Part shown: positions 1 to 43,335 of the stretch, piece by piece
Numbering within the stretch: position 1 is the first letter of the stretch
Layout of the letters: each line of letters starts with the position of its first letter
Assembly (NCBI GenBank): GCA_964413845.1
Contig: CAYPTJ010000008.1
Coordinates: 1 to 43,335, forward strand
Length of the DNA: 43,335 bases
DNA from: an uncultured Candidatus Saccharibacteria bacterium
Lineage (GTDB): Bacteria; Patescibacteriota; WWE3; 9FT-COMBO-53-11
Direction: 5' to 3'
Made by a program: the position numbers and the translations under genes
Notes under the pieces: generated by a model
Databases searched by the model: none
What the model was told of the DNA's origin: nothing
What the model saw: the letters and a program-made list of their open reading frames with translations, nothing else

Positions 1-818
1 TCCACTATAAGTTTAGCAAATTCGCGAGGTTTTTCCATCATTATCCCGTGGCGTGTTTTGGGGATGACAAAAAGCTTGGCGTTAGGTAAGAGACTCTGTA
101 ACGCTTTGCAATCAGAGACTCTGGAGGTAGGGTCAAGCTCCCCGGTGATAATCGCTGATTCAGCCGAAACCTTAGACAAAACATTTTCCCAATCTACATC
201 AAGGGTACTTTCATCATTAAGAAGACTAAGCCGGAGGTTACACTGGAGTGAGGCGGGATAGATATGGCTTTCGAATAGATTTCTGTCAAATTTGTAAAGG
301 GCGATTAATTTTGCTCCCCACAGGTTGTACCAGTAATTCTTTTGTGCGGTATTAACTAACCAGAAAAGGGGTGGGGTCCCACGAGTAAACGCAACAAGAT
401 GTCTTGCTAAAGTTCTTCCTCGTTTTCTCCTTAAGAGCGTAACCGGAGGTGAGGCGAGGACAATCTTTTCTACCCTATCCGGATACCTCGCTGCAAAAAG
501 AGGAGCAAGAACTGCCCCCCGAGACTGCCCACAGATACTTACTTTAGGAAGATCCAAACGATCGAGAGCCCCGGCAATAAGAGCACAGAATTTTTCCAAG
601 GTGTTGAAATAACCTTTGCTTGTATCCCATTGAGGTGTGTCAAAGGCAAAAACCTGAAGGTTAGCCTGTTTAATTTCATTAAGAAGGATCTCTTTGGTAA
701 ACGTCTCCCACCAGTTTTTCCAACCCTGGATGATAATCAGAGGCTTTTCGCCTTCACCTAAGCAGGTATAGGTTAAGGGGATTCCGTCAATTTGGAGTGT
801 TTCTTCTTTAATGCTCAT
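1..818 (-). CDS. alpha/beta hydrolase fold protein (3' end runs off the window)
   Basis: Not in the ORF track. Manual translation from ATG at 818 gives MSIKEETLQIDGIPLTYTCLGEGEKPLIIIQGW..., and later a GQSRG (GxSxG) nucleophile motif. Confidence 0.75.
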   Translation of the reverse strand, partial: MSIKEETLQIDGIPLTYTCLGEGEKPLIIIQGWKNWWETFTKEILLNEIKQANLQVFAFDTPQWDTSKGYFNTLEKFCALIAGALDRLDLPKVSICGQSRGAVLAPLFAARYPDRVEKIVLASPPVTLLRRKRGRTLARHLVAFTRGTPPLFWLVNTAQKNYWYNLWGAKLIALYKFDRNLFESHIYPASLQCNLRLSLLNDESTLDVDWENVLSKVSAESAIITGELDPTSRVSDCKALQSLLPNAKLFVIPKTRHGIMMEKPREFAKLIV

Positions 819-892
819 TTGCAGGGATATTTTAGTTTAAGTGCGAGGATGATTCAAATTTCGCTGCCTTTGTCGGTAAATTCTTTGAAATT

Positions 893-932
893 AAAAAGAA
901 AAGCCACCGCTCCTGTGAGAAAATCGGTGGCT
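893..932 (-). terminator. probable intrinsic terminator
   Basis: Stem AGCCACCG/CGGTGGCT followed by a T-rich run on the minus strand, just downstream of ORF 953..1183. Confidence 0.55.
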
Positions 933-952
933 AGAAACGAATGATCTAATGA

Positions 953-1183
953 TCACTTCTTTCTGCCTGGTAAGCTCAAGGCTGGTCTAGTGCCGCGCCA
1001 TGGCCACCCTATAGGCTCTGGACAATTGTTCATGAAATGACGCCGGAACTCTTCGCCTGTTACCGGACCTTCTACGCCCGCTATATTGAATAGGGCTTTC
1101 GCTCCTGCAGGGCAATCACACGGAAGGTCGTTGTTCCCAGTCTCGATTACCCCGGTGTCATTGCACTTTTTGCAAGTCGACAT
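953..1183 (-). CDS. small Cys-rich hypothetical protein
   Basis: 76 aa with CxxC...CxC, AAGGAGG Shine-Dalgarno upstream and a terminator downstream. Confidence 0.65.
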   Translation of the reverse strand: MSTCKKCNDTGVIETGNNDLPCDCPAGAKALFNIAGVEGPVTGEEFRRHFMNNCPEPIGWPWRGTRPALSLPGRKK

Positions 1184-1364
1184 TTTCGTTCCCTCCTTTC
1201 AGGGTTCAAATAACCACGAGTCCCTCGTGGTAGGGTTATCAGAGTACTACGATTCCGATACTATTTGCTATTATAGGATAAATCGGTTTGGAAGTCAAGA
1301 AGCGGTGGTGCCCCTGGCAGGATTCGAACCTACAATCTTCTCCTTATCCCGCCTTTGGCGGGAG

Positions 1365-1464
1365 TAAGGCGTTCGCTTCGCTCACACCCGTTTCCTTCGG
1401 AAATAAGGCGTTCGCTTCGCTCACACCCGTTTCCTTCGGAAATAAGGCGTTCGCTTCGCTCACA
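1365..1464. repeat. tandem repeat, 39-bp unit x ~2.6
   Basis: TAAGGCGTTCGCTTCGCTCACACCCGTTTCCTTCGGAAA at 1365 and 1404, plus a partial copy at 1443. Confidence 0.95.
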
Positions 1465-1495
1465 ACCTTGTCCGCCTCTGGCGGATAGTGATATC

Positions 1496-1571
1496 TGGTG
1501 CCTCCGGCAGGATTTGAACCTGCAATCTTCGCCTTAGAAGGGCGCTGCTCTATCCGTTGAGCTACGGAGGC
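1496..1571 (-). tRNA. tRNA-Arg(TCT), intact, nested inside the outer tRNA-Arg
   Basis: 76-nt cloverleaf, anticodon loop CT-TCT-AA, encoded CCA. Confidence 0.95.
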
Positions 1572-1602
1572 CTAACAGATATCGCGTCGAAGGGAGCTGC
1601 TC

Positions 1603-1622
1603 CCTGCCTGCCGGCAGGCAGG
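1603..1622. repeat. perfect 20-bp palindrome CCTGCCTGCCGGCAGGCAGG
   Basis: Self-reverse-complementary. Variants occur near 6702, 17763 and 27585. Confidence 0.9.
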
Positions 1623-1791
1623 TATCCATTAAGCTACAGGGGCATCCTCATCTATTTTCGAGCTCTGCGAGAAAACAAGCTCTATGCTTATTTTAACGCA
1701 GTTTTGGTAATTTGTGAATTCCTGCGGACGAGGCCCGCAGCATCTTCCATTTCGCTCGCCTGGCTCGTGAAATGTTAAACTGCTCTTGTCA

Positions 1792-3054
1792 ATGGAGTGG
1801 AGGTTGGAAGATCAGGCTTCACCTTATTTTACTTTAGAGCTGCAAACAGCAACCAAGAACGCTTTTCGTGGTGGCAAACCTTTGGGAAGCGCAGAGAAAG
1901 AAACGGCTGTACTTCTTGAGTCATTAATTGATACGGCGCTTTCCTTCAATGCTTCAGATATTCATTTCCAAAATCTTGGCGAGCTAAGAGCAGTTGTGAA
2001 GTTTCGAATCGATGGAGTATTAAGGTTGGTGGTTGAGTTGCCTCCAAACATCTCTGATGGCCTTATCTCAAGGCTTAAATACATTACCCATATGCGGCTT
2101 GGCAGTCCCCTCCCCCAAGATGGAAGGTTTGACGTTAAATACCAAGGCCAAGATGTTGTGATTCGTGTTTCGGTAATGCCAACCCGTCTTGGGGAGGATG
2201 CAACTCTAAGACTTTTAGCTGACATCGCCCGGCCAAAGTCCTTAAGAGATCTGGAGCTACGAAAGCGGGATTTAGAGGTTATCGAAAGAGCGCTCAAACA
2301 ACCTCATGGGATGATCTTAGTCTCAGGTCCAACCAGCTCGGGAAAAACAACCACCCTCTATCTTATGATCGAGCAGATAAACAAGGAAGAGGTTAACATC
2401 TGTACCATTGAAGATCCGATTGAATATGTTATTCCCGGGGTGAGGCAGATGCAAGTTGATTACGCTGCGGGATTAGATTTTGCCCTTGGTTTAAAGGCGA
2501 TTCTCCGCCATGACCCCAATATCATCTTTGTTGGCGAAATTCGCGATAGGGAGACGGTTGCAATCGCCGTTGACGCTGCCTTAACTGGTCAGCTCCTCCT
2601 TTCTTCTGTCCATGCCAACAGCGCCCCCGAAACAATTACAAGATTGAGGGATCTGGGAAGCAGGCCATACCTTATCGCTGCCACTTTAAGTGTTGTTGTC
2701 GGTAAGAGATTGGTACGAAGGATCTGCCCAAATTGCAGAACCAAAACGGAGCCCCACCGTGAAGATGTCGCTCTGGTTAAAGCAGAATACGGCATTGATA
2801 TAAGCAAGCTAAAGGTTTACGAGGGGAGGGGTTGTGAGGCTTGCCAAGGGTCGGGGCACAAGGGAAGGGTAGGTATCTTTGAGGTGTTTAAGGTCTCGGA
2901 GCCCATAAAGGAACTCATCTTGGCTAACGCTCCTGTGAGCAAGATTGTTGATCAAGCCAGAAAAGAAGGTTACACCTCTATGTTCGAAGACGGATTGGAA
3001 AAGGTTAAGGAGGGGATTATCTCTTTACCCAATCTTTTAGCGGCAACGGGTTAG
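1792..3054 (+). CDS. GspE/PilB-family secretion ATPase (short, lacks the N-terminal domain)
   Basis: ASDIH, RIDGVL, Walker A GPTSSGKTTT, TIEDPIEY, LRHDPNIIFVGEIRD and two CxxC motifs. Confidence 0.93.
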   Translation: MEWRLEDQASPYFTLELQTATKNAFRGGKPLGSAEKETAVLLESLIDTALSFNASDIHFQNLGELRAVVKFRIDGVLRLVVELPPNISDGLISRLKYITHMRLGSPLPQDGRFDVKYQGQDVVIRVSVMPTRLGEDATLRLLADIARPKSLRDLELRKRDLEVIERALKQPHGMILVSGPTSSGKTTTLYLMIEQINKEEVNICTIEDPIEYVIPGVRQMQVDYAAGLDFALGLKAILRHDPNIIFVGEIRDRETVAIAVDAALTGQLLLSSVHANSAPETITRLRDLGSRPYLIAATLSVVVGKRLVRRICPNCRTKTEPHREDVALVKAEYGIDISKLKVYEGRGCEACQGSGHKGRVGIFEVFKVSEPIKELILANAPVSKIVDQARKEGYTSMFEDGLEKVKEGIISLPNLLAATG

Positions 3055-3086
3055 GAGTTTACACCGATCCGCCCGAGGCGGAGAGG

Positions 3087-3160
3087 TGGAGCGGGATACG
3101 GGAGTCGAACCCGTCTCTTCAGCTTGGAAAGCTGACGTTGAGCCACTCAACTAATCCCGC
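3087..3160 (-). tRNA. tRNA-Gly(TCC)
   Basis: 74 nt, anticodon arm TCAGC-TT-TCC-AA-GCTGA, ends TCCA. Confidence 0.95.
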
Positions 3161-3218
3161 TCGCCTCTATTTTATCTCAATTATTTGGGAAAGAAAAGGT
3201 GCTTGAGTTGTGCAAGAG

Positions 3219-3794
3219 TTATGGATGGACAAGCTTAAGGAAAATTTTATATGCCGTTCGGGCATCACCCAGGGCACGGTGTTTCTTTCCTCCTTTAATA
3301 CTAAAATGCTCGGCCAGAGCTTGAAGTCGTAGTCTTTTGATCTTGGGATCGTTTAGGGCATAGGCATAAGCGATGGATAAAACATCAAGTCGATGGTAAT
3401 CAAAGGTCCAAGAGATACCGGCGTTTCGGTAAGCAATCTCCAAGAAAGTCCAGTCGAAGGTGATGTTGTGGCCAACCAGCATTGCTCCGGGTGCAAGCTT
3501 ATTTAACTCTTTAAGAACCTGAATTAGTGGCTTTGCTTTCTTCCAAGAGGTAGGAGAAAGACCAGAAAGTTTTAGCGCTTTTTTATCTGCCGTTTCGGGA
3601 TGCTCCGGCTTAACTCTTGTTTGGTATTCTTTTTCAATCTTTAAGGTTTTTCCGCTTACAAGGATGGCTCCTATCTCAATAATTTCATGGCGAGTTGGAT
3701 CAAGCCCTGTTGTTTCTAGGTCAATAAATAGGAGGTTCTGATTGCGGAAGTCGGTTGGAAGATTACTACCAGGGATCTTTCTTACTTGTGGCAT
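3219..3794 (-). CDS. DEDDh 3'-5' exonuclease (DnaQ-like)
   Basis: IDLETTG, GHNITFD and HRALGDA motifs. Confidence 0.9.
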   Translation of the reverse strand: MPQVRKIPGSNLPTDFRNQNLLFIDLETTGLDPTRHEIIEIGAILVSGKTLKIEKEYQTRVKPEHPETADKKALKLSGLSPTSWKKAKPLIQVLKELNKLAPGAMLVGHNITFDWTFLEIAYRNAGISWTFDYHRLDVLSIAYAYALNDPKIKRLRLQALAEHFSIKGGKKHRALGDARTAYKIFLKLVHP

Positions 3795-6397
3795 CAGTTT
3801 GAAATGATAGTCGGGGATCGCGGACTTGAACCGCGGACTTGAACCTCCGACTCGGCAAAAAACCTTTTCTTAACAAACTCTATTGCTCCAAAGTATGAGG
3901 TAAGCACGCAAACAATCCAAACCCATACCAAAGGGGGTAAGAGGGTAAACGCAAATAAGGAGTGGCCAATTTTCAAAAACGGTAATCCCACAACTGCAAG
4001 ACTGGAAAACACGCTCGCGGCAAGGAGCCACCTGCTGGGAGCACTTCTGTAAAACGGAAGGCGTGTCCGAATCGCAAAAGTTACGATCATTTCAGAAAGT
4101 GCAGATTCAACAAACCAAGCAGTACGAAAGACAGAAGGGTCAAGTTTCCAGAGGACAAGAAGGGGAAGGATCAAAGATAAATCAAAAAAGGAGCTAAGAA
4201 GTCCAAAGTAAACCATAAACCGTGCAATCATCTGAATATCCCAACGCCCCGGCTTTCTAATAAACCCCCGATCAACATTGTCGGTTACAATGGTCAATAA
4301 GGGAATATCGCTAATGAAGTTGTTAAGTAAAATTTGAGAGGGTAGCAAGGGGATAAAGCGTAAAAACAAAGAGGAAAGCATTACAGTAAACATATTCCCG
4401 TAATTGGCGCTAATGGTATTGAGAATGTATTTGGTAATGTTTCCAAATGTTTTCCTTCCTGTCTCAATCCCTTTGGCCAAAACTGTCAAATCTTTCTTAA
4501 GAAGGACAATGTCCGCGGCTTCTTTAGCGATCTCTGTACCTGTATCAACTGCAATTCCTACATCAGCCGCCTTTAGGGCAGGAGCGTCATTTACCCCGTC
4601 CCCCAAGAACCCAACGATGTGGCCCTCTTTGGTGAGGCTAACCACAATTTGGTGCTTTTGATCTGGAGTAACGCGGCCAAATAAGTTGTATCTTTTAACA
4701 ACTTCCTCAAATTCTCCCCTTTTTAACTTTGCCAAAATATCGCCTGTGATCACTTCCGAACCACTCGCTAGCAGACCAGTTTCTTTTGCTACCTTCTTTA
4801 CTACGGTGGGACTATCCCCACTTATGACCTTAATCCCCACACCTAGTCTCTCGAGAAACTGTAGGGACTCCATTGCCGTCTTTTTAACTGGATCACTAAA
4901 AAGTAAGTAACCTTCAAAGATTAAGTTTTCTTCTTGAGGGGTGGACTCTGCTGGCTGAAGTTTCCTTTTCGCTAAGGCCATAACACGGTAACCTGATTCC
5001 TCCATCTTCCTAACTTCATGAAGAATGCTTTCTCTGGTGAAGTTATCAATTCTTACTCTCCTCCCTTTCCTCATAACTTGAGTGCTAGCGTCCAGAACAC
5101 TCTCTGTTGCTCCCTTAACGATCATCCACGTATCCTCCTTGCTTCTCACAACCACACTATTTCTTTTTCGCACAGAGTCAAATTCGTTTCGTGCCACAAA
5201 GTGGCATTCCCTTACCTTTTCTTTTAACTTCGTGGCTTTTCTGCTCTCCCAGATCGCTATATCGATGGGGCTTGATGCCGCACCCCTTACTCTATCCTCA
5301 AACCAGCTTGAACAAAGAAGAGCATCAAGGAGAATTTCTTGGTTACTTTTGCCATCTAGATCTAAACTGTCAACCAAAGAAAAAATTCCCTCTGTTAGAA
5401 CCCCGGTTTTGTCGGTACACAGCGTATCAATGTTTCCAAGATCCTCAATTGATATCAAGCGCTTTACGACCACCTTTCTTTTCGCCATCCGCAGGGCTCC
5501 TTGTGACAAAGTAACCGTTGTGATCACTGGTAAAAGCTCTGGGGTAATCCCCACAGCTAAAGCTAAAGCAAACAAAAGCGAGGTAAGAATCCCTTTCCCC
5601 AAAATTGCGTTTGAGGAAAAAACAAATAACGCCATAATAAGAGTCACTCGGAACAGGAAGGCGCTAAATTTCCTTGTTTCCTTTTGGAAGTCAGAGGGAG
5701 GAGCTTTTTCTTCTAATATTTTTACTGTCTTTCCCAAAAAGGTTTGATCTCCTATAGCAGTCACTACCCCTTGCCCAATTCCCGCACTGACAAAGGTACC
5801 CATGAAAGCCATATTGGATAGCTTCTGTGGTTGGGTATACTCCTTGCTAACACTCCCACTTTTCTTAAGAACTGGAAATGATTCACCCGTTAATACTGCC
5901 TCATCTATCATTAAGCCATTACAGGAGAGCAGCCGAATATCTGCCGGAACGCGATTGCCGAGTTGAAGGGACACTATATCCCCGCCTACCAAATCCTGAC
6001 TATTAAGTCTGATCCAACGCCCATCTCTTAGGGCATGTGCTTTGTGGGTGATGTATTTTTTTAACTTTGCCAAGGCTTTTTCGGCTCGATATTCTTGGAA
6101 AAATCCAAGAAAGACACTCAGGATAACGAGGGAGAAGATCACCGCCGCATCAAGCCTTTCTCCTAGCAAATAAGAAATAGCCGTGGCCAAAAGAAGGGTA
6201 ATAATTAGCCAATTTTGAAACTGGAAGATGAGGACTGAAAGAACAGATCTTTGTTCTTTGCCTAAGACCTTATTTGGCCCGTGCTGTCGCAATCGTTCCT
6301 GCGCCTCAACACTTGACAGACCTGATGGTCTAGTAGAGAGATGCTTAAGGACTTCTTTTTCTGACAACGACCAGAGTGGCTTAATTTCCCTTAGCAC
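3794..6397 (-). CDS. mgtA: magnesium-translocating P-type ATPase
   Basis: TGES, AVGITPELLP, DKTGVLT, GDGVND. The SANYGNMF and LPSQILLNN segments fit the P3B (MgtA) subfamily. Confidence 0.85.
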   Translation of the reverse strand: MLREIKPLWSLSEKEVLKHLSTRPSGLSSVEAQERLRQHGPNKVLGKEQRSVLSVLIFQFQNWLIITLLLATAISYLLGERLDAAVIFSLVILSVFLGFFQEYRAEKALAKLKKYITHKAHALRDGRWIRLNSQDLVGGDIVSLQLGNRVPADIRLLSCNGLMIDEAVLTGESFPVLKKSGSVSKEYTQPQKLSNMAFMGTFVSAGIGQGVVTAIGDQTFLGKTVKILEEKAPPSDFQKETRKFSAFLFRVTLIMALFVFSSNAILGKGILTSLLFALALAVGITPELLPVITTVTLSQGALRMAKRKVVVKRLISIEDLGNIDTLCTDKTGVLTEGIFSLVDSLDLDGKSNQEILLDALLCSSWFEDRVRGAASSPIDIAIWESRKATKLKEKVRECHFVARNEFDSVRKRNSVVVRSKEDTWMIVKGATESVLDASTQVMRKGRRVRIDNFTRESILHEVRKMEESGYRVMALAKRKLQPAESTPQEENLIFEGYLLFSDPVKKTAMESLQFLERLGVGIKVISGDSPTVVKKVAKETGLLASGSEVITGDILAKLKRGEFEEVVKRYNLFGRVTPDQKHQIVVSLTKEGHIVGFLGDGVNDAPALKAADVGIAVDTGTEIAKEAADIVLLKKDLTVLAKGIETGRKTFGNITKYILNTISANYGNMFTVMLSSLFLRFIPLLPSQILLNNFISDIPLLTIVTDNVDRGFIRKPGRWDIQMIARFMVYFGLLSSFFDLSLILPLLVLWKLDPSVFRTAWFVESALSEMIVTFAIRTRLPFYRSAPSRWLLAASVFSSLAVVGLPFLKIGHSLFAFTLLPPLVWVWIVCVLTSYFGAIEFVKKRFFAESEVQVRGSSPRSPTIISN
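3810..3852 (-). repeat. att-like duplicate of the 3' half of the outer tRNA-Pro
   Basis: GTCGGGGATCGCGGACTTGAACCGCGGAC (3810-3838) equals 6450-6509 once the 31-bp insert 6469-6499 is removed. Confidence 0.85.
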
Positions 6398-6447
6398 TTT
6401 TTCACTCTTAATCTACACTAAAGCTCAAAAGGAATGGAGGTTATATC

Positions 6448-6748
6448 TGGTCGGGGATCGCGGACTTGTCATGCCAAAGGCAGATCCACCTTTGGTGGAA
6501 ACCGCGGACCTTCCGACTAAATTTTGGTCGGGGTGGAGGGAATTGAACCCACTACTTCTCGGTCCCAAACCGAGCGTTCTACCGATGAACTACACCCCGA
6601 CGAACGTTAGTGAGGCGGGATGCTAGGTTCGCCGCTAGGCGAGCCGTCCACCCCGGAATTGTTATAGGACTGCTCTTAGCCTCCGCCAAAGGCGGATCGC
6701 CCCTGCCTTGCCGGCAGGCAGGTCTGGTGGAAACTGAGCTAATCCCCG
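6448..6748 (-). pseudogene. interrupted outer tRNA-Pro-like gene; anticodon not reconstructable
   Basis: 5' CGGGGATTAGCTCAGTT..GGCTAAGAGCA and 3' GGAAGGTCCGCGGTT|CAAGTCCGCGATCCCCGACCA have complementary acceptor strands. Inserts lie in the D-loop (6682-6731), the T-loop (6469-6499) and the anticodon arm. Confidence 0.75.
6525..6599 (-). tRNA. tRNA-Pro(TGG), intact, nested
   Basis: 75 nt, anticodon arm CTCGG-TT-TGG-GA-CCGAG, CCA end. Confidence 0.95.
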
Positions 6749-6750
6749 TT

Positions 6751-6807
6751 TGCCCCACTGCGCCAAAGCTTCGAGGGGCATCCTTCCGAAGCTTTAGCGA
6801 AGGAGGA
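6751..6807. repeat. palindromic doublet repeat
   Basis: Reverse complement nearly matches 17723-17800, which carries an extra CCTG..CAGG palindrome. Confidence 0.85.
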
Positions 6808-6909
6808 TGGTGGGCGGAGAGGGATTTCCTTCGACCACGCTCAGGATAAACTTCTCATCCCTCCCAGCCATGGTGAGCCTGCCGAATCCATGGTGGGCGG
6901 AGAGGGATT
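6807..6909. mobile_element. miniature element flanked by a 20-bp duplication that includes the tRNA-Leu 3' end
   Basis: ATGGTGGGCGGAGAGGGATT at 6807 and 6890. The interior has TCCTTCGA..GCTCAGGAT and ATGGTGAGCCTGCCGAATCCA. Confidence 0.65.
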
Positions 6910-6977
6910 CGAACCCTCACGCTTTCAACAAGCACGAGATCTTAAGTCTCGCGTGTCTGCCATTTCACCACCCGCCC
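6891..6977 (-). tRNA. tRNA-Leu(TAA)
   Basis: 87 nt with long variable arm, anticodon arm CGAGA-CT-TAA-GA-TCTCG. Confidence 0.95.
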
Positions 6978-7000
6978 GCGGATCCAACGCTCCAGCAAAT

Positions 7001-7234
7001 CTATCTCACTTCCTTGACCTTTATCTCAAATTGCGGAAACAATCCCCGCAGTGCTTTTGTGATCCTTGCTCCTAAGCTAGGGAGTTCTGTTTTGATTTTC
7101 ACAACCAGCGCCTGCACCTCCTTGCTTGAAACCACCTCGCCAAGCTGTGCCGTACCCTTTTTAATCACCCCTGTCATCTCCAGCGGTGCCAAAACCAGCG
7201 CAAGAAGGATGGCTACCAGGATCAGCCGTCTCAT
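7001..7234 (-). CDS. small hypothetical protein with N-terminal signal/TM segment
   Basis: AAAGGAGG SD before ATG at 7234; begins MRRLILVAILLALVLAP. Confidence 0.6.
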   Translation of the reverse strand: MRRLILVAILLALVLAPLEMTGVIKKGTAQLGEVVSSKEVQALVVKIKTELPSLGARITKALRGLFPQFEIKVKEVR

Positions 7235-7269
7235 TTTTATTCCTCCTTTATATTTTATCACAGAGAAAT

Positions 7270-8331
7270 CTAACGTGAAAGACGAACGCCAACAAGTCGA
7301 ACCTCTCTTTTGCGGTTGAGAAATGGAAGAAGGAGCTTGAGGGCAATCTTTTTAAACTGTGCAAGCTCTGTTATTCCCCCCTTCGCTGTTTCGGCTTTGG
7401 TGTGAGTTTCAAAGTTTTGGTAACGGACGGTGACGGTAACCGTCTCAAACCTTAATTTACTGGCAATAACCTCCTCCCACACCTCAGAAGAAAGATCAAG
7501 AAGAGCTTTGGCGATAAGGTTGGGATCGGCAGTGTCTTTTTCGAAAGTGATCTGTTTTCCAACTGATTTTATCGGTTGTATCTCTCCAACTGGGGTATCA
7601 TCCTTGCCGCGTGCGAGGTCAGAAAGGATACTACCAAACGACCCAATAATCTCTCTTAATTCTTCTTTTGTTAACCTCCGCAGATCAGAAACTGTTTTTA
7701 TCTTTTTAGTATAGAAGCGTTGAGCTGTCTTTGGTCCAATTCCAGGAATCTCTTGGATATCCAAAGGAGCTAAAAAGGCAAGAACCACACCAGGGACAAC
7801 TACAGTTAATCCATCCGGTTTGCTTTGCCCAGAGGCGATTTTAGCGACAAGCTTATTGGGTCCAATACCAACTGTTGCGGTGAGTTTCTGTTTTTCTCTA
7901 ATTAGTTTTTTTAGCTTAACTGCCAGATCAGCGGCTTTGCGGTAGGATCCCAGATGGGAGAGGTCTAGGAAGAACTCATCAGTACTTGCTTGCTCAACTA
8001 AAGGAACCTCCAAATGAAGGAGGCTAAGAATCTCCTGTGAAACACGATGATATTTTTCGATATCCGGTTGAAGAAAGATCGCCTGAGGAGCAAGGTGATA
8101 AGCTTGGGAGATTGGCATTGCACTTTTTATCCCAAATTTTCTTGCCTCATAATTGGCAGTTGAGACCACTCCTCGCCCGGTAGGGCGAAGCTCGCCCCCT
8201 TCGGGGGCGGCCCTCACCTTAGGATCGGCTCCAACCACAATCGGTTTTCCTGAAAACTGAGGATTGTCCCGCTCTTCAATTGCCGCATAAAAAGCATCCA
8301 TATCAAGGTGGGCAACGATTCGGTTTACCAT
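7270..8331 (-). CDS. dinB: DNA polymerase IV (Y family)
   Basis: HLDMDAFYAAIE, STANYEARKFG, STDEFFLD, NKLVAKIAS, KPDG. Confidence 0.95.
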   Translation of the reverse strand: MVNRIVAHLDMDAFYAAIEERDNPQFSGKPIVVGADPKVRAAPEGGELRPTGRGVVSTANYEARKFGIKSAMPISQAYHLAPQAIFLQPDIEKYHRVSQEILSLLHLEVPLVEQASTDEFFLDLSHLGSYRKAADLAVKLKKLIREKQKLTATVGIGPNKLVAKIASGQSKPDGLTVVVPGVVLAFLAPLDIQEIPGIGPKTAQRFYTKKIKTVSDLRRLTKEELREIIGSFGSILSDLARGKDDTPVGEIQPIKSVGKQITFEKDTADPNLIAKALLDLSSEVWEEVIASKLRFETVTVTVRYQNFETHTKAETAKGGITELAQFKKIALKLLLPFLNRKREVRLVGVRLSR

Positions 8332-8367
8332 CCTTTTAAGTCTATCAGGTGTGTTAGGATAACTTCT

Positions 8368-9276
8368 GTGTTTGTTAAGGTTTCGGCGATTATTCCTGTT
8401 TTCAACGAAGAGAAGACAGTTGCTAAAGTGATGGAGACACTTTTGCGATCTCCTTTGATTGGGGAGGTGATTTGTATCAATGACGCCTCAACCGACAAAA
8501 GCTATCAAATCCTCAAAAAGTTTGGGAGAAAAATAAAACTTCTCAATTTTGAGAAAAATAGAGGGAAGGGAGCGGCGCTAGCAGAGGGGGTAAGGGCTGC
8601 CAAAGGGGAGATTGTCGCCTTCTTTGATGCTGATCTTGTAACGCTTACTCCTGGGCATGTCGGAGATCTTATAAAACCCCTCATTCGCAAACAAGCAAGA
8701 GTGACGTTGGGTTATTCCAATAAGGATACTCCCGTTGAAAGGATCAAAGATCTTAAAATTTCAATGTTTGGCAGCGCCTTCACTTTCCAAATCGGCCACA
8801 AGTTCCCCTATCTTGTTTCCCAAAGCTTAACCGGCGAGCGTGCATTTTTAAGGAAGGATCTCCTTCCTTATCTTAACCGGTTGGAGAAGCTAAGATTTGG
8901 GGTTGAGGTCTTCTTTAACAATCACTTTAAAGATGTAGCAGGGGTGGTTTTGCCTAATCTTTGCCAAGTCTCAAAATTTGAGAAGTTTTCCCTTCGTGAG
9001 GCAGTTCGGGAATACATCAAAGAGGGGGTGGAGATTGCTCAGGAGATTGGGAGACAAGAGAAAGCCCGCTGGCAAGATCTTAGGCTTCTGGAAAAGCTTA
9101 TCGAGACGGAAATTGATATTCCTCCTGATGAAATCATAGATTTTAGTCCGTTGCAAAAAAGGATCAATGAGATTCGCAATAAACGGATGCGAAAATTCCT
9201 TAAGGAGTATTTCGTGAAATATCTTAACCGATTTACCTCCCGTCTTGCGACCTTCAAAGATAAACTGAAAGTTTAG
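8368..9276 (+). CDS. glycosyltransferase family 2
   Basis: IIPVFNEE, INDASTD, NRGKGAA, FFDAD. GTG start at 8368 chosen to avoid overlap with dinB. Confidence 0.88.
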   Translation: MFVKVSAIIPVFNEEKTVAKVMETLLRSPLIGEVICINDASTDKSYQILKKFGRKIKLLNFEKNRGKGAALAEGVRAAKGEIVAFFDADLVTLTPGHVGDLIKPLIRKQARVTLGYSNKDTPVERIKDLKISMFGSAFTFQIGHKFPYLVSQSLTGERAFLRKDLLPYLNRLEKLRFGVEVFFNNHFKDVAGVVLPNLCQVSKFEKFSLREAVREYIKEGVEIAQEIGRQEKARWQDLRLLEKLIETEIDIPPDEIIDFSPLQKRINEIRNKRMRKFLKEYFVKYLNRFTSRLATFKDKLKV

Positions 9277-9350
9277 TGGCTGGGAGGCTTGGATTCGAAC
9301 CAAGATTTCCAGATCCAAATTCTGGCGTGCTACCGTTACACCACCCCCCA
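9277..9350 (-). tRNA. tRNA-Gln(TTG)
   Basis: 74 nt, U1-A72, anticodon arm CCAGA-AT-TTG-GA-TCTGG, ends GCCA. Confidence 0.95.
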
Positions 9351-9356
9351 TTAAAG

Positions 9357-9605
9357 CTAAATTTTATCTTTGAATAATTTCTTTAGGAATCTCCTTCCCA
9401 CTCCAGATTTCAAATAATGTTCCCGACGCCCCGCTTCCTTAAGAGTTTGATATTCCTCCGAATGCAACAACTCCCAAGGTTTATATCTTTTCGTGAAGCG
9501 CATCTTTCCAGAATTATGCTCTTTCAGTCTTCGTTTAATATCATCTGTTACCCCAACGTAAGATTTTCTGGCCCGAACACTTTTTAATACATAAACGTGA
9601 TACAT
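9357..9605 (-). CDS. stand-alone GIY-YIG nuclease (YhbQ/UPF0213-like)
   Basis: VYVL...YVGVT...RRLKEHN...FTKRYKPW...RE..LKSG.GR signature. Confidence 0.92.
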   Translation of the reverse strand: MYHVYVLKSVRARKSYVGVTDDIKRRLKEHNSGKMRFTKRYKPWELLHSEEYQTLKEAGRREHYLKSGVGRRFLKKLFKDKI

Positions 9606-9606
9606 A

Positions 9607-9678
9607 CGCTGTCCTATCCGCCCCGCCTTTAGGCGGGCGAGATCTCGCCCGAAGGGCGGACCGTTAGACGACCCGGCA
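9607..9678 (-). pseudogene. orphan tRNA 5' half (Gln-like) with a 44-bp D-loop palindrome insert
   Basis: TGCCGGGTCGTCTAACGG|TAGGACAGCG after removing 9617-9660; D-stem GTCT/GGAC. No matching 3' half was seen. Confidence 0.6.
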
Positions 9679-9786
9679 ACGCCTTAAAACAATAATATCA
9701 GGAAAAAAAAGAAGCAACAAACGCCCTCCTTAGTATACAGGAAAGACGTACATCGGAACTTAGGTTTACACTAATTCAACGTTTCT

Positions 9787-10230
9787 CTATTTGACTTCGA
9801 TAGATTCGCCAAGTTCCGCGCCGCACGCTTTGATAATAGGACTGTTGTTTGAGCCAATTTTTACGCTGTACCTGGTTTCGGCAGCACTTCCGGTTGATGG
9901 ATCTTGGGGGATGGAAGCAAGGTACTTAGCCAACGGTGTTGAAAGATCAGCACAAGCCGCTACTGTTCCGCAATCGTCGCATCCGCTTGCTGCGGTACCA
10001 AGTTGCGTCTCCGACATCCCAGAGCTAAGACCGGTCGGAAGAGCCCCACCGTTATCAACAATGTATTCATTAATTGCGGTCCGGACGCTGTTGACGTCGT
10101 TCCAACGCCGAGCGTTTCGCGCTTGGGCAAACCTTGTCACTGGATCAAGAGCGACAAAAATAACCGCCGCCAAAATGGCGATGATCACGATAACAACGAG
10201 AAGCTCAATTAAAGTAAATCCTTTTCGCAA
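9787..10230 (-). CDS. type IV major pilin-like protein
   Basis: KGFTLIELLVVIVIIAILA prepilin motif. Confidence 0.92.
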   Translation of the reverse strand: MRKGFTLIELLVVIVIIAILAAVIFVALDPVTRFAQARNARRWNDVNSVRTAINEYIVDNGGALPTGLSSGMSETQLGTAASGCDDCGTVAACADLSTPLAKYLASIPQDPSTGSAAETRYSVKIGSNNSPIIKACGAELGESIEVK

Positions 10231-10292
10231 ATTCTTTCACCCCCTTTCGGATTAGAGAACATTCTTATTTGAGCAAAATATTAGATCGGGAG

Positions 10293-11216
10293 TCAAGTCT
10301 TGATCAGATTGAGCGGTTGCTCCTGCCCGCTCAAAAGTGCTAATCCCAAAACATTAACAAAGGTTACTTTTGATAAATCTCCAAAATTAACTTTAATTGG
10401 AAGTTTGAAGGTTTTAAACACTTCTTCTGCTGAAATTACACTTACCTTTAATTTAGATTCAAATTCAGCAGGTTTAGCGGTCAAACTCCCCCCTCCACCG
10501 AGAATCACCTGTTTGATACATCCTCCTATCTGCGTGCAGGCAAAGGCAAACAGATTTTCTATTTGGGCGAAAAGTTTATCAGTTTGGACTGGCTCGGAAA
10601 AGGTTTCCACAACCCCTTGCTGATCCATTAAGGTCGCGGTAGTAATCTTTTCTCCCACATCAAGGTAAAGAACAGCTCCCCCTGCTTTTATCAAAGGACT
10701 AAGAAAGCTATAGGCGGCAACCGATTCCGGAACGGCAAGTTTGGGCTCAAGGCCAAGATCGTTGAAAAGCTCTATATAACCGTTGATGATCACAGTTGGG
10801 ACCGCCGCTAGAAGAATCTCTCCTTCTTCTTTTCCTTCCTTCTTTTGACCAAGAATAAGATAGTTGTAAGTTAATTCTTCTATTGGCTGGGGAATTAGTT
10901 TCTCTGCTTGAGATTTAATCAGACTAAAAACAGTTTGGCTGTCGTGCTTTTGAGAAAGCGCAAAGCGGTGGGTGTAAACGCGTTTGTCAGGGAGGGTAAA
11001 GGCACATTCCCTATCTTTCATTGGCTTGGGTTTTGCGTTTTTTAGAAGATCAACGACGATCTTTTTTAGGGCATTTTTGTCTTTAATCTCCCCTTCCTCT
11101 ATTGGGCCATTTTTAAATTCGCTACGGTTGAAAGCTGTCACCGCCTCTCCAGTAAGAAAACTCTTGGAGAGGCGAATCGCCTCAATTGATGTATCGGAGA
11201 TATCGAAGAAAAGCAT
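10293..11216 (-). CDS. pilM: PilM-like pilus assembly protein
   Basis: FDISDTSIE start, actin-like ILGGGGS motif, operon context. Confidence 0.7.
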   Translation of the reverse strand: MLFFDISDTSIEAIRLSKSFLTGEAVTAFNRSEFKNGPIEEGEIKDKNALKKIVVDLLKNAKPKPMKDRECAFTLPDKRVYTHRFALSQKHDSQTVFSLIKSQAEKLIPQPIEELTYNYLILGQKKEGKEEGEILLAAVPTVIINGYIELFNDLGLEPKLAVPESVAAYSFLSPLIKAGGAVLYLDVGEKITTATLMDQQGVVETFSEPVQTDKLFAQIENLFAFACTQIGGCIKQVILGGGGSLTAKPAEFESKLKVSVISAEEVFKTFKLPIKVNFGDLSKVTFVNVLGLALLSGQEQPLNLIKT

Positions 11217-11226
11217 TTGGTTTTTT

Positions 11227-11312
11227 GGTTGTTCGGTTGTCTGGTTGTTTGGTTATTGAAGACCGAATCACTAGATCACCGAATAACCGAACCACTAAAC
11301 CACCAGACAACT
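11227..11312. repeat. degenerate 8-mer tandem repeats
   Basis: GGTTGTTC/GGTTGTCT/GGTTGTTT followed by ACCGAATC/ACCGAATA-like units. Confidence 0.7.
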
Positions 11313-11736
11313 ACTCCACCTCTTTCCAACTAAGAATGCTGATTTCATTTCCACGGTTTATTTTAACTTCAATCTTCTTCGTATGTCCAGAAGCGGTAGC
11401 GGTTGTGGTTATTGTCCAGTTATTGCCATCTTTCGCCACCCCAACTACACAAGAGCCCTCCGGATAATTTTCTGTTCCTCCCGTGTAGCTTCCATCATAG
11501 TATGAGGAAAGAAGGGCATCCTCGGCACAACCCTCAGCAAGGGCAAGGGCGAAGTGCCCACGCTTTTCGGCAAGCCCCATCTGGGCTTCGGAGACTCCCA
11601 GAATCGCAAGGGTAACACCGATAACTAAAACCACCGCCGAAATAATCAGAAAACTAACAAGGGCGATATACCCCCGCTTCGCGGGAGTAATTGAGCTATT
11701 GAGTAATTGAGTTATTGAGTAACTTACACTTCGCAT
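11311..11736 (-). CDS. PilX/GspK-like minor pilin
   Basis: RGYIALVSFLII, AEGCAEDAL and C-terminal SWKEV. Confidence 0.75.
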   Translation of the reverse strand: MRSVSYSITQLLNSSITPAKRGYIALVSFLIISAVVLVIGVTLAILGVSEAQMGLAEKRGHFALALAEGCAEDALLSSYYDGSYTGGTENYPEGSCVVGVAKDGNNWTITTTATASGHTKKIEVKINRGNEISILSWKEVE

Positions 11737-11778
11737 TTTTTACTCCTAAATCCTAATTACTACTTACTTAATTACTAG

Positions 11779-12387
11779 TTACTTTCTAATTTGCACACTT
11801 GTTTCAAAACTTGCCTCCTTCGCCCATTCTGATCTTCCTGACGGATTCCGGTGGCGAACAGTGAGGATAAACTGCACCACTTCGGAGTTTTCATCGGTAA
11901 GGTTAGTGAAAGTGAGGTTAGTTACCTCAACCAAGCGGCCTGTTAGGGCGATCCAACTTCCCACCCCTCGCTTAAGTTGTAAAGCTCCTTGGTCTATTCG
12001 GAATTCCGCTGGATAGTAAGGGGCAGGCCCGGCAAGCGAGAGCTTTGCCCCTGGATTGGGGGCTAAATTAATTCCAAAGTTTGACTCAGCTGTATTAATA
12101 TTTACTGCGTTTCTAACCTCAACTTGGACCTTATGGCTCGCGAAACGAAGGTTTTCTTGAACCTCCTGATGAACCCCCGCCTTAACATTGCCCAAAACCA
12201 CATCCCAGGCGAAATAAACCGTCGCTGTCAAAAAAATGGCAACTAATCCCATATAGAGGAGAAGTTCGATTAATGTAAAGCCCTTCGCTCCGCTCAGGAA
12301 CTTTGTCCGCCTCTGGCGGATGAAGCCGTTTGGTTGTTTAGTATAACCAAATAACCGAATAACCGAATAACCGTTAACCAATTTCAT
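11779..12387 (-). CDS. prepilin-type minor pilin (PilW-like)
   Basis: KGFTLIELLLY motif; long leader that includes repeats. Confidence 0.85.
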   Translation of the reverse strand: MKLVNGYSVIRLFGYTKQPNGFIRQRRTKFLSGAKGFTLIELLLYMGLVAIFLTATVYFAWDVVLGNVKAGVHQEVQENLRFASHKVQVEVRNAVNINTAESNFGINLAPNPGAKLSLAGPAPYYPAEFRIDQGALQLKRGVGSWIALTGRLVEVTNLTFTNLTDENSEVVQFILTVRHRNPSGRSEWAKEASFETSVQIRK

Positions 12388-13877
12388 GGTTGAACAACTT
12401 GAAACTCGGCGTCGTCATCAGCGGTGACAAAAAACGCCACACACTTATCTTCCAGCAGGGAAACCCCGCCAGCATCACCGTTCAGGTCAGCAGAAAAGAC
12501 CTTGCTGGGGCTTGACGGATTAGAGAGGTCAAGAATCATAAATTCTTCATCGTCTTTTTGAGTTGCCAAAAGGGCAAACCCTACTCCTGCTCCAACATTG
12601 TTTGCCCGATCACTCACATCATACGATCCAATAAGACTGATATTTGCCGGATCAGCAACGGCAAGAAGATAAAACTCCGGGATAGCACCAACATTATCCC
12701 TGGTAACAAGATAAGCTACACCCGCTCTTATGATATCTACCGCCTGTCCAGGTGCTCCAGCGCTAGGAATATTGTAAGCACCAAGCTCTTGCGGTGCTTG
12801 AGGATTTGAGGCATCAACGATAATCAACTCCTTATCAGACCTAGCGTTGGCAAGGTAGGCACGTTGATCCTTGACGGTAATGCCGTAGACATGGTTGCCA
12901 ACCTCCAAACTTCCAACCAATGCTGGAGAAGGAGGATTGCTTATATCAAAGATGTAGAGTTCAGGACCGTTGGTTGCTGCTTGGGTAACGACATAGGCGT
13001 AATTTCCTTCCACGGAAACATCGTTCGCCTGGCTAGTCTCTGGAATATCAAAAGAAGAAACTTTAGTGGGGGAGGAGGGGTTGCTGACATTAACAACAAT
13101 CAACTCCTCATCCACCTTAGAGGTGGTGAGGAAGGCATAATTTCCAGAAACAGCCAGATCGTTGACATGATCACCTATCCTGAGTTTCCCCAAAACAGTG
13201 GGGGAAAGAGGGTTGGTGATATCAAGAATGAAGAACTCGCCTGAGGTAACTGCGTTGCGCATTGTGGTAACGTAAGCGCGGTCTTCAACCACCAAAACAG
13301 CTGTCCCATCACCTGTACCGGGAAGATCGAGGGTGGCCACCACTTGTCCCGAATCCCAAACACAAAGCGCTGATTCCCAGTAGGTAAAGTAGGTCGGGAG
13401 TCGAACAGTATTATGGCGGGTGGGGGTAAAATCCCAGGTTACCACTGCCTCAACCCTTTTAGTATAAAGATCCAAGATCCCGCCGCTTGTAACAATATTG
13501 CCGCTTGCGTCACGGTAAATGTTGGAGATGACGATCTTTCGAGTGTATTTCCCAAAGGTGTTTTGGGTACCAGAAAGCTCCCACTTTCCAGTTGAACTAT
13601 CTAAGCCATGCGTCCCTGCTACCAAAGCCCAAAAGTCTCTCTCTTGGATTGCTCTTACTGCCTCCAATCCCTCACTTGCTAAAAAAGTTGCTTTTGTTTC
13701 CTCCTCCCCTAACCTTGTTGAGGAAAACGCTTGGATCACCACCCCCGCTGCTCCTCCAGCAATAATCGTGAAAAGCCCCATCGCCAAAACTATTTCCAGT
13801 ACAGAAAAACCTCTTTTATTTTTGAGCCTGCGAGAAAACAAGGTTCTTGAGCGTAGCGAAAGGTTCTTATTGAACAT
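12384..13877 (-). CDS. minor pilin fused to an LVIVD-repeat beta-propeller
   Basis: RGFSVLEIVLA, then repeated 'GNYAY..ELxIxDISNPxSP' units. Confidence 0.85.
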   Translation of the reverse strand: MFNKNLSLRSRTLFSRRLKNKRGFSVLEIVLAMGLFTIIAGGAAGVVIQAFSSTRLGEEETKATFLASEGLEAVRAIQERDFWALVAGTHGLDSSTGKWELSGTQNTFGKYTRKIVISNIYRDASGNIVTSGGILDLYTKRVEAVVTWDFTPTRHNTVRLPTYFTYWESALCVWDSGQVVATLDLPGTGDGTAVLVVEDRAYVTTMRNAVTSGEFFILDITNPLSPTVLGKLRIGDHVNDLAVSGNYAFLTTSKVDEELIVVNVSNPSSPTKVSSFDIPETSQANDVSVEGNYAYVVTQAATNGPELYIFDISNPPSPALVGSLEVGNHVYGITVKDQRAYLANARSDKELIIVDASNPQAPQELGAYNIPSAGAPGQAVDIIRAGVAYLVTRDNVGAIPEFYLLAVADPANISLIGSYDVSDRANNVGAGVGFALLATQKDDEEFMILDLSNPSSPSKVFSADLNGDAGGVSLLEDKCVAFFVTADDDAEFQVVQP

Positions 13878-14304
13878 CGATTGCACCTTCCGTATTGATG
13901 GTAACTGTTTTTTGCTCACCGAGGGAGGAAAGAGTAATCGTCAGTGTCCCTGAAGGTTCTCCGCGCCCTTTTTGGAAAGAAACATCGGCAAAACCGTTTA
14001 TGTTTACCATTTGAGGGAGATTGAATTTTTCGTCAAAGGAAGAATCACGAGTAACGTAACTTCCTCCTTTAAAAAGAACTAAAAGCTCAGGTTCACAGTG
14101 TACTCCCCAAACAGAATTCTCCTTCCCGTTAAGACTGTAGGCTTGGGCTTTCCGCAAGGTCCTCACTATCTTGTCGTTGGTAGTTGTTAGGTACCCTCCG
14201 GCTAAAAATTGACTTAAGTAGGGAGTTGATGTGGCACCGATAATCCCAATAATCCCAATCACGATCAGAAGTTCAATTAGTGTGAAACCTTGTTTATTAG
14301 TCAT
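13867..14304 (-). CDS. FimT/GspH-like minor pilin
   Basis: QGFTLIELLIVIG motif. Confidence 0.88.
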   Translation of the reverse strand: MTNKQGFTLIELLIVIGIIGIIGATSTPYLSQFLAGGYLTTTNDKIVRTLRKAQAYSLNGKENSVWGVHCEPELLVLFKGGSYVTRDSSFDEKFNLPQMVNINGFADVSFQKGRGEPSGTLTITLSSLGEQKTVTINTEGAIDVQ

Positions 14305-14326
14305 TAGAAATTAGACATTAGGCATT

Positions 14327-15451
14327 TCACCGTATGCTCCCCGTAATCTGGTAAATGGGGGTGATGATGGAAAGAGCGATAAAAGCAACAACGCCGCCGA
14401 TGAAAAGAAGGAGAAGCGGTTCTAAGAGAGTGGTCATGTTTTTAGTAGTGCTTTCAACCTCCGCCTCGAAATACTCGCCTAAATAGACCAGATTCTCCTC
14501 AAGGTTTCCACTTTTCTCTCCCACCCCAATCATTCTTGAAACAAAGGGGGGAAATTCGGGGTAATTTCCGTCCCGGAGAGCCTTCTCAATGCTTTTACCT
14601 TTCCTGACCTCATTGGCGATCTTCTCAAGATCATGCTTGTAAACGGTGTTTCCTTCGGTTACAGCTGCGGTTGCTAAGGCGGCGGTGATCGGCAGCCCAC
14701 TGCGAAGCATTATCCCTAAATTCCGGCTTAAGGTGGCTATGGCGACGCATCTGAAAAAATAACCAAAGATAGGAAGTTTAAGAAGAAGGCTGTCACGCCA
14801 AGGCTTAATCAGGCGTGAACGAAGGATAAAGACGAAAGTGGCAAGAAGGAGACCTAGTCCTGGAATAGCAATGTATCCTTGATTCCGAAGAACTTTTGAG
14901 AAAAAAATAAGCAGCTTTGTTGTTGGTGGAAGGGCAATGTCTAAGCCCTCAAACAGTTCAGTGATCTGGGGGAGAACAAAGAAAGCTAAGGCAAACCCAA
15001 TCACCCCTGTGACCGTTAGAATCAAGGACGGATAAAGCATCGCCGATTGGACCGTCTTTCGAAGATCATTCTCCTTCTCCAGCTGCTCCGTCAGGTATTC
15101 TAAGCTCCCCTCAAGTGTTCCGGACTCTTCCCCAACTCTAACAAGGCTAAGGTAGAAGAGATCGAAGATCTTGGGGTGTTTGGAGAAAGCCTTCTCCAGA
15201 CTCTGACCTTTTGAGATATCCTCATATACCTCCTGAAGAATCCTCTTAAATGCATGGCTTTTGGCTTGAACAGTAAGTGTCTCTAGGACATCGGCAATTG
15301 GGACTCCGCTTTTAAGCATCACCGCTAGATGCTTCGTAAAAAACATCTTCTCGCTGAAAGAAATTCGATCAAACATTTTATTTTTGAGCTTGCGAAAAAA
15401 CAAGCTCTGCTTATTCTCGAGCTTGTGAGAGAACAAGCTCTGCTTACTCAC
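14327..15451 (-). CDS. pilC: type II secretion F / PilC platform protein
   Basis: LAVMLKSGVP, VGEESGTLE, AMLYP, VGEKSGNLE, LLEP. Confidence 0.93.
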   Translation of the reverse strand: MSKQSLFSHKLENKQSLFFRKLKNKMFDRISFSEKMFFTKHLAVMLKSGVPIADVLETLTVQAKSHAFKRILQEVYEDISKGQSLEKAFSKHPKIFDLFYLSLVRVGEESGTLEGSLEYLTEQLEKENDLRKTVQSAMLYPSLILTVTGVIGFALAFFVLPQITELFEGLDIALPPTTKLLIFFSKVLRNQGYIAIPGLGLLLATFVFILRSRLIKPWRDSLLLKLPIFGYFFRCVAIATLSRNLGIMLRSGLPITAALATAAVTEGNTVYKHDLEKIANEVRKGKSIEKALRDGNYPEFPPFVSRMIGVGEKSGNLEENLVYLGEYFEAEVESTTKNMTTLLEPLLLLFIGGVVAFIALSIITPIYQITGSIR

Positions 15452-17139
15452 TATTCTTTTGTTGCTCTTAAGATTTCTTCAATGGTCGTGGTTCCTTTTA
15501 CCACCTTTTTTAATCCATTCTCCAACATTGTTGTCATCCCTTTTTCAACCGCCATTCTCTGAACTGCCTCGGCATCTTTCCGTTCAATAATTGCCTGCCT
15601 AATATCATCATCTACAAGGAGAACCTCGTGAATTCCAATCCGATCGGCGTATCCAGTTTGCTGGCACAAAGGACATCCCTGGGCAGTCCAGATTGTAACC
15701 TTTTCCCCCTTACCAAGATATCTTTCAACCGCATCTTTAGGAAGGTGTTCTTTTATGTTTGCCGCTGGCACTTGCTCTTTCTTTCGGCAGTTTTGACAAA
15801 GCATCCTCACCAGCCGCTGGGCGATAATCACATTTACAGTTGAGGCGACCAAGAATGGTTCAACTCCCATATCTAGAAGTCGGATGATAGAGGTTGCAGC
15901 ATCATTCGCGTGCATGGTGGAAAGAAGGAGATGTCCAGTCATTGCGGCATTCACCGCAATATTTGCTGTCTCTGGGTCTCGGATTTCTCCAACAAGAATA
16001 ATGTCCGGGTCTTGTCGCACAATTGAGCGCAACCCCTGGGCGAAAGTAAGGTTTGTTTTGGGATTAACTTGAATTTGGTTAACCTCCTCCATATCATATT
16101 CCACTGGATCTTCAATCGTGGTGATGTTTACATCTCTTTTGTTTAAGACCTTTAAAACCGCATACATTGTGGTTGTTTTCCCAGATCCCGTTGGTCCAGT
16201 TGCCAGAATCATTCCGTAGGGCTTGTCGTAAGCCCACCTTATCTTCTTTAGATCTCCCTCCTCAAAACCCATGTCCTCAAATGAAAGTTGCCGCACTCGG
16301 GCGGAAAGAAGTCGCAAGACTACTTTTTCCCCATGGGTTGTAGGCATTACTGAGACGCGAACATCAAGTTTTGTTTGCTGCTCTTTTGGCAAACCCACTC
16401 CCGTGCGAAAGATTAACTTTCCATCCTGAGCAGCTTGGTGCTCATCGGTGCGAAGGTTCGCCATCACCTTGATGCGGGTGATAATCTCCGGATGGATCTC
16501 TTTAGGAAGAGTGGCGACATCATGGAGAATTCCATCAATCCGATATCTAATAAGCGATTCTTCTTCTTTGGGCTCGATATGAACATCGGAAGCGCGATTT
16601 TGGTCACCATAAGAAAGCATCAAATCCACAATCTTTATGATTGGAACCTCAGCTGGTTGGCCTTTTGTTAAAAAAGCGCTTTCTTCGATGAGCTTGGCAA
16701 ACTCTTTCTGGATATCTTTCTGATAGCGGCGAAAAACCCCTTTAATATCCTTGGGGGTTGCGTAGTGAGGAATTACCTCATCGCCAGTTTTCTTCCTGAT
16801 AAACTCAATCGTTTCCAAGTTTTCTGGATTGGCAAGAGCAACTTTTAACCCCTCCTTTCCGCGAGAAAAAGCAATCGCCATCCGACTGCGCGCGGTCATC
16901 TCTGGAATAATGTTGAGAATCTCCTTGGAGATGGTGATTTTTCTAAGCTGGACAAATGGTGTGCCAAAATGCTTGGCGACAAGAGCACCTAGTTTTTCAT
17001 CAGAGGTGAGATTTTTTTCCAAAATTAGTCGGTAGAGGGTTGTTTTTCTACTTTGGGCTTCTTTCGCCAACTCGGAAAGCTGTTTTTCACTAACGAGCTT
17101 GTTTTTAAGAAGAATTGGGGACAGGATTTTATCTTCCAT
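15451..17139 (-). CDS. pilB: type IV pilus assembly ATPase PilB/GspE
   Basis: ASDVHIEP, GPTGSGKTTT, RQDPDIILVGEIRD, two CxxC motifs, N-terminal extension. Confidence 0.95.
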   Translation of the reverse strand: MEDKILSPILLKNKLVSEKQLSELAKEAQSRKTTLYRLILEKNLTSDEKLGALVAKHFGTPFVQLRKITISKEILNIIPEMTARSRMAIAFSRGKEGLKVALANPENLETIEFIRKKTGDEVIPHYATPKDIKGVFRRYQKDIQKEFAKLIEESAFLTKGQPAEVPIIKIVDLMLSYGDQNRASDVHIEPKEEESLIRYRIDGILHDVATLPKEIHPEIITRIKVMANLRTDEHQAAQDGKLIFRTGVGLPKEQQTKLDVRVSVMPTTHGEKVVLRLLSARVRQLSFEDMGFEEGDLKKIRWAYDKPYGMILATGPTGSGKTTTMYAVLKVLNKRDVNITTIEDPVEYDMEEVNQIQVNPKTNLTFAQGLRSIVRQDPDIILVGEIRDPETANIAVNAAMTGHLLLSTMHANDAATSIIRLLDMGVEPFLVASTVNVIIAQRLVRMLCQNCRKKEQVPAANIKEHLPKDAVERYLGKGEKVTIWTAQGCPLCQQTGYADRIGIHEVLLVDDDIRQAIIERKDAEAVQRMAVEKGMTTMLENGLKKVVKGTTTIEEILRATKE

Positions 17140-17201
17140 TTAAGCATAAGTTTAACAAAATGATGTGCTTTAGGGTATGGTAAAATAATATTAAACATTT
17201 T

Positions 17202-17290
17202 GGGCGAGTGGTGGAATGGTAGACACGCAGTCTTCAGAAGGCTGTCCCTGCAAAACGGGGGTGGAGGTTCAAATCCTCTCTCGCCCACCA
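17202..17290 (+). tRNA. tRNA-Leu(CAG)
   Basis: Anticodon arm CAGTC-TT-CAG-AA-GGCTG, long variable arm, CCA. Confidence 0.93.
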
Positions 17291-17342
17291 CCTCGCTAAC
17301 GCTCGGTGTAAACTCCTAGCTTGCCCTGAGCGTAGCGAATGG

Positions 17343-17430
17343 GGGCGGATGGCGGAATTGGTATACGCGATAGGTTGAGGACCTATGCTCCGAAAGGGGC
17401 TTGAGGGTTCAAGTCCCTCTCCGCCCACCA
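17343..17430 (+). tRNA. tRNA-Leu(GAG)
   Basis: Anticodon arm ATAGG-TT-GAG-GA-CCTAT, long variable arm, CCA. Confidence 0.95.
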
Positions 17431-17466
17431 TGGGCGATTAGCTCAACGGTAAGAGCGCTTCGTTTA

Positions 17467-17596
17467 TCCCACACCGAAGCAAAGCTTAGTGCGGGAGTAG
17501 CGACGAGGGTCTGTAGCTCAGCGGCAAGAGCGTTCGGCTTACATCCGAAAGGTCCCTGGTTCGAATCCAGGCAGGCCCACCAGACCTCGTCGCGTC
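17467..17596. mobile_element. 130-bp anticodon insert carrying a complete tRNA-Val(TAC)
   Basis: Begins TCCCAC..GCGGGAGTA and ends TCGCGTC; inverted repeat GCGACGAGG/CCTCGTCGC surrounds the cargo. Confidence 0.7.
17507..17582 (+). tRNA. tRNA-Val(TAC), intact, nested
   Basis: 76 nt, anticodon arm TTCGG-CT-TAC-AT-CCGAA, CCA. Confidence 0.95.
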
Positions 17597-17646
17597 CATC
17601 GAAGAGGTTGGGGGTTCAAATCCTCCATCGCCCACCATTAAACTTC

Positions 17647-17722
17647 GCCGAGGTAGCCAACGTGGTCACGGCACACGCCTGAAGAGCGTGGGATGTGGGT
17701 TCGATTCCCACCCTCGGCACCA
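17647..17722 (+). tRNA. tRNA-Phe(GAA)
   Basis: Anticodon arm CACGC-CT-GAA-GA-GCGTG, 76 nt. Confidence 0.95.
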
Positions 17723-17800
17723 TCCTCCTTCGCTAAAGCTTCGGAAGGATGCCCCTCGAAGCCCTGCCTCGCCGGCAGGCAGGCTTGGCGAAGTGGGGCA
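17723..17800. repeat. palindromic doublet with a nested CCTG..CAGG palindrome
   Basis: Matches the reverse complement of 6751-6807 plus a 21-bp insert. Confidence 0.85.
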
Positions 17801-17801
17801 G

Positions 17802-17876
17802 GCGGCGGTAGTTCAGGGGTAGAACGTCTCGTTGCCAACGAGAAGGTCGCCGGTTCAAATCCGGTCCGCCGCTCCA
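17802..17876 (+). tRNA. tRNA-Gly(GCC)
   Basis: Anticodon arm TCTCG-TT-GCC-AA-CGAGA, ends TCCA. Confidence 0.95.
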
Positions 17877-17950
17877 ATTTTACTCTTATAGGACTAAAGC
17901 TTTTCTGTCCTTGACAGCTGTTATGACATTTTGATAGGTTGGGGTAGAAG

Positions 17951-18580
17951 ATGGGAAGCGAGCCCCTGCCAAAAAAACCGCTCATTTTGCTTTTTGGGTT
18001 GCCTTTTGTCTTTCTTTTTTCTGTCAGCCTGGTTGTTCTTTTCTCCGCTACCTATCTTCTTACCCACCCTTTGCAGACCCCAAAGCTTTTAGGTGCAACA
18101 ACTAACTATTCGGCCTTTAGTAGTCAACCTCCCACTCCGGTAATGTTGGGAGAAAGTTATATTTCAAAAGAGGCAAGGCCGCTTATTTTAAAAAGATTTC
18201 TTGAAAGCTATAATTCTCCTTTAGCTCCTTACGCCAACCACCTTCTTGAGGTTTCCGAAAAATACAATCTTGATTGGCGTCTCTTAACTGCCATTGCTGG
18301 GAACGAATCTCTTTTTGGTCGAGTTATTCCCTACAACTCCTACAACGCCTGGGGCTGGGGAGTTCATTCCCAAGGAACAGTGCGGTTTGGCTCTTGGGAA
18401 GAAGGGATTGAACGAGTAGCAAGAAGCTTAAAAGAAGACTTTATTGATCAAGGATTAACCACCATTGAGCTTATAATGACTAAATATGCCCCGGTTTCCA
18501 TCCAAAACGGATATCCCTGGGCGGATAATGTCCGTTGGTTTATGGAGCGGTTGGAGCAAGGGAAGGGATATCGGGAATGA
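17951..18580 (+). CDS. membrane-anchored lysozyme-like/glucosaminidase-domain protein
   Basis: N-terminal TM, then LDWRLLTAIAGNES.FG...YNAWGWG...F.SWEEGI. Confidence 0.65.
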   Translation: MGSEPLPKKPLILLFGLPFVFLFSVSLVVLFSATYLLTHPLQTPKLLGATTNYSAFSSQPPTPVMLGESYISKEARPLILKRFLESYNSPLAPYANHLLEVSEKYNLDWRLLTAIAGNESLFGRVIPYNSYNAWGWGVHSQGTVRFGSWEEGIERVARSLKEDFIDQGLTTIELIMTKYAPVSIQNGYPWADNVRWFMERLEQGKGYRE

Positions 18581-18602
18581 TCACAAAAGGATTGAGTAGC
18601 TG

Positions 18603-19259
18603 ATGGTTGAGCTCCTTTTTATTAACTTTAAGAACTATCCCCAAGCGTTTAACCTGTTTCCTCAGCTCTATCAAGATTTAGAGGAAAGTGCTTGGAAATA
18701 TTCCTCAAAAGTTTTAACTGCTTTTGCCCCACCTTCTTTACTTTTCTCGAAGGTGAGGGAGACAGTTAAAGTTCCTCTTTGGGTACAGCATCTTGATCCT
18801 AGTTCGCTGGGAGCTTGTACCGGTTTTCTACCAGCAGAGGCCTTGGTAAAGATCGGTGCTGTAGGGACTTTTCTAAACCATAGCGAACATCCTCTGGATC
18901 CCAAACTCTTAGCAGAAACTGTCACTACCACAAAAAAGTTAGGGCTTTCAACCTTAATCTTTGCAGCTACCCTTGAGGCAGTTTCTGAGGTCAAAAAGCT
19001 GAATCCTGATTACATCACTTATGAGCCGCCAGAGTTGATTGGGGGGGAGGTATCAGTTACCTCCGCAGGAAAGGAGATTATTCCAGAGGCAGTTTCCGTA
19101 GCAAACCCCATTCCCCTTCTTGTTGGTGCAGGCATCCACAAAGGCGAAGATATTCAAGCCGCGCTTAAGTTTGGATCGGTAGGGGCCGTTGTCTCCTCCG
19201 CAATCATTACCGCTTCACAACCAGCTAAGGTAACAGAGGAGCTTCTTGCGGCGTTCTAA
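18603..19259 (+). CDS. tpiA: triosephosphate isomerase, short archaeal type
   Basis: INFKNY, LNHSE, YEPPELIG, LVGAGI; 218 aa. Confidence 0.92.
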   Translation: MVELLFINFKNYPQAFNLFPQLYQDLEESAWKYSSKVLTAFAPPSLLFSKVRETVKVPLWVQHLDPSSLGACTGFLPAEALVKIGAVGTFLNHSEHPLDPKLLAETVTTTKKLGLSTLIFAATLEAVSEVKKLNPDYITYEPPELIGGEVSVTSAGKEIIPEAVSVANPIPLLVGAGIHKGEDIQAALKFGSVGAVVSSAIITASQPAKVTEELLAAF

Positions 19260-20686
19260 TACGGTAGTTGAACCCACTCTTGGATATTGCGGAAACGCTC
19301 GGAAGGTACGAAAAGGGAGGAAAGGTTAATTCCACTGAATCTTCTACTCACAAAATAATTGAGGTTGGGGTGATAAAGGAAGATTGCAGGATTATCCTCA
19401 AGAAAAAGCCGTTGGAAGTTAAGGTAGTGCTCTTTCCGTTTGGATTGTTGGATCGTTTTTCTTCCCTCCTCCAGCGCTCGATCAGCACGCGGATCAGAGT
19501 AGGAAGTGATATTTAGTCCAGGGTATACTTTCTGGGTTGAGTGCCACAGACTGTAACGATCTGGGTCTCTGGAGACTTCTTGTCCTAGGATAATCGCCTC
19601 AAAATCCTTGTTGGCGATAATCTCCTCAATCATGGTTGTGGAAACAGTTTCGATATTGACCTTGATCCCCAACATCTGCCAATGTTGGGTGATTACCTTT
19701 GCTACCTCCGGTAACTTCCCAATATTGGGTACAGTAAGAGTCAACCCTCCCTTAAACTGCGCTTTAATCGTGAGTGAAAATTTCGGGAAAGGAAGGTTTG
19801 CTTCAGCAAACGTTCCGCTCAAAGGACCATGAACAGGTACTCCTCCATCCTTTAGTGGATCATCAAGTAAGATGGGGATAGGTGTTTTGCGTGCGGCTGC
19901 ACGGCGAAAAGTGGGACTTTTAACCATTCGGTTTTTTGATTCCAAGTTAAAGAAAATTGCAAAGTACCGTCCATAAAGCGGGGATTGATAACGCGTGAAG
20001 GAAGGGTGGTTAAAATTATCTGCCACAAAGGCATCGACCTCTCCTCGTTTGGCTGCCTCCTGCAAATCGGTCTGCGTTTTGAAGAATTTAAAGACCAAAC
20101 TTCTTATCTTCCCCGTACCCTGGTTTTGGAGCGTGATCTCTTTCACTTCTCCATCCTGTTCAATATGATTGATATAAAAACTCCCATCTCCTACAACTGT
20201 TAAGGGTGAGGTGCGCACCAAGTGTGAGGGAGCAATTAGTTTAGTGAGAAGTGAGGGGAAAGAGCCAAGTGGATCTTCCAATCTGAAACGGATTTTCTTC
20301 CCGTCAACCACTTCAATTACTGCCTTGGAAAACGTTGGATCTTGATTGAGGGTAAATCGGACATCCTCGGCAACAACGGGGTAACCATCGTGCCAGAAAA
20401 TTCCATTTTTAAGTGTAATCTCATAAACTTTTCCTCCTTCTTTAACCTCATAACCTTCAACTAGATCATTGGTTAAGTTTCCAGCAAGGTCATATTTAAA
20501 CAAGGATCGAAAAAGAAGATTTTCTAACATCTCATCGACCTCATTTTTTGGTCCTGATGTGGGATTAAGATCGGTTGGTTGGCCCACCATACCTTCCGTA
20601 AATGTAGCTTGAGGGGTATATCTCAAAAAAGAAAGCCCAACGGCAACACCAAGGATAACCGCAACGAGAAGATACCGCACCACCAT
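19256..20686 (-). CDS. ABC transporter substrate-binding protein, family 5 (peptide/nickel)
   Basis: LNP, LF.SL, L.NDL, WHDG.PV.AEDV.FT; C-terminal D.PAIFLY. Confidence 0.85.
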   Translation of the reverse strand: MVVRYLLVAVILGVAVGLSFLRYTPQATFTEGMVGQPTDLNPTSGPKNEVDEMLENLLFRSLFKYDLAGNLTNDLVEGYEVKEGGKVYEITLKNGIFWHDGYPVVAEDVRFTLNQDPTFSKAVIEVVDGKKIRFRLEDPLGSFPSLLTKLIAPSHLVRTSPLTVVGDGSFYINHIEQDGEVKEITLQNQGTGKIRSLVFKFFKTQTDLQEAAKRGEVDAFVADNFNHPSFTRYQSPLYGRYFAIFFNLESKNRMVKSPTFRRAAARKTPIPILLDDPLKDGGVPVHGPLSGTFAEANLPFPKFSLTIKAQFKGGLTLTVPNIGKLPEVAKVITQHWQMLGIKVNIETVSTTMIEEIIANKDFEAIILGQEVSRDPDRYSLWHSTQKVYPGLNITSYSDPRADRALEEGRKTIQQSKRKEHYLNFQRLFLEDNPAIFLYHPNLNYFVSRRFSGINLSSLFVPSERFRNIQEWVQLPY

Positions 20687-20689
20687 TTT

Positions 20690-20905
20690 CTATTTGAGCA
20701 GATTTACAAGCAAAGTAAGGATAAAAATCACCGCGATGATAGTCGTTGTGTAAAACAAGATTTTTTCGACCCCTCTTCTTGTTCGAAATGTTTCTCCACT
20801 GCCACCAAAAGTGCTGGAGAGTCCCGCTCCTCCTCCCTGAAGAAGGATAGAGATGATGAGGAAAACTGCAGCAACGATTTGAAGTATCTGAAGAAGAGGT
20901 ATCAT
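20690..20905 (-). CDS. secG: preprotein translocase subunit SecG
   Basis: ILLQ.G.GL..TFGG, RRGVEK, two TM helices. Confidence 0.92.
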   Translation of the reverse strand: MIPLLQILQIVAAVFLIISILLQGGGAGLSSTFGGSGETFRTRRGVEKILFYTTTIIAVIFILTLLVNLLK

Positions 20906-21321
20906 TCAACCTTCAAAACAAGCCCTAAAATTACAATAAGAAGTGAGATCACCATCGAAGCAAGAAGAAGCGTACCGAAAGCTGGGATGTCAAGTACAGG
21001 GACAGCAAGCTTAATATATTGAGTCTCAACTGCCAAACCAGGAATGCGAAACCCAACAACTGTTAGCTCAGGAACGATCTTAATTGTGAGGTAAAGAAGA
21101 CCCGTATTTATTAAAAATGAAGAAAAACCTAAGGTAAGGAAGTTCAAAGGAAGGGTGACCAGCTTAAGGATTGGTTTAAGGTAAGAGTTTATAATTCCAA
21201 AAGCAAGGGCCGCAATTGCAAGAACTGCAGGGTCACCACCATACGAAAATCCTTTAACCATCCGAGAGGCTCCAAACAAGGCGATCAGACTGAAGAAAAA
21301 AGACTTTAGAATATCTTTCAT
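20902..21321 (-). CDS. YvlD/DUF360 (phage holin-like) membrane protein
   Basis: N..LKPILKLVTLPLNFLTLG..S.LIN motif. Confidence 0.85.
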   Translation of the reverse strand: MKDILKSFFFSLIALFGASRMVKGFSYGGDPAVLAIAALAFGIINSYLKPILKLVTLPLNFLTLGFSSFLINTGLLYLTIKIVPELTVVGFRIPGLAVETQYIKLAVPVLDIPAFGTLLLASMVISLLIVILGLVLKVE

Positions 21322-21381
21322 CCTGAGAAAAAGTAACATACTAAAGCTCACATTTGCAATCAAACTGCTAAGATAAATAGG

Positions 21382-23310
21382 ATGAGGGTCGCAGAAAAAA
21401 TAGCAAAAGGGCTTTTAATCTTAACTCTTTTTATCGCCTTTTTTCCTTTGAGTTCCTCCAATGTTTTCGCCGCAGAAAATTTCACAAGTGAATACGATGT
21501 GAGCTACACCGTCGTGGAGTCTGGATTAACTACGGTGAAACAAGAAGTGACAATCACCAATCTGACAAGCCAGTTTTTTGTTTCCAAATACAGTTTTACT
21601 ATTGGAAGTGAAGATATTCGAAACATCAAAGCCTGGGATCCAACAGGAACATTAACACCGCAAATTGAAACGAAAGGTGAAGAAACAGTGATCACCCTTA
21701 ACTTCCGCGCCCGTGTCTTTGGAAAAGGGAGGAAGCTAAAGTTTGGAATCTCTTATGATTTCCCTGGTCTTGCCTCTAAAAACGGCCTTTTGTGGGAGGT
21801 GAGCCTTCTTCGAATTACAGGATTAAGTGGGATTGTACACTACAACCTCCACCTTTCGGTCCCCAAAAATTTTGGTCCCCTTCTTTATAGCTATCCCCAA
21901 CCAAAAGCAATTGCTGAAAACGATATACGGCGACTAATCCTATACACGAAGTCTGAATTACTAAAAGGGCCACCACGACTCGCTTTTGGGAAATTCCAAC
22001 TCTATGAACTTCACCTCAATTATCATTTGGAGAATTCTTCCTTCGCACTTGGATACACTGAGATCGCCTTGCCTCCCGATATCCCCAATCAACAACAGAT
22101 CGTTGTAAAAAACCTTTCTCCAAAACCGGTGAGCGTCCGCCTTGATGAGGATGGTAATTATCTTGCCCGCTACAATCTTGGCCCATGGGAGAAGAAGGAG
22201 ATTGTCTGGGAAGGTTTTATTGCTTTGTACTACCATCCAAGAGACTTTAGCAAAAGTAAGATTGAGGTGATTCCTCAGACTCTAGTAGACACCTATACCA
22301 CTGCGGCAAAATATTGGGAAGTAGAGGATGCCGCAATCGTGGCGCAGGCGCAAAAACTAATTGATCCCAACCTTTCGGCTGCGGAGAATGCGAAAAGGAT
22401 TTTTGATTTTGTTGTCAAGCATCTTTCTTATGATTACCCAAGGTTTACGGCAGAAGAGTTTTGGAGTCGGTTGGGAGCGGCAACAGCGCTGCAAAAGAAT
22501 AATCAGGCAGTTTGCATGGAATATACCGATCTTTTTATCGCTCTTGCTCGAGCCGCGGGGATCCCCGCACGCGAGGTAAACGGTTTTGCCTACACCTCCG
22601 ATGACTCGCATCGCCCCCTATCACTTCGATTTCAAGGAGGAGATGTTCTTCACGCCTGGCCGGAGGTTTATCTTCCGGAGGAAGGTTGGGTAATGGTTGA
22701 TCCTACCTGGAGCTCTACCTCCGGAGCCGATTATTTCTCGGTTTTTGACCTTTCGCATATTGCGTTTGTGATTAAAGGGGCCTCCTCAGAATATCCTCTT
22801 CCTGCCGGTAGCTACAAAGCTACTCAAGGACAGCGTGATGTGCGGGTGGCTTTTTCAAAAGAGGTAACAATGACCACTGAGCTTCCTCGATTTGCGATTG
22901 AGGTTGTCTATCCTCTTCTTTCGGTGGCACCTTTTTCAACATCCGCAACAATTAAAGTGAGAAATGACTCTGTTGTTTCCGCTTTTAACACTCAAATTAC
23001 AGTTGCGAGTGATCTTCTTGAAATTGATGGGGAAGGCCTCCTTGATTTAGGAACAATTCCTCCTTTAGGCACCAAGGAAGTAAAAGTCCGTCTTGTCCCC
23101 CAAAGTTTTCGAACAAAAGGGAAGCAACAGTTGGAAGTAGGGCTTGCTGCTTTTGGATTTTCTGGAGAAAAGGTAACCAGTGCTGCCAGTGGAGAAACTA
23201 CCATCAACCCTCTTTATCTTCCCCTTTCTCCACTTTACCTTGTGGCAGCTGGTGGCACAATTATCCTCTTCGGGCTCCTTGCTCGTTTTCTGGTTAGAGT
23301 CCTCCTTTAA
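21382..23310 (+). CDS. exported transglutaminase-like domain protein
   Basis: Signal peptide; triad AVCMEY..LARAAGIPAR, HAWPEVY, W..VDPT; C-terminal TM. Confidence 0.88.
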   Translation: MRVAEKIAKGLLILTLFIAFFPLSSSNVFAAENFTSEYDVSYTVVESGLTTVKQEVTITNLTSQFFVSKYSFTIGSEDIRNIKAWDPTGTLTPQIETKGEETVITLNFRARVFGKGRKLKFGISYDFPGLASKNGLLWEVSLLRITGLSGIVHYNLHLSVPKNFGPLLYSYPQPKAIAENDIRRLILYTKSELLKGPPRLAFGKFQLYELHLNYHLENSSFALGYTEIALPPDIPNQQQIVVKNLSPKPVSVRLDEDGNYLARYNLGPWEKKEIVWEGFIALYYHPRDFSKSKIEVIPQTLVDTYTTAAKYWEVEDAAIVAQAQKLIDPNLSAAENAKRIFDFVVKHLSYDYPRFTAEEFWSRLGAATALQKNNQAVCMEYTDLFIALARAAGIPAREVNGFAYTSDDSHRPLSLRFQGGDVLHAWPEVYLPEEGWVMVDPTWSSTSGADYFSVFDLSHIAFVIKGASSEYPLPAGSYKATQGQRDVRVAFSKEVTMTTELPRFAIEVVYPLLSVAPFSTSATIKVRNDSVVSAFNTQITVASDLLEIDGEGLLDLGTIPPLGTKEVKVRLVPQSFRTKGKQQLEVGLAAFGFSGEKVTSAASGETTINPLYLPLSPLYLVAAGGTIILFGLLARFLVRVLL

Positions 23311-23927
23311 ACGTGGTGGGTTTGTGTAAGTTTCCTTACGAGAAAAAGTAAAACTAAAACAGCAATAACAATCGTAACCCCAATTTCATAATTTTCAAGA
23401 TAAGGGACAACAGTTTCCCACCTCTCCCCCAAAAGAGAACCAGCGAAGGTAAGCCCCCCAATCCAAATGGCACTTCCGGCAATGGTTAAAAAGGAGAAGG
23501 AGAAAAGATTCATCTTTACAAAGCCGGCGGGAATGGAGATAAAGGTTCTAACCAATGGAATTAGCCGCCCAAAAAAGATCACCTGTGTTTTGTATTTCGC
23601 AAACCAATCCTCTGCCTTTTCAACATCTTCTAATTTGATTCCCAACGGCTTTCCATAACGAGCGATAAGGAATTTAAGATCGGTTGCACCCAGAAGGTAA
23701 CCTGCGGCATACCAAAACAGCGCCCCGATAAAAGCACCGCTGACCCCAGCAATTGTGACCAAAAGAAGGCTCAAAACCCCTTTGCCGGCGATAAAGCCAA
23801 CAAACGGGAAAATCACCTCCGATGGAAGCGGAGGAAAGAAGTTTTCCAGCGCCGCGACAAAGACAATTCCGGGGTAACCAGCCTTAGTAACAAGCTCTTG
23901 GGCAAAAGAGAGAAGCGCATCAATCAT
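23307..23927 (-). CDS. DedA family membrane protein
   Basis: LENFFPPLPSE and GRLIPLVRTFISIPAG. Confidence 0.93.
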   Translation of the reverse strand: MIDALLSFAQELVTKAGYPGIVFVAALENFFPPLPSEVIFPFVGFIAGKGVLSLLLVTIAGVSGAFIGALFWYAAGYLLGATDLKFLIARYGKPLGIKLEDVEKAEDWFAKYKTQVIFFGRLIPLVRTFISIPAGFVKMNLFSFSFLTIAGSAIWIGGLTFAGSLLGERWETVVPYLENYEIGVTIVIAVLVLLFLVRKLTQTHHV

Positions 23928-24904
23928 TGATAACTTTCCAGTTGAGAAAGATTCAACAGCCCATCAGTTCCCCCAATCTTAGTAATTTCGGAACTAGCAT
24001 TTTTTGCGGCCAAAAGAAGGGATTCGGGGATGCCTTTCCCTAAGATAATTCCTGCGGTAAGGGTGGCAGCAAAGGCATCTCCTGCTCCAGTACGGTCTAC
24101 CACCTCAACTTCAGGAGTTGCTTCCTGGTGGTAAAAGTCCTTTCCATCGTAGGCAAAGGAACCTTCTACATCCTGGGTGATCACAGGAATCCCCACCCCA
24201 AGTTTTTTGAACTCCACCAGCATCTCTTTAATGGAGTAGCCTCCCCCTAAAATTGATTGTGCTTCATGAAAATTGAGAATTAAAATCTTTGCCGCTGCCA
24301 GAACTGGAGCAAGCTTCTCTTTTCCTAACAGTAGCTCATTTTGCCCAGGAACATAAGAGAGTTTTATCCCTCCTTCTTTTATTTTTCCTACAACCTCAAA
24401 AAGAAGGTCATTACTTGTTCCCACAAGATCGGCAAAAAAGATCCATCGGCAGTCTAAAATCTTGTCCCATCGAGGGTTCGTGTTGAGCAGATCGTCATTC
24501 GCTCCTCGGTACATCACGATTGTCCTTTCTCCACCTGATGAAAGAAGAGCAGAGGTTGAGGTTTTGGTCTTCGGATTAACAACTAAAAGTGTGGTGGAGA
24601 TCCCCTCACGTTCAAGAGCTTCTTTAACCATCCTCCCAGAAGGATCATTCCCTACCTGCCCCCAAAAAGCAACTTCTAATCCTAGGCGGCAATAAGCAAC
24701 GGAGGCGTTAAATGCCCCACCTCCTAAGTGGCGCTCTAACTTCTCCACCGTAAATTTTTCCCTCCAAGGGAAACAAAGATTTTGATCCTCAACCCTGTAA
24801 CGATCAGAGAGAAAGAAGATGTCCTCGGTCGCCGCGCCAATACAGACTACATCATAGTCTGGACGATCCAAGCGCCGCGAGGACGTCACAACAACGTCAA
24901 ACAT
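23924..24904 (-). CDS. PfkB family carbohydrate kinase
   Basis: GGGAFN, G.VGND..G, DRTGAGDAF. Confidence 0.9.
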   Translation of the reverse strand: MFDVVVTSSRRLDRPDYDVVCIGAATEDIFFLSDRYRVEDQNLCFPWREKFTVEKLERHLGGGAFNASVAYCRLGLEVAFWGQVGNDPSGRMVKEALEREGISTTLLVVNPKTKTSTSALLSSGGERTIVMYRGANDDLLNTNPRWDKILDCRWIFFADLVGTSNDLLFEVVGKIKEGGIKLSYVPGQNELLLGKEKLAPVLAAAKILILNFHEAQSILGGGYSIKEMLVEFKKLGVGIPVITQDVEGSFAYDGKDFYHQEATPEVEVVDRTGAGDAFAATLTAGIILGKGIPESLLLAAKNASSEITKIGGTDGLLNLSQLESYQ

Positions 24905-26336
24905 GAGCCGATTCTTTCCAAATCTTCTCCTCAAGGGCGGCGAGAGTTGTAAGAAGATCCTTCTTTTTGGATACATCAACAATAAAGTGGGTGAGCCCTC
25001 CCTTAAGAAGATATGCAAGAAGCTCTTCATGAATCGGATCAGCCAGATAAAGAAGATTTACTCCAGCATCTTTGCAACTGCGCTGAACCTCATTTATCGC
25101 CCAAAGAAGCGAATCATCCGCCGTTACTATTTCCTCAGTCCCCAAGAAACCCCGAATAAGGTTTTTTGTGTCAAAAACAGCTCCGTCGATTCCTACCTCA
25201 AGAAAGCGGCTGATTAAAACCGCATTTGCAGGAAATGAGATTCGGAAATAATATTTGAGCTGAGAACCACGAGGAAGCCCCTCACCAGCAAGCGCTCGCT
25301 TTAGCCCTGATAAACCATTAACCGTCCTCACGGGTGGAAGAATAAGGTGAAGGTTGTTTTGCTTTTCCCTGTGCTTTGCTTCTCTCACAATTGCCAGCTC
25401 ATTGGCATTAACCGTATTCAGTGCTAAAAGTACTGGTTTGGTGGGAAATTCTCGTGCTAAAAAGGTTGCGTTGGAAGCATCAGGAACGATTAATCCTGCC
25501 GCTTCGCTTGGAATCACCTCATCTTTATGATGGATCTGAACCCAAAGCTTTGCCGTTGCCGGGGTTTTCCGTAAAAGATAAAGGGGTCTGATACTTGAGA
25601 AGGAAAAGTCCTTCCGATAAGCACTCCATCCAAGCTCCTGGGGGTGGTTAAGCAACCTCTCAATCTTTGTTGCCCACGAAGATAAGGAGGTGACAAATTC
25701 TAAAGGAGTTTCCTCCTCAACTGCTCCAGTCACAATCCGCTTCTGCAGTCGGGTGGTTCCCTTTTCTAAGAAAATTCTTTCCTTCCCATCTTTATGTTCA
25801 ACCTCAACAACAACGGTAGCGGGATCGCTGTTGAAGGGATCTGAGGTGAAGAGTTTTCCTCCTCGCTCACTCCATTCTATCTGTTGTACAAGAAGCGGAA
25901 GTGGGTTTTGAGAAAAGTTTTCTTTAAAAACCCAGAGCTGGGTGAGATGCTCTATCCAAAGTTTCTTGACGGCCTCAACCACTTCCTCCTCACCCAAAGC
26001 CTTTTGACTGTTAGTTTTGGCTCTTATAGCAACAAAGGTATCCTGAGGTCCGGAGAGAGTACGGTAGGAGGCACGAAGTGATCTTTCAAAAATAGGGGGA
26101 AGGGAGATTACTAAAAGCTGTCTTTTTAACTCTTCTGGATCAGAAAGATTGCTTTCGGTCAAGATGGTTTTTATTGAAGGAAAATTAAGATATTCCGCAT
26201 AAGATGCCACGGGGATGATAAAGGCAGGGAGGACAGGAGCACCAAACTTCAAGATCTCCCCGAGACTGGCGGCTTCCTCACCAACCCAGGGCGCATCACG
26301 AAGTCCAATCTCCTCTAAAGTAAAGATAGCGTTCAT
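24897..26336 (-). CDS. degenerate PEP synthase (PpsA)-like protein
   Basis: N-terminal VGEEAASLGE....PV.PAF resembles the PEP/pyruvate-binding domain; C-terminal region resembles the PEP-utilizer barrel. Only 479 aa. Confidence 0.6.
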   Translation of the reverse strand: MNAIFTLEEIGLRDAPWVGEEAASLGEILKFGAPVLPAFIIPVASYAEYLNFPSIKTILTESNLSDPEELKRQLLVISLPPIFERSLRASYRTLSGPQDTFVAIRAKTNSQKALGEEEVVEAVKKLWIEHLTQLWVFKENFSQNPLPLLVQQIEWSERGGKLFTSDPFNSDPATVVVEVEHKDGKERIFLEKGTTRLQKRIVTGAVEEETPLEFVTSLSSWATKIERLLNHPQELGWSAYRKDFSFSSIRPLYLLRKTPATAKLWVQIHHKDEVIPSEAAGLIVPDASNATFLAREFPTKPVLLALNTVNANELAIVREAKHREKQNNLHLILPPVRTVNGLSGLKRALAGEGLPRGSQLKYYFRISFPANAVLISRFLEVGIDGAVFDTKNLIRGFLGTEEIVTADDSLLWAINEVQRSCKDAGVNLLYLADPIHEELLAYLLKGGLTHFIVDVSKKKDLLTTLAALEEKIWKESAHV

Positions 26337-26457
26337 CTCTATTAGGTTAGCAGAGGAGAACAGGAAGATTCAATAATGATGTAAGAGAAACTCCCCGTAT
26401 TGATTATTACAGGTCTTTATGTTACAATCGTAACAAATTCAATAAGAAGGAGGAGAC

Positions 26458-26733
26458 ATGTCAAAAAGGATCTACAAGTATGCTGTACCAGGGGAGGATT
26501 ATTTTTCTCTCGAGTTACCTCGGGGAGCAAAAATCCTGACAGTACAAGTGCAGGATGACGAACCCCAAATTTGGGCACTTGTAAATCCAGAAAATCCAAC
26601 TGAACTTCGAAGCTTCCATTTAGCTGGGACTGGCCATCCAATTGAGGAAACCGAAGAAGATCTGAATTATATCGGGACATTTTAGTTATGGGGAGGCAGC
26701 TTCGTTGGACATCTATTTGAGATTTTGAGATAA
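26458..26733 (+). pseudogene. small hypothetical protein with an internal TAG at 26683
   Basis: AGGAGG SD; the frame continues YIGTF*LWGGSFVGHLFEILR to TAA at 26733. Confidence 0.6.
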
Positions 26734-26761
26734 AGATAGAAAAAGATAGAAGTTTAAAACA

Positions 26762-26799
26762 GATCCCGCATCCTTCGGTTTGCCAAAGGGTGCGGGATC
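26762..26799. terminator. hairpin between convergent genes
   Basis: GATCCCGCATCCTT/AAGGGTGCGGGATC. Confidence 0.55.
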
Positions 26800-27001
26800 A
26801 CTTCTTTTTGCGGCGCTTCTTGCGCTTCTTTCTCTTGCCAGTGACGGGTCTTAATCCCTTCGCCTTCTCCTGAATGATTCGGGCAAGAGTGAAAACACCA
26901 CGCCCGTCCTCGGTCATTTCCGGCTGCCGCTTTTTTTCGCGTCGCCTTATTCGCTCCCTCTCTTTCGAAGGAAGCTCAGGATAATCGTTACTTCTTCCCA
27001 T
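26798..27001 (-). CDS. small basic hypothetical protein
   Basis: GAGGAGG SD, 67 aa, K/R rich. Confidence 0.6.
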   Translation of the reverse strand: MGRSNDYPELPSKERERIRRREKKRQPEMTEDGRGVFTLARIIQEKAKGLRPVTGKRKKRKKRRKKK

Positions 27002-27055
27002 CTCTAACCTCCTCGCAATCTTCTACTTCTAGTATACTATCGGTTGAGCGGTTCA

Positions 27056-27559
27056 TCAAGTAAGAGGAGGAACTTTGGTATAATTAGGATTCGGAATAGC
27101 TTTAAGTTCCCCTTCTTCCTCGGCAAGATAGTAAGCAAAACCGCGCCGTTGTCTAATTAGCTCGTAATCATTCTCAAACTTTGCTGGATCGTGGTCATCT
27201 AAAGTCACCGCCGGTCCTTTACCAAAATTGATTAAACTGTGTGCGTAGCCCTTGGGCACGGTAAATGACTCGCCCTTTTTTAGTTTTATCAGTCTAATCT
27301 CCTCAACAAGGTCAACACCTTTCTGGATGAGAATCCCTACCTCTCCTATTAATACGGTATATGTCTCTTCTGCCTCCGGTTTGTGGAAATGACCATAGGT
27401 TTTGGGATATTCTTTTCCCAAGTGATAGTGAGGGAGAATAGTGATGTTTTTCCCTGGTTGATGAATGACAAAGTAGAGTTGCTCTGGTGCGGAAGCGGTA
27501 GAATCCATTAGTACCTCCCGCATCTCGTCAATTTTCCTGATCGATAATGTTGTCTCCAT
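27056..27559 (-). CDS. cupin-type (archaeal-like) glucose-6-phosphate isomerase family protein
   Basis: E..KT.GHFH...E.Y, P.GYAH..IN, GFAYY, NPNY. Confidence 0.8.
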   Translation of the reverse strand: METTLSIRKIDEMREVLMDSTASAPEQLYFVIHQPGKNITILPHYHLGKEYPKTYGHFHKPEAEETYTVLIGEVGILIQKGVDLVEEIRLIKLKKGESFTVPKGYAHSLINFGKGPAVTLDDHDPAKFENDYELIRQRRGFAYYLAEEEGELKAIPNPNYTKVPPLT

Positions 27560-27620
27560 CTACAAACTACTTGCCCACCGAAGCCCTACCTCGCCGGCAG
27601 GCAGGCCTGGCGAAGGCGGG

Positions 27621-29039
27621 TTAACTATACTTCCGTATCTCCTCCATAAGAGTATCCCTCGCCGCAACCATATTCTCGGCGGTGCGCGCCCAAGCAAACA
27701 CCTCTAACTTTGGGGTGGTGTGAGAAGCACGTACCAAACCCCAAGTATCCTCCATCCCTCGAAATTTAACCCGGGCACCATCCATCTCGTTCACAAAGTA
27801 ACGCTTCCGAAGTGAATTTTTAACCTTCTCGGCAACGATAAATTTGCGCTCATCACCCATCGGAATCTCAATCTCCCCCGTTGCGTGGTAGAACGGAACG
27901 TCCGACATCGCGTGTGAAAGTGGTTCCTCCCTCCGCTCTAAGAGTTTAACTAAGCGCATCGCCGCATATAAGGCATCATCAAATCCGTAGTAATGATCAT
28001 GGAAGTAAAAATGACATTTGTATTCCCCCGCAAAAGCCCCTTCGTAAAACCGTAGCTCGTTTAAGACAAGGGAATGCCCGGTAGGGACCATCACCGGAAT
28101 TCCTTTGTGCACCACAATATCCTCCTCAACCGCCGGTGAGCATTGGGTATTGTAAAGAATCTCCAACCGCGGATCGCGCGTTAAGATATCGCGGGCAAAA
28201 AGCATTAAAATCCCATCCCCCCAAAGAACAAATCCCCTCTCGTCACAAACATTAACCCGATCGACATCAGGGTCAAAGATCATTCCCAGATCAGCTTTCT
28301 CCCGCTTGACCGCATTAACCGCTTCTAAAATGTTAGAGCCTACTGTAGGATCAGGACCATGGTTAGGAAAGGTCCCATCTAACCGGGAATGAAGCTCAAA
28401 CACCTTGCACCCTAAACCTTTGAGCAGTTTTGGAGCAAAGAGTCCTGCCATTCCGTTTGAAGAGTCCACCACCACCTTAAGGGTTCTTTTTCTTTCTCCT
28501 CCAAGAACCTGTTCAAACTTTTCGATCTTTTCTTTAAGAGTCTTTTCATACAATAGATTTATTTCTACCTTCTCCATCGTCCCCTTTCCTGTGGTAAATT
28601 GCCTTCGCTCCGCGATCTTTCTTATCTCTTGAATCTCATCTCCAAAGATGGTGCGATCTTCAAACGAGAGTTTAAAACCGTTCCATTCTGCAGGTTGGTG
28701 AGAGGCAGTGACCATCATCGAACCTCCTACTTTGATAAGCAAGGGGGCTAAATAAGAAGTAGGGGTGGTTGTTAACCCAATATCAACCACCTTAATTCCA
28801 GTGGAAAGGAGACCCTCAAGGGCGGCAGCAGTTATCACCAGGGAAGAAAGACGGTTATCCATCCCCAAAGCAACACTCTCTTTCCCCTTCTCTAACATCC
28901 AAGTACCGTAAGCCCTTCCGATAAGCTCACTGTCCTCCTCATTAAAATCCTTCTCGTAGATCCCCCGAATATCGTTCATCCGGAAGATATAAGGATTGAG
29001 CTTTAACTCTTCTTTTCGGAAAATAAAAGCGTCAGCCAT
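27621..29039 (-). CDS. phosphomannomutase/phosphoglucomutase
   Basis: DIRG, TASHQP, NGFK, FDPDVDR, DGARV, RASHT.P. Confidence 0.92.
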   Translation of the reverse strand: MADAFIFRKEELKLNPYIFRMNDIRGIYEKDFNEEDSELIGRAYGTWMLEKGKESVALGMDNRLSSLVITAAALEGLLSTGIKVVDIGLTTTPTSYLAPLLIKVGGSMMVTASHQPAEWNGFKLSFEDRTIFGDEIQEIRKIAERRQFTTGKGTMEKVEINLLYEKTLKEKIEKFEQVLGGERKRTLKVVVDSSNGMAGLFAPKLLKGLGCKVFELHSRLDGTFPNHGPDPTVGSNILEAVNAVKREKADLGMIFDPDVDRVNVCDERGFVLWGDGILMLFARDILTRDPRLEILYNTQCSPAVEEDIVVHKGIPVMVPTGHSLVLNELRFYEGAFAGEYKCHFYFHDHYYGFDDALYAAMRLVKLLERREEPLSHAMSDVPFYHATGEIEIPMGDERKFIVAEKVKNSLRKRYFVNEMDGARVKFRGMEDTWGLVRASHTTPKLEVFAWARTAENMVAARDTLMEEIRKYS

Positions 29040-29051
29040 CTGTTCAACAGT

Positions 29052-29840
29052 TTATCTTAACAATTCGTTTAGTTCTTTGGCATTTTTTACCGCATTAGCC
29101 TCAAAGTCGTTATCGAAAAAAACAAACACATCACCCACCTTCCGCCATTCCTTTATTTTTTCCACATATTCTTTAAGCTGTTTCTGGGAGTAATTTGAGG
29201 TATAAAGTTGTTCATGTCCATGAAGTCTCAAGTACATAAAATTGGCCGTTGACACCTCTGCGTAGGGGTAGGAGGGCGTGTCGGAAGCGATAAGTGCACA
29301 GTTTGCTTTCCTTAAGATCGCGTAGATCTCATCCGTAAACCAAGAGGAATGGCGAAATTCAAAGGCGAACCTCCAGTCCCGTTTAACCCGAAGGGTTGGG
29401 GATTTGAAAAACAAACCCTTCGGGTTCGCCTGACAAGGTTGTTCCTTGTCAGGCAGCAGCTTGATGAAAGCTCTCAGCCGTTCAGGATTCGCTTCAAAGG
29501 AAGAAGGGAGTTGAAAGAAGACCGGTCCCAACTTCTCCCTAAGATTTGCCGCCGCTTGGAGTAAGTTTTCAAGTGGTTCTCGGCAATTCTTCAGCTTCTT
29601 AACATGGGTGATAAACCGCGAGCCTTTGACGGCAAAGACGAAATCATCCGGGGTCCGATCATACCACCCCTTGAAGGTTTTTTCCTTGGGAAGGTGGTAA
29701 AAAGAACTGTTCAACTCAACCGTTGAGAAGTGGTCAGCATAAAACCTGAGCCACTCTTTCTCAGGAAGATCTTCTGGATAAAACAGGCTTTTCCAATGTG
29801 GATAGACCCAACCTGATGTCCCGATAAAGATTTTCCCCAT
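29052..29840 (-). CDS. DUF72 (YecE-like) protein
   Basis: IGTSGW.Y, VELNSSFY, QLP, EFRH.SW, Y.RLHG, FFDND. Confidence 0.92.
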   Translation of the reverse strand: MGKIFIGTSGWVYPHWKSLFYPEDLPEKEWLRFYADHFSTVELNSSFYHLPKEKTFKGWYDRTPDDFVFAVKGSRFITHVKKLKNCREPLENLLQAAANLREKLGPVFFQLPSSFEANPERLRAFIKLLPDKEQPCQANPKGLFFKSPTLRVKRDWRFAFEFRHSSWFTDEIYAILRKANCALIASDTPSYPYAEVSTANFMYLRLHGHEQLYTSNYSQKQLKEYVEKIKEWRKVGDVFVFFDNDFEANAVKNAKELNELLR

Positions 29841-30124
29841 CAGCCTCCTATCTCAAAATCGCTGAATGTGCCCTCATATGACTCCCATTTGGCATCAACC
29901 TCTTTTACCTTGGAAAGCAAGGGACCTTTTTGGCACCATTGATAAAGCTTATTAAGGGCATCTTTCTCTCCCTCAGCGACTACCTCTACTGTTCCACCAG
30001 AGATATTTCTTACCCAACCAGTTACACCAAGCTTTTGAGCTTGCTGCCTTGTCTCTGCTCGGAAAAAGACTCCCTGAACCAAACCGTGAATCTTTAAGAC
30101 TAACCGCGCTTTCTCCATAGCCAT
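29840..30124 (-). CDS. acyP: acylphosphatase
   Basis: G.VQGVFFR and GWVRN..G.VE. Confidence 0.93.
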   Translation of the reverse strand: MAMEKARLVLKIHGLVQGVFFRAETRQQAQKLGVTGWVRNISGGTVEVVAEGEKDALNKLYQWCQKGPLLSKVKEVDAKWESYEGTFSDFEIGG

Positions 30125-32814
30125 TTAGCACCTTCGGCTAGAACTAGTGCCATAGCAATAAAAGCCAGGATTACTCCCCAATCGATGAATCCCAAAGAAG
30201 TAACTCCCATAATTGCCTGAAGAGGAGCGGCGTAAAGTGCAAGAAGCTGAAGCAAGAATGAACCAAGGAAGGCAATAACAAGGTAACGATTGGAGAAGAG
30301 CCTGTGCCAAAACGGAGCTTTACTTCGGATTGTAAAAACAATAAAAAGCTCAAAGAGAACCGCCGCAGTAAAAAGCATCGTTCGTGCCTTAACGACATCC
30401 GGAAGATAAGCAAGAAAGATCAACGCCTCACCAATTAAAGAGATAAAACCCAAGAAAAGGGCGTAGGTAAAGATTGGACGAACCATCTTTGGGCCAAGAT
30501 CACGTGGTGGCTCGCGTAAAACATCTGTAGTAGGTGGCTCATAAGCAAGAGCAAGGGCAGGGAATCCATCAGTAACAAAATTGATCCAAAGTATCTGGAG
30601 AGTAGTTAGCGGTTGCGGTAAACCCGCCAAGAGGGCGGCGGCAATAATTAGAAGTTCTTCGAAGTTTCCGGAGAGAAGAAAGATAAAGAATTTGCGGATG
30701 TTGTCGTAAAGAGTTCGGGCTTCAATTATCGCCGGAAGGACAGTCTCAATCTTGTCATCAAGAATCACCAAATCCGCGGCTTCCTTTGAAACATCCGCTC
30801 CCTTCTCCCCCATCACCACCCCCACATCCGCTTTTTTCAAGGCAGGAGCATCGTTAACACCATCACCGGAGACCGCCACCCGCATCCCCAATTGCTTAAA
30901 GGCTTTAACCAGACGGTATTTTTGGGTGGGAGTAATCCGGGCATAGATTGTAGTTTGGGGGATAATTTTTAACAACTCCTCATCACTTAAGTTATCCATT
31001 CCAGAACCGGAAAGAATATTTTTGGAAGCAACCTTTAACCCTAATTCACGTGCCACCGCAAGGGCAGTTCCGGGATGATCGCCGGTGATAATTACGGGTT
31101 TAATCCCGGCTTCAATCAAAGTGGCAAATGTTTCATCAACCCTCTCCTTCGGCTTATCCAAAAGCCCCGCAAATCCAACAAAAGTAAGCTCTTTTTCAAC
31201 CTCGCGGCTGGCGATCGAGCGGGTTTTGCGTTCTTTGGTTGCCAGAGCGATCACCCGATATCCCCCGGATGCTAATTTTCCTGCCTGATTTTCAAGCTGC
31301 ACTCTTCGAGCTAAAGAAAGCTCCACTTCCCTCCCTTCCGCAAAATATTGGCGGCAAAGAGGAAGGATCACCTCGGGTGCTCCCATACTATAAACCCGTA
31401 ATTGTAGGTCCTTAAAGAATATCTTGGTGCGCATCCGTCGCTCCGAAGTGAAAGCGAACTCCTTAAGTGCATCTTGCTTTCCAACTGACAATCTGGTTTT
31501 TTCGGCAAGAATAAGGAAAGCCCCCTCAGTGGGATCACCACGAACCGCCCAACGTTTCTCCCCGGTTCCATCAAGAGAAGAAATTGAAGCGGCACCTGCC
31601 AGAGCTCCTACTTCCACAAACTTTTTAAGCGGCTCATCGGGGGGAACATCAAGTGGTTTTCCATACTCAAAAACCATCCCTTCCGAGGAGAAACCTGCTC
31701 CAGTTACCTCCAGGATTCGGTCGGGAAGAGCAATCTTTGCTACCGTCATCTCGTTTCGGGTTAAAGTTCCCGTTTTATCAAAGGCAAAAAGATTAATTCC
31801 TGAAAGTGCCTCAACAGTGGGAAGGTGCCTCACCAAAACTTTTTCCCGTGAGAGCCGAAGGGCAGTTGTTGCCAAAGCAAGGGTAGTCACAGTGGGTAAA
31901 CTTTCAGGAACGGCAGAGACAAAAACAGCAATGGCAAGGTTAAGCATATGGATAAACTCATGCGCGCGTAAAAACCCCAAGACAAAAATCAGACCAGAGA
32001 GAAAAACCGCAAAGCCAGTGAGCCAAACCCCAAGATGGGTAATCCTCTCCAAAAGAAGGCTTTGTTCTTCCTGCTCTTGGACGAAGGTGGCAATTCGCCC
32101 AAACTCTGTTTCCGACCCAGCTTGGGTAACCACTCCCTTTCCAGTACCGGTAACCACATGCGTTCCACTGTAGGCCATATTTTCTCGATCAGCAAGAGAA
32201 GTTGCCTCCGGGAACCTCTCGGTAGTTTTATCTGAGGGAATTGATTCTCCCGTAAGGACTGCCTCATCAATCTTTAAATCCCTAACTTCAAAAAGCCGAA
32301 GATCCGCCGGTACCACCCCTCCTTCTCGAAGAACAACCACATCCCCGATAGTTAACCCTTCAACCGGCACATCTACCACTTCCCCAGCACGAATTACCTC
32401 TGCCTTTGCCGGATGGATCTGGCGCAAGGCCTCTAATGTCTTTTCCGCTTTTCTCTCCTGGAAAAAGGAAACCGCCACGTTAAGGGCAACAACGGCAAGA
32501 AGCACCAAGCCGTTTGTTGATGACTCAAAGATAAAAGAAAGAATGGAAGCAAGAAGAAGAAGAATCACAAAGAAGTTTTTAAATTGGGCAGCGAGCAGTC
32601 GTAAGGTTTTAAAGCGTTTCTCTTCAACCAGAATATTTGGACCATATCGACTTAAGCGTCGCTCTGCCTCTTTAGGGGTAAGACCTTTCTCTGAGGACCC
32701 AACAGTGGCGAAGACCCTCTCGACAGATTGCGCGTGTGCATTTTCCAGCTCCACTTGGACGCGATCAGAGATCGCTACTCGCGTTTTACGCGATGGTGAG
32801 CGAAGTTGAACCAT
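30100..32814 (-). CDS. cation-transporting P-type ATPase (P2A-like)
   Basis: TGES, VPESLP, DKTGTLT, GDPTE, GDGVNDAPAL, QILWINFVTDG.PALAL. Confidence 0.92.
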   Translation of the reverse strand: MVQLRSPSRKTRVAISDRVQVELENAHAQSVERVFATVGSSEKGLTPKEAERRLSRYGPNILVEEKRFKTLRLLAAQFKNFFVILLLLASILSFIFESSTNGLVLLAVVALNVAVSFFQERKAEKTLEALRQIHPAKAEVIRAGEVVDVPVEGLTIGDVVVLREGGVVPADLRLFEVRDLKIDEAVLTGESIPSDKTTERFPEATSLADRENMAYSGTHVVTGTGKGVVTQAGSETEFGRIATFVQEQEEQSLLLERITHLGVWLTGFAVFLSGLIFVLGFLRAHEFIHMLNLAIAVFVSAVPESLPTVTTLALATTALRLSREKVLVRHLPTVEALSGINLFAFDKTGTLTRNEMTVAKIALPDRILEVTGAGFSSEGMVFEYGKPLDVPPDEPLKKFVEVGALAGAASISSLDGTGEKRWAVRGDPTEGAFLILAEKTRLSVGKQDALKEFAFTSERRMRTKIFFKDLQLRVYSMGAPEVILPLCRQYFAEGREVELSLARRVQLENQAGKLASGGYRVIALATKERKTRSIASREVEKELTFVGFAGLLDKPKERVDETFATLIEAGIKPVIITGDHPGTALAVARELGLKVASKNILSGSGMDNLSDEELLKIIPQTTIYARITPTQKYRLVKAFKQLGMRVAVSGDGVNDAPALKKADVGVVMGEKGADVSKEAADLVILDDKIETVLPAIIEARTLYDNIRKFFIFLLSGNFEELLIIAAALLAGLPQPLTTLQILWINFVTDGFPALALAYEPPTTDVLREPPRDLGPKMVRPIFTYALFLGFISLIGEALIFLAYLPDVVKARTMLFTAAVLFELFIVFTIRSKAPFWHRLFSNRYLVIAFLGSFLLQLLALYAAPLQAIMGVTSLGFIDWGVILAFIAMALVLAEGAKWLWRKRG

Positions 32815-32888
32815 CAGAAAAATGGTATCACGGGAGAAGGAGGCTATGCAATTGGTTTTGGAGATGGTAAAATGATAAAGGTACTTTT

Positions 32889-32962
32889 GGGCCTGTAGCT
32901 TAGTGGTAAAGCAGCGGCCTTTTAAGCCGTTGACCCGAGTTCGATTCTCGGTAGGCCTACCA
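32889..32962 (+). tRNA. tRNA-Lys(TTT)
   Basis: Anticodon loop CT-TTT-AA, 74 nt, CCA. Confidence 0.93.
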
Positions 32963-33018
32963 CCTCACTTCGTTCGGTGTAAACGAGGTTTATCCTGAGC
33001 GAGCGAAGCGAGTCGAAG

Positions 33019-33093
33019 GGCCCTGTCGTCTAGCGGTTCGGACACTGCCCCTTCAAGGCAGAAATACGGGTTCAACTCCCGTCGGGGCCACCA
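33019..33093 (+). tRNA. tRNA-Glu(TTC), with C at position 33
   Basis: Anticodon arm CTGCC-CC-TTC-AA-GGCAG, 75 nt, CCA. Confidence 0.88.
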
Positions 33094-33513
33094 TCCTTCG
33101 AGACGTTCGGCTGAGCTCAGTCGAAGCCCAGGCTCAGGATTGAAAATGTACTTCGTCTATATTCTCCTTTGTGATAAAGACTTTTTCTACGTTGGTTTAA
33201 GTGATAATCTTGAGGAGCGTTTACAAGATCATACCTCGGGCTATAGCCCATACACCCGTAGATTTAGTGAGATCGAACTTGTGCATAGTGAGCGATATCC
33301 TAAACGCTCCCAGGCAGAGAGGAGAGAGAAGCAGATCAAGGGTTGGTCGAAAGCAAAGAAAAAGGCTTTGATTGGTGGGGATAGGGAGAAGCTTAGAGAA
33401 CTAAGTAAATCTAAATCCTGAGCTTGGTGAAGGATCTTGCGGCGGGTACTATATGGTGAGCCTGCGAAGCAGCGAGCTTGTCGAGCTGTCGAACCATCCC
33501 GTCGGGGCCACCA
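33094..33513 (+). mobile_element. GIY-YIG cassette at the tRNA-Glu 3' end
   Basis: 17-bp direct repeat TCCCGTCGGGGCCACCA at 33077 and 33497; palindromic TTCGA..GCTCA / TGAGC..TCGAA ends. Confidence 0.75.
33146..33421 (+). CDS. stand-alone GIY-YIG nuclease (YhbQ/UPF0213-like)
   Basis: YFVYIL.C...YVG.S..L..RL..H...RE.QIKGWS..KK.ALI. Confidence 0.93.
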   Translation: MYFVYILLCDKDFFYVGLSDNLEERLQDHTSGYSPYTRRFSEIELVHSERYPKRSQAERREKQIKGWSKAKKKALIGGDREKLRELSKSKS

Positions 33514-33515
33514 AG

Positions 33516-33881
33516 CTAAGCTAGAGACGAAGTGATATCGGTATAGTGCTTAATCTCAGGAGGACCACCCTCAGATAGGATAACCGCCACCGCATCAATC
33601 CTTGCTGCCTCCCGATCAAATCCTTGAGAAGTCAAATAGTACTGTGCCGCGCGCTGAAGCGCCTTAAGTTTGTGGTAGTTGATCGCTCCCAGTGGTCCAC
33701 CAAACAGTTGGCTTTTACCACTTCGTGCTTTAACCTCCACAAATACGGTTGTATCCCCATCGCGCATAATAAGATCAATCTCCCCCCAACGCGGAGTTTT
33801 AAAGTTTTTCGCGATAAAGACGAACCCCTTCCTCTCTAAAAATTTTCTTGCCAGATCTTCTCCTTGCTGCCCAATATTCAT
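33516..33881 (-). CDS. yraN: YraN/UPF0102 PD-(D/E)xK family protein
   Basis: G..GED.A..FL, GEIDLI, VFVEVK.R, R.D. Confidence 0.9.
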   Translation of the reverse strand: MNIGQQGEDLARKFLERKGFVFIAKNFKTPRWGEIDLIMRDGDTTVFVEVKARSGKSQLFGGPLGAINYHKLKALQRAAQYYLTSQGFDREAARIDAVAVILSEGGPPEIKHYTDITSSLA

Positions 33882-34498
33882 TGTTCTAACAACCTTTCAG
33901 GAATAAAGCTGAGGCGATGGATCTTGCAGGGGCCGTGCTTTTTAATCATCTGCTGGTGTCGCTTTGTTCCGTAGCCTACATGGTTTTCAAACCCATATTC
34001 TGGATATTGGGTTGCCAGCTGTCTCATTTTTTTATCCCTTTCTACCTTGGCAAGGATCGAGGCCGCAGCAATTGTGGCGGAAAGCCGGTCTCCTGCCTTA
34101 ATCGCTTCTTGCCTCCACCTTGGGAAAGAGCGGATTCGAAAGAAGTCTATTAAGACAAAATCGGGTGTTAAGCCTAACTCTTCCAGAGCTTTAAGCATCG
34201 CATACTCGGTCGCAAAGGAGATACCACAACGCTCGATAAGAGAGCTCTCCGCCTGAGCAACGGCAAAGGCAAGCGCTTGTGATTTTATTTCTTCTGCTAA
34301 TTCAAGCCGTTTTTTAGGAGCAAGAAGTTTAGAGTCAGCCAGAGGAAAGTCCAACTTTACTTTCGGAGGAAAGATTACTGCTGCAGCGTAAAGCGGTCCC
34401 GCCCATGCCCCACGACCGACCTCATCCACCCCGGCAACAAATCCTAAACCATCCCGCCAAAGCTTTCTTTCATAGTGGAAATTAGCGTTCTTTCGCAC
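33878..34498 (-). CDS. rnhB: ribonuclease HII
   Basis: [30 protein letters not shown]. Confidence 0.96.
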
Positions 34499-34838
34499 CT
34501 TTGATTCGCGTCTCCTTCTTCCCCGCTTTTTCTCTCAAATAATAAAGCTTCGCTCGCCGCACTTTTCCTCGCTTAACGACCTTGATCTTCTGGATATTAG
34601 GGGAATAGAAGGGAAAAATCCGCTCCACTCCAATCCCTTGAGAGGCAAGCTTTCTTACGGTAAATGTCTTGGAGGTACCAGCCCCTTTAATCGCAATCAC
34701 TATCCCCTCAAAGGGCTGAATTCGCTCTTTTCCCTCTTCATGTATCCGATAGGAAACCATAACCATATCTCCTGGTCTAAACTCGGGAATCGCCAGCGCC
34801 TCTTTTTCTTTAGTTTCTTTTGCGATTTCCTCTGCCAT
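34482..34838 (-). CDS. rplS: 50S ribosomal protein L19
   Basis: [30 protein letters not shown]. Confidence 0.97.
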
Positions 34839-34905
34839 CTTCGTAAATAATACACGAAACCCCAACCCAGCGAAAGATCCGCGTTAAGTGTATATAATAA
34901 AGGGG

Positions 34906-35952
34906 GTGAAGGAAGCACTGTTATACAAAAAACTAAAAAACAGAGCAGTCCAATGCCAAAACTGTGCCCACTATTGTACCATCCTGCCTCGCCTTGGGCG
35001 AGTCAAGGCGGGCCTTCCAGGAAAACGAGGAATCTGTGGAGTTCGTGAGAATCAAGATGGGAAGTTTTACTCCTTGGTTTATGGTAAAGCTGTCGCCTGT
35101 CATATCGATCCCATTGAGAAAAAACCGTTTTTCCACTTTCTTCCGGGAACTTATTCTCTCTCAATCGCTACCGTCGGCTGCAATTTTGCCTGCCGCAACT
35201 GCCAAAACTGGGATATCTCCCAAAGCCCAAAGTTAAATGGAACAATCGCCGGTGAGAATCTTTCCCCAAAGGAGATTGTAAGACGCGCTAAGGAGAACAA
35301 CTTACCAAGCATCTCCTACACCTATACCGAACCGACGATCTTTCTCGAGTATGCTCTGGAAACGATGAAGCTTGCCAAAAAAGAAGGATTAAAGAACAAC
35401 TGGGTCACCAACGGATTCTTGTCAAAAGAAGCTTTTGAGTCAGTTGCTCCTTACTTAGATGCGGCTAATGTAGACCTAAAAGGATTTACTGAAGAGTTTT
35501 ACCAGGAAAACTGCGGCGGACGGCTTAAACCGGTATTGGAGACCTTAAAAAGAATGAAAGCGAAGAAGATTTGGGTTGAGGTCACTACCTTGGTAATCCC
35601 CACCCTCAACGATACCGAAGATACTTTCAGAGGAATCGCAAACTTTATCAAAAATGAGCTTGGACCAGAAACTCCTTGGCACATCACCCAATTCTCAGGA
35701 GAGATCTCCTGGAAGCTCCAACATCTTCCCGATACACCGGTTGAAACTCTGGAAAAAGCTTACCACATTGGGAAAGAAGCGGGTTTAAAGTATGTCTATA
35801 CCGGAAACGTCCCTGGCTTGGATTCTGAGGATACCTTCTGCCCGAAATGCAGGGTAAAGATGATTGACCGAATGGGATACCAAATTACGCGCTATGACAA
35901 AAACGGTAAATGTGCCAGGTGCGGACAGGACTTAGATCTAATTCTCGATTAG
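34906..35952 (+). CDS. amrS: AmmeMemoRadiSam radical SAM enzyme
   Basis: DPIEKKP..HF.PG, CNFACRNCQN, YTY.EP, YVYTGN. Confidence 0.93.
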   Translation: MKEALLYKKLKNRAVQCQNCAHYCTILPRLGRVKAGLPGKRGICGVRENQDGKFYSLVYGKAVACHIDPIEKKPFFHFLPGTYSLSIATVGCNFACRNCQNWDISQSPKLNGTIAGENLSPKEIVRRAKENNLPSISYTYTEPTIFLEYALETMKLAKKEGLKNNWVTNGFLSKEAFESVAPYLDAANVDLKGFTEEFYQENCGGRLKPVLETLKRMKAKKIWVEVTTLVIPTLNDTEDTFRGIANFIKNELGPETPWHITQFSGEISWKLQHLPDTPVETLEKAYHIGKEAGLKYVYTGNVPGLDSEDTFCPKCRVKMIDRMGYQITRYDKNGKCARCGQDLDLILD

Positions 35953-35976
35953 CTAGTGACTAATGCCTAATGTCTA

Positions 35977-36615
35977 ATGACTAATAATATTGTTTTTGCT
36001 TGCTTCTCTCCTCATCCACCGCTACTTCTACCCACAATCGGATCCGAAGAAGACCGAACAAAGGTCAAAAAGACGATTGTGAGTTTAAAACAGCTTGGTA
36101 AAAAGCTTAAAAAAGCGAATCCCGATCAGATTATTATCTCCGCTCCCCACTCCGATTGGGGCTTCAACGTCCCCTTATACTTTCTTGCGCCGGATTTTAA
36201 AGGAAAGATAGAGCGCTTAGTCACCGGACCTGAACCGCCGGCCTTCTACTTCGAAGAAGGAAAGAGTTTTTGCTCTGAAAAAGGCTTTCACCTTGCGAAA
36301 GGAAAGACGAGCGCCTTAATCGCCTCCGGCGACCTTTCCCACTGCCTTAAAGAAGATGGACCTTACGGCTTTCACCCCGATGGGCCAAAGTTTGACCAAC
36401 AGCTAATCGAATGTCTAAAGAAAAAAGATATCAATGGTTTCTTACGGTTGGATGAGGAGTTTCCCGAGGCTGGTGAATGTGGCTTGCGCTCTTTCTCCTT
36501 CCTCTTAGGAATACTTGAAGCACAAAAAATCAATTGGCAACCAAAAATCCTCTCCTACGAAGGACCCTTTGGAGTCGGTTATCTTGTTGCTGATTTTATC
36601 CTTGGAAAAAGATGA
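35977..36615 (+). CDS. amrB: AmmeMemoRadiSam protein B (Memo/LigB-like)
   Basis: PHPP, ASGDLSH, GECG, YEGPFGVGY. Confidence 0.85.
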   Translation: MTNNIVFACFSPHPPLLLPTIGSEEDRTKVKKTIVSLKQLGKKLKKANPDQIIISAPHSDWGFNVPLYFLAPDFKGKIERLVTGPEPPAFYFEEGKSFCSEKGFHLAKGKTSALIASGDLSHCLKEDGPYGFHPDGPKFDQQLIECLKKKDINGFLRLDEEFPEAGECGLRSFSFLLGILEAQKINWQPKILSYEGPFGVGYLVADFILGKR

Positions 36616-37247
36616 GTCCCCACGCTTTGCTTGCTAAAGCGGCAGTTGAGGCCGCGATCAGCCAGCATCATCTTCTTTCTGTAGAAGAGGCAACGAAGTT
36701 ACTTTCCCAACAAGGAGTGAAGCTACCCCCAAAGCTTCTAAGAGAAAGGTCAGGAACCTTTGTCACTATCGAAAGGAAAGGTGAACTTCGCGGCTGCATC
36801 GGTACTTATCTTCCTTTAAGAAGGATGATCGCTGAGGAGATTATCGCCAATGCGGTAGCCGCGGCCACCAAAGATTATCGTTTCCCTCCTATTCAAGAGG
36901 ATAAGCTACCTTCTCTCTCTTACACGGTTTATCTTTTAGGGGAGCCCGAGCTTGTTGGGGATCTTGCCGAACTTGATCCTCAGAAATACGGGATAATTGT
37001 CAGGACTGCACCTATCAGTGCTCCAAGTGGCACAGATGTTGTTTTTGACGGCCATCTCCCTTATTACAAAGTAACAAGGTTCCTGAGCGTAGCACAGGGT
37101 TCTTATAAATCAGGGCTCCTTCTCCCAGGACTTACGGGAGTTTCCACCGTTGAAGAGCAGATCGCAATCACCTGCCAAAAAGGGGGAATTGACCCTCACC
37201 AAGAGAAGATCATCCTCTACCGCTTCACTACCAGGCGTTTTTCTTGA
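36612..37247 (+). CDS. amrA: AmmeMemoRadiSam protein A (AMMECR1 domain)
   Basis: G.FVTI...GELRGCIGT, D.RF.P, GLLLP. Confidence 0.9.
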   Translation: MSPHALLAKAAVEAAISQHHLLSVEEATKLLSQQGVKLPPKLLRERSGTFVTIERKGELRGCIGTYLPLRRMIAEEIIANAVAAATKDYRFPPIQEDKLPSLSYTVYLLGEPELVGDLAELDPQKYGIIVRTAPISAPSGTDVVFDGHLPYYKVTRFLSVAQGSYKSGLLLPGLTGVSTVEEQIAITCQKGGIDPHQEKIILYRFTTRRFS

Positions 37248-37292
37248 CTTCTTGCTTTTACATCCTATAATATAATAAAGAAGATTTAACAT

Positions 37293-37601
37293 TTGGGCAT
37301 AAGGAGGGAGGACGTGAAGCAAGGGTTTTTAGAAGGGTTTAAAGCTTTGAACCTGAAGAAGGCTCAGAAAGCTGAGGAAGAGGCACAAAAGGAGCTCCGG
37401 AAGCTTAATCTGTTTCAAAAGTTGCTTATCAGATTGGGAAGAAAACACTACCTTGGTAAACGGACCCAACCGGGATGGACAGGTTATCTTCCCTTCTATC
37501 TCTTCTGGTGTTCCCATTGCAGGAAATACTACGTTGATTATCTGCATGGGCTTGAAGGATTCGTAACCTGCTCCCGTTGCTGGATACATTATATCCTTTG
37601 A
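37293..37601 (+). CDS. hypothetical protein with a C-terminal zinc-ribbon-like motif
   Basis: CSHC...CSRC; start uncertain; terminator follows. Confidence 0.6.
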   Translation: MGIRREDVKQGFLEGFKALNLKKAQKAEEEAQKELRKLNLFQKLLIRLGRKHYLGKRTQPGWTGYLPFYLFWCSHCRKYYVDYLHGLEGFVTCSRCWIHYIL

Positions 37602-37610
37602 CCCCTAATT

Positions 37611-37647
37611 AAGGTCGCTTTCCAGAGGAAGCGGCCTTTTTCTTTTA
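37611..37647 (+). terminator. intrinsic terminator
   Basis: AGGTCGCTT/AAGCGGCCT stem followed by TTTTCTTTT. Confidence 0.65.
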
Positions 37648-37664
37648 TCCGCCCGAGGCGGACT

Positions 37665-39170
37665 TCAAACACGAGAGAAGATCCGGTCTCGCAAAAAGAG
37701 GTAAAAAGATGGTAACCGTTTACGAACAACCACCTTACTCTCCCCTACAAACTTAAGCCAAAACTTCATCAAAGTTGTCAAAAAGGTTCGAGGAAGAAGA
37801 GGTGAAAGAACAATTCTATCTAACGTTCTCTCAAACTTAGGATATCTTGCCATCCGCTGATATAACCGCACCAGAAGCTGGAAAAAATAGGCAAAAAACA
37901 ACACCTCTTTCTTTGAAAATTGAGGCTGATCAAGAAAAACCTCATCTCGATAATCAGCGATTGGCCCGGAGATAAACCCCTCTTTAAGGGAGATCTCGTA
38001 CATTTTAGTGTAAGGATAAGGAGTAAAGATATTAGGCACCATCCGGTTGGGATTAATCTGTGCATTCAGTTTGACCGTTTTGAGCACCTTCGCTGGAGTC
38101 TCAAATGGCAAGCCGACGATGTTAAAAGCGAGGGTTTTAATCCCCAGCTGCCGACACTCCCTAAACGCTCTTTTAATCTCTCGATCGGTCATAAAGCGGG
38201 AGAGGACACTCTTTCTCAGATTCTCATCTCCACTTTCCACCCCAAAATAGATAAAATTGCAACCAGCATCCTTTAAGAGTTTTAGAAACTCTGGGGTGGC
38301 AAGGTCTGCTCGGTGATCACAGGCAAAAGGAAGGTTAACCTCCTTTTGGTAAAGCTTGGTAAACTGTGCCAACCACCCTTTCTCAATCCCCAGGATATTG
38401 TCAATAAAACGGACATAAGAGACCCAAGGATAGAACTTGAGCAGTTTTTTAAGATAAAGCATCGTATTTTTGGGACTTCGAAAGCGGGTGTAATGTTCGG
38501 GATCAGGATAAACCTCCCTGATCTTGTGGTTGCAGCAGTAACCACAGCTGTAGGGACAGCCACGGGAAACAATCACCACCGCCGTTTTTGTCTGGGAAGC
38601 CACTAACTGCGAGAAATCAAACAATTCAAAGTCAGGAAGTGGCAAACTATCCAAGGGATAGATCAGCTTTCGAGGTGGATTAGCAACCACCCGTCTCCCT
38701 TCCTTCACCAAGAAATTTGGGATCCTGCCAAACTTTCGTTTCTTCGCTAAAGCCTCACAAAGATCAACCATCGGCCCCTCCCCTTCCCCAACGCAAACAA
38801 TATCTGCCCCTTCCGCCTCAATACAGTCCCAAGGAGCAATTGTCGCATGAACCCCTCCCAAAACCGCCAAAAGTGAGGGGTCAAACTCTCTCGCCCACTT
38901 TAGATACTCTCTTACATACGGAAAAGCGCTGGTTCTAACCGTAAAGGCGATAATATCTGGCTTTTCCTCCGCTAACCTCTGCCTAAAGTCTTCCTTACCT
39001 GCTGGTTCCGTAAGATGTAGCAAAGAGGTTTGTTGGTCCTCCTCTTTTAATACCGCGGAAATGGAAGCTAAACCCTCCGAGTACCAACCGCCTTTGGTGA
39101 TCTCAAACTGGTTGCTTCCTGGCTTTGTCCTGGTCGCAAGAAAATCGGGATAGACAAAAAGAACTTTCAC
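37665..39170 (-). CDS. B12-binding domain radical SAM protein
   Basis: GGVHAT, GEGE, SRGCPYSCGYC, GVESG, GLP.ET. Confidence 0.92.
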   Translation of the reverse strand: MKVLFVYPDFLATRTKPGSNQFEITKGGWYSEGLASISAVLKEEDQQTSLLHLTEPAGKEDFRQRLAEEKPDIIAFTVRTSAFPYVREYLKWAREFDPSLLAVLGGVHATIAPWDCIEAEGADIVCVGEGEGPMVDLCEALAKKRKFGRIPNFLVKEGRRVVANPPRKLIYPLDSLPLPDFELFDFSQLVASQTKTAVVIVSRGCPYSCGYCCNHKIREVYPDPEHYTRFRSPKNTMLYLKKLLKFYPWVSYVRFIDNILGIEKGWLAQFTKLYQKEVNLPFACDHRADLATPEFLKLLKDAGCNFIYFGVESGDENLRKSVLSRFMTDREIKRAFRECRQLGIKTLAFNIVGLPFETPAKVLKTVKLNAQINPNRMVPNIFTPYPYTKMYEISLKEGFISGPIADYRDEVFLDQPQFSKKEVLFFAYFFQLLVRLYQRMARYPKFERTLDRIVLSPLLPRTFLTTLMKFWLKFVGESKVVVRKRLPSFYLFLRDRIFSRV

Positions 39171-39253
39171 TGCGGATCCATTATAAAGTATCTTGACACC
39201 TTAAGCAGAGCAGCCGATAATCAAGACAGCACTCTTAAAACAAGGGAGGAAAG

Positions 39254-39982
39254 GTGGCAAAGAGAGACCCGCGCCATCCGGCGCTTCGGGGTTATCAGGT
39301 ATGGCGGTGGCAGAAGAAAGGAATTCTTGAAGCAGAACCACTTAGGGAAACACCGATTCTTGTTGTTCAAAAGAGAACGCGAGTCCGTCTCACTCCCAAG
39401 TACCGAACAACAATTAGCCAAGGGATCTTTCTTGTTCCCCGCTGGATTCCGGCTCCGAAATATGAACTGGAAAAGTTTTTGCGCCTTTCCACAAAGGAGC
39501 TTGAAGCAAAAGGGATTATCAAGAGAAGGGACGTCCTCTATCTCCTTATCTATCAGCAAGTAGAGGATCTATCCCACCTTTACCGGCAACAGGAGCATAT
39601 CCTTTTTGACGGCGTGCGTACTCAGGCCTTCGATCTTAGGATTAAGCCCTTTATCGTTAGACGAAGGGAAGTAGCAGCGGGTCTTGGGAAGCAAAGAGCA
39701 AAGCAACTACAGAGGATTCGTGTATTGCAGCTTGTCCCCCTTCTTGGTCGCCTGGGGATCCCAGAGATGCCGATACCAGACTGGGAGCTTAAAGGAATCG
39801 TTCACTATCTTGACAATCTTATCTGTGAGCTTGAAGAGATTGTAGAACGTCCGCTAGTTACTCGAAGAAAAAGAGCACAAAGGAGTTTAAGATCCGCCCA
39901 AAGATGGGTTAGAGAGAGGAAGTTTTCTCTTGCCCGAAAACGGCTCCAGAAAGCTCTCCAAAATCTCGCCTGGCCTAAATGA
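39254..39982 (+). CDS. hypothetical basic protein
   Basis: 242 aa, GGAGG SD, terminator downstream; no motif recognised. Confidence 0.7.
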   Translation: MAKRDPRHPALRGYQVWRWQKKGILEAEPLRETPILVVQKRTRVRLTPKYRTTISQGIFLVPRWIPAPKYELEKFLRLSTKELEAKGIIKRRDVLYLLIYQQVEDLSHLYRQQEHILFDGVRTQAFDLRIKPFIVRRREVAAGLGKQRAKQLQRIRVLQLVPLLGRLGIPEMPIPDWELKGIVHYLDNLICELEEIVERPLVTRRKRAQRSLRSAQRWVRERKFSLARKRLQKALQNLAWPK

Positions 39983-39990
39983 GGAAAGTC

Positions 39991-40021
39991 ACGTCCGCAA
40001 ATAACTTGCGGACGTTTTTTT
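39991..40021 (+). terminator. intrinsic terminator
   Basis: ACGTCCGCAA/TTGCGGACGT stem plus a T run. Confidence 0.8.
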
Positions 40022-40074
40022 GCAATGTGCTAATCTTAACCCAAGCAAATTAATAAACCATCTAAGGAGGGAAG

Positions 40075-40515
40075 GTGAAAGAGCTAAGACGGTTTCTTGT
40101 TGTTTGGACTCCGCTTTTTCTCGTCTTTTTCTTAGTTGTCTCTTGTTCGGTATGGGTAAATTCGCACGATTCACCACTTCCACCGCCCGGTGAATATCCA
40201 GTCTCCGAGGTAACCAAGCTTTCCAGCCCATATCTTAATTGGTATGAGATATCTTTTAATGTAGATAAAACCCCGAAGACCTTGAAGATCTCCCCCACGA
40301 GGCTTGGGATCAAGACGGTTGAGGGTTTATCAAAGGCAACGTTCTTGGTTAGTGAGCAGGGTACCTCACTTCAGCTCCCACCTGATTTTGTGGTTGATAA
40401 AAGCAATGTTCTTTTCGAGATTATTTTTGCGGCTTTGGTATTCTCTTTCACTGCGGGAATGCTTTATACGTTTTATACGCATACGGTATATCACATTCCA
40501 CAGTCAAGAAAATGA
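40075..40515 (+). CDS. hypothetical membrane protein
   Basis: AAGGAGG SD, N- and C-terminal TM segments. Confidence 0.65.
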   Translation: MKELRRFLVVWTPLFLVFFLVVSCSVWVNSHDSPLPPPGEYPVSEVTKLSSPYLNWYEISFNVDKTPKTLKISPTRLGIKTVEGLSKATFLVSEQGTSLQLPPDFVVDKSNVLFEIIFAALVFSFTAGMLYTFYTHTVYHIPQSRK

Positions 40516-40546
40516 GCCGATTGGCACTTTGCCTCTCGGCTTTTTT
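40515..40546 (+). terminator. probable terminator
   Basis: AGCCGA/TCGGCT stem plus a T run between convergent genes. Confidence 0.55.
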
Positions 40547-40811
40547 ATTTCTTGCTCCAGTAATCCTCTCCCTCTTTCTCCATCTTCGCCAAGCGGGTGT
40601 AATAGTCAGGAAATTCATTGAGGTGGGCAAGGGCGATTTTCCCCGTCATTAAGGGATCATCGCTGGTGACATTGGTTTTGGGATCGCGTGTCCCATGCTC
40701 GAGCTCTACATCCATCCCCATCCGAAACTGCTCCACATCAAACTTGCTCCAATCAATCCCCAACTCCTCACCGATCGTTTTTGCCTCCTCGGCGGTAAAA
40801 TTGGTTCTCAC
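40545..40811 (-). CDS. DUF5661-like protein
   Basis: F..GM.VELEHG...KIALAHL.E.PDYYTRL. Confidence 0.8.
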   Translation of the reverse strand: MRTNFTAEEAKTIGEELGIDWSKFDVEQFRMGMDVELEHGTRDPKTNVTSDDPLMTGKIALAHLNEFPDYYTRLAKMEKEGEDYWSKK

Positions 40812-41812
40812 CTGCCCTCACCTCCCATCATCCGGTCTCCCCCTGTTTCAACCCCAAAGGCCATCATTGGTACTCCTGGCAAAGCAGCGGATGACTCCGT
40901 GTGGTCTAACACGATCCCGTCATACTTTGCGACGATTGTCTCTTGATGCTTCCCAAAAACGTTGTAAACCCTGGCGATCGGCTGTCCACGCCTTACAACA
41001 TCCCCTGGTTTAGCAAGGTAACGAGTGATTCCTGCAGTTGAACTCACGTGCTGATGGTAATACGTGAGAACCCTACCTTTAAACTCCTCAGGAGGTGAAT
41101 AATTGAAAGGCTCATTTATCGGATTAACCATCTGAAAAAACGCCAAAACGTTCCAGATGGCGCGCACCCCATCCACAATATCCTTCTCATTGACAACATA
41201 CGGTTCTCCCAACTCAAGCGTCATGGCTGGTACCCCTTGCTGAAGACAAACGCTTGAAAGGCTCCTCTCCATCCTCTCCTCCACAGAATCCTCTTCCCTC
41301 TCTCGAACAACCAAAAGTCCTGTTTTCAAACTGATCTCACAAGCTTCCCCATAAACCTTAGGATTAGCAGCGGAAGATTCCGGGTCAAGTAGAGCATGAG
41401 GAATGGAGTCAATCCGATCGTTGTGAAGATCAAGGATAAGGCTGGGTTTTGTCTCTTTAATTTTGGTGAAGATCTTGTGGGCGATCATCTCGGCGAGTGA
41501 GCCTTCTTTTTTACCGGGGAAAGAGCGGTTAAGGTCCTCCTCACTGAGGGCAATCTCTCGGGAAGTACTTTCAAAACCGAAGGGATTAAGAAGGGGAAAA
41601 GCTTTAAGAGAACCTTTAAGAAGGGGGTTCTTGCGCAACCTTTTGAAGATCTCCTGAACAACCACCATCCCCCCCACTTCATCCCCGTGAATACAGGCGG
41701 TAAGCCAAACCACCAGCCCAGGATTTCCGCTTTCTGCCTCCATCAAAGGGAGTCTTCGGGCAGCTAAGTCAGAAGCAGAAAATATTTTAAGAAAGGAGTA
41801 TTCAAACTTCAT
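40808..41812 (-). CDS. succinylglutamate desuccinylase/aspartoacylase (M14-like)
   Basis: IHGDE, DLNRSFPG, DLH, T.ELG, C-terminal biotinyl-like fold. Confidence 0.88.
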   Translation of the reverse strand: MKFEYSFLKIFSASDLAARRLPLMEAESGNPGLVVWLTACIHGDEVGGMVVVQEIFKRLRKNPLLKGSLKAFPLLNPFGFESTSREIALSEEDLNRSFPGKKEGSLAEMIAHKIFTKIKETKPSLILDLHNDRIDSIPHALLDPESSAANPKVYGEACEISLKTGLLVVREREEDSVEERMERSLSSVCLQQGVPAMTLELGEPYVVNEKDIVDGVRAIWNVLAFFQMVNPINEPFNYSPPEEFKGRVLTYYHQHVSSTAGITRYLAKPGDVVRRGQPIARVYNVFGKHQETIVAKYDGIVLDHTESSAALPGVPMMAFGVETGGDRMMGGEGR

Positions 41813-41882
41813 TTCATCTGAATTGTAACTGAGAATAGATCTTCAGGCAAACAGTGTGTTTATCACCCAACAGTTTGAATCA

Positions 41883-42434
41883 TCACAGGTGCTCAGCGCT
41901 AGCAAATTTAAGCAGCTTAGGCTGGCCGTTTGTGCATTCTAAAACGGTTATCCCAGTGTTGGGAGCATGATCGTTCCTTATCAGATAGTCCTTGTAACCC
42001 AAGGAGTATAAAAGGGCCTTGGTGAAAACCCCATGACCGATGATCACTGTGTTTTTGCCCTTGTTCTCTCGAAGAATCTCCTCCCAAGCTTTGCGCGCTC
42101 TTTCCATCACCATATTCAGCGATTCCCTCCCACCAACGAGAAAGTCGAAATCGGGATGATGTTTCTGGATGTAATCAGTCCAATCCTCAGGAGAGGTAGT
42201 AGAAATCTCGCGAAGTTGCTCCGAAACTTTAGGTTTAAGATTAAGGATTTTGCCGACAATTTCGGCCGTCTGCGACGCCCGTGGTAGATCACTTGAGTAA
42301 AGAACTCCGATGTTTTTATCGGAGAGAAATCGCCCCAGAGCTCGAGCCTGTTCTTTACCCAGCTCCGTAATCGCCTCCTTAGGATCATAAGGCGATTCCG
42401 CTTCTTGAGCATGTCGGCAGAAATAGATAATCAT
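41883..42434 (-). CDS. histidine phosphatase family protein
   Basis: RHA, YSSDL.RA.QTA, L.E, ES, GHG. Confidence 0.88.
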   Translation of the reverse strand: MIIYFCRHAQEAESPYDPKEAITELGKEQARALGRFLSDKNIGVLYSSDLPRASQTAEIVGKILNLKPKVSEQLREISTTSPEDWTDYIQKHHPDFDFLVGGRESLNMVMERARKAWEEILRENKGKNTVIIGHGVFTKALLYSLGYKDYLIRNDHAPNTGITVLECTNGQPKLLKFASAEHL

Positions 42435-42594
42435 AAGCGGCCTTAGTTTAGCAGATAAAAATGTTTGCCGATTCGTATAGATTGTTCCAAAAAGAAAAGG
42501 GCTGAAGTATTTTCAACCCTTTATTTCGTCTCCAGTCTCCCACGGCTCTCTTTTTCTGCTTCTGGCTCTTGCCCTGCAACAGATAAGGCATAGG

Positions 42595-42743
42595 TTATGG
42601 AAAAACACCATGGATGAGAACGTACAAAAAGGCCGAAAACCAACCTAAGAGGGTTCCCACCAAAGCACCTCCCATGAAACCGAAACCCACTAGTGTCCTT
42701 ACCTTCTTAGTCTCTTTTTCCAGTTGCTCTTTACAGAGCCTCA
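42595..42743 (-). CDS. possible small membrane protein (MRLCKEQ...); start coordinate approximate
   Basis: GGAGG-rich upstream sequence and one TM helix; short. Confidence 0.35.
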
Positions 42744-43015
42744 TCTCTCTTTCTCCTCCCTCCTTCTCTTTTCTACCGGATACACCTAACCTCGATGAGG
42801 AATTCGGAGAAGACGAATAACCATCACTCCAGGAAGAATCCACCACCACACCAAGATATTAACCAGGTGGAGAAGTCCAGCCGTCTCTTGTGAGAGCATC
42901 TCCCCTCCTTAACGTTAGAGTGCCAACTTTCAAACTTTCTTATAGCACGGTTCGGGAACGATTTCAACCAAAGACTGGGATTATTATACCTCTTAAAATA
43001 GAAAAGCGACCCGGA

Positions 43016-43243
43016 TTATCGAGTCGCTTTCTTTGGGCGGATGAAAATCACCTTGTATTCTACGCAACTAGCCAATACGGCGCAGCCTTTGCACTCTGGA
43101 GGGAAGTCTTCTTCCGACATCGGTTCTAAATGAACCTCATATCCCAGTTCTCTATATAGTTCGACGAACTCTTTCAATCTCTCCCCTCCTCCCGCAAACA
43201 TTTTTCTCCAACCCTCTTTTTCTAACTCTTCCCTTCTTGACAT
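43016..43243 (-). CDS. small hypothetical protein with CxxC
   Basis: AGGAGG SD; EGW...RL.E.VELY..LG.EV.LEP...CxxC. Confidence 0.7.
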   Translation of the reverse strand: MSRREELEKEGWRKMFAGGGERLKEFVELYRELGYEVHLEPMSEEDFPPECKGCAVLASCVEYKVIFIRPKKATR

Positions 43244-43335
43244 CTCTCCTCCTTTCGTCCAAAGGACGGTAGGACTTTGTCCTATTTGGCTTGGGCATCA
43301 ACTATAGATTAGCGCAAAACTAAAGTATTGACAAA

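Follow-up and report, generated by a model that had tools for sequence, protein, structure and literature searches.

The locus examined here raises the question of why tRNA genes should be split by inserts that themselves hold an intact tRNA gene for the same amino acid. In the window (the whole stretch of 43,335 nt that was analyzed) three genes, for Arg, Pro and Val, had been described in a first-pass annotation as broken in the anticodon arm around such a co-oriented cargo, and the inserts had been read as a DNA-level element supplying a whole replacement tRNA. The features identified are compiled in Table 1.

Table 1. tRNA nests, remnants and GIY-YIG cassettes located in the window
Feature	Position	Strand	Remarks
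Host tRNA-Arg, 3' half, positions 36-76	1306..1346	-	
Arg insert, 242 nt	1347..1588	-	contains cargo tRNA-Arg(TCT)
Arg insert, tandem repeats, 3 x 39 nt	1359-1475	-	
Arg insert, hairpins	1471-1485 and 1347-1363	-	
Arg insert, inverted-repeat arms around cargo	1576-1585 and 1488-1497	-	10 bp, one mismatch
Cargo tRNA-Arg(TCT), intact	1496..1571	-	identity to rebuilt host 66/76
Host tRNA-Arg(TCT), 5' half, positions 1-35	1589..1643	-	D-loop holds 20-nt palindrome, 1603-1622
Copy of host Pro 3' end	3815..3833	-	T-loop unbroken; 2.6 kb downstream of Pro nest
Host tRNA-Pro, 3' remnant	6448..6515	-	palindromes break T-loop; anticodon arm lacking
Cargo tRNA-Pro(TGG), intact	6525..6599	-	
Second Pro remnant, collapsed	6616..6655	-	GACG-hairpin-TAGC unit between acceptor-like strands; by eye
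Host tRNA-Pro, 5' remnant	6672..6748	-	palindromes (~6682-6730) break D-loop
tRNA-Gln(TTG), intact	9277..9350	-	presumed replacement in nuclease cassette
Single-domain GIY-YIG gene, 82 aa	9357..9605	-	between Gln remnant and intact Gln gene
tRNA-Gln 5' remnant, older	9607..9678	-	palindromes break D-loop
Host tRNA-Val(TAC), 5' half, positions 1-35	17432..17466	+	
Val insert, 130 nt	17467..17596	+	hairpin 17467-17496
Val insert, inverted-repeat arms around cargo	17500-17508 and 17585-17593	+	9 bp, perfect
Cargo tRNA-Val(TAC), intact	17507..17582	+	identity to host just 58/76
Host tRNA-Val, 3' half, positions 36-76	17597..17637	+	
Second cassette type	33019..33513	+	intact tRNA-Glu 33019-33093, GIY-YIG gene 33140-33421, tRNA 3'-end copy 33497-33513

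The description held for Val and Arg, where the host is broken exactly between positions 35 and 36 and the cargo is intact, co-oriented and identical to its host in anticodon. Joining the Val halves by script gave a 76-nt tRNA-Val(tac) in ARAGORN, as had been proposed for both hosts. The joined Arg halves, however, measured 96 nt, and the 76-nt Arg(tct) call required removal of the D-loop palindrome as well, a feature missing from the first-pass annotation. The Pro cargo is nested too, but its host (6448-6748) is wrecked by palindromes in the D- and T-loops, and an anticodon arm could not be reconstructed; the downstream copy of its 3' end is the preserved state prior to T-loop insertion. The inverted repeat said to bracket each cargo is clear at Val and Arg, whereas that at Pro is weak (about 5 bp). 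The Arg and Val inserts share the plus-strand ends TCCCRC-hairpin...TCGCGTC and have opposite polarity relative to their hosts, as annotated, while the ends at the Pro host are unlike both. The source genome (G000) contained further nests, Leu-TAG and Pro-GGG, and its Val and Leu hosts rebuild to perfect tRNAs. Palindromic hairpins without cargo were also found in D- and T-loops.

Such structures might be assembly artifacts in which tRNA genes of strains living together were joined; the source assembly is fragmented (54 contigs, 92%-complete), and a piece bridging the Arg nest was not found among the matches listed. The other two nests, however, were bridged by separately assembled contigs, Val by a piece covering 16679-17747 (X11, 1 difference) and Pro by pieces covering 3131-6797 (X10, 0 differences) and 5586-6797 (X12), from runs that are not flagged as potential sources but come from the same year and habitat and may be one campaign. 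Moreover, inverted repeats are not expected from chimeras, and dozens of genomes showed the same plan in differing sequences; we regard this origin as extremely unlikely. An empty site, for which the first-pass annotation had proposed a search at orthologous loci, was present in two relatives (G007 and G008), in which an uninterrupted Val(TAC) gene lies right after Leu(GAG) with 71/75 and 70/75 identity to the rebuilt host. Among the joints listed from four contig sets, in which rare variants are dropped, no empty-site joint was seen for the three nests.

Under a strict pattern, nests of up to three layers were detected in at least 18 of 373 other genomes of the same phylum (Patescibacteria-type), covering 19 anticodons. 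A 3'-side pattern matched 25 of the 134 genomes of the class and the control gave 0 matches, therefore the nesting is not due to chance. In all, 57 distinct sets of cargo and remnant with a pairing 5' half were obtained, a few of them judged false by eye, again with 19 anticodons. Since automated closure of the host anticodon stem succeeded in just 15 of the 57, host isotype was assigned from the nearest intact tRNA, a classifier that was correct for 227 of 255 intact tRNAs. Host and cargo agreed in 46 of 55 nests (permutation mean 9.7, maximum 20), so that isotypes elsewhere are shared and not random. The 3' remnants matched the cargo at positions 33, 34, 35, 36, 37 and 38 in 8, 17, 22, 31, 35 and 39 of 53 cases, and the 5' remnants at positions 34, 35 and 36 in 25, 16 and 5 of 32. 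Two features stay constant: the cargo is bracketed by an inverted repeat, and the break falls at 35/36, give or take one position.

A flanking stem score of at least 8 was reached by 41 of 56 nests versus 12 of 164 plain tRNAs. Of the 41 high-scoring nests, 24 had a stem whose inner end drew on CCA or on the initial bases of the tRNA. This fold-back signal is inflated, as CCA is complementary to the frequent TGG start. The proposal of one family marked by TCCC-hairpin...TCGCGTC ends was not supported, because ends are highly diverse and in most other units the palindrome arms directly adjoin the cargo; tallied in other genomes, TCCC...CGTC ends were not universal and were rejected as a family mark. 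TTA, which directly precedes all three clean junctions of the source genome, was also rejected as a fixed insertion target, failing in the wider set. Cargo is mostly a different allele from its host, with the last 28 nt identical in 2 of 55. Three Val alleles occupied different layers in related genomes (L046-L048), and in both L047 and L048 pairing of the inner 5' start was better with the first 3' end (7/7) than with the second (4/7), the layers thus pairing inside-out. Many hosts were without base 35 or the anticodon arm, or carried D- or T-loop insertions. Target duplication was absent at most insertions, and att-like 3' duplicates were common.

tRNA-adjacent GIY-YIG nucleases had been named as possible movers. 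All six single-domain GIY-YIG genes of the source genome (78-91 aa, PF01541) had a co-oriented tRNA no more than 130 nt away. At the Gln, Ile and Asp loci, inspected by eye, the gene is flanked by an old 5' remnant on one side and a full tRNA gene on the other, with the old 3' end following at Asp. In relatives, 60 of 94 single-domain GIY-YIG ORFs had a tRNA within 200 nt, co-oriented in 60/60. A matching 5' remnant was found upstream in 18 of the 36 ORFs with a downstream tRNA (control 0), and in none of these 36 did a script detect both remnants. The nearest-neighbour nuclease shared the tRNA type in 24 of 58 cases (permutation mean 5.4), a figure inflated by kinship. Because these genes sit in analogous cassettes of broken tRNA plus replacement, single-domain GIY-YIG proteins are plausibly the likeliest cutters of nest sites. 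The link is circumstantial: their cassettes mostly involve Gln, Pro, Ser, Asn and Cys, whereas nests mostly involve Val, Thr, Ala, Ile and Arg, and the two do not track each other genome by genome. One genome with two nests (G004) gave no match to the nuclease query, and four with 6-10 nuclease matches each (G010, G014, G018 and G024) gave no nest-pattern match.

The cassette layout would fit a homing endonuclease such as SegB, a free-standing phage GIY-YIG enzyme that is encoded beside tRNA genes and cuts within them (PMC13096335); enzymes of this type cut the allele that lacks the nuclease gene and leave their own intact. SegB acts via homologous recombination and amplification, and neither palindrome-borne cargo tRNA nor nesting is described in the available text. 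Ssn proteins (PMC11893778) are likewise small single-domain GIY-YIG enzymes associated with SRM/NTS hairpin repeats, transformation and an IS-like layout, and the proteins found here are close to their size of about 80-95 aa. Ssn proteins belong to the CDD clade cd10448 and cut ssDNA site-specifically, and enriched SRM repeats flank their genes. The available main text on Ssn never mentions tRNA. Membership of the Ssn/SRM system was rejected, the SRM motif not being enriched in the source genome (1 match versus 1-6 in 5 shuffles). Among solved structures, UPF0213 and SLX1 were nearest to the window protein, and ESM Atlas and NCBIfam yielded generic GIY-YIG labels only. ComEC is present in the source genome, and two PilB/PilT-type ATPase genes lie within the window.

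Several other origins of the inserts have to be weighed. They might be non-canonical introns, excised by an unknown endonuclease and RtcB to yield two tRNAs per locus. The perfectly rebuilt Val and Leu hosts and the presence of RtcB ligase in the source genome leave room for splicing, and the Val precursor is predicted to be foldable with both cloverleaves largely formed. A search for RNA data sets containing the locus listed none. A tRNA within a tRNA-Thr intron was once proposed in Lak phages (PMC6784885), a single case read as an intron, for which isotype match and inverted repeats are not stated in the available main text. However, the decayed hosts and the flipped polarity of the Arg and Val inserts argue against excision, and no archaeal/eukaryal-type splicing endonuclease (PF01974) was matched in the 92%-complete genome, while the control matched 4 archaea. 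Group I introns sit at 35/36 of tRNA-Asn and tRNA-Asp in Patescibacteria, the same phylum and position, but these are ribozymes, whereas the nest inserts are without a catalytic core. In agreement with the first-pass annotation, there was no Rfam group I match, and the exons end in A, C and A and the inserts in C, A and C (Val, Arg and Leu), not in U and G. DNA insertion with whole-gene rescue is favored over splicing because of the decayed hosts and the absent intron hallmarks, and an intron origin is highly improbable. The available text of PMC7162821 contains no occurrence of the word intron.

Alternatively, prophages or islands carrying a whole tRNA gene might have integrated into the anticodon loop and later shrunk to the present inserts by deletion between the palindromes, an origin we consider highly improbable. 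Tyrosine-integrase islands (Islander, PMC4383910) also enter tRNA genes, about half of them at the anticodon site according to the available text, and leave a working gene; the position of the break, 35/36 or one nucleotide to either side, agrees with their crossover at the anticodon loop, T-loop or a junction, and the att-like 3' duplicates are in line with this. The nests differ in their size (about 0.1-0.25 kb, uniformly small and too short to code), in arms that abut both junctions and in lacking an integrase, as two PF00589 matches were found in the source genome and none on the contig of the window. Islands restore their target by a near-identical fragment and leave a single fragment displaced, whereas here both host halves are displaced and dead and the cargo is whole and divergent, and the earlier objection to integrase islands was upheld. 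Two successive att-type events were rejected by inference, because neither complementary arms nor a perfectly paired divergent acceptor stem would result. As to a viral source, 6 of 119 matches listed were flagged, among which by eye no same-type nest bracketed by an inverted repeat was seen, and a narrower pattern gave 0.

The same insertion and rescue might also be driven by another mover, namely a Y1/HUH (IS200- or RAYT-like) transposase acting on the hairpins or host repair of hairpin-induced breaks, in which case the GIY-YIG genes would parasitize these sites in parallel. HUH elements insert without target duplication, as do most nests, and the source genome has four Y1_Tnp matches; the lack of co-variation between nests and nucleases and the entry of the same hairpins into D- and T-loops without cargo also point this way. 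Against it, just one of the four matches lies near a tRNA (276 nt). HUH elements require a fixed 4-5 nt target, whereas the bases before the break change with the anticodon, and the ends are not conserved as in IS200/IS605, PATE and REP/RAYT units. This mover is rather unlikely. REP repeats tagged GTAG/CGTC (PMC3733652) and Rickettsia palindromic elements resemble the nests as short tagged hairpins entering genes, but tRNA cargo and anticodon-loop targeting are not described for REP repeats in the available text, and nest tag and arms vary.

Leaving the cutter aside, DNA insertion with whole-gene rescue is very likely, as the first-pass annotation had supposed; empty sites, isotype match, decayed hosts, layering and missing intron hallmarks all agree with it. 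The unit is a non-coding palindromic repeat of about 110-240 nt whose loop carries an entire tRNA gene, and it would enter the resident copy of that gene at the anticodon loop (35/36). The resident copy is destroyed and decays, while the cargo would take over from the same promoter and, being open to further insertion, give rise to the multi-layer nests observed. Cutting may occur in trans by the small GIY-YIG nucleases, which probably move in separate cassettes where a nuclease gene is combined with a broken and a full tRNA; the donor may be single-stranded DNA acquired by transformation that finds its target via tRNA homology, and the right arm may often arise by fold-back copying off the CCA end of the cargo. 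With GIY-YIG as cutter, a natural cleave-and-rescue element is on balance probable, presumably the natural counterpart of engineered cleave-and-rescue drives. More tentatively, and somewhat short of an even chance, Patescibacteria may harbor a family of minimal elements of this kind, in which GIY-YIG enzymes cut the anticodon loop, the palindrome-borne tRNA serves as both guide and antidote, alleles replace each other in cycles and the smallest units encode only a tRNA.

No description of the nested-tRNA architecture was found in the literature searched, including the available text of bioRxiv 10.64898/2026.10.13.758758, and the nests of these tiny-genome bacteria look like a mobile element not yet described, one that breaks a gene and then rescues it. 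If so, this would be a new type of mobile DNA, very small in size, whose targets are essential single-copy genes and whose survival depends on bringing the complete gene along. It would account for the abundance in Patescibacteria of tRNA fragments and of GIY-YIG genes next to tRNAs, offer a candidate substrate for a large uncharacterized nuclease group and show tRNA alleles swapping sideways. Annotators should be cautious with such loci, as the intron mode of ARAGORN miscalls the Leu nest as a tRNA-Asp.

The nested tRNA genes, in which an intact cargo tRNA gene lies inside the anticodon arm of a broken host tRNA gene, represent a real insertion architecture that replaces tRNA genes, is phylum-wide and has apparently not been described before. 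In the window, an intact co-oriented tRNA within the halves of another was borne out for Arg, Pro and Val. The first-pass annotation had also claimed that the Arg and Val hosts rejoin to 76-nt tRNAs. This held for Val, which gave tRNA-Val(tac), but for Arg only after a 20-nt D-loop palindrome was omitted. The Pro host had lost its anticodon arm and carried palindromes in both remaining loops, while a duplicate of its 3' end at 3815-3833 retained an unbroken T-loop, indicating that this host was formerly intact. The plus-strand ends of the Arg and Val inserts were indeed common to both, so that relative to their hosts the two inserts point in opposite directions. Separately assembled contigs, from runs without a possible-source flag, spanned the Val and Pro nests, but none of the pieces listed bridged the Arg nest. 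In window 3794-6447, a P-type ATPase gene is located between the Pro host 3' end and its duplicate; this stretch is an island-like insertion without an integrase.

Cargo genes, Leu nest and two GIY-YIG loci (unprefixed coordinates, window; G000, source genome; C7, C22 and C53, its contigs)
Feature	Coordinates	Orientation or break	Remarks
Cargo tRNA-Arg(TCT)	1496-1571	same strand as host	intact per ARAGORN and Rfam
Cargo tRNA-Pro(TGG)	6525-6599	same strand as host	intact per ARAGORN and Rfam
Cargo tRNA-Val(TAC)	17507-17582	same strand as host	intact per ARAGORN and Rfam
Leu(TAG) within Leu(TAG)	G000:C7:144-346	split 35/36	halves joined give an 85-nt Leu(tag)
Asp GIY-YIG locus	G000:C53:22646-22970		reading frame ends within downstream tRNA-Asp 5' end; older 5' remnant upstream
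Ile GIY-YIG locus	G000:C22:7419-7831		reading frame ends within downstream tRNA-Ile 5' end; older 5' remnant upstream

Empty sites were found at the Val locus: an uninterrupted Val gene followed Leu(GAG) in the relatives G007 (71/75 identical to the rebuilt Val host) and G008 (70/75). Three other relatives (G003, G004, G006) carried differing inserts in the same gene, and in G002 the hairpin and cargo were related, the arms differed and the host had decayed. In related genomes (loci L046-L048), three Val(TAC) alleles occupied different layers, which suggests that they replace one another cyclically. At L053-L055, Val(TAC) was followed by one or two identical 3' halves from position 36, separated by short hairpin spacers; the break point was as in nests and the form att-like.

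The source genome (610 kb, 92% complete, 43 tRNAs by ARAGORN) also contained the Leu nest, which the ARAGORN intron mode misread as a tRNA-Asp with a 116-nt intron, and a Pro(GGG) nested in a damaged Pro host on contig C3. Further tRNAs showed, by eye, either the collapsed remains of a 5' part upstream or a second copy of the 3' end downstream. Of the 58 copies of one common hairpin family, 15 lay no more than 300 nt from a tRNA, such zones making up 4.6% of the genome at most.

Relatives were scanned for a tRNA end closely followed by an orphan T-arm and CCA. The pattern occurred in 25/134 class genomes (control 0) and 46/401 phylum genomes (control 2). A stricter set required a 5' remnant with its acceptor strand pairing with the orphan 3' end; this retained 18/27 distinct sets for the class, 23/45 for the phylum and 16/75 for named records, with 19 anticodons represented. 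Inspection by eye found a few false sets (L111, L122, L055) and a few true ones missed (L036, L040, L042). By hand count, nests were present in at least 18 of 373 non-class genomes, a floor since the pattern detects only one of at least five nests in the source genome. Among 120 matches listed from an all-prokaryote scan, 17 were flagged and 14 of these were true nests by eye; by record title, they comprised 12 of the 22 listed matches titled as Patescibacteria groups and two of the 98 others, whose titles are provisional. Some same-phylum nests were identical to nests of Patescibacteria-titled records, and the phylum is named here on that ground.

Host and cargo isotypes were matched rather than random (46/55; permutation mean 9.7, maximum 20). 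The host isotype was that of the intact tRNA nearest to the remnants with all cargos excluded, which was accurate for 227/255 intact genes; in seven of the nine misses the cargo amino acid ranked second. The break centred on 35/36: the 3' remnant equalled the cargo base at positions 33-38 in 8, 17, 22, 31, 35 and 39 cases (n=53) and the 5' remnant at positions 34-36 in 25, 16 and 5 (n=32), base 35 being frequently missing. A stem bracketed the cargo in 41/56 nests versus 12/164 plain tRNAs, and in 24 of these 41 it started at CCA or the first tRNA bases, which hints that fold-back copying produces the stem, although we infer this from a partly inflated signal. The shared insert ends proposed as a family mark did not hold, as ends vary among nests; many are arms of common CCCG...CGGG-type palindromes that directly adjoin both junctions, and others consist of GA(C)-stem-TA with a second hairpin. 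Some loci had two 3' remnants, and at L047, L048 and L234 the layers paired inside-out, as expected if each new unit strikes the inner gene intact at the time. Many nests had C34 anticodons (Val CAC 5, Ala CGC 5, Thr CGT 4, Arg CCG 3; n=57), and C34 tRNAs are often dispensable in other bacteria. This richness hints at homology guidance without proving it.

Most likely, a tRNA gene would receive a structure-directed cut in its anticodon loop, and the cut would be patched with hairpin-forming DNA that brings along a homologous gene. Products would persist only if they were co-oriented and had the same anticodon, and the old host halves would then decay, accumulating further palindromes. Splicing of the inserts as introns could draw on the RtcB present in the source genome and on the still perfect Val and Leu hosts. 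It is unlikely, however, because there was no group I match in Rfam, no archaeal-type endonuclease was found in this genome, insert polarity is flipped and many hosts are beyond repair. At C3:54340-54392, an orphan tRNA-Asn 3' half from near position 36 follows a structured tract whose last base is G. The tract resembles the tail of a group I intron, but it had no RF00028 match and no 5' half was seen.

The inserts are also unlikely to be island remnants, since the window's contig had no integrase match, the cargo is whole and divergent, and no convincing viral counterpart occurred among 119 matches listed. Nests do resemble tRNA-targeting islands in sparing the host cell (PMC4383910), REP and SRM repeats in their hairpins (PMC3733652; PMC11893778) and SegB in its GIY-YIG/tRNA association (PMC13096335). 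The nests nevertheless lack the defining features for which islands, introns, Ssn/SRM and HUH elements were tested; Ssn repeat motif enrichment was not found in the source genome. No description of the architecture was found in the literature searched, where coverage of subscription papers was sparse. The only printed parallel found was a Lak phage tRNA intron possibly holding a tRNA (PMC6784885). On a 311-kb viral contig (L391), the anticodon loop of a Gly-like tRNA directly encloses a tRNA called Ile(AAT), and there is no inverted repeat; this is a nest of another type, similar to the Lak phage case.

As for the enzyme behind the proposed cut, GIY-YIG nucleases are a hypothesis. The source genome had eight PF01541 matches, two UvrC-like and six single-domain (78-91 aa), each of the latter having a co-oriented tRNA no more than 130 nt away. 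In the cassettes of Gln (window 9277-9678), Ile and Asp, an old 5' remnant flanked the nuclease gene on one side and a full tRNA on the other; in the Asp cassette the old 3' end follows, giving an autonomous-looking nest. In those of Glu and Trp, the gene was followed by a second copy of the tRNA 3' end. The nearest solved structures were UPF0213 and SLX1. Among 94 ORFs sampled from relatives (from 89 loci near the top of a longer list), 60 lay within 200 nt of a tRNA, in the same orientation in every case; matching 5' remnants occurred in 18/36 and 3' remnants in 6/24 (controls 0). Similar nucleases tended toward the same tRNA type (24/58 versus 5.4, kin not being independent). However, preferred tRNA types differed between nuclease cassettes and nests, the script found no both-remnant cassette in the sampled ORFs, and no genome-level co-occurrence of nests and GIY-YIG genes was found, which together argue against a tight link. 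The tRNA-Ile at C22:7419-7493 has a TAT anticodon.

Elsewhere in the window, tRNA-Leu(TAA) was followed by a small insert rich in hairpins (6808-6890), with a second copy of 19 nt from the 3' end of that tRNA. At 13836-13870, all four runs showed a very high summed contig depth and numerous loose ends, probably owing to a repeat common to other organisms. Between-run sequence differences clustered in the pilus gene region (10100-10183 and 12408-12531).

Follow-up and report, generated by a model that had tools for sequence, protein, structure and literature searches.

An intact tRNA-Arg(TCT) gene lies inside the anticodon of a second tRNA-Arg gene in the stretch of DNA analysed here, a metagenome-assembled contig of 43,335 nucleotides referred to below as the window. 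The nested locus runs from 1643 to 1306 on the minus strand, where an outer gene of tRNA-Arg(TCT) type is split between tRNA positions 35 and 36 (35|36) by a 242-bp insert (1588-1347). On balance we think it probable that the outer gene is native but dead, the insert being a small mobile cassette that lacks ORFs and carries a replacement tRNA, and that only the inner tRNA functions. The arrangement stands out for its minimal form: an insert of 130-242 bp encodes no protein and sets a complete spare tRNA within the anticodon of the gene it would replace. It also recurs in several tRNAs and several genomes within a single family of ultra-small bacteria from groundwater.

The genome of the window (G000) is represented by a 610-kb assembly, corresponding to a 0.6-Mb genome, that is about 92% (91.8%) complete and contains no 16S rRNA; other G numbers denote relatives and C numbers the contigs of G000. 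The nested locus comprises the following elements:

1690..1718, minus strand: promoter-like site TTCACA-17-TAAAAT, lying upstream of the outer gene, from a consensus scan only
1589..1643, minus strand: 5' part of the outer tRNA-Arg(TCT)-type gene, positions 1-35, with acceptor strand, D arm, 5' strand of the anticodon stem and loop bases CTTC (32-35), read directly
1603..1622, no strand assigned: perfect 20-nt palindrome CCTGCCTGCCGGCAGGCAGG between the outer D loop and the 3' strand of the D stem
1347..1588, minus strand: 242-bp insert between positions 35 and 36, both junctions bridged by contigs from public runs
1572..1588, minus strand: left end of the insert, GAC followed by the 5' arm GCGATATCTG (1585-1576) and TTAG, read from the sequence
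1496..1571, minus strand: inner intact tRNA-Arg(TCT), called by ARAGORN and by Rfam RF00005 (71.8 bits)
1488..1497, minus strand: 3' arm CAGATATCAC of the clamping inverted repeat, overlapping the CA of the inner CCA
1471..1485, minus strand: hairpin TCCGCC-AGA-GGCGGA, belonging to the dispersed CCGCC-N3-GGCGG family
1365..1464, no strand assigned: 39-bp tandem repeat, 2.6 copies, 100% identical, its unit also found singly elsewhere
1347..1363, minus strand: terminal hairpin TCCCGCC-AAA-GGCGGGA, set flush against the insert's right boundary
1306..1346, minus strand: 3' part of the outer tRNA-Arg, positions 36-76, with TAA (36-38), 3' strand of the anticodon stem, variable loop, T arm, acceptor strand and ACCA

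The insert parts the anticodon loop as CTTC | TAA, with no base duplicated and none lost. In place, ARAGORN and Rfam both call the inner gene only, which is also the sole ARAGORN call with this anticodon in the G000 assembly. The 10-bp inverted repeat formed by the two arms pairs at 9 of 10 positions, and the resulting clamp helix is present in the predicted minimum-energy fold of the locus. A preliminary description had placed the insert, the inner gene and the minus-strand clamp with its second arm overlapping the inner CCA as listed here, and these assignments hold. Much of the insert is composed of repeats dispersed in G000: the CCGCC-N3-GGCGG hairpin family gives 86 matches on both strands, that is 43 sites in 610 kb, and single copies of the 39-bp unit occur at C46:6468-6497, at other places in G000 and in relatives. 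No plausible protein gene is found in the 242 bp, which likewise contain no transposase or nuclease gene (GIY-YIG included) and, by consensus scan, no promoter-like or terminator-like site. The exact cassette was not found a second time elsewhere.

Since the window is a metagenome-assembled contig, and repeats lie in the region where contigs of individual runs break, two strain alleles could in principle have been stitched into a false nested contig, an artefact to which we assign almost no weight. Logan contigs from four public DNA runs (X1, X3, X6 and X18), which may include the source sample of the window, were compared with it, and all four contain pieces identical to it. The right junction is carried by a piece covering 1150-1394 in X1, X3 and X6; a piece from 1435 to 1619-1623, found in X1, X3 and X18, spans the inner gene, the left junction, the outer anticodon stem and the palindrome; and a third, 1599-1800, is found in X1, X6 and X18. 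The contigs break at two places only, the palindrome and the 39-bp tandem repeat. Against an artefact stand both these difference-free pieces and the same architecture in the separately assembled genomes G003, G004 and G007. No uninterrupted outer Arg gene is present in the contigs of the four DNA runs, although contigs cannot prove its absence. A candidate joint from 1331 to 1548 through 25 other letters, in X18, was dismissed: one of its sides is 26 letters long and belongs to another sequence. The run search also listed RNA runs, two only, each with 0.04 of the sampled words.

Alignment of the inner gene with the joined outer halves gives 87% identity, with 10 of 76 positions differing, exactly the number that had been estimated beforehand. 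Six of these differences form three compensatory pairs (4:69, 6:67 and 29:41), two turn G:C into G:U (13:22 and 50:64) and two lie in loops (16 and 57). All 10 are compatible with tRNA structure, in line with the earlier view that the inner gene is a separately evolved allele and no fresh copy. At the three compensatory pairs the outer halves match each other and not the inner gene, and the outer 3' part alone aligns with the inner 3' half over 41 of 41 positions at 87.8% identity. With the halves complementary across all four stems, chance cannot sensibly account for the split outer gene. As for its anticodon, ARAGORN run on scripted joins returns TCT for a join at 35|36 and TCG for joins at 36|37 or 37|38, the latter as had been noted for a 36/37 boundary; the choice of 35|36 agrees with the nested Val and Leu genes of G000, which break at the same place. 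It had further been suggested that a spliced TCG product might be needed. This loses its ground, as G000 possesses a tRNA-Arg(tcg) gene at C52:2128-2203 and the outer gene is of TCT type by sequence; the joined outer gene is 75% identical to this TCG gene and 87% to the inner one. We also discarded the idea that the 5' half and junction are more conserved than the inner gene, the values between G000 and G004 being about 84% against 86% by eye.

A second insert, absent from the preliminary description, lies within the outer D loop. It is the 20-nt palindrome at 1622-1603, a copy of a dispersed repeat with four sites in G000 at no more than two mismatches; a search of 61 genomes gave about 20 matches of 22-25 nt, at 96-100% identity, spread over 7 of them. 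The claim that the outer gene still folds is not supported for the gene as it stands: with both inserts removed in silico, and only then, ARAGORN calls the joined outer gene as a 76-nt tRNA-Arg(tct), whereas with the palindrome retained it reports a misfolded 'tRNA-???'. In its intron mode (introns up to 400 nt, relaxed thresholds), the program did not call the outer gene and produced only spurious low-score calls.

The arrangement is not confined to arginine. The same window contains a second nested locus, organised as follows:

17432..17637, plus strand: nested tRNA-Val(TAC) locus, whose joined outer halves are called as Val by ARAGORN
17432..17466, plus strand: outer 5' half
17467..17596, plus strand: 130-bp insert
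17507..17582, plus strand: inner Val gene, flanked by arms GCGACGAGG / CCTCGTCGC
17597..17637, plus strand: outer 3' half

Here too a terminal hairpin (TCCCACAC...GTGCGGGA) is present, similar to the flush hairpin of the Arg insert and abutting, in this locus, the 5' half. With Leu(TAG), G000 has three nested tRNAs, every one of them cut at 35|36; each joined outer gene is assigned by ARAGORN the same anticodon as its own inner gene, and all three keep every stem, which fits recent insertion but is compatible with continued selection too. For Val, an empty site exists: G007 and G008 carry an uninterrupted, syntenic ortholog of the outer gene, located after Leu(GAG). The joined outer Val of G000 is 93% and 92% identical to these two orthologs, respectively, and 76% to its own inner gene, which is itself 93% identical to the Val gene of G002. 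For Arg, no clean empty site was found, the plain Arg(TCT) gene in the syntenic place of G002 being a mosaic with 87% identity to the outer gene and 84% to the inner one. For Leu(TAG), a family search based on the nested locus revealed no clear empty site.

Relatives display serial nesting and decayed outer halves. The polymorphism extends within a single genus, where G003 carries a nested Val and exceeds G007 by one Arg layer, while the Val site is empty in G007 and G008. Eleven outer genes or fragments were seen in the five genomes G000, G003, G004, G006 and G007, and 9 of these show additional damage or lack parts, the exceptions being the Val and Leu outer genes of G000; D-loop hairpin inserts, indels and missing halves are the types of damage seen in the others. 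All five Arg-type 5' halves or fragments seen (one in G000, two in G003, one each in G004 and G007) have CTTC as their last bases and continue with GACGCGAT. Searched for in 134 genomes of the class, the junction word YTTCGACGCGAT occurs beyond G000, G003, G004 and G007 as often as its reversed control, and a match in G009, at a locus without any tRNA, was rejected. A metagenome scan for CTTCGACGCGATNNCTG returned, among the matches listed, at least 80 loci, none with a tRNA near the motif; these are therefore chance matches and uninformative. An Asn-like 3' half was also observed at C3:54353-54392, its 5' partner being absent from the contig in a pattern search allowing up to 6 mismatches. 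In the largely open-access literature covered, we found no description of nested cognate tRNA genes.

Nested genes with complete stems raise the question of whether the outer halves are rejoined. In archaea and eukaryotes, tRNA introns and split tRNAs rely on a bulge-helix-bulge motif, the endonuclease EndA and the ligase RtcB. By analogy, the locus could represent a tRNA within a tRNA intron, with two concentric cloverleaves in the precursor, an endonuclease cutting out the insert and RtcB joining the halves, to yield two functional tRNA-Arg(UCU) isodecoders. The likeness lies in the anticodon-loop and D-loop inserts, in a possible exon-paired fold and in the presence of RtcB. In the predicted minimum-energy fold of the 338-nt Arg transcript (z = -6.7), the outer acceptor stem and T arm enclose the clamp helix together with the inner cloverleaf, and by eye no bulge-helix-bulge motif is visible at the insert boundaries; the Val locus is predicted to form a complete outer cloverleaf (z = -4.3). 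The intact stems of the three G000 outer genes speak in the same direction, as does the retention in a 0.6-Mb genome of RtcB (PF01139), an RNA ligase that can reunite tRNA halves, found as two contig-end pieces at C2:13586-14440 (E = 3e-116) and C54:3-176 (E = 3e-22). Folding energy by itself, however, says nothing about function, and several observations disagree with splicing. EndA (PF01974) has no match in this 91.8% complete bacterial assembly, while the same model matched 4 of 4 archaea among 14 control genomes. The boundary is at 35|36 rather than 37|38, the 20-nt D-loop palindrome would need removal as well, the 'intron' contains a complete tRNA whose anticodon (TCT, the C52 gene being TCG) would make the spliced product redundant, and the outer genes of relatives are visibly broken. 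Nor does an intron family account for the insert. It resembles group I introns of bacterial tRNAs as an anticodon-loop insert of a few hundred bases, yet the Intron_gpI model has no match at gathering score in the window and none at E <=10 in 1200-1750, where an Rfam search at this threshold retrieves the inner tRNA and noise only; the group I rule of a U before the intron and a G as its last base contrasts with C1589 and A1347, and the insert consists of a tRNA and repeats. Nothing indicates that the outer Arg is spliced, and we regard two functional genes as quite unlikely. If outer genes were spliced, they would constitute a new kind of bacterial tRNA intron.

A dead outer gene and a functional inner one are also what recombination debris would leave, with no dedicated mobile element involved. 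Foreign or paralogous tRNA DNA, taken up for instance by natural transformation, may have recombined through tRNA homology as an anchor and illegitimate joints, or tandem copies may have been trimmed by deletions. Fragments of tRNA genes, of many lengths, do flank tRNAs in this genome: Gln(CTG) and Cys are preceded by 5'-end pieces of 12 and 15 nt, and there are 3'-end pieces of 17-20 nt after Leu(TAA), Ser(GCT), Trp and Glu. Alleles appear mosaic between genomes, an unrelated Liptonbacteria contig has a perfect 37-nt 5' duplicate of tRNA-Ile(GAT), and the nested Arg locus adjoins a type IV pilus / T2SS ATPase gene whose best relatives are mostly Patescibacteria, at no more than 47% identity, which is the basis of the phylum assignment used here. 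The precision of the joints argues in the other direction: three independent genes of G000 are cut exactly at 35|36 without loss or duplication of a base, there are terminal hairpins flush with the boundary, and the same end, GAC plus palindrome, abuts the break in Arg, Val and Leu of G000 and four Arg junctions of relatives (two in G003, one each in G004 and G007). Such repetition is not expected of random joints, and we see debris as a possible but clearly less probable origin.

In the cassette reading, the insert would belong to a family of small hairpin-ended elements having 5'-GAC plus a palindrome at one end and often a flush hairpin at the other. Among the three nested cases, GAC is preceded by TTC, ATG and TTC; compact copies mostly have TTG or NTG at this place. 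As these bases differ, no single target word is evident. Read from the opposite end, TTA precedes the insert in all three nested cases by our own reading. Six copies of a GAC-palindrome-TAG module read TTG|GAC, and five lie 14-110 nt upstream of tRNAs; this module resembles a promoter, and the 'element end' may therefore be something else. Miniature IS200/IS605 and REP/RAYT elements have hairpin ends, lack the usual terminal inverted repeats, produce no target duplication and are moved in trans by a Y1 transposase. The insert shares with them the hairpin at 1347-1363, GAC and the arm at 1576-1588, the absence of duplication and the dozens of REP-like hairpins in the genome, which also encodes four ORFs matching Y1_Tnp (PF01797) above the Pfam cut-off, with HFH and RYIHLNP motifs. 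It differs from them in its tRNA cargo and in having no established target word, and TnpB was not found in G000. A second set of candidates consists of six mini GIY-YIG ORFs (PF01541) of 78-91 aa beside other tRNA genes of G000; tRNA fragments or duplicated 3' ends accompany five of them (at Gln, Glu, Trp, Asp and Ile), and none was noted at the sixth, beside Pro(CGG). No description of tRNA-associated mini GIY-YIG genes in Patescibacteria was found within the literature scope given above. Either the Y1 (IS200/RAYT-like) proteins or these nucleases are candidates for an enzyme that may mobilise the cassettes in trans.

Integrase islands offer another comparison. Tyrosine-integrase elements and islands reportedly occupy tRNA genes at anticodon-loop and T-loop sublocations, and elements of this type classically restore the 3' part of the gene they enter. 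As in the present loci, a tRNA gene is targeted, a working gene is kept, a displaced fragment stays in place and arrays of such fragments build up when entry is repeated. The nested inserts, in contrast, measure 130-242 bp, contain no integrase and have no core duplicated at their ends (no attL/attR), and the G000 cassette brings a whole tRNA instead of a 3' part, both old halves remaining around it. The two integrase genes of G000 (PF00589) are on contigs C6 and C22, neither of them inside the Arg insert.

Among nucleases, phage T4 SegB is described (PMC2330249) as a free-standing GIY-YIG homing endonuclease in a tRNA gene cluster. The site it recognises takes in a conserved tRNA-gene motif, that of the T stem-loop, and its selfish gene spreads with neighbouring tRNA genes, replacing the tRNA region of the recipient. 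The six mini GIY-YIG ORFs recall this system, as they adjoin tRNA genes and most are flanked by tRNA fragments. The Arg cassette differs in having no nuclease gene, the G000 proteins are putative nucleases of only 78-91 aa, and replacement in T4 proceeds by clean homologous repair, without nested halves.

According to the cassette reading, the outer Arg would be the older tRNA-Arg(UCU) gene of the lineage, now dead, which the 242-bp element entered cleanly at 35|36, bringing a different, intact tRNA-Arg(UCU) allele. Elements of this kind would have entered tRNA genes repeatedly in one Patescibacteria family. Entry into a single-copy tRNA gene would be survived only with a working copy of the same tRNA aboard, and it is for this reason that inner and outer genes would always share their anticodon; repeated entries would therefore build Russian-doll layers. 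A more speculative version, which we hold possible yet consider doubtful, is a gene-drive-like system of self-compensating tRNA cassettes: a nuclease or transposase acting in trans (mini GIY-YIG or Y1) would break the resident anticodon, the cassette would install a diverged allele that the enzyme cannot recognise, and serial overwriting would leave the Russian-doll remnants. A still bolder variant would have RtcB rejoin the outer halves, giving two tRNAs from one locus. If the cassettes are mobile, they would provide selfish DNA with a very compact way into an essential single-copy gene without host death, and reduced genomes with a route for horizontal tRNA gene replacement. For annotation, the consequence is that nested loci are misread, the inner gene alone being called, and that leftover halves can be mistaken for split or intron-bearing tRNAs.

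In the cassette reading, the promoter of the old gene may drive transcription of the entire locus. The usual enzymes that process tRNA 5' and 3' ends would then free the inner tRNA, the outer halves being by-products. A leader/trailer helix of about 10 bp may keep the inner tRNA folded apart from the look-alike outer halves. Helices of at least 8 exact pairs flank only 3 of the 42 tRNAs of G000, two of these three being inner genes. With one mismatch allowed, seven nested genes from five genomes have helices of 9-15 pairs that differ in sequence, and the four plain genes checked have 3-6 pairs.

On the minus strand between 1643 and 1306, the window reads as one complete tRNA-Arg gene in two pieces, separated by an insert that carries a second, intact tRNA-Arg:

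1643-1589, minus strand: outer 5' part, comprising acceptor strand, D arm, anticodon stem 5' strand and loop bases CTTC
1622-1603: second insert in the outer gene, a perfect 20-nt palindrome in the D loop
1588-1347, minus strand: 242-bp insert between the outer halves
1571-1496, minus strand: intact inner tRNA-Arg(TCT), the sole gene called at the locus by ARAGORN and Rfam
1485-1471, minus strand: small hairpin in the insert
1464-1365: 39-bp tandem repeat in the insert, 2.6 copies
1363-1347, minus strand: terminal hairpin of the insert, flush with the boundary
1346-1306, minus strand: outer 3' part, comprising TAA, anticodon stem 3' strand, variable loop, T arm, acceptor strand and ACCA

The left end of the insert consists of GAC, the arm GCGATATCTG and TTAG, and the complementary arm CAGATATCAC, which shares the CA of the inner CCA, follows the inner tRNA. 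The split and the insert given in the preliminary description are borne out, although the D-loop palindrome had been overlooked: ARAGORN recognises the outer gene as a tRNA only when this palindrome is also taken out. The proposed boundary between anticodon bases 35 and 36 holds as well: joining the halves there yields TCT in ARAGORN, and later joins yield TCG. Over 76 positions the inner and joined outer genes do show 10 differences, of which six form three compensatory pairs, two change G:C to G:U and two fall in loops.

A spliced TCG product had been considered possibly necessary; this is refuted, because the genome encodes its own tRNA-Arg(TCG) (C52:2128-2203; C numbers denote contigs of this assembly, the window being C8). 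ARAGORN finds 43 tRNAs in the assembly (610 kb, 54 contigs, about 92% complete), the Arg genes being TCT (inner only), CCT, TCG and two GCG. By sequence the outer gene is itself of TCT type, with 87% identity to the inner gene and 75% to the TCG gene. Arg(GCG) is present twice without any Arg(ACG), and the set includes Ile(TAT). The assembly lacks Ile(GAT) and Ala(TGC), probably along with an rRNA operon that was not assembled; it contains no 16S gene. A secretion/pilus ATPase adjoins the Arg locus, its best relatives coming mostly from Patescibacteria (CPR) metagenome genomes at no more than 47% identity.

Continuity across the split region, on which the preliminary description depended, was checked in public sequencing data. 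Twenty-two aquifer or groundwater metagenome runs contain 50% or more of the words sampled from 1150-1800, and contigs of four of them (X1, X3, X6 and X18) were compared with the window. Identical contig pieces cover 1150-1394 (X1, X3, X6), 1435 to 1619-1623 (X1, X3, X18) and 1599-1800 (X1, X6, X18), so that both junctions are bridged; contig breaks in the four runs are confined to the 39-bp tandem repeat and the palindrome. Because the sample behind the window may be among these runs, the comparison rules out a stitching error rather than documenting independent populations.

Two further tRNA genes of the same genome are organised in this way:

17432-17637, plus strand: nested tRNA-Val(TAC), outer gene cut at A35|C36
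17432-17466, plus strand: outer Val 5' half
17507-17582, plus strand: intact inner Val(TAC), different from the outer gene, within a 130-bp insert
17597-17637, plus strand: outer Val 3' half
C7:144-346, plus strand: nested tRNA-Leu(TAG) (locus L137), outer 144-179 and 298-346, inner 188-274

In all three outer genes the break falls between 35 and 36, with no base lost or duplicated, and ARAGORN gives each joined outer gene the anticodon of its inner gene. One end of each insert carries GAC with a palindrome arm, which reads on the same strand as the tRNA in Arg but on the opposite one in Val and Leu; the Leu insert terminates, on that opposite strand, in a compact GAC-palindrome-TAG module. 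At their other end the Arg and Val inserts have a flush TCCCGCC...GGCGGGA-type hairpin, and the inner Val is flanked by the arms GCGACGAGG and CCTCGTCGC. The nested tRNA-Arg is thus one member of a recurrent class, of which our literature search found no description.

Independent support for the nested Arg lies in the same architecture in separately assembled relatives, which we compared across 10 family genomes (this one included; G numbers denote relatives). The Arg gene sits in a conserved cluster Lys-His-Arg(TCG)-Arg(TCT)-Gly and is plain in G001 and G002. In G004 a 5' half and GACGCGATATCTG lead into a complete gene, after which come the complementary arm and no more than a decayed 3' remnant. 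The G007 locus starts with a short fragment of the anticodon stem and the GAC end; its complete gene belongs to the other allele type, lies between co-varying arms (GCGATGCTG / CAGCATCGC) and is followed by a 3' remnant. In G003, of the same genus as G007, two successive 5' halves precede the complete gene, each followed by GACGCGAT, and the first bears a D-loop hairpin insert of about 44 nt. The Arg junction word stands in tRNA context in 4 of the 10 family genomes; in the 124 class genomes outside the family it stays at control level.

The Val genes give a clearer picture, a filled-site/empty-site comparison that is polymorphic even inside one genus. G007 and G008 have, after Leu(GAG), an uninterrupted ortholog of the outer Val of our genome (93% and 92% identical); this outer Val shares only 76% identity with its own inner gene. 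The inner gene for its part has 93% identity to the G002 Val gene, which is preceded by the same flush hairpin and has a decayed GIY-YIG ORF upstream. A third Val allele is nested in G003 and G004 within outer genes with large D-loop inserts, and in G006 a complete Val is followed by two 3' halves that open with CAT (position 36), plus one more fragment that is less clear. Five genomes yielded 11 outer genes or fragments, all of them further damaged except the outer Val and Leu of our genome. These results confirm the nested tRNA-Arg and extend the observation.

The locus is best explained by a small cassette that replaced a native tRNA gene with the copy it carries. On this reading the anticodon shared by inner and outer genes results from selection, an insert into a single-copy tRNA gene being tolerated only when the same tRNA comes along. 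Splicing of the outer tRNA into a functional product appears improbable: the genome does encode RtcB, retained although EndA was not found in the roughly 92% complete assembly, and folding predictions give concentric cloverleaves for the transcripts, yet a functional split-gene reading of the outer Arg is unsupported. The RtcB ligase gene itself is split over two contig ends (C2:13586-14440 and C54:3-176).

Known kinds of tRNA insert were rejected. A group I intron gives no model match, and the insert follows C and ends in A; an EndA-type intron is at odds with the failure to find EndA in the assembly, the break at 35|36 and a content that is a tRNA with the same anticodon; and for an integrase-type island the insert is too small to hold an integrase and lacks a repeated core.

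Under cassette replacement, the inner gene would be the functional tRNA-Arg(UCU), released by read-through transcription and ordinary end processing, both presumed. A consensus scan places a promoter-like site (1718-1690) only upstream of the outer 5' end, and found no promoter-like or terminator-like site within the insert. At least eight exactly complementary leader/trailer bases occur in only 3 of 42 tRNAs of the genome: inner Arg, inner Val and Gln(TTG). With one mismatch allowed, the helix has 9-15 pairs of differing sequence in seven nested genes from five genomes, and 3-6 pairs in the four plain genes checked. This clamp may keep the inner tRNA folding apart from the similar outer halves, or be part of the cassette ends.

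The 0.6-Mb genome has four Y1-transposase (IS200/RAYT-like) ORFs of about 210-230 aa (C42, two on C35, C18), which are candidates for the mobilising enzyme, and it encodes two tyrosine recombinases; TnpB was not found in it. Six GIY-YIG ORFs (78-91 aa), likewise candidates, are present, every one adjoining a tRNA gene, and two of these loci lie in the window:

9277-9700, minus strand: tRNA 5' fragment with D-loop hairpins, 82-aa GIY-YIG ORF (9605-9357), tRNA-Gln(TTG)
33019-33513, plus strand: tRNA-Glu(TTC), 91-aa GIY-YIG ORF (33146-33361 matched), 17-nt 3'-end copy (33497-33513)

At Gln(TTG), Asp (C53) and Ile(TAT) (C22), which share one layout, a tRNA 5' fragment or pseudo-tRNA with D-loop hairpins precedes the ORF and a complete tRNA follows; the fragment is cognate for Asp, and a 12-bp inverted repeat encloses Gln(TTG), its first arm falling within the end of the ORF. 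At Glu(TTC) and the similarly arranged Trp (C15), the ORF is downstream of the tRNA, with a 17-18-nt copy of the tRNA 3' end beyond it, and no tRNA duplicate was noted at the ORF after Pro(CGG). The nearest precedent is T4 SegB, a GIY-YIG homing enzyme whose site includes the tRNA T stem-loop motif (PMC2330249).

Repeat motifs and partial tRNA copies are dispersed through the genome:

32758-32778, plus strand: one GAC-palindrome-TAG copy, 10 others lying elsewhere in the genome
1349-1361, 3069-3081, 6683-6695, 12307-12319, 37649-37661: examples of REP-like hairpins
6808-6977, minus strand: tRNA-Leu(TAA), 64-nt insert and exact 19-nt copy of its own 3' end from the T loop
C3:54353-54392, plus strand: lone tRNA-Asn-like 3' half, 87.5% over positions 36-75

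The GAC-GCGAY-palindrome-RTCGC-TAG module has 11 compact copies, against 0-1 in five shuffles, often 14-110 nt upstream of tRNAs. Two copies come immediately after an exact duplicate of the initial 12 or 15 nt of the tRNA downstream (Gln(CTG) and Cys), and in six others the sequence is TTG|GAC, resembling a -35 box; the module may act as a promoter, mark the end of an element, or do both. REP-like hairpins (CCGCC-N3-GGCGG) number 43 sites in 610 kb, and a longer palindrome, CCTGCCTGCCGGCAGGCAGG, is identical base for base in genomes of other families of the class. No 5' half matching the Asn-like 3' half was found on contig C3, and it may belong to another structured RNA. The 3'-end duplication at Leu(TAA) has similar counterparts after Ser(GCT) on C17 and, in two relatives at class level (L007, L016), after their Leu(TAA). 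In a Liptonbacteria contig (L064:283-442) the initial 37 nt of tRNA-Ile(GAT) are repeated without mismatch about 50 nt upstream of the complete gene, which suggests that other Patescibacteria also have partly duplicated tRNAs.

Follow-up and report, generated by a model that had tools for sequence, protein, structure and literature searches.

A tRNA-Pro gene located on the minus strand at positions 6748 to 6448 of the window, i.e. of the whole stretch of 43,335 nucleotides that was analysed (contig C8), is most probably the wreck of an original tRNA-Pro(UGG) gene which was replaced at the DNA level by a selfish, tRNA-carrying cassette, and not a gene interrupted by a spliced intron. Read from 6748 to 6448, both ends of one tRNA-Pro gene surround a cassette with an intact tRNA-Pro(TGG); the inserted tRNA has the same anticodon as the gene that it interrupts, and the interrupted gene is a relic. 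The host genome, that of a tiny groundwater bacterium and labelled G000 in a family set of 10 genomes (C numbers denote contigs), consists of 609,686 bases (0.61 Mb) on 54 contigs, is 92% complete and contains 43 tRNA genes. The locus ends, 6448 and 6748, and the limits of two further inserts in the D and T loops (6682-6731 and 6469-6499) had been predicted exactly from the letters of the sequence. From 5' to 3' of the outer gene, the locus is composed of the following parts:

6732-6748, minus strand: 5' part of the outer tRNA-Pro, CGGGGATTAGCTCAGTT, the first 17 bases with the 5' strand of the acceptor stem, the 5' strand of the D stem and the start of the D loop
6682-6731, minus strand: D-loop insert of 50 nt, a composite of a CCTGCC...GGCAGG hairpin (6702-6722) and a TCCGCCAAAGGCGGA hairpin (6682-6696)
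6670-6681, minus strand: outer tRNA-Pro, GGCTAAGAGCAG, with the end of the D loop, the 3' strand of the D stem and positions 26-27; the D stem is GCTC/GAGC
6600-6669, minus strand: stretch between the outer D arm and the cargo, 70 nt in all, made up of 14 nt (TCCTATAACAATTC) and the cassette leader
6656-6669, minus strand: TCCTATAACAATTC, 14 nt, derived from an eroded anticodon arm of the outer gene or else from an older insert
6600-6655, minus strand: cassette leader, with a stub CGGGGTG (6649-6655), a GACG-hairpin-CTAGC motif (6622-6648) and 22 nt up to the cargo
6525-6599, minus strand: cargo, intact tRNA-Pro(TGG) with encoded CCA (ARAGORN; Rfam RF00005)
6512-6524, minus strand: trailer, AAATTTAGTCGGA, 13 nt, whose TTAGT pairs with ACTAA of the leader
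6500-6511, minus strand: outer tRNA-Pro, AGGTCCGCGGTT, with the variable loop, the 5' strand of the T stem and the first two bases of the T loop
6469-6499, minus strand: T-loop insert of 31 nt, a hairpin TCCACCAAAGGTGGA plus a TGCC..GGCA hairpin
6448-6468, minus strand: outer tRNA-Pro, CAAGTCCGCGATCCCCGACCA, with the remainder of the T loop, the 3' strand of the T stem, the 3' strand of the acceptor stem and ACCA

The acceptor stem of the outer gene forms 7/7 pairs (ATCCCCG versus CGGGGAT), and the ends of a mature outer tRNA would read CGGGGAU.../...AUCCCCGACCA. Since contigs spanning the junctions with 0-1 differences were obtained from four other DNA sequencing runs (X18, 6300-6686; X8, 6619-6826; X15, 6300-6657), the nest is real DNA rather than an assembly artefact, and a chimera of the assembly is ruled out; the four runs may stem from one sampling campaign. 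No empty-site variant was seen in the bridging contigs of these four runs, which is no evidence that such a variant is absent. On the RNA side, the matching runs found were metatranscriptomes with a share of only 0.04-0.07 of the sequence words.

In a search of the 10 family genomes with a 17-nt pattern, uninterrupted outer-type genes beginning CGGGGATTAGCGCAGTG were found in G008 and G009, both of them tRNA-Pro(TGG). The G009 gene is identical to the outer gene in 15/16 bases at 6748->6733, in 12/12 at 6511->6500 and in 19/21 at 6468->6448, corresponding to its positions 1-16, 43-54 and 55-75, and the alignment breaks exactly at the T-loop insert. Only the end blocks of the global alignment between the G009 gene and the nest were used, the middle (tRNA positions 17-42) being unreliable with spurious small blocks. 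Positions 1-16 of the G008 gene are likewise identical to the outer 5' end in 15/16 bases. Judged by these alignments, both outer halves belong to one old gene that was originally Pro(TGG); both match a single gene in G009 rather than two unrelated ones, and an origin from unrelated genes would have refuted the original prediction. As two relatives hold the outer gene uninterrupted as tRNA-Pro(TGG), cargo and wreck have the same anticodon.

For the excision test, both loop inserts were removed, and 5' exon ends from 6678 to 6600 were combined with 3' exon starts from 6524 to 6504, yielding 1659 variants that were analysed by ARAGORN. An NGG (Pro) anticodon was restored in 0/1659 of these single-excision variants, in line with the earlier failure to rebuild one by reading, and the outer shell was called as a tRNA gene neither by ARAGORN nor by Rfam. 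The outer tRNA-Pro gene is dead at this locus, because no trial excision restores an NGG anticodon. The 14 nt following the D arm bear no resemblance to any piece of a Pro anticodon arm, and the TCGGA in the trailer may be a remnant of the 3' strand of the outer anticodon stem.

The cargo is called Pro(tgg) by ARAGORN, scores 65.1 bits on Rfam RF00005 (cut-off 29 bits) and thus qualifies as the intact nested tRNA that had been predicted; it is the sole Pro(TGG) found among the 43 tRNA genes of the genome. By sequence, it is of a different lineage than the outer gene: the cargo shares 69/75 positions with Pro(TGG) of G003 and 68/75 with Pro(CGG) of its own genome, compared to 55/75 with the outer type. 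The leader together with the cargo is 80% identical, over 131 nt, to a leader with Pro(CGG) on C45 of the same genome, and homologues in relatives were found on G008:C27 (80%) and G003:C8 (77%). The C45 paralogue is the closest to the focal cassette, and a GIY-YIG ORF lies 128 nt downstream of it. The GACG-hairpin-CTAGC motif of the leader belongs to a family with 12 strict copies in the genome versus 0-2 in shuffled sequence, most of them located away from tRNAs; the focal copy, with a single mismatch in its stem, falls outside these 12. The ACTAA and TTAGT that had been reported to flank the cargo are present, and in the predicted fold of the whole insert they pair the leader with the trailer.

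On the tRNA strand, the left junction reads ...CGGGGTG|GACGG..., and that of an Arg nest in the same window CTTC|GACGCG, i.e. the two share the same GACG end in the same orientation. This does not agree with the proposal that the plus-strand GAC...GGCGGGA resembles the reverse of the Arg and Val termini, and a reversed orientation of the cargo unit is ruled out; the GGCGGGA of the Arg nest simply forms an arm of a palindrome that is a repeat. A reading of the GGACG-hairpin-CTAGC motif as a promoter (TTGGAC ... TAGCAT) was rejected, as the spacing of the two boxes varies from 15 to ~20 nt. A consensus scan detected no sigma-70-like promoter inside the nest and one sigma-70-like match at 7279->7252 on the minus strand, which is a consensus match alone. 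There is no ORF inside 6448-6748, and no direct repeats were found flanking the insert. The 7-nt CGGGGTG that precedes the leader resembles the stubs at related loci and hints at one or more previous replacements, so that the locus is perhaps two layers deep.

The D-loop insert folds into two hairpins (-13.7 kcal/mol), and the same composite recurs on C9 of this genome (7181-7228) with 96% identity. One arm of the T-loop insert is complementary to an arm of the D-loop hairpin, which places both inserts in the same palindrome family. Hairpins of the type [TC]CC[GA]CC-N3-5-GG[CT]GG[GA] occur in 67 copies in the genome versus 0-3 in five shuffles, and those of the type CCTGCC...GGCAGG in 26 copies versus 0 in five shuffles. 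These counts were made without a split into intergenic and genic sequence, the mask of long open frames covering 92% of the genome. Among the 93 matches, part of which overlap mutually, 21 lie at most 300 nt from an intact tRNA, and such sequence makes up at most 4.8% of the genome. All palindrome inserts that could be placed by eye in tRNA relics (9/9) are in the D or T loop or arm and none in the acceptor or anticodon stem, and in both Pro nests they come after ...GTT. Such a restriction to these two loops is unusual for DNA that evolves neutrally and is not predicted by plain neutral decay. Four Y1_Tnp matches were found in the genome, including three ORFs of ~240 aa that score 35-44 bits on the Pfam model; the best NCBIfam match of these three is the REP-associated tyrosine transposase (REP_Tyr_transpos) with 40-46 bits. 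Since these scores are below the cut-off of 80 bits, the Y1 ORFs are candidate RAYTs. On the grounds of the many-copy palindromes and the RAYT-like ORFs, albeit below cut-off, in the genome, the D- and T-loop inserts are REP-like repeats.

Including the focal Pro(TGG) locus, the genome contains five nests in which a tRNA gene surrounds another one of the same anticodon. They were collected by scanning for complementary acceptor ends plus a T arm and by the 17-nt pattern search; the intron mode of ARAGORN was set aside, as it mostly fused adjacent tRNAs into false chimeras. The four sister nests are:

C3:24425->24230, minus strand: Pro(GGG) nest, whose outer gene reads ...CTCGCATGG| (ATGG|) around a Pro(GGG) cargo
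Window 17432-17637, plus strand: Val(TAC) nest, with a 130-nt insert (17467-17596) between A35 and C36 and an intact tRNA-Val(TAC) at 17507-17582
Window 1306-1643, minus strand: Arg(TCT) nest, with a 242-nt insert between C35 and T36 and an intact tRNA-Arg(TCT) at 1496-1571
C7:144-346: Leu(TAG) nest, with an insert between positions 35 and 36

When the insert is removed at 35|36, ARAGORN calls Val(TAC), Leu(TAG) and Arg(TCT), respectively, and thus the anticodon of the nest's own cargo in 3/3 restorable cases. After this removal, Val and Leu have outer genes that still form flawless cloverleaves, and the Arg outer gene was called only once a 20-nt palindrome in its D loop (1603-1622) was also taken out. 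The outer gene of the C3 Pro nest is devoid of positions 36-43, and neither Pro nest has a clean 35|36 at its right junction. The inserts of the nests measure 118-242 nt and have conserved ends, and the bases 5' of the left junctions (GTG, AAG, TGG, TTC) show no common target motif. By a rough tally, about 15 tRNA genes out of the 43 in the genome bear scars. The original prediction had arranged the nests in a decay series from Val over Arg to Pro. The counts of this series are borne out, with no additional insert in Val, one in Arg, and two loop inserts plus a lost anticodon arm in Pro; its order in time is plausible, nothing in the material dating the events.

The relatives show the targets of these nests with and without inserts. 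In G008, the outer-type Pro(TGG) is uninterrupted with nothing upstream, and in G009, an intact outer-type Pro(TGG) stands behind an 18-nt stub and a GACG leader. The outer-type Val(TAC) is uninterrupted in G007 and G008, where it is syntenic and directly follows the same Leu(GAG); this empty site fixes the Val junction at A35|C36. Presence/absence polymorphism is thus found for Pro(TGG) (G008 and G009) and for Val(TAC) (G007 and G008). The Val relic is identical to the intact G007 gene in 71/76 positions, compared to only 73/88 for the adjacent intact Leu(GAG). As the relic is no more diverged than its intact neighbour, divergence does not serve as a clock, and no relaxation of constraint is demonstrated for the outer genes of the Val and Leu nests.

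Further relics in the family point to repeated turnover at the same genes. G003 carries, behind a stub of 18 nt from the outer-type Pro(TGG), a leader with the GACG hairpin and an inner-type Pro(TGG), the one sharing 69/75 positions with the focal cargo; on contig C8 of the same genome, a 7-nt 5' stub, a leader and Pro(GGG) are followed by a 3' relic that runs from the anticodon onwards and has a T-loop insert. The Val nest of G004 has an outer gene without A35 and with an insert in the D arm. G006 carries an intact Val(TAC) and behind it three stacked 3' relics, all of them beginning with CAT (position 36). Because the second of these relics is identical in 38/41 positions to the 3' half of the inner Val of the window, the type that is the invader here is the victim in G006. 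On C45 of the genome under study, an 8-nt stub, a 7-nt stub and a leader precede a different Pro(CGG) where G008 and G009 hold an intact Pro(CGG).

Small GIY-YIG genes are associated with tRNA genes in this family. The Pfam GIY-YIG model gave eight matches in G000, one in a 454-aa frame, one below the cut-off and six above it in small ORFs, and 6/6 of the small ORFs lie 25-128 nt from a tRNA gene. For the relatives, the flanks of each match (700 nt) were run through ARAGORN: in eight relatives, 16/20 small GIY-YIG matches are at most 200 nt from a tRNA called by ARAGORN, for the other 4/20 no tRNA was found within the 700-nt flanks, and G001 has no such match. Taken together, 22/26 GIY-YIG ORFs are close to tRNA genes. 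In G000, five of the arrangements fall into two types, three loci with a 5' tRNA relic with hairpins, a GIY-YIG ORF and an intact tRNA in this order, and two with a tRNA, a GIY-YIG ORF and an exact 17- or 18-nt repeat of the 3' end of the tRNA:

C53: Asp, relic type
C22: Ile(TAT), relic type
Window 9277-9700: Gln(TTG), relic type
Window 33019-33513: Glu(TTC), repeat type
C15: Trp, repeat type

In the Glu and Trp elements, the T loop is where the bounding repeats begin. The small ORFs are 82-93 aa in length, with no recognisable DNA-binding domain; the two in the window, of 82 aa at 9357-9605 and of 93 aa at 33140-33421, score 58-60 bits on GIY-YIG and have no other notable match. The ORF nearest to the focal nest is at 9357-9605, with none within or beside the focal insert, and the link between GIY-YIG and the focal nest is therefore by association only, as there is no nuclease ORF inside the nest. 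In G002, a cassette homologous to the Val insert of the window is preceded by what reads as a frameshifted remnant of a GIY-YIG gene.

The following course of events most probably explains the focal locus. A short cassette, composed of the GACG-hairpin-CTAGC leader, a complete tRNA-Pro(UGG) and a trailer pairing with the leader, landed in the anticodon arm, and decoding passed to the cargo, which is probably transcribed from the promoter of the old gene and probably freed from a long precursor by RNase P and 3' processing. The old halves then lost their function, with REP-like palindromes entering the D and T loops and erosion of the anticodon arm; in time, the relic halves would be reduced to stubs. 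Within this bacterial family, the cassette family repeatedly invades tRNA genes of the same anticodon, most likely by the repair of a break in a tRNA gene with a segment bearing a complete isoacceptor gene. The anticodon rule may mean that only replacements restoring the same decoding survive, or that the cassette is aimed at its own kind. As to the driver, our preference, at a little less than an even chance, is a break by a small free-standing GIY-YIG nuclease followed by homing-like repair through capture or copying of a tRNA segment. The sequences show the insertion, the shared anticodon, the decayed outer gene and the association of nuclease genes with tRNA genes; which enzyme cuts, how the cassette is copied and by which route the cargo is expressed we infer.

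The strongest hint that structure rather than sequence is recognised is the junction exactly at 35|36 in three tRNAs of different sequence. We know of no demonstration of structure recognition by a nuclease of this type. The exact junction would also fit an event at the RNA level; an RtcB RNA ligase and one reverse transcriptase are encoded in the genome. A more far-reaching version, possible but in our view rather doubtful, would be a family of cassettes carrying same-anticodon tRNAs and launched by GIY-YIG nucleases of ~80-90 aa, which would read the shape of tRNA genes, cleave them either at 35|36 or within the T loop and thereby keep up a perpetual turnover with stacked relics ('Russian dolls').

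Movement of the cassette by RAYT-like transposases (IS200-type, single-strand HUH), as a REPIN-type, hairpin-ended element that carries a tRNA by chance and requires no GIY-YIG break, appears unlikely. Single-strand transposases use folded single-stranded DNA as substrate, and action on such DNA could explain the insertion into loops. The GACG-tagged hairpin at the start of the leader, with strict copies well above shuffled sequence and mostly away from tRNAs, the hairpin-ended insert, as leader and trailer pair, and the four Y1_Tnp matches with three ORFs closest to REP-associated tyrosine transposase speak for this route. However, the NCBIfam scores reach just half of the cut-off or slightly more, and, although IS200/IS605-type elements require a target motif, the left junctions have none in common. 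Moreover, the match between the anticodons of cargo and host would be explained only via selection, and the proximity of most GIY-YIG ORFs to tRNA genes would have no explanation at all. We regard as highly improbable a functional split gene, in which the insert would be an intron, RNase P and 3' processing would set the inner tRNA free, and the outer halves would be joined, e.g. by RtcB, to give two tRNAs per transcript. The encoded RtcB, the stalk of leader and trailer that lifts the cargo from the outer anticodon region, and the common structural position (35|36) of the inserts in the Val, Leu and Arg nests, whose outer genes fold once these are removed, are compatible with it, but RtcB does not join ends of the kind left by RNase P. 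Furthermore, none of the 1659 excisions gives a Pro anticodon, and the two loop inserts would need removal in addition. The tRNA_int_endo domain (PF01974) had 0 matches in G000, at 92% completeness, with a positive control in 4 archaea, and neither a group I intron nor any other non-tRNA Rfam family was matched in the window at the gathering score, the only matches being 12 tRNAs. Relics in the relatives are stubs or stacked 3' halves, and a second tRNA of the same anticodon would bring no gain. A phage case in print has been taken as an intron, according to the accessible part of the report (PMC6784885). Splicing is very unlikely at the focal locus because there are no restorable anticodon, no endonuclease domain and no intron family, but two extra inserts; for the Val and Leu nests, splicing of the intact-looking outer genes is compatible with the DNA evidence and may occur.

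An origin from an integrase-mediated island or a prophage that entered the tRNA gene and was later almost wholly deleted, with attL and attR scars left behind, strikes us as improbable in the extreme. Islands use tRNA genes as integration sites, frequently at the anticodon loop, with displacement of a 3' fragment, as stated in the part of the source that was available (PMC4383910); the stacked 3' fragments in G006 resemble tandem att scars, and two tyrosine recombinase genes are present in the genome. Yet at the focal locus the whole tRNA is new, with acceptor stems that differ between inner and outer gene at an overall identity of 55/75, no direct repeat surrounds the insert, and 5' relics are retained. 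Integrase matches are found only on C6 and C22 and none on this contig, and inserts of just 118-242 nt with conserved ends do not look like remnants of islands. Replacement by the cassette, which the original prediction had preferred over splicing, is upheld at the focal locus by the lack of a working excision, the shell riddled with palindromes, the cargo as the sole Pro(TGG) and the uninterrupted genes of the relatives.

Several known systems share features with these loci. SegB of phage T4 is a free-standing GIY-YIG homing endonuclease in a tRNA cluster, which, as far as the available part of the report goes, recognises a conserved motif of the T-psi-C stem-loop of tRNA genes and drives the joint inheritance of the gene encoding it and of the adjacent tRNA genes (PMC2330249). 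Like SegB in this partial account, the elements described here have a small GIY-YIG gene among tRNA genes, and the repeats bounding the Glu and Trp elements start within the T loop. In contrast to the phage protein, they reside in a cellular genome of the candidate phyla radiation (CPR), their ORFs have no recognisable DNA-binding domain, and they are known here from sequence alone; also unlike SegB, the ORF-less nests hold a complete substitute tRNA within the old gene's anticodon. In the Lak megaphages (Devoto et al. 2019), a tRNA-Thr(TGT) has an insert that is itself predicted as a tRNA and that is present in some variants and absent from others, as described in the accessible portion of the paper (PMC6784885). 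There, it is a single phage instance and is termed an enigmatic intron, and relic decay, stacking and a link to a nuclease, which are features of the nests described here, are unmentioned in that portion (PMC6784885). A literature search, in which subscription journals were thinly covered, returned no description of bacterial tRNA-in-tRNA nests or of a link between GIY-YIG genes and tRNAs in CPR bacteria; the Lak case, as far as its available text allows, is the only printed precedent found, and it is read there as an intron.

Islander, in the excerpt available, lists islands and prophages that target tRNA genes, often in the anticodon loop, leaving a displaced fragment (PMC4383910). As with the islands of that excerpt, the incoming DNA restores function and repeated events stack fragments; the islands, however, are described as kilobases long, with an integrase, and as restoring only the 3' part via an identical core (PMC4383910), whereas the nests described here comprise 118-242 nt with a complete, divergent tRNA and no recombinase. 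The palindromes resemble REP/REPIN sequences with RAYTs, as far as these are covered in the accessible parts of two reports, in being short, present in tens of copies and accompanied by RAYT-like ORFs, here with scores below the cut-off (PMC3116915, PMC3733652), and the GACG (= CGTC) tag adjoining the stem of the leader motif is likewise REP-like by the same partial accounts. REPs are described there as extragenic, in contrast to the palindromes within the loops of tRNA relics (PMC3116915, PMC3733652). Group I introns, finally, occur in the anticodon loops of bacterial tRNAs and are sometimes mobile via a homing endonuclease, according to the accessible text (PMC3984707), and the insert shares this location in the anticodon loop of a bacterial tRNA gene. 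Unlike these introns, no core was matched, the non-tRNA part of the insert is below 100 nt, the position 35|36 is within the anticodon, and the host gene at the focal locus is unrestorable.

If replacement by such cassettes is true, tRNA genes would not be passive landing pads but could be replaced wholesale by mobile copies of themselves. Such replacement would offer the candidate phyla radiation a way of turning over its translation apparatus horizontally and would be a source of systematic annotation errors in the form of split, stacked and stub tRNA fragments, and it would point to a nuclease that perhaps reads the shape of nucleic acids rather than their sequence. The focal locus adds a late stage, in which the invaded gene is abandoned and then colonised by REP-like palindromes. 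An abandoned, palindrome-colonised outer gene therefore argues against the reading of the published phage case as an 'intron'.

Adjoining the focal nest, a further tRNA gene is followed by a repeat-bounded element:

6808-6977, minus strand: tRNA-Leu(TAA) unit, with the tRNA at 6891-6977, a miniature element of 64 nt and a 19-nt repeat at 6808-6826

The repeat is an exact copy (19/19) of the 3' end of tRNA-Leu(TAA). A homologue of the 64-nt element follows Ser(GCT) on C17, and both are ORF-less miniatures of the Glu/Trp-type element.

The wrecked outer tRNA-Pro around an intact tRNA-Pro(TGG) has two sister nests in the window, in both of which the insert lies between anticodon positions 35 and 36.

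17432-17637, plus strand: outer tRNA-Val(TAC) with an inner intact tRNA-Val(TAC), the 130-nt insert placed precisely at A35|C36
1306-1643, minus strand: outer tRNA-Arg(TCT) nest with a 242-nt insert at 35|36

The outer exons of the Val(TAC) nest match an uninterrupted gene of the relative G007 at 71 of 76 positions. Inside the insert of the Arg nest are Arg(TCT), a TCCGCCAGAGGCGGACAAGG hairpin and a unit of about 45 nt in three tandem copies (about 1350-1470), and the outer D loop carries a 20-nt palindrome. In contig C16 of the relative G006 (locus L025, 1335-1600), three 3' halves, all beginning at position 36, are stacked behind a Val(TAC) gene, and upstream there are no 5' halves; the left side is lost and the right junction is precise.

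A motif consisting of GGACG, a hairpin and CTAGC occurs in 12 strict copies in the source genome, compared to 0-2 in shuffled sequences. Examples from its other contigs are:

C2:234-257
C45:18316-18340
C53:22513-22539

Three of the 12 strict copies precede a tRNA at a distance of 14-22 nt, and each of these itself directly follows a 7-12-nt copy of the 5' end of that tRNA. Imperfect copies open two leaders, one in the Pro nest and the other before Cys on C46. The start of the former leader, CGGGGTGGACGG (window 6644-6655), is 92% complementary to positions 6529-6540 of the cargo tRNA, which are its final 12 paired bases, i.e. the 3' strands of the T stem and the acceptor stem. In a precursor, this leader start could act as a competitor of the acceptor stem.

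Relics, repeats of tRNA 3' ends and small GIY-YIG nuclease genes accompany further tRNA genes, in the window unless a contig is named, as follows (5' to 3'):

C53:22540-23071, minus strand: Asp-like relic, GIY-YIG ORF, intact Asp(GTC), two tandem 48-nt units
9277-9700, minus strand: 5' tRNA stub (TGCCGGGTCGTCTAACGGT) with hairpins, GIY-YIG ORF (9357-9605, 82 aa), intact tRNA-Gln(TTG)
33019-33513, plus strand: tRNA-Glu(TTC), GIY-YIG ORF (93 aa, 33140-33421), 3'-end repeat
6808-6977, minus strand: tRNA-Leu(TAA), 64-nt miniature element, 19 nt that exactly repeat the 3' end of this tRNA

The Asp-like relic is full-length, with GAGTC pentaloop hairpins in place of the anticodon loop and the T loop, and both 48-nt units terminate in a 3' Asp relic with a hairpin as T loop. 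At the Glu(TTC) locus, the 17 nt after the ORF (33497-33513) exactly repeat the 3' end of the tRNA, and the element has a homologue after Trp (C15:7360-7803). The miniature after Leu(TAA) is homologous to an element after Ser(GCT) on C17. Separately, a repeat of about 40 nt (TCCTCCTTCGCTAAAGCTTCGGAAGGATGCCCCTCGAAGC) is present at 6768-6807 (minus strand) and 17722-17762 (plus strand), beginning immediately 3' of a CCA end at both places; its first bases are similar to TCCTTCGA, the left end of both GIY-YIG elements, the one after Glu and the one after Trp.

The 43 tRNA genes of the source genome (92% complete) include Ile(TAT) and two Arg(GCG), and lack Ile(GAT), Ala(TGC) and Ser(GGA), which may reside in unassembled rRNA regions. 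The genome also has four ORFs, paralogues of one another and about 240 aa long, with an IS200-type Y1 transposase domain:

C42:5849-6076
C35:235-519
C35:9228-9512
C18:5539-5781

For all three of these that were scanned, the best NCBIfam match was the REP-associated tyrosine transposase (RAYT), at scores below the cut-off (40-46 vs 80 bits). One of the four directly adjoins two tRNA-Ala genes.

Follow-up and report, generated by a model that had tools for sequence, protein, structure and literature searches.

A small GIY-YIG nuclease gene between a hairpin-split tRNA-Gln stub and an intact tRNA-Gln: a candidate homing-like cassette

Why should a gene for an 82-aa GIY-YIG protein lie between a broken and an intact copy of the same tRNA gene? 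This question is raised by a locus in the window (the whole 43,335-nt stretch of DNA that was analysed) in which, on the minus strand, a hairpin-split tRNA-Gln 5′ stub is followed by a mini GIY-YIG gene and then by an intact tRNA-Gln(UUG). When the minus strand was re-read from the sequence, all of the elements were found at the positions claimed for them in an earlier note on this DNA. The features are as follows.

9787-10230: pilin-like ORF (N_methyl motif match)
9724..9745, minus strand: terminator-like hairpin 3′ of the upstream pilin-like gene (pattern scan only)
9692..9700, minus strand: TGATATTAT, an extended -10-like motif 13 nt 5′ of the stub (from the sequence)
9661..9678, minus strand: tRNA-Gln stub piece 1, TGCCGGGTCGTCTAACGG, consisting of the acceptor 5′ strand (TGCCGGG), TC, the D-stem 5′ strand (GTCT) and D-loop AACGG
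9617..9660, minus strand: compound palindromic insert of 44 nt, in the D-loop between GG and TA, 73% GC
9607..9616, minus strand: tRNA-Gln stub piece 2, TAGGACAGCG, consisting of TA, the D-stem 3′ strand (GGAC), A26 and GCG, the start (3 nt) of the anticodon stem, and followed by one T
9605 (ATG) to 9357 (end), minus strand: GIY-YIG nuclease gene, 82 aa (Pfam GIY-YIG)
9277..9350, minus strand: tRNA-Gln(UUG) with encoded CCA, 6 nt past the ORF end (ARAGORN; Rfam, 62.4 bits)
8308..9276, plus strand: glycosyltransferase-2 (GT2) gene, convergent and abutting the tRNA 3′ end

The insert is only about 330 nt long, and the terminator-like hairpin may mark the start of a separate transcription unit. 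A separately assembled 5,189-nt contig of run X8 covers 8900-10099 with one difference and no indels, and therefore a misassembly is unlikely. On the far side of the tRNA, the place of GT2 is taken in relatives by a gene for a small membrane protein, together with tRNA-Leu and tRNA-Pro, and GT2 orthologues are located elsewhere in the family. The GT2/tRNA junction is a rearrangement breakpoint, at which an outer 3′ piece of the broken tRNA could have vanished. When the neighbouring GT2 and DinB-like genes were searched by tblastn in every homologous locus retrieved, no match was obtained; these genes are not co-travellers of the cassette. The list of ORFs at 8000-11500 holds no recombinase or integrase, and an integrase island was rejected on this ground.

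The ORF at 9605-9357 matched the Pfam GIY-YIG family PF01541 over residues 1-67 with 59.7 bits (cut-off 22.6; 3.4e-16). The conserved set of GIY-YIG enzymes consists of the Tyr of GIY, the Tyr of YIG, an Arg, a His and a metal-binding Glu, with roles assigned from work on I-TevI and UvrC. In an alignment of 32 sequences, the catalytic-type residues Y5, Y16, G18, H30, E62 and K66 were invariant and R26 was present in at least 90%; with the Pfam match, this agrees with the earlier reading of the gene as a GIY-YIG gene, and the ORF is intact. A profile search of solved structures returned the UPF0213 proteins 1zg2 (1.8e-16) and 1ywl (1.8e-15) and SLX1 (4.5e-8), and no Ssn structures turned up among the PDB profile searches. 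The AlphaFold2 model (pLDDT 93.4) has strands at 2-9, 15-20 and 44-52 and helices at 23-32, 55-66 and 68-77, a predicted beta-beta-alpha-beta-alpha GIY-YIG core, and a Foldseek search with this model gave 1zg2 first, Slx1 entries next and HIGLE among the top hits, the hits being GIY-YIG domains. The alignment and model span all 82 aa, and no separate DNA-binding domain of the kind present in known homing endonucleases was found. Judged by profile and predicted fold, the protein belongs to the single-domain GIY-YIG proteins (about 80-110 aa) of the UPF0213/SLX1-like branch. PADLOC, PHROGs and NCBIfam gave only weak, generic GIY-YIG overlaps, among them the NCBIfam group I intron endonuclease model with 17.6 bits (cut-off 56). 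The GC content of the ORF is 37%, in comparison to 48% for the genome, which fits a foreign origin and is silent on activity.

The stub is the initial 28-nt part of a tRNA-Gln gene (9678-9607, minus strand), with the D-loop split by the 44-nt insert; it is thus shorter than the 5′ half that it had been called. With the insert left out, the stub was identical to the syntenic tRNA-Gln(UUG) of the relatives G006, G007 and G002 at 26, 25 and 24 of the 28 positions, respectively, and piece 1 was identical to G006 at 17 of its 18 positions (counted by hand). Within its own genome, which has 43 tRNAs, the stub was closest to the two tRNA-Gln genes (20/28 each; the median was 14). The Rfam tRNA model did not report the stub at E <= 10 in 9000-10000 or at E <= 1 in a scan of the whole window, and therefore the Gln identity rests on direct comparison. 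By this comparison with the relatives and with the genome's own tRNAs, the fragment aligns with tRNA genes and is of the Gln type, as had been proposed, whereas alignment to a general tRNA model was not obtained. Weak Rfam matches to SpF41, PYLIS_3 and mascRNA, which coincide in part with the tRNA or the ORF and lie far under the gathering scores, were set aside, as were 136 ARAGORN predictions made with introns allowed and a lowered threshold, which are noise.

No second copy of the stub was found in the genome by blastn-short. Its D stem is still paired, GTCT/GGAC being a variant of GTGT/GCAC with compensating changes. Compared with the adjacent tRNA-Gln, the stub is different at 4 of the first 12 nt and at 8 of 28 overall; in the five closest relatives, unlike at the window locus, the acceptor strand of the stub is the same as that of the adjacent tRNA. 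The stub and the working tRNA at the window locus are different alleles, and because of this difference an extra historical step is needed, in which, for instance, the tRNA was replaced or converted.

The insert had been described as a 44-bp palindrome. A 44-nt insert is indeed present at 9660-9617, but it is compound and not a single palindrome: a perfect 18-bp palindrome (9634-9651) is combined with 7-nt outer arms (9617-9623 and 9654-9660) and with a third pair of 7-nt arms (9622-9628 with 9631-9637). Folded as DNA, the insert reached -14.8 kcal/mol (z = -2.3); of 200 shuffles, 8 did no worse. At locus L051, the same D-loop site holds a 52-nt hairpin that is homologous to the window insert, with an alignment score of 46 that none of 1000 shuffles reached. 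Because the L051 hairpin is homologous at the same site, inheritance as a unit is favoured over a random landing, and the hairpin module appears to have been handed down at one D-loop site.

At least one GC hairpin lies within the partial tRNA copy of every Gln-lineage cassette (7/7), and the density of GC hairpins within 350 nt of tRNAs was 1.59/kb versus 0.59/kb, or 2.7-fold greater. The 18-bp core of the window hairpin was found in one of 134 class genomes, that of the window itself. An exact 20-21-nt palindrome was present in 19 of the 134 (0 for the reversed control), and in G013 and G117 it lies inside tRNA stubs that adjoin GIY-YIG genes; most copies of the two hairpin families are distant from tRNAs and GIY-YIG genes. 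The SRM motif of the Ssn paper (HGTCWY...RNCYNB) gave one match in 610 kb, at an unrelated place on contig C3, compared to 1.7 on average in 20 dinucleotide shuffles, and the genome scan gave none near any cassette.

The tRNA-Gln(UUG) at 9277..9350 looks functional. In the acceptor, D and T arms it was identical to CUG isoacceptors of the family at 51-52 of 57 positions and to the syntenic UUG genes at 39-47 of 57, and both tRNA-Gln isoacceptors are present as normal genes in the genome. As for expression of the nuclease gene, the statement that no Shine-Dalgarno sequence precedes it was nearly right: AGGA lies 6 nt 5′ of the ATG, but this is a weak, 4-nt match, built from the D-stem 3′ strand of the stub. 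A scan for consensus promoters found none. In G006, the same CCTGATATTAT stands 5′ of the tRNA-Gln sequence as ahead of the window stub, and this shared -10-like motif is the one basis on which we infer that the nuclease gene may be expressed from a tRNA promoter.

The outer 3′ half that the earlier note expected was absent from the 610-kb assembly (92% complete). The only exact CCCGGCAGCCA in the genome, on contig C27, has a coding-like context and no T arm and was judged to be a chance match; as a prediction of the 3′ end, CCCGGCAGCCA was right, as it is the true 3′ end of the syntenic tRNA-Gln in G002. Because five of the six closest cassettes have a 5′ partial copy and no 3′ copy (only L051 is truly nested), the usual design is a partial duplication and not a split gene awaiting its 3′ half. 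The locus had also been said to mirror nested tRNA loci that lack a nuclease. Shared hairpins suggest a possible link between those loci and the nuclease cassettes.

The arrangement recurs beside tRNA genes. All six small GIY-YIG ORFs of the window genome are 0-128 nt from a same-strand tRNA, the neighbours being Gln, Ile, Asp, Pro, Glu and Trp; by our arithmetic, about 2.4% of the genome lies in equal-sized windows around the 43 tRNAs. Of the homologous loci from the class, 22 of 29 (in 29 other genomes) likewise have a tRNA on the same strand no more than 200 nt away, as do 13 of 27 loci in other lineages (7 of 20 outside Patescibacteria). The strong enrichment of homologous GIY-YIG genes next to tRNAs, on which the earlier note had staked its reading, is therefore present in the genome itself, in the class and elsewhere. 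Where the ORF is followed by a tRNA, the first 12 nt of the tRNA recur in 9 of 13 loci, with no more than 2 mismatches, 44-80 nt ahead of the ATG, and these partial copies are hairpin-split, as judged by eye. In many of the loci compared, the cassette junctions are located in the T-loop or D-loop. No description of this cassette layout was found in the literature searched.

The six closest homologues were G018 (60% identity) and L051-L055 (61-63%), five of them from outside the class, and each of the six has a tRNA-Gln 8-20 nt downstream of it and is accompanied by a partial tRNA-Gln copy that a hairpin splits. In the protein tree, L014 and L051-L054 form one clade with the window protein (SH-aLRT 85), and L055 joins at SH-aLRT 82, in a group that also contains the unlinked L070. 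These observations point to a cassette lineage tied to tRNA-Gln across CPR classes. Over the whole tree, tRNA isotype required 27 changes, compared to 29.6 in shuffles (17 of 500 shuffles were as low), so that isotype clustering is weak overall, as is clustering by orientation, and the choice of query favours Gln; sister nucleases adjoin different tRNA kinds.

The distribution is patchy. GIY-YIG matches were found in 71 of 134 class genomes, with 0-10 copies each, some with stop codons, and the best match inside the family had 47% identity, in comparison to the 61-63% in other classes. At the syntenic site from pilin to tRNA-Gln, no GIY-YIG ORF was present in five of seven relatives (G004, G005, G006, G007 and G008), whereas G002 has a 38%-identical ORF upstream and G009 an ORF downstream, as different cassettes. 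The patchiness and the pattern of identities may be read as signs of horizontal spread. Contigs of 4 of 24 runs, which drop rare variants, contained no cassette-free variant or indel of the window strain. Joints labelled as skips of 353 and 350, considered as excision products, were rejected, as they are intact tRNA-Gln of other organisms, with sides of 20-21 nt.

Taken together, we consider it fairly probable that the locus is a copy of a recurrent, horizontally spreading, homing-like tRNA-gene cassette of a tRNA-Gln lineage. The anatomy, the protein family, the link to tRNA genes, the signs of horizontal spread and the presence or absence at the syntenic site are observed; for the nuclease activity and its target, the homing mechanism, the co-transcription and the role of the hairpin, we infer the following. 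The nuclease would be a sequence- or structure-specific DNA endonuclease, kin to UPF0213 and SLX1, with tRNA-Gln genes that have no cassette as its targets. It would cut these at a conserved tRNA motif, probably close to the GG/TA of the D-loop or to the boundary between the D arm and the anticodon stem. Repair off the cassette-bearing allele would then install the hairpin, the nuclease gene and the tRNA sequence, leaving a partial duplicate; because an intact tRNA would remain in every case, the insertion would be tolerated. By breaking up the direct repeat or the target site (or both), the hairpin would stabilise the cassette. A tRNA promoter region would head the cassette, with the nuclease ORF starting right after the D arm, and the ORF would probably share a transcript with the tRNA, from which tRNA processing would free it. 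Several observations count against the homing-like reading: the protein has no DNA-binding domain of the kind that known homing endonucleases use; the adjacent intact tRNA has an uninterrupted D arm, and, if that is the target, self-cleavage would have to be explained; the divergence of the stub from the adjacent tRNA calls for the extra historical step; the contigs of four runs contained no cassette-free variant; isotype clustering on the tree is weak overall; and no tRNA lies within 200 nt at 7 of the 29 class loci and 14 of the 27 distant loci.

The hairpins could instead be recognition ends of the Ssn or IS200/IS605 kind, bound as single strands by the mini nuclease and nicked alongside, with cassette and hairpins moved or copied via single-stranded intermediates and not by homing at double-strand breaks. 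Ssn members are reported to cut ssDNA beside gene-flanking hairpin repeats (PMC11893778), the kin of solved fold include the structure-specific nuclease SLX1, and tRNA genes might be favoured because their DNA itself forms hairpins. The hairpins in all seven Gln-lineage cassettes and their 2.7-fold density near tRNAs are consistent with this proposal, as is the finding of GIY-YIG matches in 17 of 19 palindrome-bearing genomes versus 54 of 115 others, although related genomes are not independent samples. However, the SRM motif is at chance level with none near the cassettes, the 18-bp core of the window is unique to its genome and hence not a dispersed repeat, and most copies of the hairpin families are far from tRNAs and GIY-YIG genes. 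Moreover, GIY-YIG enzymes hydrolyse DNA and are not known to pass through covalent intermediates, which strand transfer needs. We regard this proposal as unlikely. A bolder variant, which we hold to be doubtful, makes the hairpin-marked stub an address label and not a scar. The label would be read in single-stranded DNA by the Ssn/SLX1-like nuclease of about 80 aa and would direct it to cognate tRNA genes, whether the DNA is incoming or being replicated. On this view, the family would consist of naturally retargetable nucleases that act on single strands, are specific to tRNA genes and write a nuclease together with a replacement tRNA into rival alleles, and the nuclease-free nested loci would be non-autonomous passengers.

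It is improbable, in our view, that these are domesticated nucleases that serve the host, kept by tRNAs for co-expression and acting either as a guard of tRNA genes, which are frequent integration sites, against integrating elements or incoming DNA, or in repair of tRNA loci, with the stubs as old scars. The gene has the same orientation as the tRNA in 6/6 cases in the genome and 22/22 in the class, the catalytic residues are conserved in the 32 sequences, and SsnA of Neisseria is reported to modulate natural transformation. On the other hand, the patchiness (71 of 134 genomes, 0-10 copies), the varying kinds of neighbour tRNA, the varying presence at one syntenic site, the closest homologues in other classes, the stop codons in some copies and the absence of any defence-family match beyond generic domain overlap all argue against a host function. 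We likewise give a low probability to the locus being a fossil, an old arrival now inert, in which the stub decays, the hairpin is an unrelated palindrome and the ORF survives by chance or is a recent arrival. Divergence of the stub from the adjacent tRNA, the rearranged 3′ flank and the lack of polymorphism in four runs (contigs only) would agree with this, and the low GC of the ORF fits; but the ORF is full length with every family-invariant residue, the stub is 26/28 identical to the live gene of G006, and L051 has the homologous hairpin at the same site. As to a split or intron-containing tRNA, the stub would be the 5′ exon of a second tRNA-Gln, joined in RNA to a remote 3′ part. The paired D stem, an RtcB ligase encoded in the genome and the presence in the window of nested tRNA loci with both outer halves speak for this, yet no 3′ partner is present in the assembly (92% complete), both tRNA-Gln isoacceptors are already normal genes, the archaeal-type splicing endonuclease PF01974 had no match in the genome while four archaeal controls were positive, the stub ends within the anticodon stem at no known intron position, and five of the six closest cassettes likewise have no 3′ part. 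This explanation is nearly refuted and highly improbable.

If the homing-like reading is true, nuclease genes of about 80 codons, among the smallest known, would be selfish cassettes inside essential tRNA genes, spanning many bacterial phyla and sparing the host because a working tRNA is left in place or supplied every time. Homing in tRNA regions of the SegB type would then occur in bacterial chromosomes as well as in phages, a biological context would be available for UPF0213/YhbQ-like proteins, a large and uncharacterised family, and an explanation would be at hand for the unusual tRNA stubs, the pseudo-tRNAs and the GC hairpins that hamper the annotation of ultra-small genomes; the reading also points to compact nucleases with specificity for tRNA motifs or hairpins. 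This locus adds the lineage tied to tRNA-Gln across CPR classes, the inherited D-loop hairpin module and the difference in allele between stub and tRNA.

Among known systems, integrative elements that target tRNA genes (att sites) are similar in that a partial tRNA repeat flanks the insert and the tRNA stays functional. They usually duplicate the 3′ part of the tRNA, whereas the cassette duplicates the 5′ part, has no recombinase or integrase among the ORFs listed at 8000-11500, involves an insert of about 330 nt and has duplicates with hairpins. The UPF0213/YhbQ-like proteins (1zg2, BH0048; 1ywl, EF2693) are alike in profile, fold, size and single-domain build; they have no established function, and SLX1 acts with SLX4 on branched DNA in eukaryotes. 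Our searches gave no link to tRNA genes for UPF0213 or SLX1.

The cassette resembles the T4 SegB and the Ssn hairpin nucleases but lacks a defining feature of each. The Ssn family (cd10448) is represented by SsnA of Neisseria meningitidis and its NTS/SRM hairpin repeats (Chenal et al. 2025, PMC11893778), in a paper that notes the likeness of Ssn to IS200/IS605 elements. That paper places a protein in the family by its assignment to cd10448 or by a BLAST E < 1e-10 to SsnA of N. meningitidis. Like the cassette protein, Ssn proteins are described there as small, single-domain GIY-YIG proteins, and both kinds of gene are flanked by GC-rich, hairpin-forming repeats. The word tRNA has 0 occurrences in the text of that paper, and in 12 of its 14 supplements it occurs only in an N. 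meningitidis gene-annotation table (10 occurrences in file 9) (PMC11893778). In contrast to Ssn, which has the SRM, the cassettes are without this motif, and the solved proteins nearest to the cassette nuclease are UPF0213 and SLX1. SegB, a phage protein, measures about 220 aa and has a DNA-binding region apart from the catalytic domain, whereas the cassette protein is an 82-aa, single-domain protein of a bacterial chromosome, and their sequence kinship is at the superfamily level only (NCBIfam intron model, 17.6 bits versus 56). As a precedent for the homing-like reading, SegB is reported as a free-standing GIY-YIG homing endonuclease of the T4 tRNA gene cluster, with a 27-bp site that includes a conserved tRNA T-loop motif (PMC2330249). 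The two systems therefore share the GIY-YIG domain, a gene among or beside tRNA genes and an involvement of tRNA loops, the T-loop in the SegB site and often the T-loop or D-loop at the cassette junctions; the hairpin-split partial tRNA copies of the cassette are not known to accompany SegB. SegB is also reported to drive its own inheritance along with that of neighbouring tRNA genes (PMC2330249), and, of the Seg-type traits, the cassette protein lacks the second, DNA-binding domain, whereas presence/absence polymorphism at a homologous site is found in the cassette as well.

The locus on the minus strand at 9678-9277 very probably belongs to a class of mini GIY-YIG tRNA cassettes, in which a partial tRNA copy split by a hairpin (here called the stub), a small GIY-YIG ORF and an intact tRNA gene stand together. 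Its features are as follows.

Features at the tRNA-Gln locus
Upstream of the stub: pilin-like gene with an N_methyl motif
9745-9724: terminator-like hairpin, upstream of the stub
9678-9661, minus: first piece of the stub, TGCCGGG TC GTCT AACGG
9660-9617, minus: GC-rich 44-nt insert
9616-9607, minus: second piece of the stub, TA GGAC A GCG, then a single T
9605-9357, minus: 82-codon frame, with the ATG at 9605
9350-9277, minus: tRNA-Gln(UUG), 6 nt past the ORF end (ARAGORN; Rfam tRNA 62.4 bits)
Ending at 9276, convergent: glycosyltransferase-2 (GT2) gene, abutting the tRNA-Gln 3′ end

A 5,189-nt contig of the metagenome sequencing run X8 covers the whole stretch with 1 difference, and because it spans the entire arrangement, a misassembly of this bin is unlikely. 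The insert, which the earlier note had taken for one palindrome, proved to be three inverted repeats compounded; folded as DNA, it gave -14.8 kcal/mol (z = -2.3).

The stub was not reported in a scan with the Rfam tRNA model, and the expectation that it would align to tRNA models thus failed in the literal sense; such a miss is expected, because the stub consists of 28 nt divided by 44 nt. When the insert was cut out by coordinates and the remaining 28 nt were matched directly, it was found that 26 agreed with the syntenic tRNA-Gln(UUG) gene of G006, 25 with that of G007 and 24 with those of G002, G005 and G009 (G-numbers denote genomes of the same class). Among the 43 tRNAs of the window's own genome, the two tRNA-Gln genes came out on top (20/28 each; median 14). 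By this direct comparison, the earlier suggestion that the fragment is of Gln type is clearly upheld. A D-stem change between the stub and the neighbouring tRNA is compensated (GTCT/GGAC vs GTGT/GCAC). The 3′ end predicted for the outer gene, CCCGGCAGCCA, is the actual end of the syntenic tRNA-Gln gene of G002, and a search of the window's own assembly, which is 92% complete, found no such outer 3′ piece.

The 82-aa protein matches the Pfam GIY-YIG family (59.7 bits); NCBIfam, PADLOC and PHROGs gave weak generic matches only. An alignment of 32 sequences was made from the six of the own genome and 26 of 29 class loci, with L032 (a run of X) and L040 and L042 (without a start codon) dropped; Y5, Y16, G18, H30, E62 and K66 were invariant, and R26, T38 and A58 nearly so. 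The profile of this alignment retrieved the UPF0213 proteins 1zg2 (1.8e-16) and 1ywl, then SLX1 (4.5e-8) and I-TevI (1.4e-3). With the AlphaFold2 model, which is confident (pLDDT 93.4), Foldseek placed 1zg2 first and Slx1 and HIGLE entries next. The mini nuclease is intact and conserved, and nuclease activity is predicted.

A neighbourhood survey, proposed in the earlier note, bore out the association of small GIY-YIG genes with tRNA genes. Of the PF01541 matches in the own genome, eight in all, one belongs to a frame of 454 aa and another is a fragment below threshold where a contig ends; the remaining six are ORFs of 78-91 aa, and all six have a same-strand tRNA 0-128 nt away. Three lie upstream of the tRNA (Gln, Ile and Asp, the Ile and Asp ORFs ending within it) and three downstream (Pro-CGG, Glu and Trp). 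Across the class, 71 of 134 genomes had GIY-YIG matches at E <= 1e-5, up to 10 per genome. With one locus, the best, taken from each of 29 other genomes, we found a same-strand tRNA within 200 nt at 22 of the 29 loci, with the ORF before the tRNA in 13 and after it in 9. A single-protein query of a species-level genome collection gave 27 loci, spread over Patescibacteria and no fewer than 11 further lineages, and 13 had a same-strand tRNA within 200 nt (6/7 in Patescibacteria, 7/20 elsewhere). The first 12 nt of the tRNA (<=2 mismatches) were copied 44-80 nt before the ATG in 9 of the 13 loci with the ORF before the tRNA; the tRNA 3′ end was repeated after the ORF in 2/9 class loci with the tRNA first, and in 2/3 in the own genome. 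By eye, GC hairpins interrupted the D-loop or T-loop of the partial copies, or a hairpin took the place of the anticodon arm.

A second cassette in the window (33019-33513, plus strand) contains tRNA-Glu(UUC), a 91-aa GIY-YIG ORF (33146-33421) and, after it, a 16-nt copy of the tRNA-Glu 3′ end (33498-33513). The tRNA-Trp cassette on contig C15 of the same genome is closely related, with flanking motifs in common, and their proteins come out as a pair on the tree (SH-aLRT 90); because of this relationship, one cassette type is taken to occupy two tRNA kinds in one genome. At L044 (G000 C53:22560-23075, G000 being the own genome), a complete hairpin-marked pseudo-tRNA-Asp, with GC hairpins bearing GAGTC loops in place of the anticodon and T arms, is followed by a GIY-YIG ORF running into tRNA-Asp and, at the end, by two tandem "minihelix" copies of the 3′ portion of the tRNA, both terminating in CCA.

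Within 350 nt of tRNAs, the density of GC-rich hairpins was 2.7 times that found elsewhere. Two families are prominent, TCCRCC-N3-5-GGYGGA, for which about 45 sites were counted, and CCTGCCTGCCGGC(N)AGGCAGG, and the majority of copies in both lie far from tRNAs. The outer arms of the 44-nt insert belong to the former family; its 18-bp core is absent from all other class genomes. The latter palindrome, as an exact 20-21-mer, was present in 19 of 134 class genomes (reversed control, 0) spanning 13 families or more, and a single genome gave as many as 30 strand-hits; such conservation is unusual for intergenic DNA at this evolutionary distance. GIY-YIG matches occurred in 17 of these 19 genomes vs 54 of the 115 others; since related genomes do not count as independent samples, this co-occurrence is only suggestive. 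In G013 and G117, tRNA stubs beside GIY-YIG genes are split by the same palindrome, which is also found inside nested Arg and Pro loci of the window that have no nuclease.

In the nested Arg locus (1306-1643, minus), an outer tRNA-Arg(TCG)-like gene, GCCCCTG...CAGGGGCACCA, with the palindrome CCTGCCTGCCGGCAGGCAGG in its D-loop, is broken past the anticodon loop by about 330 nt that enclose an intact tRNA-Arg(UCU) (1496-1571), with GATATC on either side, and a tandem array with a unit of roughly 39 nt (1365-1426); C52 carries a further, normal tRNA-Arg(TCG). In the Pro locus (6448-6748, minus), an outer tRNA-Pro-like gene, CGGGGAT...ATCCCCGACCA, with hairpins in the D-loop and T-loop, surrounds an intact tRNA-Pro(UGG) (6525-6599), and C3 has a similar locus around 24253-24327. 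A second copy of the final 19 nt of tRNA-Leu(UAA), AATCCCTCTCCGCCCACCA, is found 64 nt downstream of that gene with no intervening ORF (6808-6826 and 6891-6909, minus). The 610-kb genome has an RtcB RNA ligase gene (G000 C2:13586-14440 and C54:3-176), and an archaeal-type tRNA splicing endonuclease was not found in it; this could be relevant to the nested loci. A distinct conserved hairpin, GACGCGAT-loop-ATCGCTAGC, stands just upstream of several tRNA genes, adjoining a short copy of the tRNA 5′ end without any ORF (G000 C2:234-256, C53:22513-22538 and C53:18621-18644; locus L006 of G006); of its 7 sites in the genome, 3 are within 75 nt of a tRNA.

The six closest homologues of the protein are in G018 (60% identity) and at the collection loci L051-L055 (61-63%), the record titles naming Saccharibacteria (L052, L053), Nealsonbacteria (L054) and other Patescibacteria (L051, L055). 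All six lie 8-20 nt upstream of a tRNA-Gln (UUG or CUG), each with a hairpin-split partial tRNA-Gln copy. In 5 of the 7 cassettes, the window's included, a hairpin falls precisely at the junction of the D-loop GG with TAGGAC, and the layout of L053, TGCCGGGTCGTCTAATGG[39-nt hairpin]TAGGACAG..ATG, is near-identical to that of the window. At that site, the 52-nt hairpin of L051 and the 44-nt insert of the window are homologous (alignment score 46 vs a maximum of 32 in 1000 shuffles); therefore, hairpin, tRNA piece and ORF have a common ancestry across host lineages. On a poorly resolved tree (79 columns), the window's protein, L014 and L051-L054 form one clade (SH-aLRT 85), which L055 joins at 82 in a group including L070, which has no tRNA nearby. 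Sister nucleases elsewhere on the tree adjoin different tRNA kinds, and isotype clustering is weak overall (27 changes vs 29.6; 17/500 shuffles as low), with the choice of query biasing toward Gln. The best protein match within the window's own family reaches only 47%, which, with the closest homologues elsewhere, points to horizontal transfer. The L051 cassette (JBAZNP010000002.1) is a genuinely nested one: the outer tRNA contributes 7 nt ahead of the ORF, the remainder, from about position 9 to CCA, follows the inner tRNA-Gln, and a perfect 14-nt inverted repeat, TTTTAACAATTTTT / AAAAATTGTTAAAA, brackets the inner tRNA.

The order of pilin-like gene and tRNA-Gln(UUG) is kept across the family, and what accompanies the tRNA varies. 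Neither ORF nor 5′ stub is present at the syntenic site in G004, G005, G007 and G008; G006 likewise lacks an ORF and has a 5′ stub of 19 nt that carries another hairpin element; in G002, the GIY-YIG gene upstream of the tRNA is unrelated (38% identical); and in G009, a GIY-YIG gene lies downstream and is followed by a 3′ piece of the tRNA whose T-loop holds two hairpins. In G004, a 3′ half-remnant of a TGCC-type allele stands behind an intact TGGGGG-type gene. The acceptor, D and T arms of the window's intact tRNA match the family's CUG isoacceptors at 51-52 of 57 positions vs 39-47 for the syntenic UUG genes. Because the stub, unlike this tRNA, follows the syntenic type, the stub and the working tRNA-Gln are different alleles. 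This fits a history in which the resident gene was disrupted and a complete substitute was acquired, and it also fits one in which the cassette brought the stub along and the working gene underwent replacement or conversion later; in the five closest relatives, the acceptor strand of the stub matches that of the adjoining tRNA, and L014 differs at 1/7. Downstream, relatives have a small membrane protein, then tRNA-Leu and tRNA-Pro, where the window has the GT2 gene, with orthologues elsewhere in the family, and a DinB-like gene. Because of this difference, we take the tRNA-Gln 3′ end to be a rearrangement breakpoint, at which the outer 3′ piece could have been lost.

The tight, co-oriented nuclease-tRNA link, the hairpin-marked partial tRNA duplicates, the patchy distribution, the variable copy number, the presence or absence at one syntenic site and the closest relatives in other classes were all observed, and the behaviour of the cassette is probably selfish or horizontal. 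Double-strand-break homing is proposed by analogy and tentatively, at somewhat below even confidence. In tRNA genes that lack the cassette, the nuclease would make its cut at a conserved tRNA motif, and repair off the cassette-bearing copy would install the cassette; the partial duplicate would keep one tRNA whole, the hairpin might disrupt the repeat, the target or both, and the ORF may be carried on the tRNA transcript. For a promoter, TGATATTAT, common to the window and G006, is the whole of the support. The earlier remark that no Shine-Dalgarno sequence precedes the ORF is nearly right, a weak AGGA being present; in most relatives the ATG has none before it.

The main rival to homing is a single-strand, hairpin-directed process like that of the Ssn small GIY-YIG hairpin nucleases (such as SsnA of Neisseria meningitidis). 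The cassette is alike in look to Ssn hairpin-nuclease pairs, but the Ssn motif is missing here, the published recognition motif occurring at chance level only, and tRNA is mentioned nowhere in the text of the Ssn paper (PMC11893778). A full-text literature search, judged at abstract level, found no published description of bacterial tRNA-nested mini GIY-YIG cassettes. In its working, the cassette is likened to free-standing homing endonucleases of the type of phage T4 SegB, which is described as cutting and being copied in phage crosses, at a site built around a T-loop motif (PMC2330249); the window's protein is without the DNA-binding domain of these enzymes and, by sequence, groups with the uncharacterised UPF0213 proteins.

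Follow-up and report, generated by a model that had tools for sequence, protein, structure and literature searches.

Here, we describe a tRNA gene that lies inside another gene for the same tRNA. Within the window, the 43,335-nt stretch of DNA that was analyzed as a whole, positions 17432 to 17637 hold a complete tRNA-Val(UAC) gene nested in a second tRNA-Val(UAC) gene, with the break falling between nucleotides 35 and 36 of the outer gene. We consider it probable, on balance, that a small cassette without open reading frames (ORFs) and carrying a tRNA gene invaded the resident gene for the same tRNA and took its place, the outer halves being a fresh relic. The source is a metagenome-assembled genome (G000) of 54 contigs and 0.61 Mb that is 92% complete.

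All parts of the nest are on the forward strand. The outer 5' half (17432–17466, nucleotides 1–35) comprises the acceptor strand, the D arm, the 5' strand of the anticodon stem, and the loop up to A35; the outer 3' half (17597–17637, nucleotides 36–76) runs from C36 onward through the T arm and the acceptor strand to CCA. The insert between them (17467–17596) is 130 nt long, of which 76 nt are tRNA and 54 nt lie outside the tRNA, and is devoid of ORFs. It opens with a hairpin (17467–17496) that is seen in folding and has an outer stem of ~8 bp and an inner stem of 4 bp, followed by a GTA linker and a 5' arm, GCGACGA (together 17497–17506, the arm being 17500–17506), which abuts the inner tRNA and is a 7-bp complement of 17587–17593. 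The inner tRNA-Val(UAC) (17507–17582; anticodon tac) is complete with an encoded CCA, is reported by ARAGORN, scores 71.3 bits against RF00005, and is presumed to be the working copy. The insert closes with a 14-nt trailer (17583–17596) consisting of GACC, the 3' arm TCGTCGC (17587–17593), which pairs with the 5' arm, and GTC. Reading the sequence confirmed every piece and coordinate of a first-pass annotation that had proposed just such an arrangement of hairpin, arm, 76-nt cargo, and arm in a 130-bp insert.

The assignment of a complete tRNA-Val(UAC) between nucleotides 35 and 36 of another is borne out by ARAGORN, by RF00005, and by a deletion test, in which removal of 17467–17596 with a script left a 76-nt tRNA-Val(tac) in which, according to ARAGORN, each of the four stems is paired and the anticodon loop has 7 nt; the outer halves thus carry no further lesion, as originally proposed. 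The outer-gene joins were set by eye and then confirmed with ARAGORN, since a deletion-scan finder that placed the outer ends did not constrain the join tightly enough, and the intron modes of ARAGORN (-i, -io) misplaced the intron or fused neighboring tRNAs. Standard tRNA finders report the inner gene alone at the nest, and the outer genes were invisible to RF00005 in a search of the organism's own genome. The left junction (GTTTA/TCCC) and the right junction (GCGTC/CATC) have nothing in common on reading of the Val nest; the ends are exact and a target duplication is absent. The dissimilarity of the inner and outer acceptor stems asserted at the outset holds up on comparison. The inner acceptor stem is self-consistent and differs from the outer one on both strands, which argues that the inner gene came in whole.

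The trailer is nearly complementary to the 5' arm plus the inner acceptor strand, in line with what the first-pass annotation had pointed out, and the MFE fold (ViennaRNA) uses this pairing. The accompanying idea of two alternative folds survives in part: both are predicted, the trailer-pairing fold at −56.4 kcal/mol versus −50.9 for the cloverleaf plus arms, but the competing pairing is not conserved. It was not seen in the insert homologue of a related genome (G002), in the Arg and Leu nests described below, or in the nests of other genomes that were read, and therefore looks incidental in these predictions.

The nest is part of a cluster, Leu(cag)-Leu(gag)-[Val in Val]-Phe(gaa)-Gly(gcc), that ARAGORN places at 17202–17876 on the forward strand, as anticipated. 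Cotranscription of the cluster, also proposed earlier, is compatible with, though not proven by, one promoter-like site upstream (17152–17181) and no terminator-like site inside. Five sister genomes have the identical five tRNA genes in the order Phe-Gly-Leu-Leu-Val. The outer gene matches the uninterrupted tRNA-Val(TAC) of sister genomes at 71/76 (G007) and 70/76 (G008) positions, versus only 58/76 for the inner gene, and is thus no chance look-alike; these sister genes represent the empty site. Its 5' half is 97% identical to the G007 gene over 34 nt and its 3' half 91% identical over 43 nt, the latter also agreeing at 36/41 positions with the outer 3' half of the nest in G004. The inner gene in turn is identical at 71/76 positions to the inner gene of G002, which carries the closest homologue of the Val insert, with ~15% divergence between the two inserts; the homologous hairpin there (L002, 809–838) keeps both stems through two two-sided pair changes (C-G to T-A and G-C to A-T). 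The inner 3' half is 39/41 identical to Val genes in genus g25 of family f14, and an inner type with acceptor GGTCGGA is found within an outer type with GGGCGAT in both G004 (family f1) and G113 (family f14). As these comparisons show, different families have inner-gene types in common.

The same genome harbors two further nests, Arg(UCU)-in-Arg(UCU) and Leu(UAG)-in-Leu(UAG), and in each of the three the outer gene is split at 35/36 by a cassette with the anticodon of the outer gene. The Arg nest is in the window on the reverse strand (1306–1643): the outer tRNA-Arg(UCU) is made up of 1643–1589 plus 1346–1306, and the 242-nt insert (1588–1347) contains the inner tRNA-Arg(UCU) at 1571–1496. A 20-nt palindrome is lodged in the outer D loop (1622–1603), and ARAGORN recognizes the outer tRNA-Arg(tct) only with both inserts deleted. 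This palindrome occurs at ~12 genome sites versus 0–1 for a control, and because the D-loop insert is a copy of a dispersed palindromic repeat, the outer Arg gene fits neutral DNA. The Leu nest (contig C7, 144–346) is situated <350 nt from a contig end. Its inner Leu(UAG) has a defective T stem with 3/5 pairs and no G53-C61 (RF00005, 38 bits), and T stems are perfect in 8/8 other Leu(UAG) genes seen in the class; a second Leu nest was not found in the family (10 genomes) or in the class (134 genomes), which have ordinary Leu genes instead. All three nests rejoin into a full 7-nt anticodon loop, with perfect cloverleaves for outer Val and Leu, and their junctions share no common sequence or structure.

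Nests of this kind recur across the class, whose members are very small groundwater bacteria. The pattern of a tRNA followed at 3 to 34 nt by an orphan 3' half starting with CAT, which counts Val-type halves, is found in 17/134 genomes (21 matches), and a wider pattern in 21/134 (28 matches); the control, reversed in the former case, gave 0 for both. Both outer halves are present in eight nests (G000, G003, G004, G053, G056, G091, G100, and G113), only one of which, the G000 Val nest, is free of lesions. A35 is missing from the outer gene in G003, G004, G056, and G113, the outer D loop contains a hairpin insert in G003, G004, and G053, and the outer T stem is only 4/5 paired in G053, G091, and G100. 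G091 and G100 are multishell "Russian dolls" in which the 5' and 3' shells appear in mirror order, and G006 has three 3' halves in succession. At least nine more orphan 3' halves either have a missing or truncated 5' partner or duplicate the 3' half of an adjoining intact gene; in G128, a spacer plus 3' half occurs as two identical units, and some arrays of 3' halves alone (genus g25, G128) could have arisen by tandem duplication. The Val nest is one member of a recurrent class-wide pattern in which such nests in other genomes have decayed outer shells, and this pattern favors gene replacement over an intron. Searches farther afield returned two matches in viral contigs, both ordinary abutting tRNA genes, and, with a loose pattern, 120 stretches in metagenome contigs, nearly all within protein genes. 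The left-end hairpin pattern gave 120 stretches in species genomes, and the 80 examined were chance matches with no related element.

Replacement at the DNA level would proceed as follows. A resident tRNA-Val(UAC) of the type that is intact in sister genomes would have been opened between A35 and C36 by a 130-bp ORF-less cassette in which a short leader/trailer helix encloses a different tRNA-Val(UAC) gene. The cellular tRNA would then come from the inner gene, probably excised from the transcript of the cluster by the usual enzymes of tRNA 5' and 3' processing, and the outer copy would be dead, its halves a very recent, undamaged remnant. The process may be a recurring one, in which a cassette enters a gene for its own tRNA at the anticodon loop, destroys that gene, becomes indispensable, and is later invaded in turn, yielding nested shells; the matching anticodons would reflect cell survival, homing, or both. 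Several observations sit uneasily with replacement. The outer genes for Val and Leu are undamaged, each of the three nests of this genome rejoins to a 7-nt loop, the T-stem defect of the inner Leu(UAG) is odd for a working copy, and an outer gene free of selection would be expected to show decay had the insertion happened as long ago as the ~15% divergence from G002. Recent horizontal arrival might explain an intact outer Val gene despite that divergence. In family f1, the cassettes terminate in a hairpin plus a T-run, and one 5' end is located where the promoter-like box of a sister would start transcription. Retro-insertion of a whole primary transcript was considered and set aside, as the G000 Val cassette does not fit it, and neither tyrosine nor serine recombinase junction models gave a consistent fit to the junctions of ~10 nests checked by hand.

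No nuclease, transposase, or integrase gene is present in or beside the Val insert, and no nuclease gene in or beside the mobile segment at the Arg and Leu nests either. The best lead to an inserting enzyme would be the small GIY-YIG nucleases encoded next to tRNA genes or fragments (among them window 33140–33421 and 9357–9605 and a paralogue adjoining tRNA-Ile), with four Y1 (RAYT-like) transposases as a second candidate. The small GIY-YIG ORFs of this genome all fall within ~105 nt of a tRNA gene (6/6), and tRNA fragments or 16-nt repeats of a tRNA 3' end flank five of them. In relatives, a tRNA is found within 150 nt of 12/28 such ORFs (30 loci returned, minus the genome's own and one UvrC-sized ORF of 454 residues). 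Moreover, the insert homologue in G002 is preceded by a remnant that matches the last 38 residues of a GIY-YIG protein (60% identity, E 2e-13). This remnant matches two GIY-YIG paralogues of G000; it has no Pfam family and no BLASTP similarity to the GIY-YIG protein encoded in the window at 33140–33421. The GIY-YIG proteins are bare catalytic domains of 82 to 93 residues that lack a DNA-binding domain. Phage T4 SegB offers a parallel, since the available text describes it as a GIY-YIG homing nuclease encoded among tRNA genes, within a tRNA cluster, that drives preferential inheritance of its own tRNA region (PMC2330249). SegB as described there, however, has a DNA-binding part and acts between coinfecting phages, whereas the G000 proteins are bare domains in a cellular genome, and the Val nest contains no GIY-YIG gene.

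An alternative is that the insert represents a genuine, tRNA-encoding intron, so that the transcript would yield the inner tRNA and, after exact excision at 35/36 by an endonuclease and resealing, for example by RtcB, a working outer tRNA-Val as well, giving two tRNAs per anticodon from one transcription unit. We regard this as unlikely, but the intact outer Val and Leu genes, which have perfect cloverleaves, and a defective-looking inner Leu(UAG) within a native-looking, intact outer gene keep it alive. It is also consistent with the MFE fold, which retains the acceptor, D, anticodon, and T stems of the outer gene around the insert, with an insert that has diverged from that of G002 between outer halves that are still intact, and with retention of RtcB in a 0.61-Mb genome (PF01139, 387 bits, split over two contig ends). 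RtcB is common, though, in bacteria without tRNA introns, and the ends left by RNase P and 3' processing are not ones that RtcB ligates. The splicing endonuclease family, PF01974, had no match in a six-frame search of the 92% complete genome at E up to 1. Outer shells elsewhere that lack A35 or the 5' half or carry D-loop inserts could not be spliced into tRNAs, multishell nests would require several nested splicing events, and the three G000 nests share no junction sequence or structure.

Self-splicing, raised as a possibility by the first-pass annotation, is not supported. The 5' exon of a group I intron ends in U, which forms a U-G pair in P1, the intron itself ends in G, and a conserved P3–P8 core is present. 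Here, the exon ends in A35 and the insert in C, 76 of the 130 nt are tRNA, and no Rfam intron or ribozyme was found at the gathering score in the window or at E up to 5 in 17380–17700. A bulge-helix-bulge was not seen in the MFE fold of the Val nest or, by eye, at the junctions of the three nests. The nest does resemble bacterial tRNAs with group I introns in having an intervening sequence in the anticodon loop (Leu-UAA, fMet, Arg, and Ile in the available text of PMC3984707); unlike these, its insert has no group I core or Rfam match and the wrong splice-site nucleotides, and is 130 nt of mostly tRNA. With the noncanonical introns and the split and permuted tRNAs of archaea, as far as the accessible sources describe them, it shares an unusual break position, a leader/trailer helix by a tRNA body, and the possibility of more than one interruption per gene, the outer Arg gene having two. 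Those introns are described as needing a bulge-helix-bulge and a splicing endonuclease, whereas the nest is in a bacterium without a detectable endonuclease, and its interrupting sequence is a tRNA of the same anticodon.

Integrative elements provide another explanation of about the same low likelihood, in which a tyrosine integrase would have crossed over in the anticodon loop, the tRNA segment of the element would have been brought in, the body of the element deleted, and the displaced piece left behind, with 3'-half arrays perhaps reflecting slippage duplications. Anticodon loops are reportedly classic integrase crossover sites. Several features agree with this scheme: 3' halves alone follow an intact gene in G006, G030, G055, G128, and G116, those of G128 being the identical repeated units noted above; G000 encodes two Phage_integrase proteins, one adjoining tRNA-Ile; and four G000 tRNA genes (Trp, Ser, Leu(taa), and Glu) are followed downstream by exact 16- to 20-nt repeats of the tRNA 3' end. 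Both Phage_integrase genes are on other contigs than the nest, however, there is no recombinase gene in or beside the Val insert, whose 54 non-tRNA nucleotides are too few to hold one, and a recombinase-less insert of 130 bp found three times per genome at the same nucleotide is unlike a decayed island. An integrase would also keep the host 5' half in use, which predicts no orphan 5' half, and eight nests have one in mirror position; the Val junctions have no common core repeat of the kind expected of an att site, and the self-consistent inner acceptor stem indicates that the inner gene arrived whole. Integrative elements that target tRNA genes, such as tyrosine-integrase islands and prophages, likewise land in a tRNA gene, often in the anticodon loop, supply tRNA sequence that keeps the gene working, and leave a displaced fragment behind. 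An archaeal precedent for tRNA fragments left by a recombinase element is found in Caldiarchaeum, as given in the text available for PMC3293823. The nest differs from such integrative elements in that its insert is only 130 bp, has no recombinase, and brings a whole tRNA gene rather than a 3' segment, and in that it keeps both halves of the old gene without an att repeat, occurs at one exact nucleotide, and repeats to nested shells.

It is rather improbable that the cassettes are nonautonomous hairpin elements, REPIN or IS200/IS605 derivatives moved as single-stranded DNA by Y1 transposases, which would enter the exposed loop of the anticodon hairpin with the tRNA riding in the loop of the element's palindrome. 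This proposal amounts to gene replacement with a different enzyme. The 0.61-Mb genome contains four Y1_Tnp genes above the Pfam cut-off for PF01797, whose best NCBIfam match is the REP-associated tyrosine transposase, albeit at 39 to 46 bits against a cut-off of 80 bits, and exact insertion with no target duplication fits such an enzyme. The ends of the Val insert are matched by those of the Arg insert on the opposite strand: after TTA, both begin with TCCC(A/G)C, a hairpin, and GGGAGTA, and both end in (G/A)TCGCGTC. The right-end motif, TAGCGA..TCGCGTC, is a palindrome with ~10 further copies in the genome, in whose loop the Val and Arg tRNAs sit (as GTAGCGA..TCGCGTC in the Val nest), and the outer Arg D loop has received a copy of a second dispersed palindrome. 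The palindromic motif was also considered as a sigma-70 promoter; its spacing varies from 14 to 18, and its orientation to neighboring genes is inconsistent. Yet the right-end motif shows no proximity to, or link with, the Y1 genes, the left-end hairpin has only two copies in the genome, cassette ends of other genomes lack such motifs, and a three-base target alone cannot account for the constant match between the anticodons of cassette and target.

Finally, an assembly artifact in which two tRNA-Val alleles of coexisting strains were stitched together might be feared in a metagenome-assembled genome of 54 contigs, given that tRNA genes are repeats that assemblers handle poorly, but it is exceedingly unlikely, as the nest and both flanks are covered without a single difference by independent Logan contigs from 4/4 other DNA runs and the same architecture with other sequences occurs in 17/134 genomes, some of them single-contig (e.g., G053). 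The misassembly that the first-pass annotation had named as a refuting condition is thereby ruled out. These contigs, from runs that perhaps belong to one sampling campaign, cross the whole nest (17100–17747 in X9 and X11, 17402–17762 in X10, and 17343–17749 in X13). Among the joints listed for the four runs, none connects 17466 to 17597 as an empty allele would, contigs being blind to rare variants. Two contigs link 17458 to 17613 with unknown letters between and most likely stem from tRNA genes of other organisms.

An rRNA can work in pieces, which a tRNA cut in its anticodon cannot do. Mobile DNA that enters tRNA genes and repairs the break with tRNA sequence that it carries is already known. 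In Candidate Phyla Radiation (CPR) bacteria, rRNA genes contain many short inserts, often <200 bp and without intron features; most occupy the top or the base of a stem-loop, and GIY-YIG proteins are encoded by some, according to the available text of PMC11270868. Both cases involve structural-RNA genes of small-genome bacteria interrupted by short sequences; the nest insert, unlike those in rRNA, brings a spare gene, and the available text of that paper has 0 occurrences of tRNA. A description of tRNA-in-tRNA nests was not found in the main texts of the full-text collection searched, which includes few subscription journals. The novelty lies in a minimal, ORF-less form of ~100 to 240 bp that places a whole tRNA gene at the central anticodon nucleotide of a gene for the same tRNA, and the recurrence of such cassettes across families, repeatable into nested shells. 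The outer genes, fragments, and nests go unannotated because standard tRNA finders see the inner gene only, and tRNA counts of these organisms can be distorted as a result. Should splicing prove true, the nests would raise the question of whether tRNAs are spliced enzymatically in Bacteria, where, to our knowledge, no protein-dependent tRNA splicing of this kind has been described. If replacement is true, they would represent a new route of tRNA gene turnover and horizontal movement in genomes with single copies of each tRNA gene, and may embody a selfish "kill and replace" strategy that renders the newcomer essential.

The tRNA-Val(UAC) locus lies in a genome of 609,686 bases in 54 contigs, rated 92% complete and recovered from aquifer or groundwater metagenomes, whose relatives range from 0.4 to 1.1 Mb; the window is its contig C8. 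Such an origin and such genome sizes suggest membership in the Patescibacteria (CPR). ARAGORN and Rfam identify twelve tRNA genes in the window, including a cluster that reads, in order, Leu(cag), Leu(gag), Val(tac) at 17507–17582, Phe(gaa), and Gly(gcc). The 76-nt Val gene of this cluster is nested within a second tRNA-Val(UAC) gene, of which 35 nt (17432–17466) precede and 41 nt (17597–17637) follow an insert at 17467–17596. The insert opens directly after 17466 with a 30-nt hairpin, runs through a GTA linker and the arm GCGACGA into the inner gene, and closes with the trailer GACC-TCGTCGC-GTC, a layout that agrees exactly, piece by piece, with that proposed in the first-pass annotation. Deletion of 17467–17596 by script yields a 76-nt tRNA-Val(tac) with all stems paired and a normal 7-nt loop; the break falls between A35 and C36 (35/36), and no repeat is common to the two junctions. 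Misassembly, which the same annotation had named as a refuting condition, finds no support in Logan contigs from four other runs (possibly of one campaign), which span the nest and its flanks with zero differences, and the nested-gene observation is confirmed.

A search of 61 related genomes retrieved an uninterrupted gene of the outer type in G007 and G008, two members of the same family but another genus. The rejoined outer gene is identical to these at 71 and 70 of 76 positions, respectively, and to the inner gene at only 58 of 76; the outer gene is therefore the native tRNA-Val(UAC) of the family, into which the 130 nt were inserted. The inner gene is of another type: it matches the Val(tac) gene of a further relative, G002, at 71 of 76 positions, 39 of the 41 positions of its 3′ half match Val genes of a different family of the class (f14, genus g25), and its type is found in the second shell of the G006 nest, in the G002 gene, and in f14. 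An inner type with acceptor GGTCGGA is found inside an outer type with GGGCGAT in nests of two families, G004 (f1) and G113 (f14). In the nest of G056, the inner gene equals the outer one apart from two acceptor-stem pairs with compensatory changes, a pattern characteristic of a gene that has landed inside its orthologue from a close relative.

Two more nests emerged in the host genome from a search for T arms not belonging to called tRNAs and a subsequent deletion scan. On the window’s minus strand, an outer tRNA-Arg(UCU) (1643–1589 and 1346–1306) is split by 242 nt harboring an inner tRNA-Arg(UCU) (1571–1496), and on contig C7 an outer tRNA-Leu(UAG) (144–179 and 298–346) encloses an inner tRNA-Leu(UAG) (188–274). 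Both outer genes are called by ARAGORN once the inserts are removed, the Arg gene also requiring removal of a 20-nt D-loop palindrome. The anticodon is the same inside and out and the split is at 35/36 in all three nests. Toward its 3′ end (window 1347–1495, minus strand), the Arg insert contains ≈2.6 tandem copies of a ≈39-nt unit.

Across the class, we used a pattern consisting of a T loop through to CCA, 3 to 34 nt, and then CAT, a variable loop, and a T arm, which describes an orphan Val-type 3′ half lying downstream of a tRNA. This pattern is found in 17 of 134 genomes (21 places), with no matches to a reversed control; dropping the CAT requirement gives 21 genomes and 28 places, mostly Val with a few fragments of other tRNAs, again with none for the control. 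In an even sample of the phylum, 6 of 401 genomes match, all of them from this class (25 members sampled), with no match in the other 376, a comparison in which the need for an encoded CCA may bias the pattern against other classes. In viral contigs (IMG/VR), the pattern gave two matches, each of them ordinary tRNA genes that abut. One of the 28 places in the class is in G012 (locus L289, contig C59, ≈1290–1600), where a tRNA-Ala(GGC) gene has a second tRNA-Ala(GGC) inside its D loop, so the insertion site is not always 35/36.

Several nests elsewhere in the class are multishell “Russian dolls.” In G091 and G100, a truncated 5′ half of type C and a 5′ half of type B precede an intact gene of type A, followed by the 3′ halves of B and C; in G090, of the same genus, the same three types occur with A outermost and C inside, and in G006 an intact gene is followed by three successive 3′ halves. 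Each nest read has a leader/trailer inverted repeat of 5 to 16 bp around the inner gene; since similar pairing surrounds several ordinary tRNA genes of the host genome, it probably belongs to the usual makeup of tRNA units in these genomes rather than marking a transposon end. Eight nests keep both outer halves (G000, the host, and G003, G004, G053, G056, G091, G100, and G113). A35 is absent in G003, G004, G056, and G113, a hairpin is inserted in the D loop in G003, G004, and G053, and the T stem is mismatched in G053, G091, and G100, which leaves the host Val nest as the only one free of lesions; at many other places in the class, the 5′ half is gone entirely. The D-loop insert of the outer tRNA-Arg is itself one copy of a GC-rich palindrome, CCTGCCTGCCGGCAGG, dispersed at ≈12 places in the host genome (e.g., window 1603–1622 and 6707–6722) versus 0 to 1 for a control. 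Such lesions, and a dispersed repeat within a D loop, are as expected of dead DNA. With outer shells mostly damaged elsewhere and this one intact, the host Val nest stands at the young, clean extreme of a decay series.

This decay bears directly on whether the outer tRNA is still produced, by splicing out of the insert, which we consider unlikely. The outer Val and Leu genes are perfect, all three host nests give complete loops upon rejoining, and RtcB is present in this very small genome. Furthermore, as assembled, the inner Leu(UAG) scores lowest of all tRNAs in the genome (38 bits), with a T stem paired at 3 of 5 positions and lacking G53–C61, versus eight of eight normal Leu(UAG) genes seen elsewhere in the class, while its outer gene is similar to the Leu(UAG) gene found in G005, a sister genome; this locus is <350 nt from a contig end. 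Against splicing, no splicing endonuclease was found in the 92% complete genome, no intron or ribozyme family is matched, the nests have no junction structure in common, and splicing of the broken shells in other genomes cannot be reconciled with the facts. The first-pass annotation had also suggested that the trailer could compete with the inner acceptor stem. Pairing of the trailer with the 5′ arm and inner acceptor strand is indeed predicted, and favored by 5.5 kcal/mol in ViennaRNA (−56.4 versus −50.9), and none of 200 shuffles folds as stably as the whole 209-nt region (z = −4.2); neither the G002 homologue nor the other nests read show this pairing, and we thus regard it as incidental.

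Insertion of a substitute gene raises the matter of the inserting enzyme, for which there are two leads. The first is the GIY-YIG nucleases. The host genome encodes six small GIY-YIG ORFs, bare catalytic domains of 82 to 93 aa, each with a tRNA gene within ≈105 nt; in relatives, 12 of 28 have one within 150 nt. Two of these ORFs come after tRNA-Glu and tRNA-Trp, each bounded by a 16-nt exact repeat of the respective tRNA’s 3′ end. At the Glu locus (window 33019–33510, plus strand), tRNA-Glu(ttc) (33019–33093) precedes a 93-aa ORF (33140–33421), with the repeat ≈75 nt past its stop; a close paralogue follows tRNA-Trp on contig C15 in the same layout (ORF hit 7488–7703, repeat 7360–7377). This unit looks like a small cassette inserted into a tRNA gene 3′ end. 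Three further ORFs come before tRNA-Gln, tRNA-Ile, and tRNA-Asp, each preceded by an orphan 5′ fragment or deformed tRNA copy. At the Gln locus (window 9277–9720, minus strand), an 82-aa ORF (9357–9605) lies 6 nt upstream of tRNA-Gln(ttg), and directly upstream of its start codon is an orphan 5′ half resembling tRNA-Gln with a hairpin insert in the D loop. At the Asp locus (C53:22500–23080, minus strand), a deformed tRNA-Asp-like copy and the ORF precede tRNA-Asp, downstream of which are two tandem 3′ fragments with a longer hairpin in place of the T arm. In G002, the hairpin, arm, and tRNA of the Val insert have an 85% identical homologue, and preceding it is a remnant that matches the last 38 aa of the host GIY-YIG paralogue beside tRNA-Ile (60% identity, E = 2e-13) and that Pfam does not recognize.

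The second lead is four Y1 (IS200-like) transposase paralogues of 230 to 317 aa in this 0.61-Mb genome (C42:5621–6574, C35:34–726, C35:8991–9719, and C18:5287–6018), whose best NCBIfam match, below the curated cut-off, is the REP-associated tyrosine transposase. One of them adjoins two tRNA-Ala genes. CCTGCCTGCCGGCAGG is one of two dispersed palindrome families in the genome; the other, (G/C)TAGCGATC-N4-8-GATCGCGTCCA, occurs intergenically at window 32757–32777 (minus strand) and ≈10 other places (e.g., C2:236, C27:6586, C35:1701, C46:6700, C53:18623, C53:22515, and C54:2930), often just upstream of tRNA genes, and also in sister genomes G005 and G008. Its loop holds the inner tRNA in the Val and Arg nests, and the Val and Arg inserts have matching ends once the latter is read on the opposite strand. 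This motif may represent a REP-like element, a hairpin involved in processing, or a site for a regulator; no physical link of the motifs to the Y1 genes was found in the host genome. Other traces are a single reverse transcriptase resembling group II intron enzymes, below cut-off, and an orphan tRNA-Asn-like 3′ half (C3:54353–54392) that starts at about nucleotide 36, with no Asn gene nearby. Exact 19- to 20-nt repeats of the tRNA-Leu(taa) and tRNA-Ser(gct) 3′ ends occur shortly downstream of those genes (window 6808–6826 and C17:2022–2041).

We found no report of one tRNA gene lying inside another of the same kind in the full-text literature searched (main texts, mostly outside subscription journals). 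The nearest are an archaeal case of integrase elements with tRNA fragments (PMC3293823), the split and permuted tRNAs of archaea, a study of insertion sequences in CPR rRNA genes in which tRNA is never mentioned (PMC11270868), and phage T4 SegB, a GIY-YIG homing nuclease inside a tRNA cluster (PMC2330249). Nested tRNA genes form a recurrent and apparently undescribed class. A whole tRNA unit enters at, or within one nucleotide of, the anticodon-loop center of a same-anticodon gene, leaving no target duplication and sometimes losing A35. The cluster has one promoter-like site (17152–17181) and no terminator-like site inside it; RNase P and 3′ processing would free the inner gene from the cluster transcript, making it the probable supplier of the cell’s tRNA-Val(UAC), and the outer halves may act as homology arms during any spread of a nested allele. 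The nests are best explained as serial tRNA gene replacement by small mobile tRNA cassettes, with the inserting enzyme at candidate level only. The matching anticodons would then follow from single-copy tRNA genes, since a cell would survive such a hit only if the insert supplies the substitute.

Follow-up and report, generated by a model that had tools for sequence, protein, structure and literature searches.

Among the described systems, the nearest published parallel to the locus reported here, closer than REP/RAYT, is formed by the Ssn nucleases and their NTS/SRM hairpin repeats as presented in the main text of the work on SsnA of Neisseria meningitidis (cd10448; Chenal et al. 2025, PMC11893778). 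This nuclease attaches to its hairpin and cleaves single-stranded DNA at a distance of a few bases from it, and the authors liken the NTS-ssnA-NTS arrangement to IS200/IS605 and REP systems, raising the idea of a mobile element without a test; the words "tRNA" and "duplication" have no match in that main text (PMC11893778). Both systems share a single-domain GIY-YIG protein of ca. 90 to 95 aa and oriented hairpin repeats that flank the gene and are dispersed in the genome, but the clade studied here additionally shows tRNA targeting and duplication of the target.

RAYTs are HUH enzymes with strand-transfer chemistry. A sequence-only reading of our locus had proposed a REP/RAYT-like arrangement with a GIY-YIG protein in place of the HUH transposase, and the layout part of this comparison holds: the locus is an integrase-free inserted unit and, like REP/REPIN/RAYT and IS200/IS605, has its gene between inverted copies of dispersed short hairpins and is accompanied by gene-less, REPIN-like pairs. 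The comparison fails for chemistry, target, and duplication, with the HxH (HUH) motif in none of the 63 proteins of the clade described below, no GTAG or CGTC tag, and strict targeting of tRNA 3' ends with a duplication of 15 to 20 bp, while tRNA is not mentioned in the main text of the REPIN paper (for REP/REPIN/RAYT and IS200/IS605, see PMC3116915 and PMC3733652).

Three other systems resemble the locus in single aspects. The minimal UPF0213/Slx1-like GIY-YIG proteins (1zg2, 1ywl, and 6seh) are the best sequence and fold matches of its nuclease and, like it, have no extra domain; in the literature they figure as vertically inherited proteins with a predicted role in DNA repair (PMC1564403), whereas the focal clade is patchy, multi-copy, and found inside an insertion unit. 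The tRNA islands of tyrosine integrases compiled by Islander (PMC4383910) display an intact tRNA gene, a displaced 3' fragment in the same orientation, and a T-loop/junction subsite, but our unit has no integrase and measures only 0.4 kb. Islander rejects candidates that lack an integrase or are smaller than 2 kb (PMC4383910), and such units are therefore discarded by design. Finally, the gene of the free-standing GIY-YIG homing endonuclease SegB of phages T4/T6 lies beside tRNA genes, and the enzyme cuts inside tRNA genes, though as a phage dsDNA homing enzyme without hairpin ends or a fixed duplication (PMC13096335); the extra DNA-binding domain of the SegB-type homing/UvrC branch is missing from the focal protein, which comprises 91 aa only and matches Slx1/UPF0213 first. 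A literature search at the level of listings and abstracts found no description of a tRNA-targeting GIY-YIG hairpin element.

A nuclease gene between inverted hairpins behind tRNA-Glu

The window, i.e., the whole analyzed stretch of 43,335 nucleotides, contains an intact tRNA-Glu gene whose 3' end recurs downstream (Table 1). The two copies of the 17-mer TCCCGTCGGGGCCACCA are 100% identical and lie 420 bp apart, which for such a repeat within 500 bp has a chance of about 3e-8. They enclose 403 bp with a single ORF of at least 60 aa (33140-33421) that would encode a GIY-YIG protein (PF01541, E 1.5e-15) of 91 aa from the ATG at 33146 or of 93 aa from the TTG at 33140. This bears out the earlier description of a 17-bp tRNA-Glu 3'-end duplication around about 400 bp, with inverted palindromic motifs at the ends and a GIY-YIG gene as the sole and integrase-free content; the two PF00589 genes of the genome sit on other contigs. 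The left motif is compound, with one hairpin within the loop of another, and an extra copy outside of the element (32993-33019) abuts the 5' end of tRNA-Glu. Beyond the second repeat copy lies yraN (33516-33881) on the opposite strand, and in Rfam the cut-off was reached by two tRNAs only. The observation that both GIY-YIG genes of the window abut tRNAs is correct as far as adjacency is concerned, but the second gene belongs to a different lineage and layout: it is 40% identical and located before tRNA-Gln and after a broken tRNA 5' piece.

Table 1. Coordinates of the focal element and of related features in the window and, where marked G000, elsewhere in the same genome
Feature	Position	Strand	Basis
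Gene-less copy: 19-bp duplication of the tRNA-Leu(TAA) 3' end (6891-6909, 6808-6826), 64 bp, two inverted hairpins	6808..6909	-	
GIY-YIG genes in contact with tRNAs (side observation)	9357-9605; G000 C22:7490-7741, C53:22770-22970, C45:17888-18094		
Tandem-tRNA spacers with hairpins (side observation)	32963-33019, 17291-17342; G000 C15:8064-8112		
tRNA-Lys/tRNA-Glu spacer: short left-type and right-type hairpin, outside of the element, no duplication	32963..33019	+	
Target gene tRNA-Glu(TTC), intact, CCA encoded	33019..33093	+	ARAGORN; Rfam RF00005
17-bp repeat, copy 1 (tRNA positions 60-76)	33077..33093	+	
Left-end hairpin TCC-TTCGA...GCTCA-GGA with second hairpin nested in its loop (33109-33128)	33094..33139	+	DNA fold -7.9 kcal/mol
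GIY-YIG nuclease gene, single-domain, 91 aa, UPF0213/Slx1-like	33146..33421	+	ORF, Pfam, model
Inner right hairpin, inverted relative to the left one, overlaps the stop codon	33416..33434	+	
Right-end hairpin TGG-TGAGC...TCGAA-CCA with expanded loop	33454..33496	+	DNA fold -8.0 kcal/mol
17-bp repeat, copy 2 (tRNA 3' fragment), 2 bp from the yraN stop codon	33497..33513	+	

Filled and empty alleles in one population

Contigs of 4 of the 24 listed public runs, all of them groundwater or aquifer samples of one year that may stem from a single campaign, were checked for the two possible alleles. In two of the four runs, one contig each (X13 and X17) joins position 33076 directly to 33497 and thereby skips exactly 420 bp while keeping one repeat copy, the 17 bp of which fit either side. 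The shorter flank of these contigs extends over 255 and 172 letters with 0 and 2 differences from the window, respectively. The filled allele is spanned by a 463-bp contig in X3, and partial pieces of it were found in X13, X14, and X17. An assembly artefact caused by the 17-bp repeat is excluded because contigs with unique sequence on both sides span both alleles. The focal element is therefore a true insertion polymorphism with a clean empty allele, which could be ancestral or could have arisen by slippage between the repeats. Read depth in X3, with 11.5 inside of the element and 26 to 32 in the flanks, fits a mixed population, though this ratio is no measure of the share of cells. Excised circles, which the sequence-only reading had suggested as a check, did not turn up: no circle joint was present in the contigs of the four runs, where rare forms drop out. 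The lone RNA run, considered for expression, contained a share of 0.05 of the words.

Empty tRNA-Glu-yraN junctions, which were to be looked for in relatives, do exist. Seven of the nine family relatives have yraN, which adjoins tRNA-Glu in five of them (the other two show an N gap and a contig end, respectively), and all five are devoid of both the nuclease and the duplication. The empty state is therefore the norm in the family and a deletion remnant is unlikely. None of the five carries the element or its remains, and the condition under which the sequence-only reading would have fallen, a larger integrase-bearing island at this site in relatives, did not overturn it. One of the five (L112) has a recombinase-domain gene at the tRNA-Glu site that matches neither the nuclease nor the element. 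We note that the reading direction of this gene (L112:2003-2854; PF13408 and PF07508) takes it into the tRNA-Glu 3' end and that serine recombinases are said not to target tRNA genes (PMC4383910).

Two other features of these flanks and samples deserve mention. The tRNA-Lys/tRNA-Glu pair (32889-33093) faces yraN in the window, and tRNA-Lys follows yraN on the same strand in 7/7 family relatives with yraN (accompanied by tRNA-Glu in five); the orientation in the window is a local inversion that is also present in the empty allele. Furthermore, loose ends at 33107 and 33140 in X3 and X13 lead to a more abundant organism in which the same nested left hairpin is immediately followed by a right hairpin, without the gene or a tRNA.

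A minimal nuclease of the Slx1/UPF0213 type

The 91-aa protein consists of the GIY-YIG domain alone, with Y5, Y15, G17, R25, H29, and E61 invariant in 32 rows of its alignment. Its best solved sequence relatives are the UPF0213 proteins 1zg2 (BH0048) and 1ywl (EF2693) at E 1e-15, and a structure model (pLDDT 92) retrieves the same two proteins first in Foldseek (best E 5.5e-5), followed by Slx1 (6seh), with I-TevI (E 0.85) and UvrC far behind. Sequence and model place the protein in the Slx1/UPF0213 branch of the GIY-YIG superfamily and not to the homing branch.

Indirect evidence, namely the UPF0213 proteins as best solved relatives and the absence of the C-terminal NPxW motif typical of cd10448, also suggests a GIY-YIG branch different from that of the Ssn nucleases. 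A GTC tag 5' of the stem was found at 3/34 clade loci versus 33/36 loci of an NPxW-type comparison group. The published SRM search pattern matched 0/34 clade loci, but it also matched 0/36 loci in this NPxW-type group that served as positive control.

Gene-bearing and gene-less copies in the same genome

Four of the 43 tRNA genes of the genome have a 17- to 20-bp duplication of their 3' end around inverted hairpins. Two of these copies carry a nuclease gene, at tRNA-Glu and at tRNA-Trp (18-bp repeat), with proteins that are 61% identical, and two are gene-less, at tRNA-Leu(TAA) (64 bp, 19-bp repeat) and tRNA-Ser(GCT) (117 bp, 20-bp repeat). The idea that the tRNA-Leu copy had been inserted in flipped orientation was dropped, since its right end agrees with those of the 57-58 subclade introduced below. 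Eight further left/right hairpin pairs were found within 700 bp of each other, three of them at tRNAs with repeats of 19 to 20 bp and five away from tRNAs with repeats of at most 7 bp; the long loops of the focal pair kept it from matching the pattern.

The hairpin core TTCG(A/G)..GCTCA occurs 70 times in the genome versus 7 to 22 times in five order-3 Markov simulations, and a strict 13-mer has 24 genomic copies, the most among 61 genomes compared, versus 0 for the reversed control. Over 56 genomic copies, the three positions of the outer stem are paired in 35, 42, and 40 cases versus shuffle means of about 20 and maxima of 30 to 32, while pairing at the next three positions does not exceed the shuffles. 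This covariation hints at a conserved short stem, to which we attach no probability, and it is only a hint because the hairpin copies are related.

The co-occurrence of motif and GIY-YIG genes that had been suggested was recovered across 61 relatives, where the numbers of both correlate with a rho of 0.73 (among kin that are not independent) and the 15 genomes without a match hold 0 to 2 motif copies. The hairpin is not private to the nuclease clade; up to 17 copies occur in genomes without the clade, and it is shared with other GIY-YIG groups.

All six GIY-YIG genes of the genome touch tRNAs. Three of them have a broken 5' part of a tRNA on one side and a complete tRNA (Gln, Ile, and Asp) on the other, and one follows tRNA-Pro behind a different hairpin. 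The spacers of tandem tRNAs listed in Table 1 begin, directly behind the CCA, with a left-type hairpin and end, directly in front of the following tRNA, with a right-type one; they contain no duplication.

A nuclease clade at nine types of tRNA genes

Among 233 proteins from genomes, relatives, and metagenomes, the focal protein falls into a clade of 34 rows (SH-aLRT 96 in a quick tree of about 97 to 98 columns), of which 11 were seeds picked for their layout. The left and the right motif each flank the gene in 29/34 loci, versus 0 and 6 of 52 control windows, respectively, and they do so in 20/23 and 18/23 loci when only non-seed loci are counted. At 20 clade loci, an intact tRNA is followed by a downstream fragment with a repeat-to-repeat distance of 363 to 433 bp, involving eight tRNA types, and at 13 of these loci the fragment is exact over tRNA positions 61-72.

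A prospective set of 31 loci was chosen by protein score alone, from which two already seen were dropped. Fourteen of the remaining 29 show an intact tRNA with a fragment (12 exact over positions 61-72 and two imperfect), four have a tRNA without a fragment, and 11 have no intact tRNA within 350 bp. Ten of these 11 loci, two of which are located at contig edges, show by eye a tRNA-like fragment behind the right hairpin, and the left hairpin of the tRNA-less loci follows a short match to the end of the fragment; they look as if a later island had pushed the tRNA away.

In total, the full layout is present at 34/63 loci (25 exact and nine imperfect) and comprises nine target tRNA types, Glu, Trp, Asn, Pro, Ser, His, Tyr, Gln, and Lys, after three ARAGORN calls of "Thr" had been reassigned to Asn. 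The locus is a member of a recurrent family of tRNA-targeting GIY-YIG elements. Fragments start at T-loop positions 57-60 and end at 73-77. A subclade of 19 rows (95/92) has starts at 57-58 across five tRNA types, where two rows with a mismatch at 59 were still assigned to 57, and 12 of the other 13 start at 59-60; the position of the junction follows the protein tree.

The distribution of the clade is patchy, with 5/134 genomes of the class, none of nine family members, and 2/42, 25/401, and 1/4 genomes of other classes. No relative was confirmed among 66 pattern matches in viral contigs, and annotated phages and plasmids yielded distant hits only (at most 46% identity, and at most 42% for phages), so no vehicle was found.

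How the element may insert, and rival explanations

We favor, with a probability of roughly two in three, that the locus is a tRNA-targeting mini mobile element composed of a hairpin, a nuclease gene, and another hairpin, which would be inserted at the tRNA 3' end by its own nuclease with joining by the host. The tRNA is kept whole, and its last 15 to 20 bases, from the T-loop to the discriminator/CCA, recur behind the element. The anatomy, the empty allele, the other copies in the genome, the nine target tRNA types, the fixed junction positions, and the patchy spread are observed, and the steps of movement are inferred from them. By analogy to the Ssn nucleases, the protein may bind the end hairpins as folded single-stranded DNA, and it could nick the folded tRNA gene at its two unpaired parts, T-loop and 3' tail, which are the junction sites; such nicking would agree with the preference of Slx1-like proteins for junctions. 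Since the chemistry of GIY-YIG enzymes is hydrolysis without strand transfer, host functions must join the ends, presumably through annealing, fill-in, and ligation with the tRNA fragment as the overlap. Gene-less copies would have moved in trans, and the nuclease gene might be transcribed from the promoter of the tRNA. Several points speak against this reading: no two near-identical elements were found at different tRNAs, so that retargeting is visible only at ca. 60% protein identity; 15 of the 29 prospective loci lack the full layout; nine of 34 fragments are imperfect; and the hairpin also occurs outside of the clade.

The best surviving rival, though an unlikely one, is an att-like satellite, i.e., a circle carrying a tRNA fragment that re-enters a tRNA of the same type via a tyrosine recombinase of the host or a helper or via general recombination, with the nuclease as cargo or stimulator. 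A tRNA with a 3' fragment is the signature of an island, for which the T-loop/junction subsite is common (PMC4383910), the genome has two PF00589 genes, and close proteins of the clade tend to share the tRNA type. In 6/7 tested cases, the imperfect fragment pairs worse with the 5' half of the host tRNA than the functional copy does, which would not be expected of a fresh duplication, and the fragments of L006, L007, L146, and L147 resemble a different allele of a tRNA of the same type. None of the 19 mismatches in eight loci falls at position 61, 62, 71, or 72 (naive p 4.5e-4, calculated without L283, which is mismatched at 61 and 63). These fragments could have been carried along by the element, or else the tRNA gene was exchanged at a later time. 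Against a satellite, the clade uses nine tRNA types with junctions that track the nuclease tree and not the host, no fragment of a foreign type was found behind an intact tRNA in 34 loci, and an attP of ca. 250 bp (size from PMC4383910) would hardly fit into 403 bp; moreover, the hairpin ends and the intact nuclease would lack an explanation. A duplication made anew at each insertion would fit most copies, and an att-like arm travelling with the element would fit a minority.

Still less probable is a homing-type spread, by which rare ancient insertions would have been passed to empty alleles through nuclease-stimulated, SegB-like gene conversion involving flanking homology and lost by repeat slippage without true transposition. 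Filled and empty alleles do coexist in near-identical strains, and the GIY-YIG enzyme SegB, whose cuts lie inside tRNA genes, depends on recombination functions (PMC13096335). However, the ends are present at four tRNAs of one genome although homing does not generate additional sites, homing enzymes need no conserved ends (PMC1564403), and the protein is of the Slx1 and not the homing branch. Homing may still operate as a second route within the population.

We consider it very improbable that the element arose by an RNA route, in which a reverse transcriptase acting in trans would copy the tRNA trailer, an element RNA with a 5' end defined by 3' processing of the tRNA, into DNA at a T-loop nick, as in Penelope-type target priming. 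Precursors of tRNAs are cut at positions 73-76 during 3' processing, which is where the left junction lies, and the gene is always co-oriented with the tRNA (none reversed among 63 loci). The host genome has one RVT_1 gene (G000 C23:309-923; PF00078, E 8e-22, 384-aa frame), but such a gene occurs in only 1/5 element-bearing genomes (the others being 84% to 100% complete), the presence of inverted hairpins at either end suggests that both DNA strands are recognized, and foreign-looking fragments are not predicted. Just as improbable and largely refuted is the origin of the unit by deletion from a larger integrase island, of which REP-like hairpins and a nuclease gene would have survived fortuitously: although tRNA-Glu(TTC) is an island site in the family, as illustrated by L112, and several clade loci sit behind apparent displaced tRNA ends, the repeat-to-repeat distance is constrained in all 20 loci across eight tRNA types, no recombinase remnant was found, L112 has no match to the nuclease, and a clean empty allele exists in the same population.

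Returning to the mini mobile element, we propose tentatively, and with slightly more doubt than confidence, that a hydrolytic, Slx1-like nuclease of 91 aa recognizes tRNA genes by their folded shape, nicks T-loop and 3' tail, and inserts hairpin-ended DNA via host repair behind many tRNA types with a duplication of 15 to 20 bp, including gene-less cargo in trans, which would represent a new class of mobile elements. If the nuclease proves to drive insertion, the element would be categorically new, an outcome that we regard as possible while leaning marginally against it; otherwise, it would be a variant of the Ssn-like hairpin-flanked nuclease unit. The mobility idea of the Ssn paper becomes testable with the exact ends, the defined target, the natural empty allele, and the gene-less derivatives seen here, and the focal locus contributes the clean empty allele and the gene-less copies to the question of nuclease-driven insertion. 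An insertion driven by the nuclease would mean site-specific integration without an integrase, a DDE transposase, or an HUH transposase, by one of the smallest site-specific integration systems known; it would also give a role to part of the so far unassigned UPF0213 family and reveal a class of tRNA-borne elements lost to the integrase and size filters of island finders.

Related arrangements at other loci

A few loci show arrangements beyond the simple unit. In L139:1-600, a gene-less and then a gene-bearing unit are arrayed in tandem, and both have a tRNA fragment of their own, and L160 has a new left hairpin behind the downstream fragment. A sister GIY-YIG group is found behind tRNA-Gln 3' ends (L009, L028, L088, L124, L170, and L231), where the CCA of the tRNA serves as hairpin stem; a 3' duplication is present in some of its copies and absent in many. 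At L007, L082, L149, and L274, tRNA genes called as Thr by ARAGORN contain inserts of 200 to 230 bp in the anticodon; by eye, their acceptor stems resemble those of tRNA-Asn, and the inserts have the look of group I introns.
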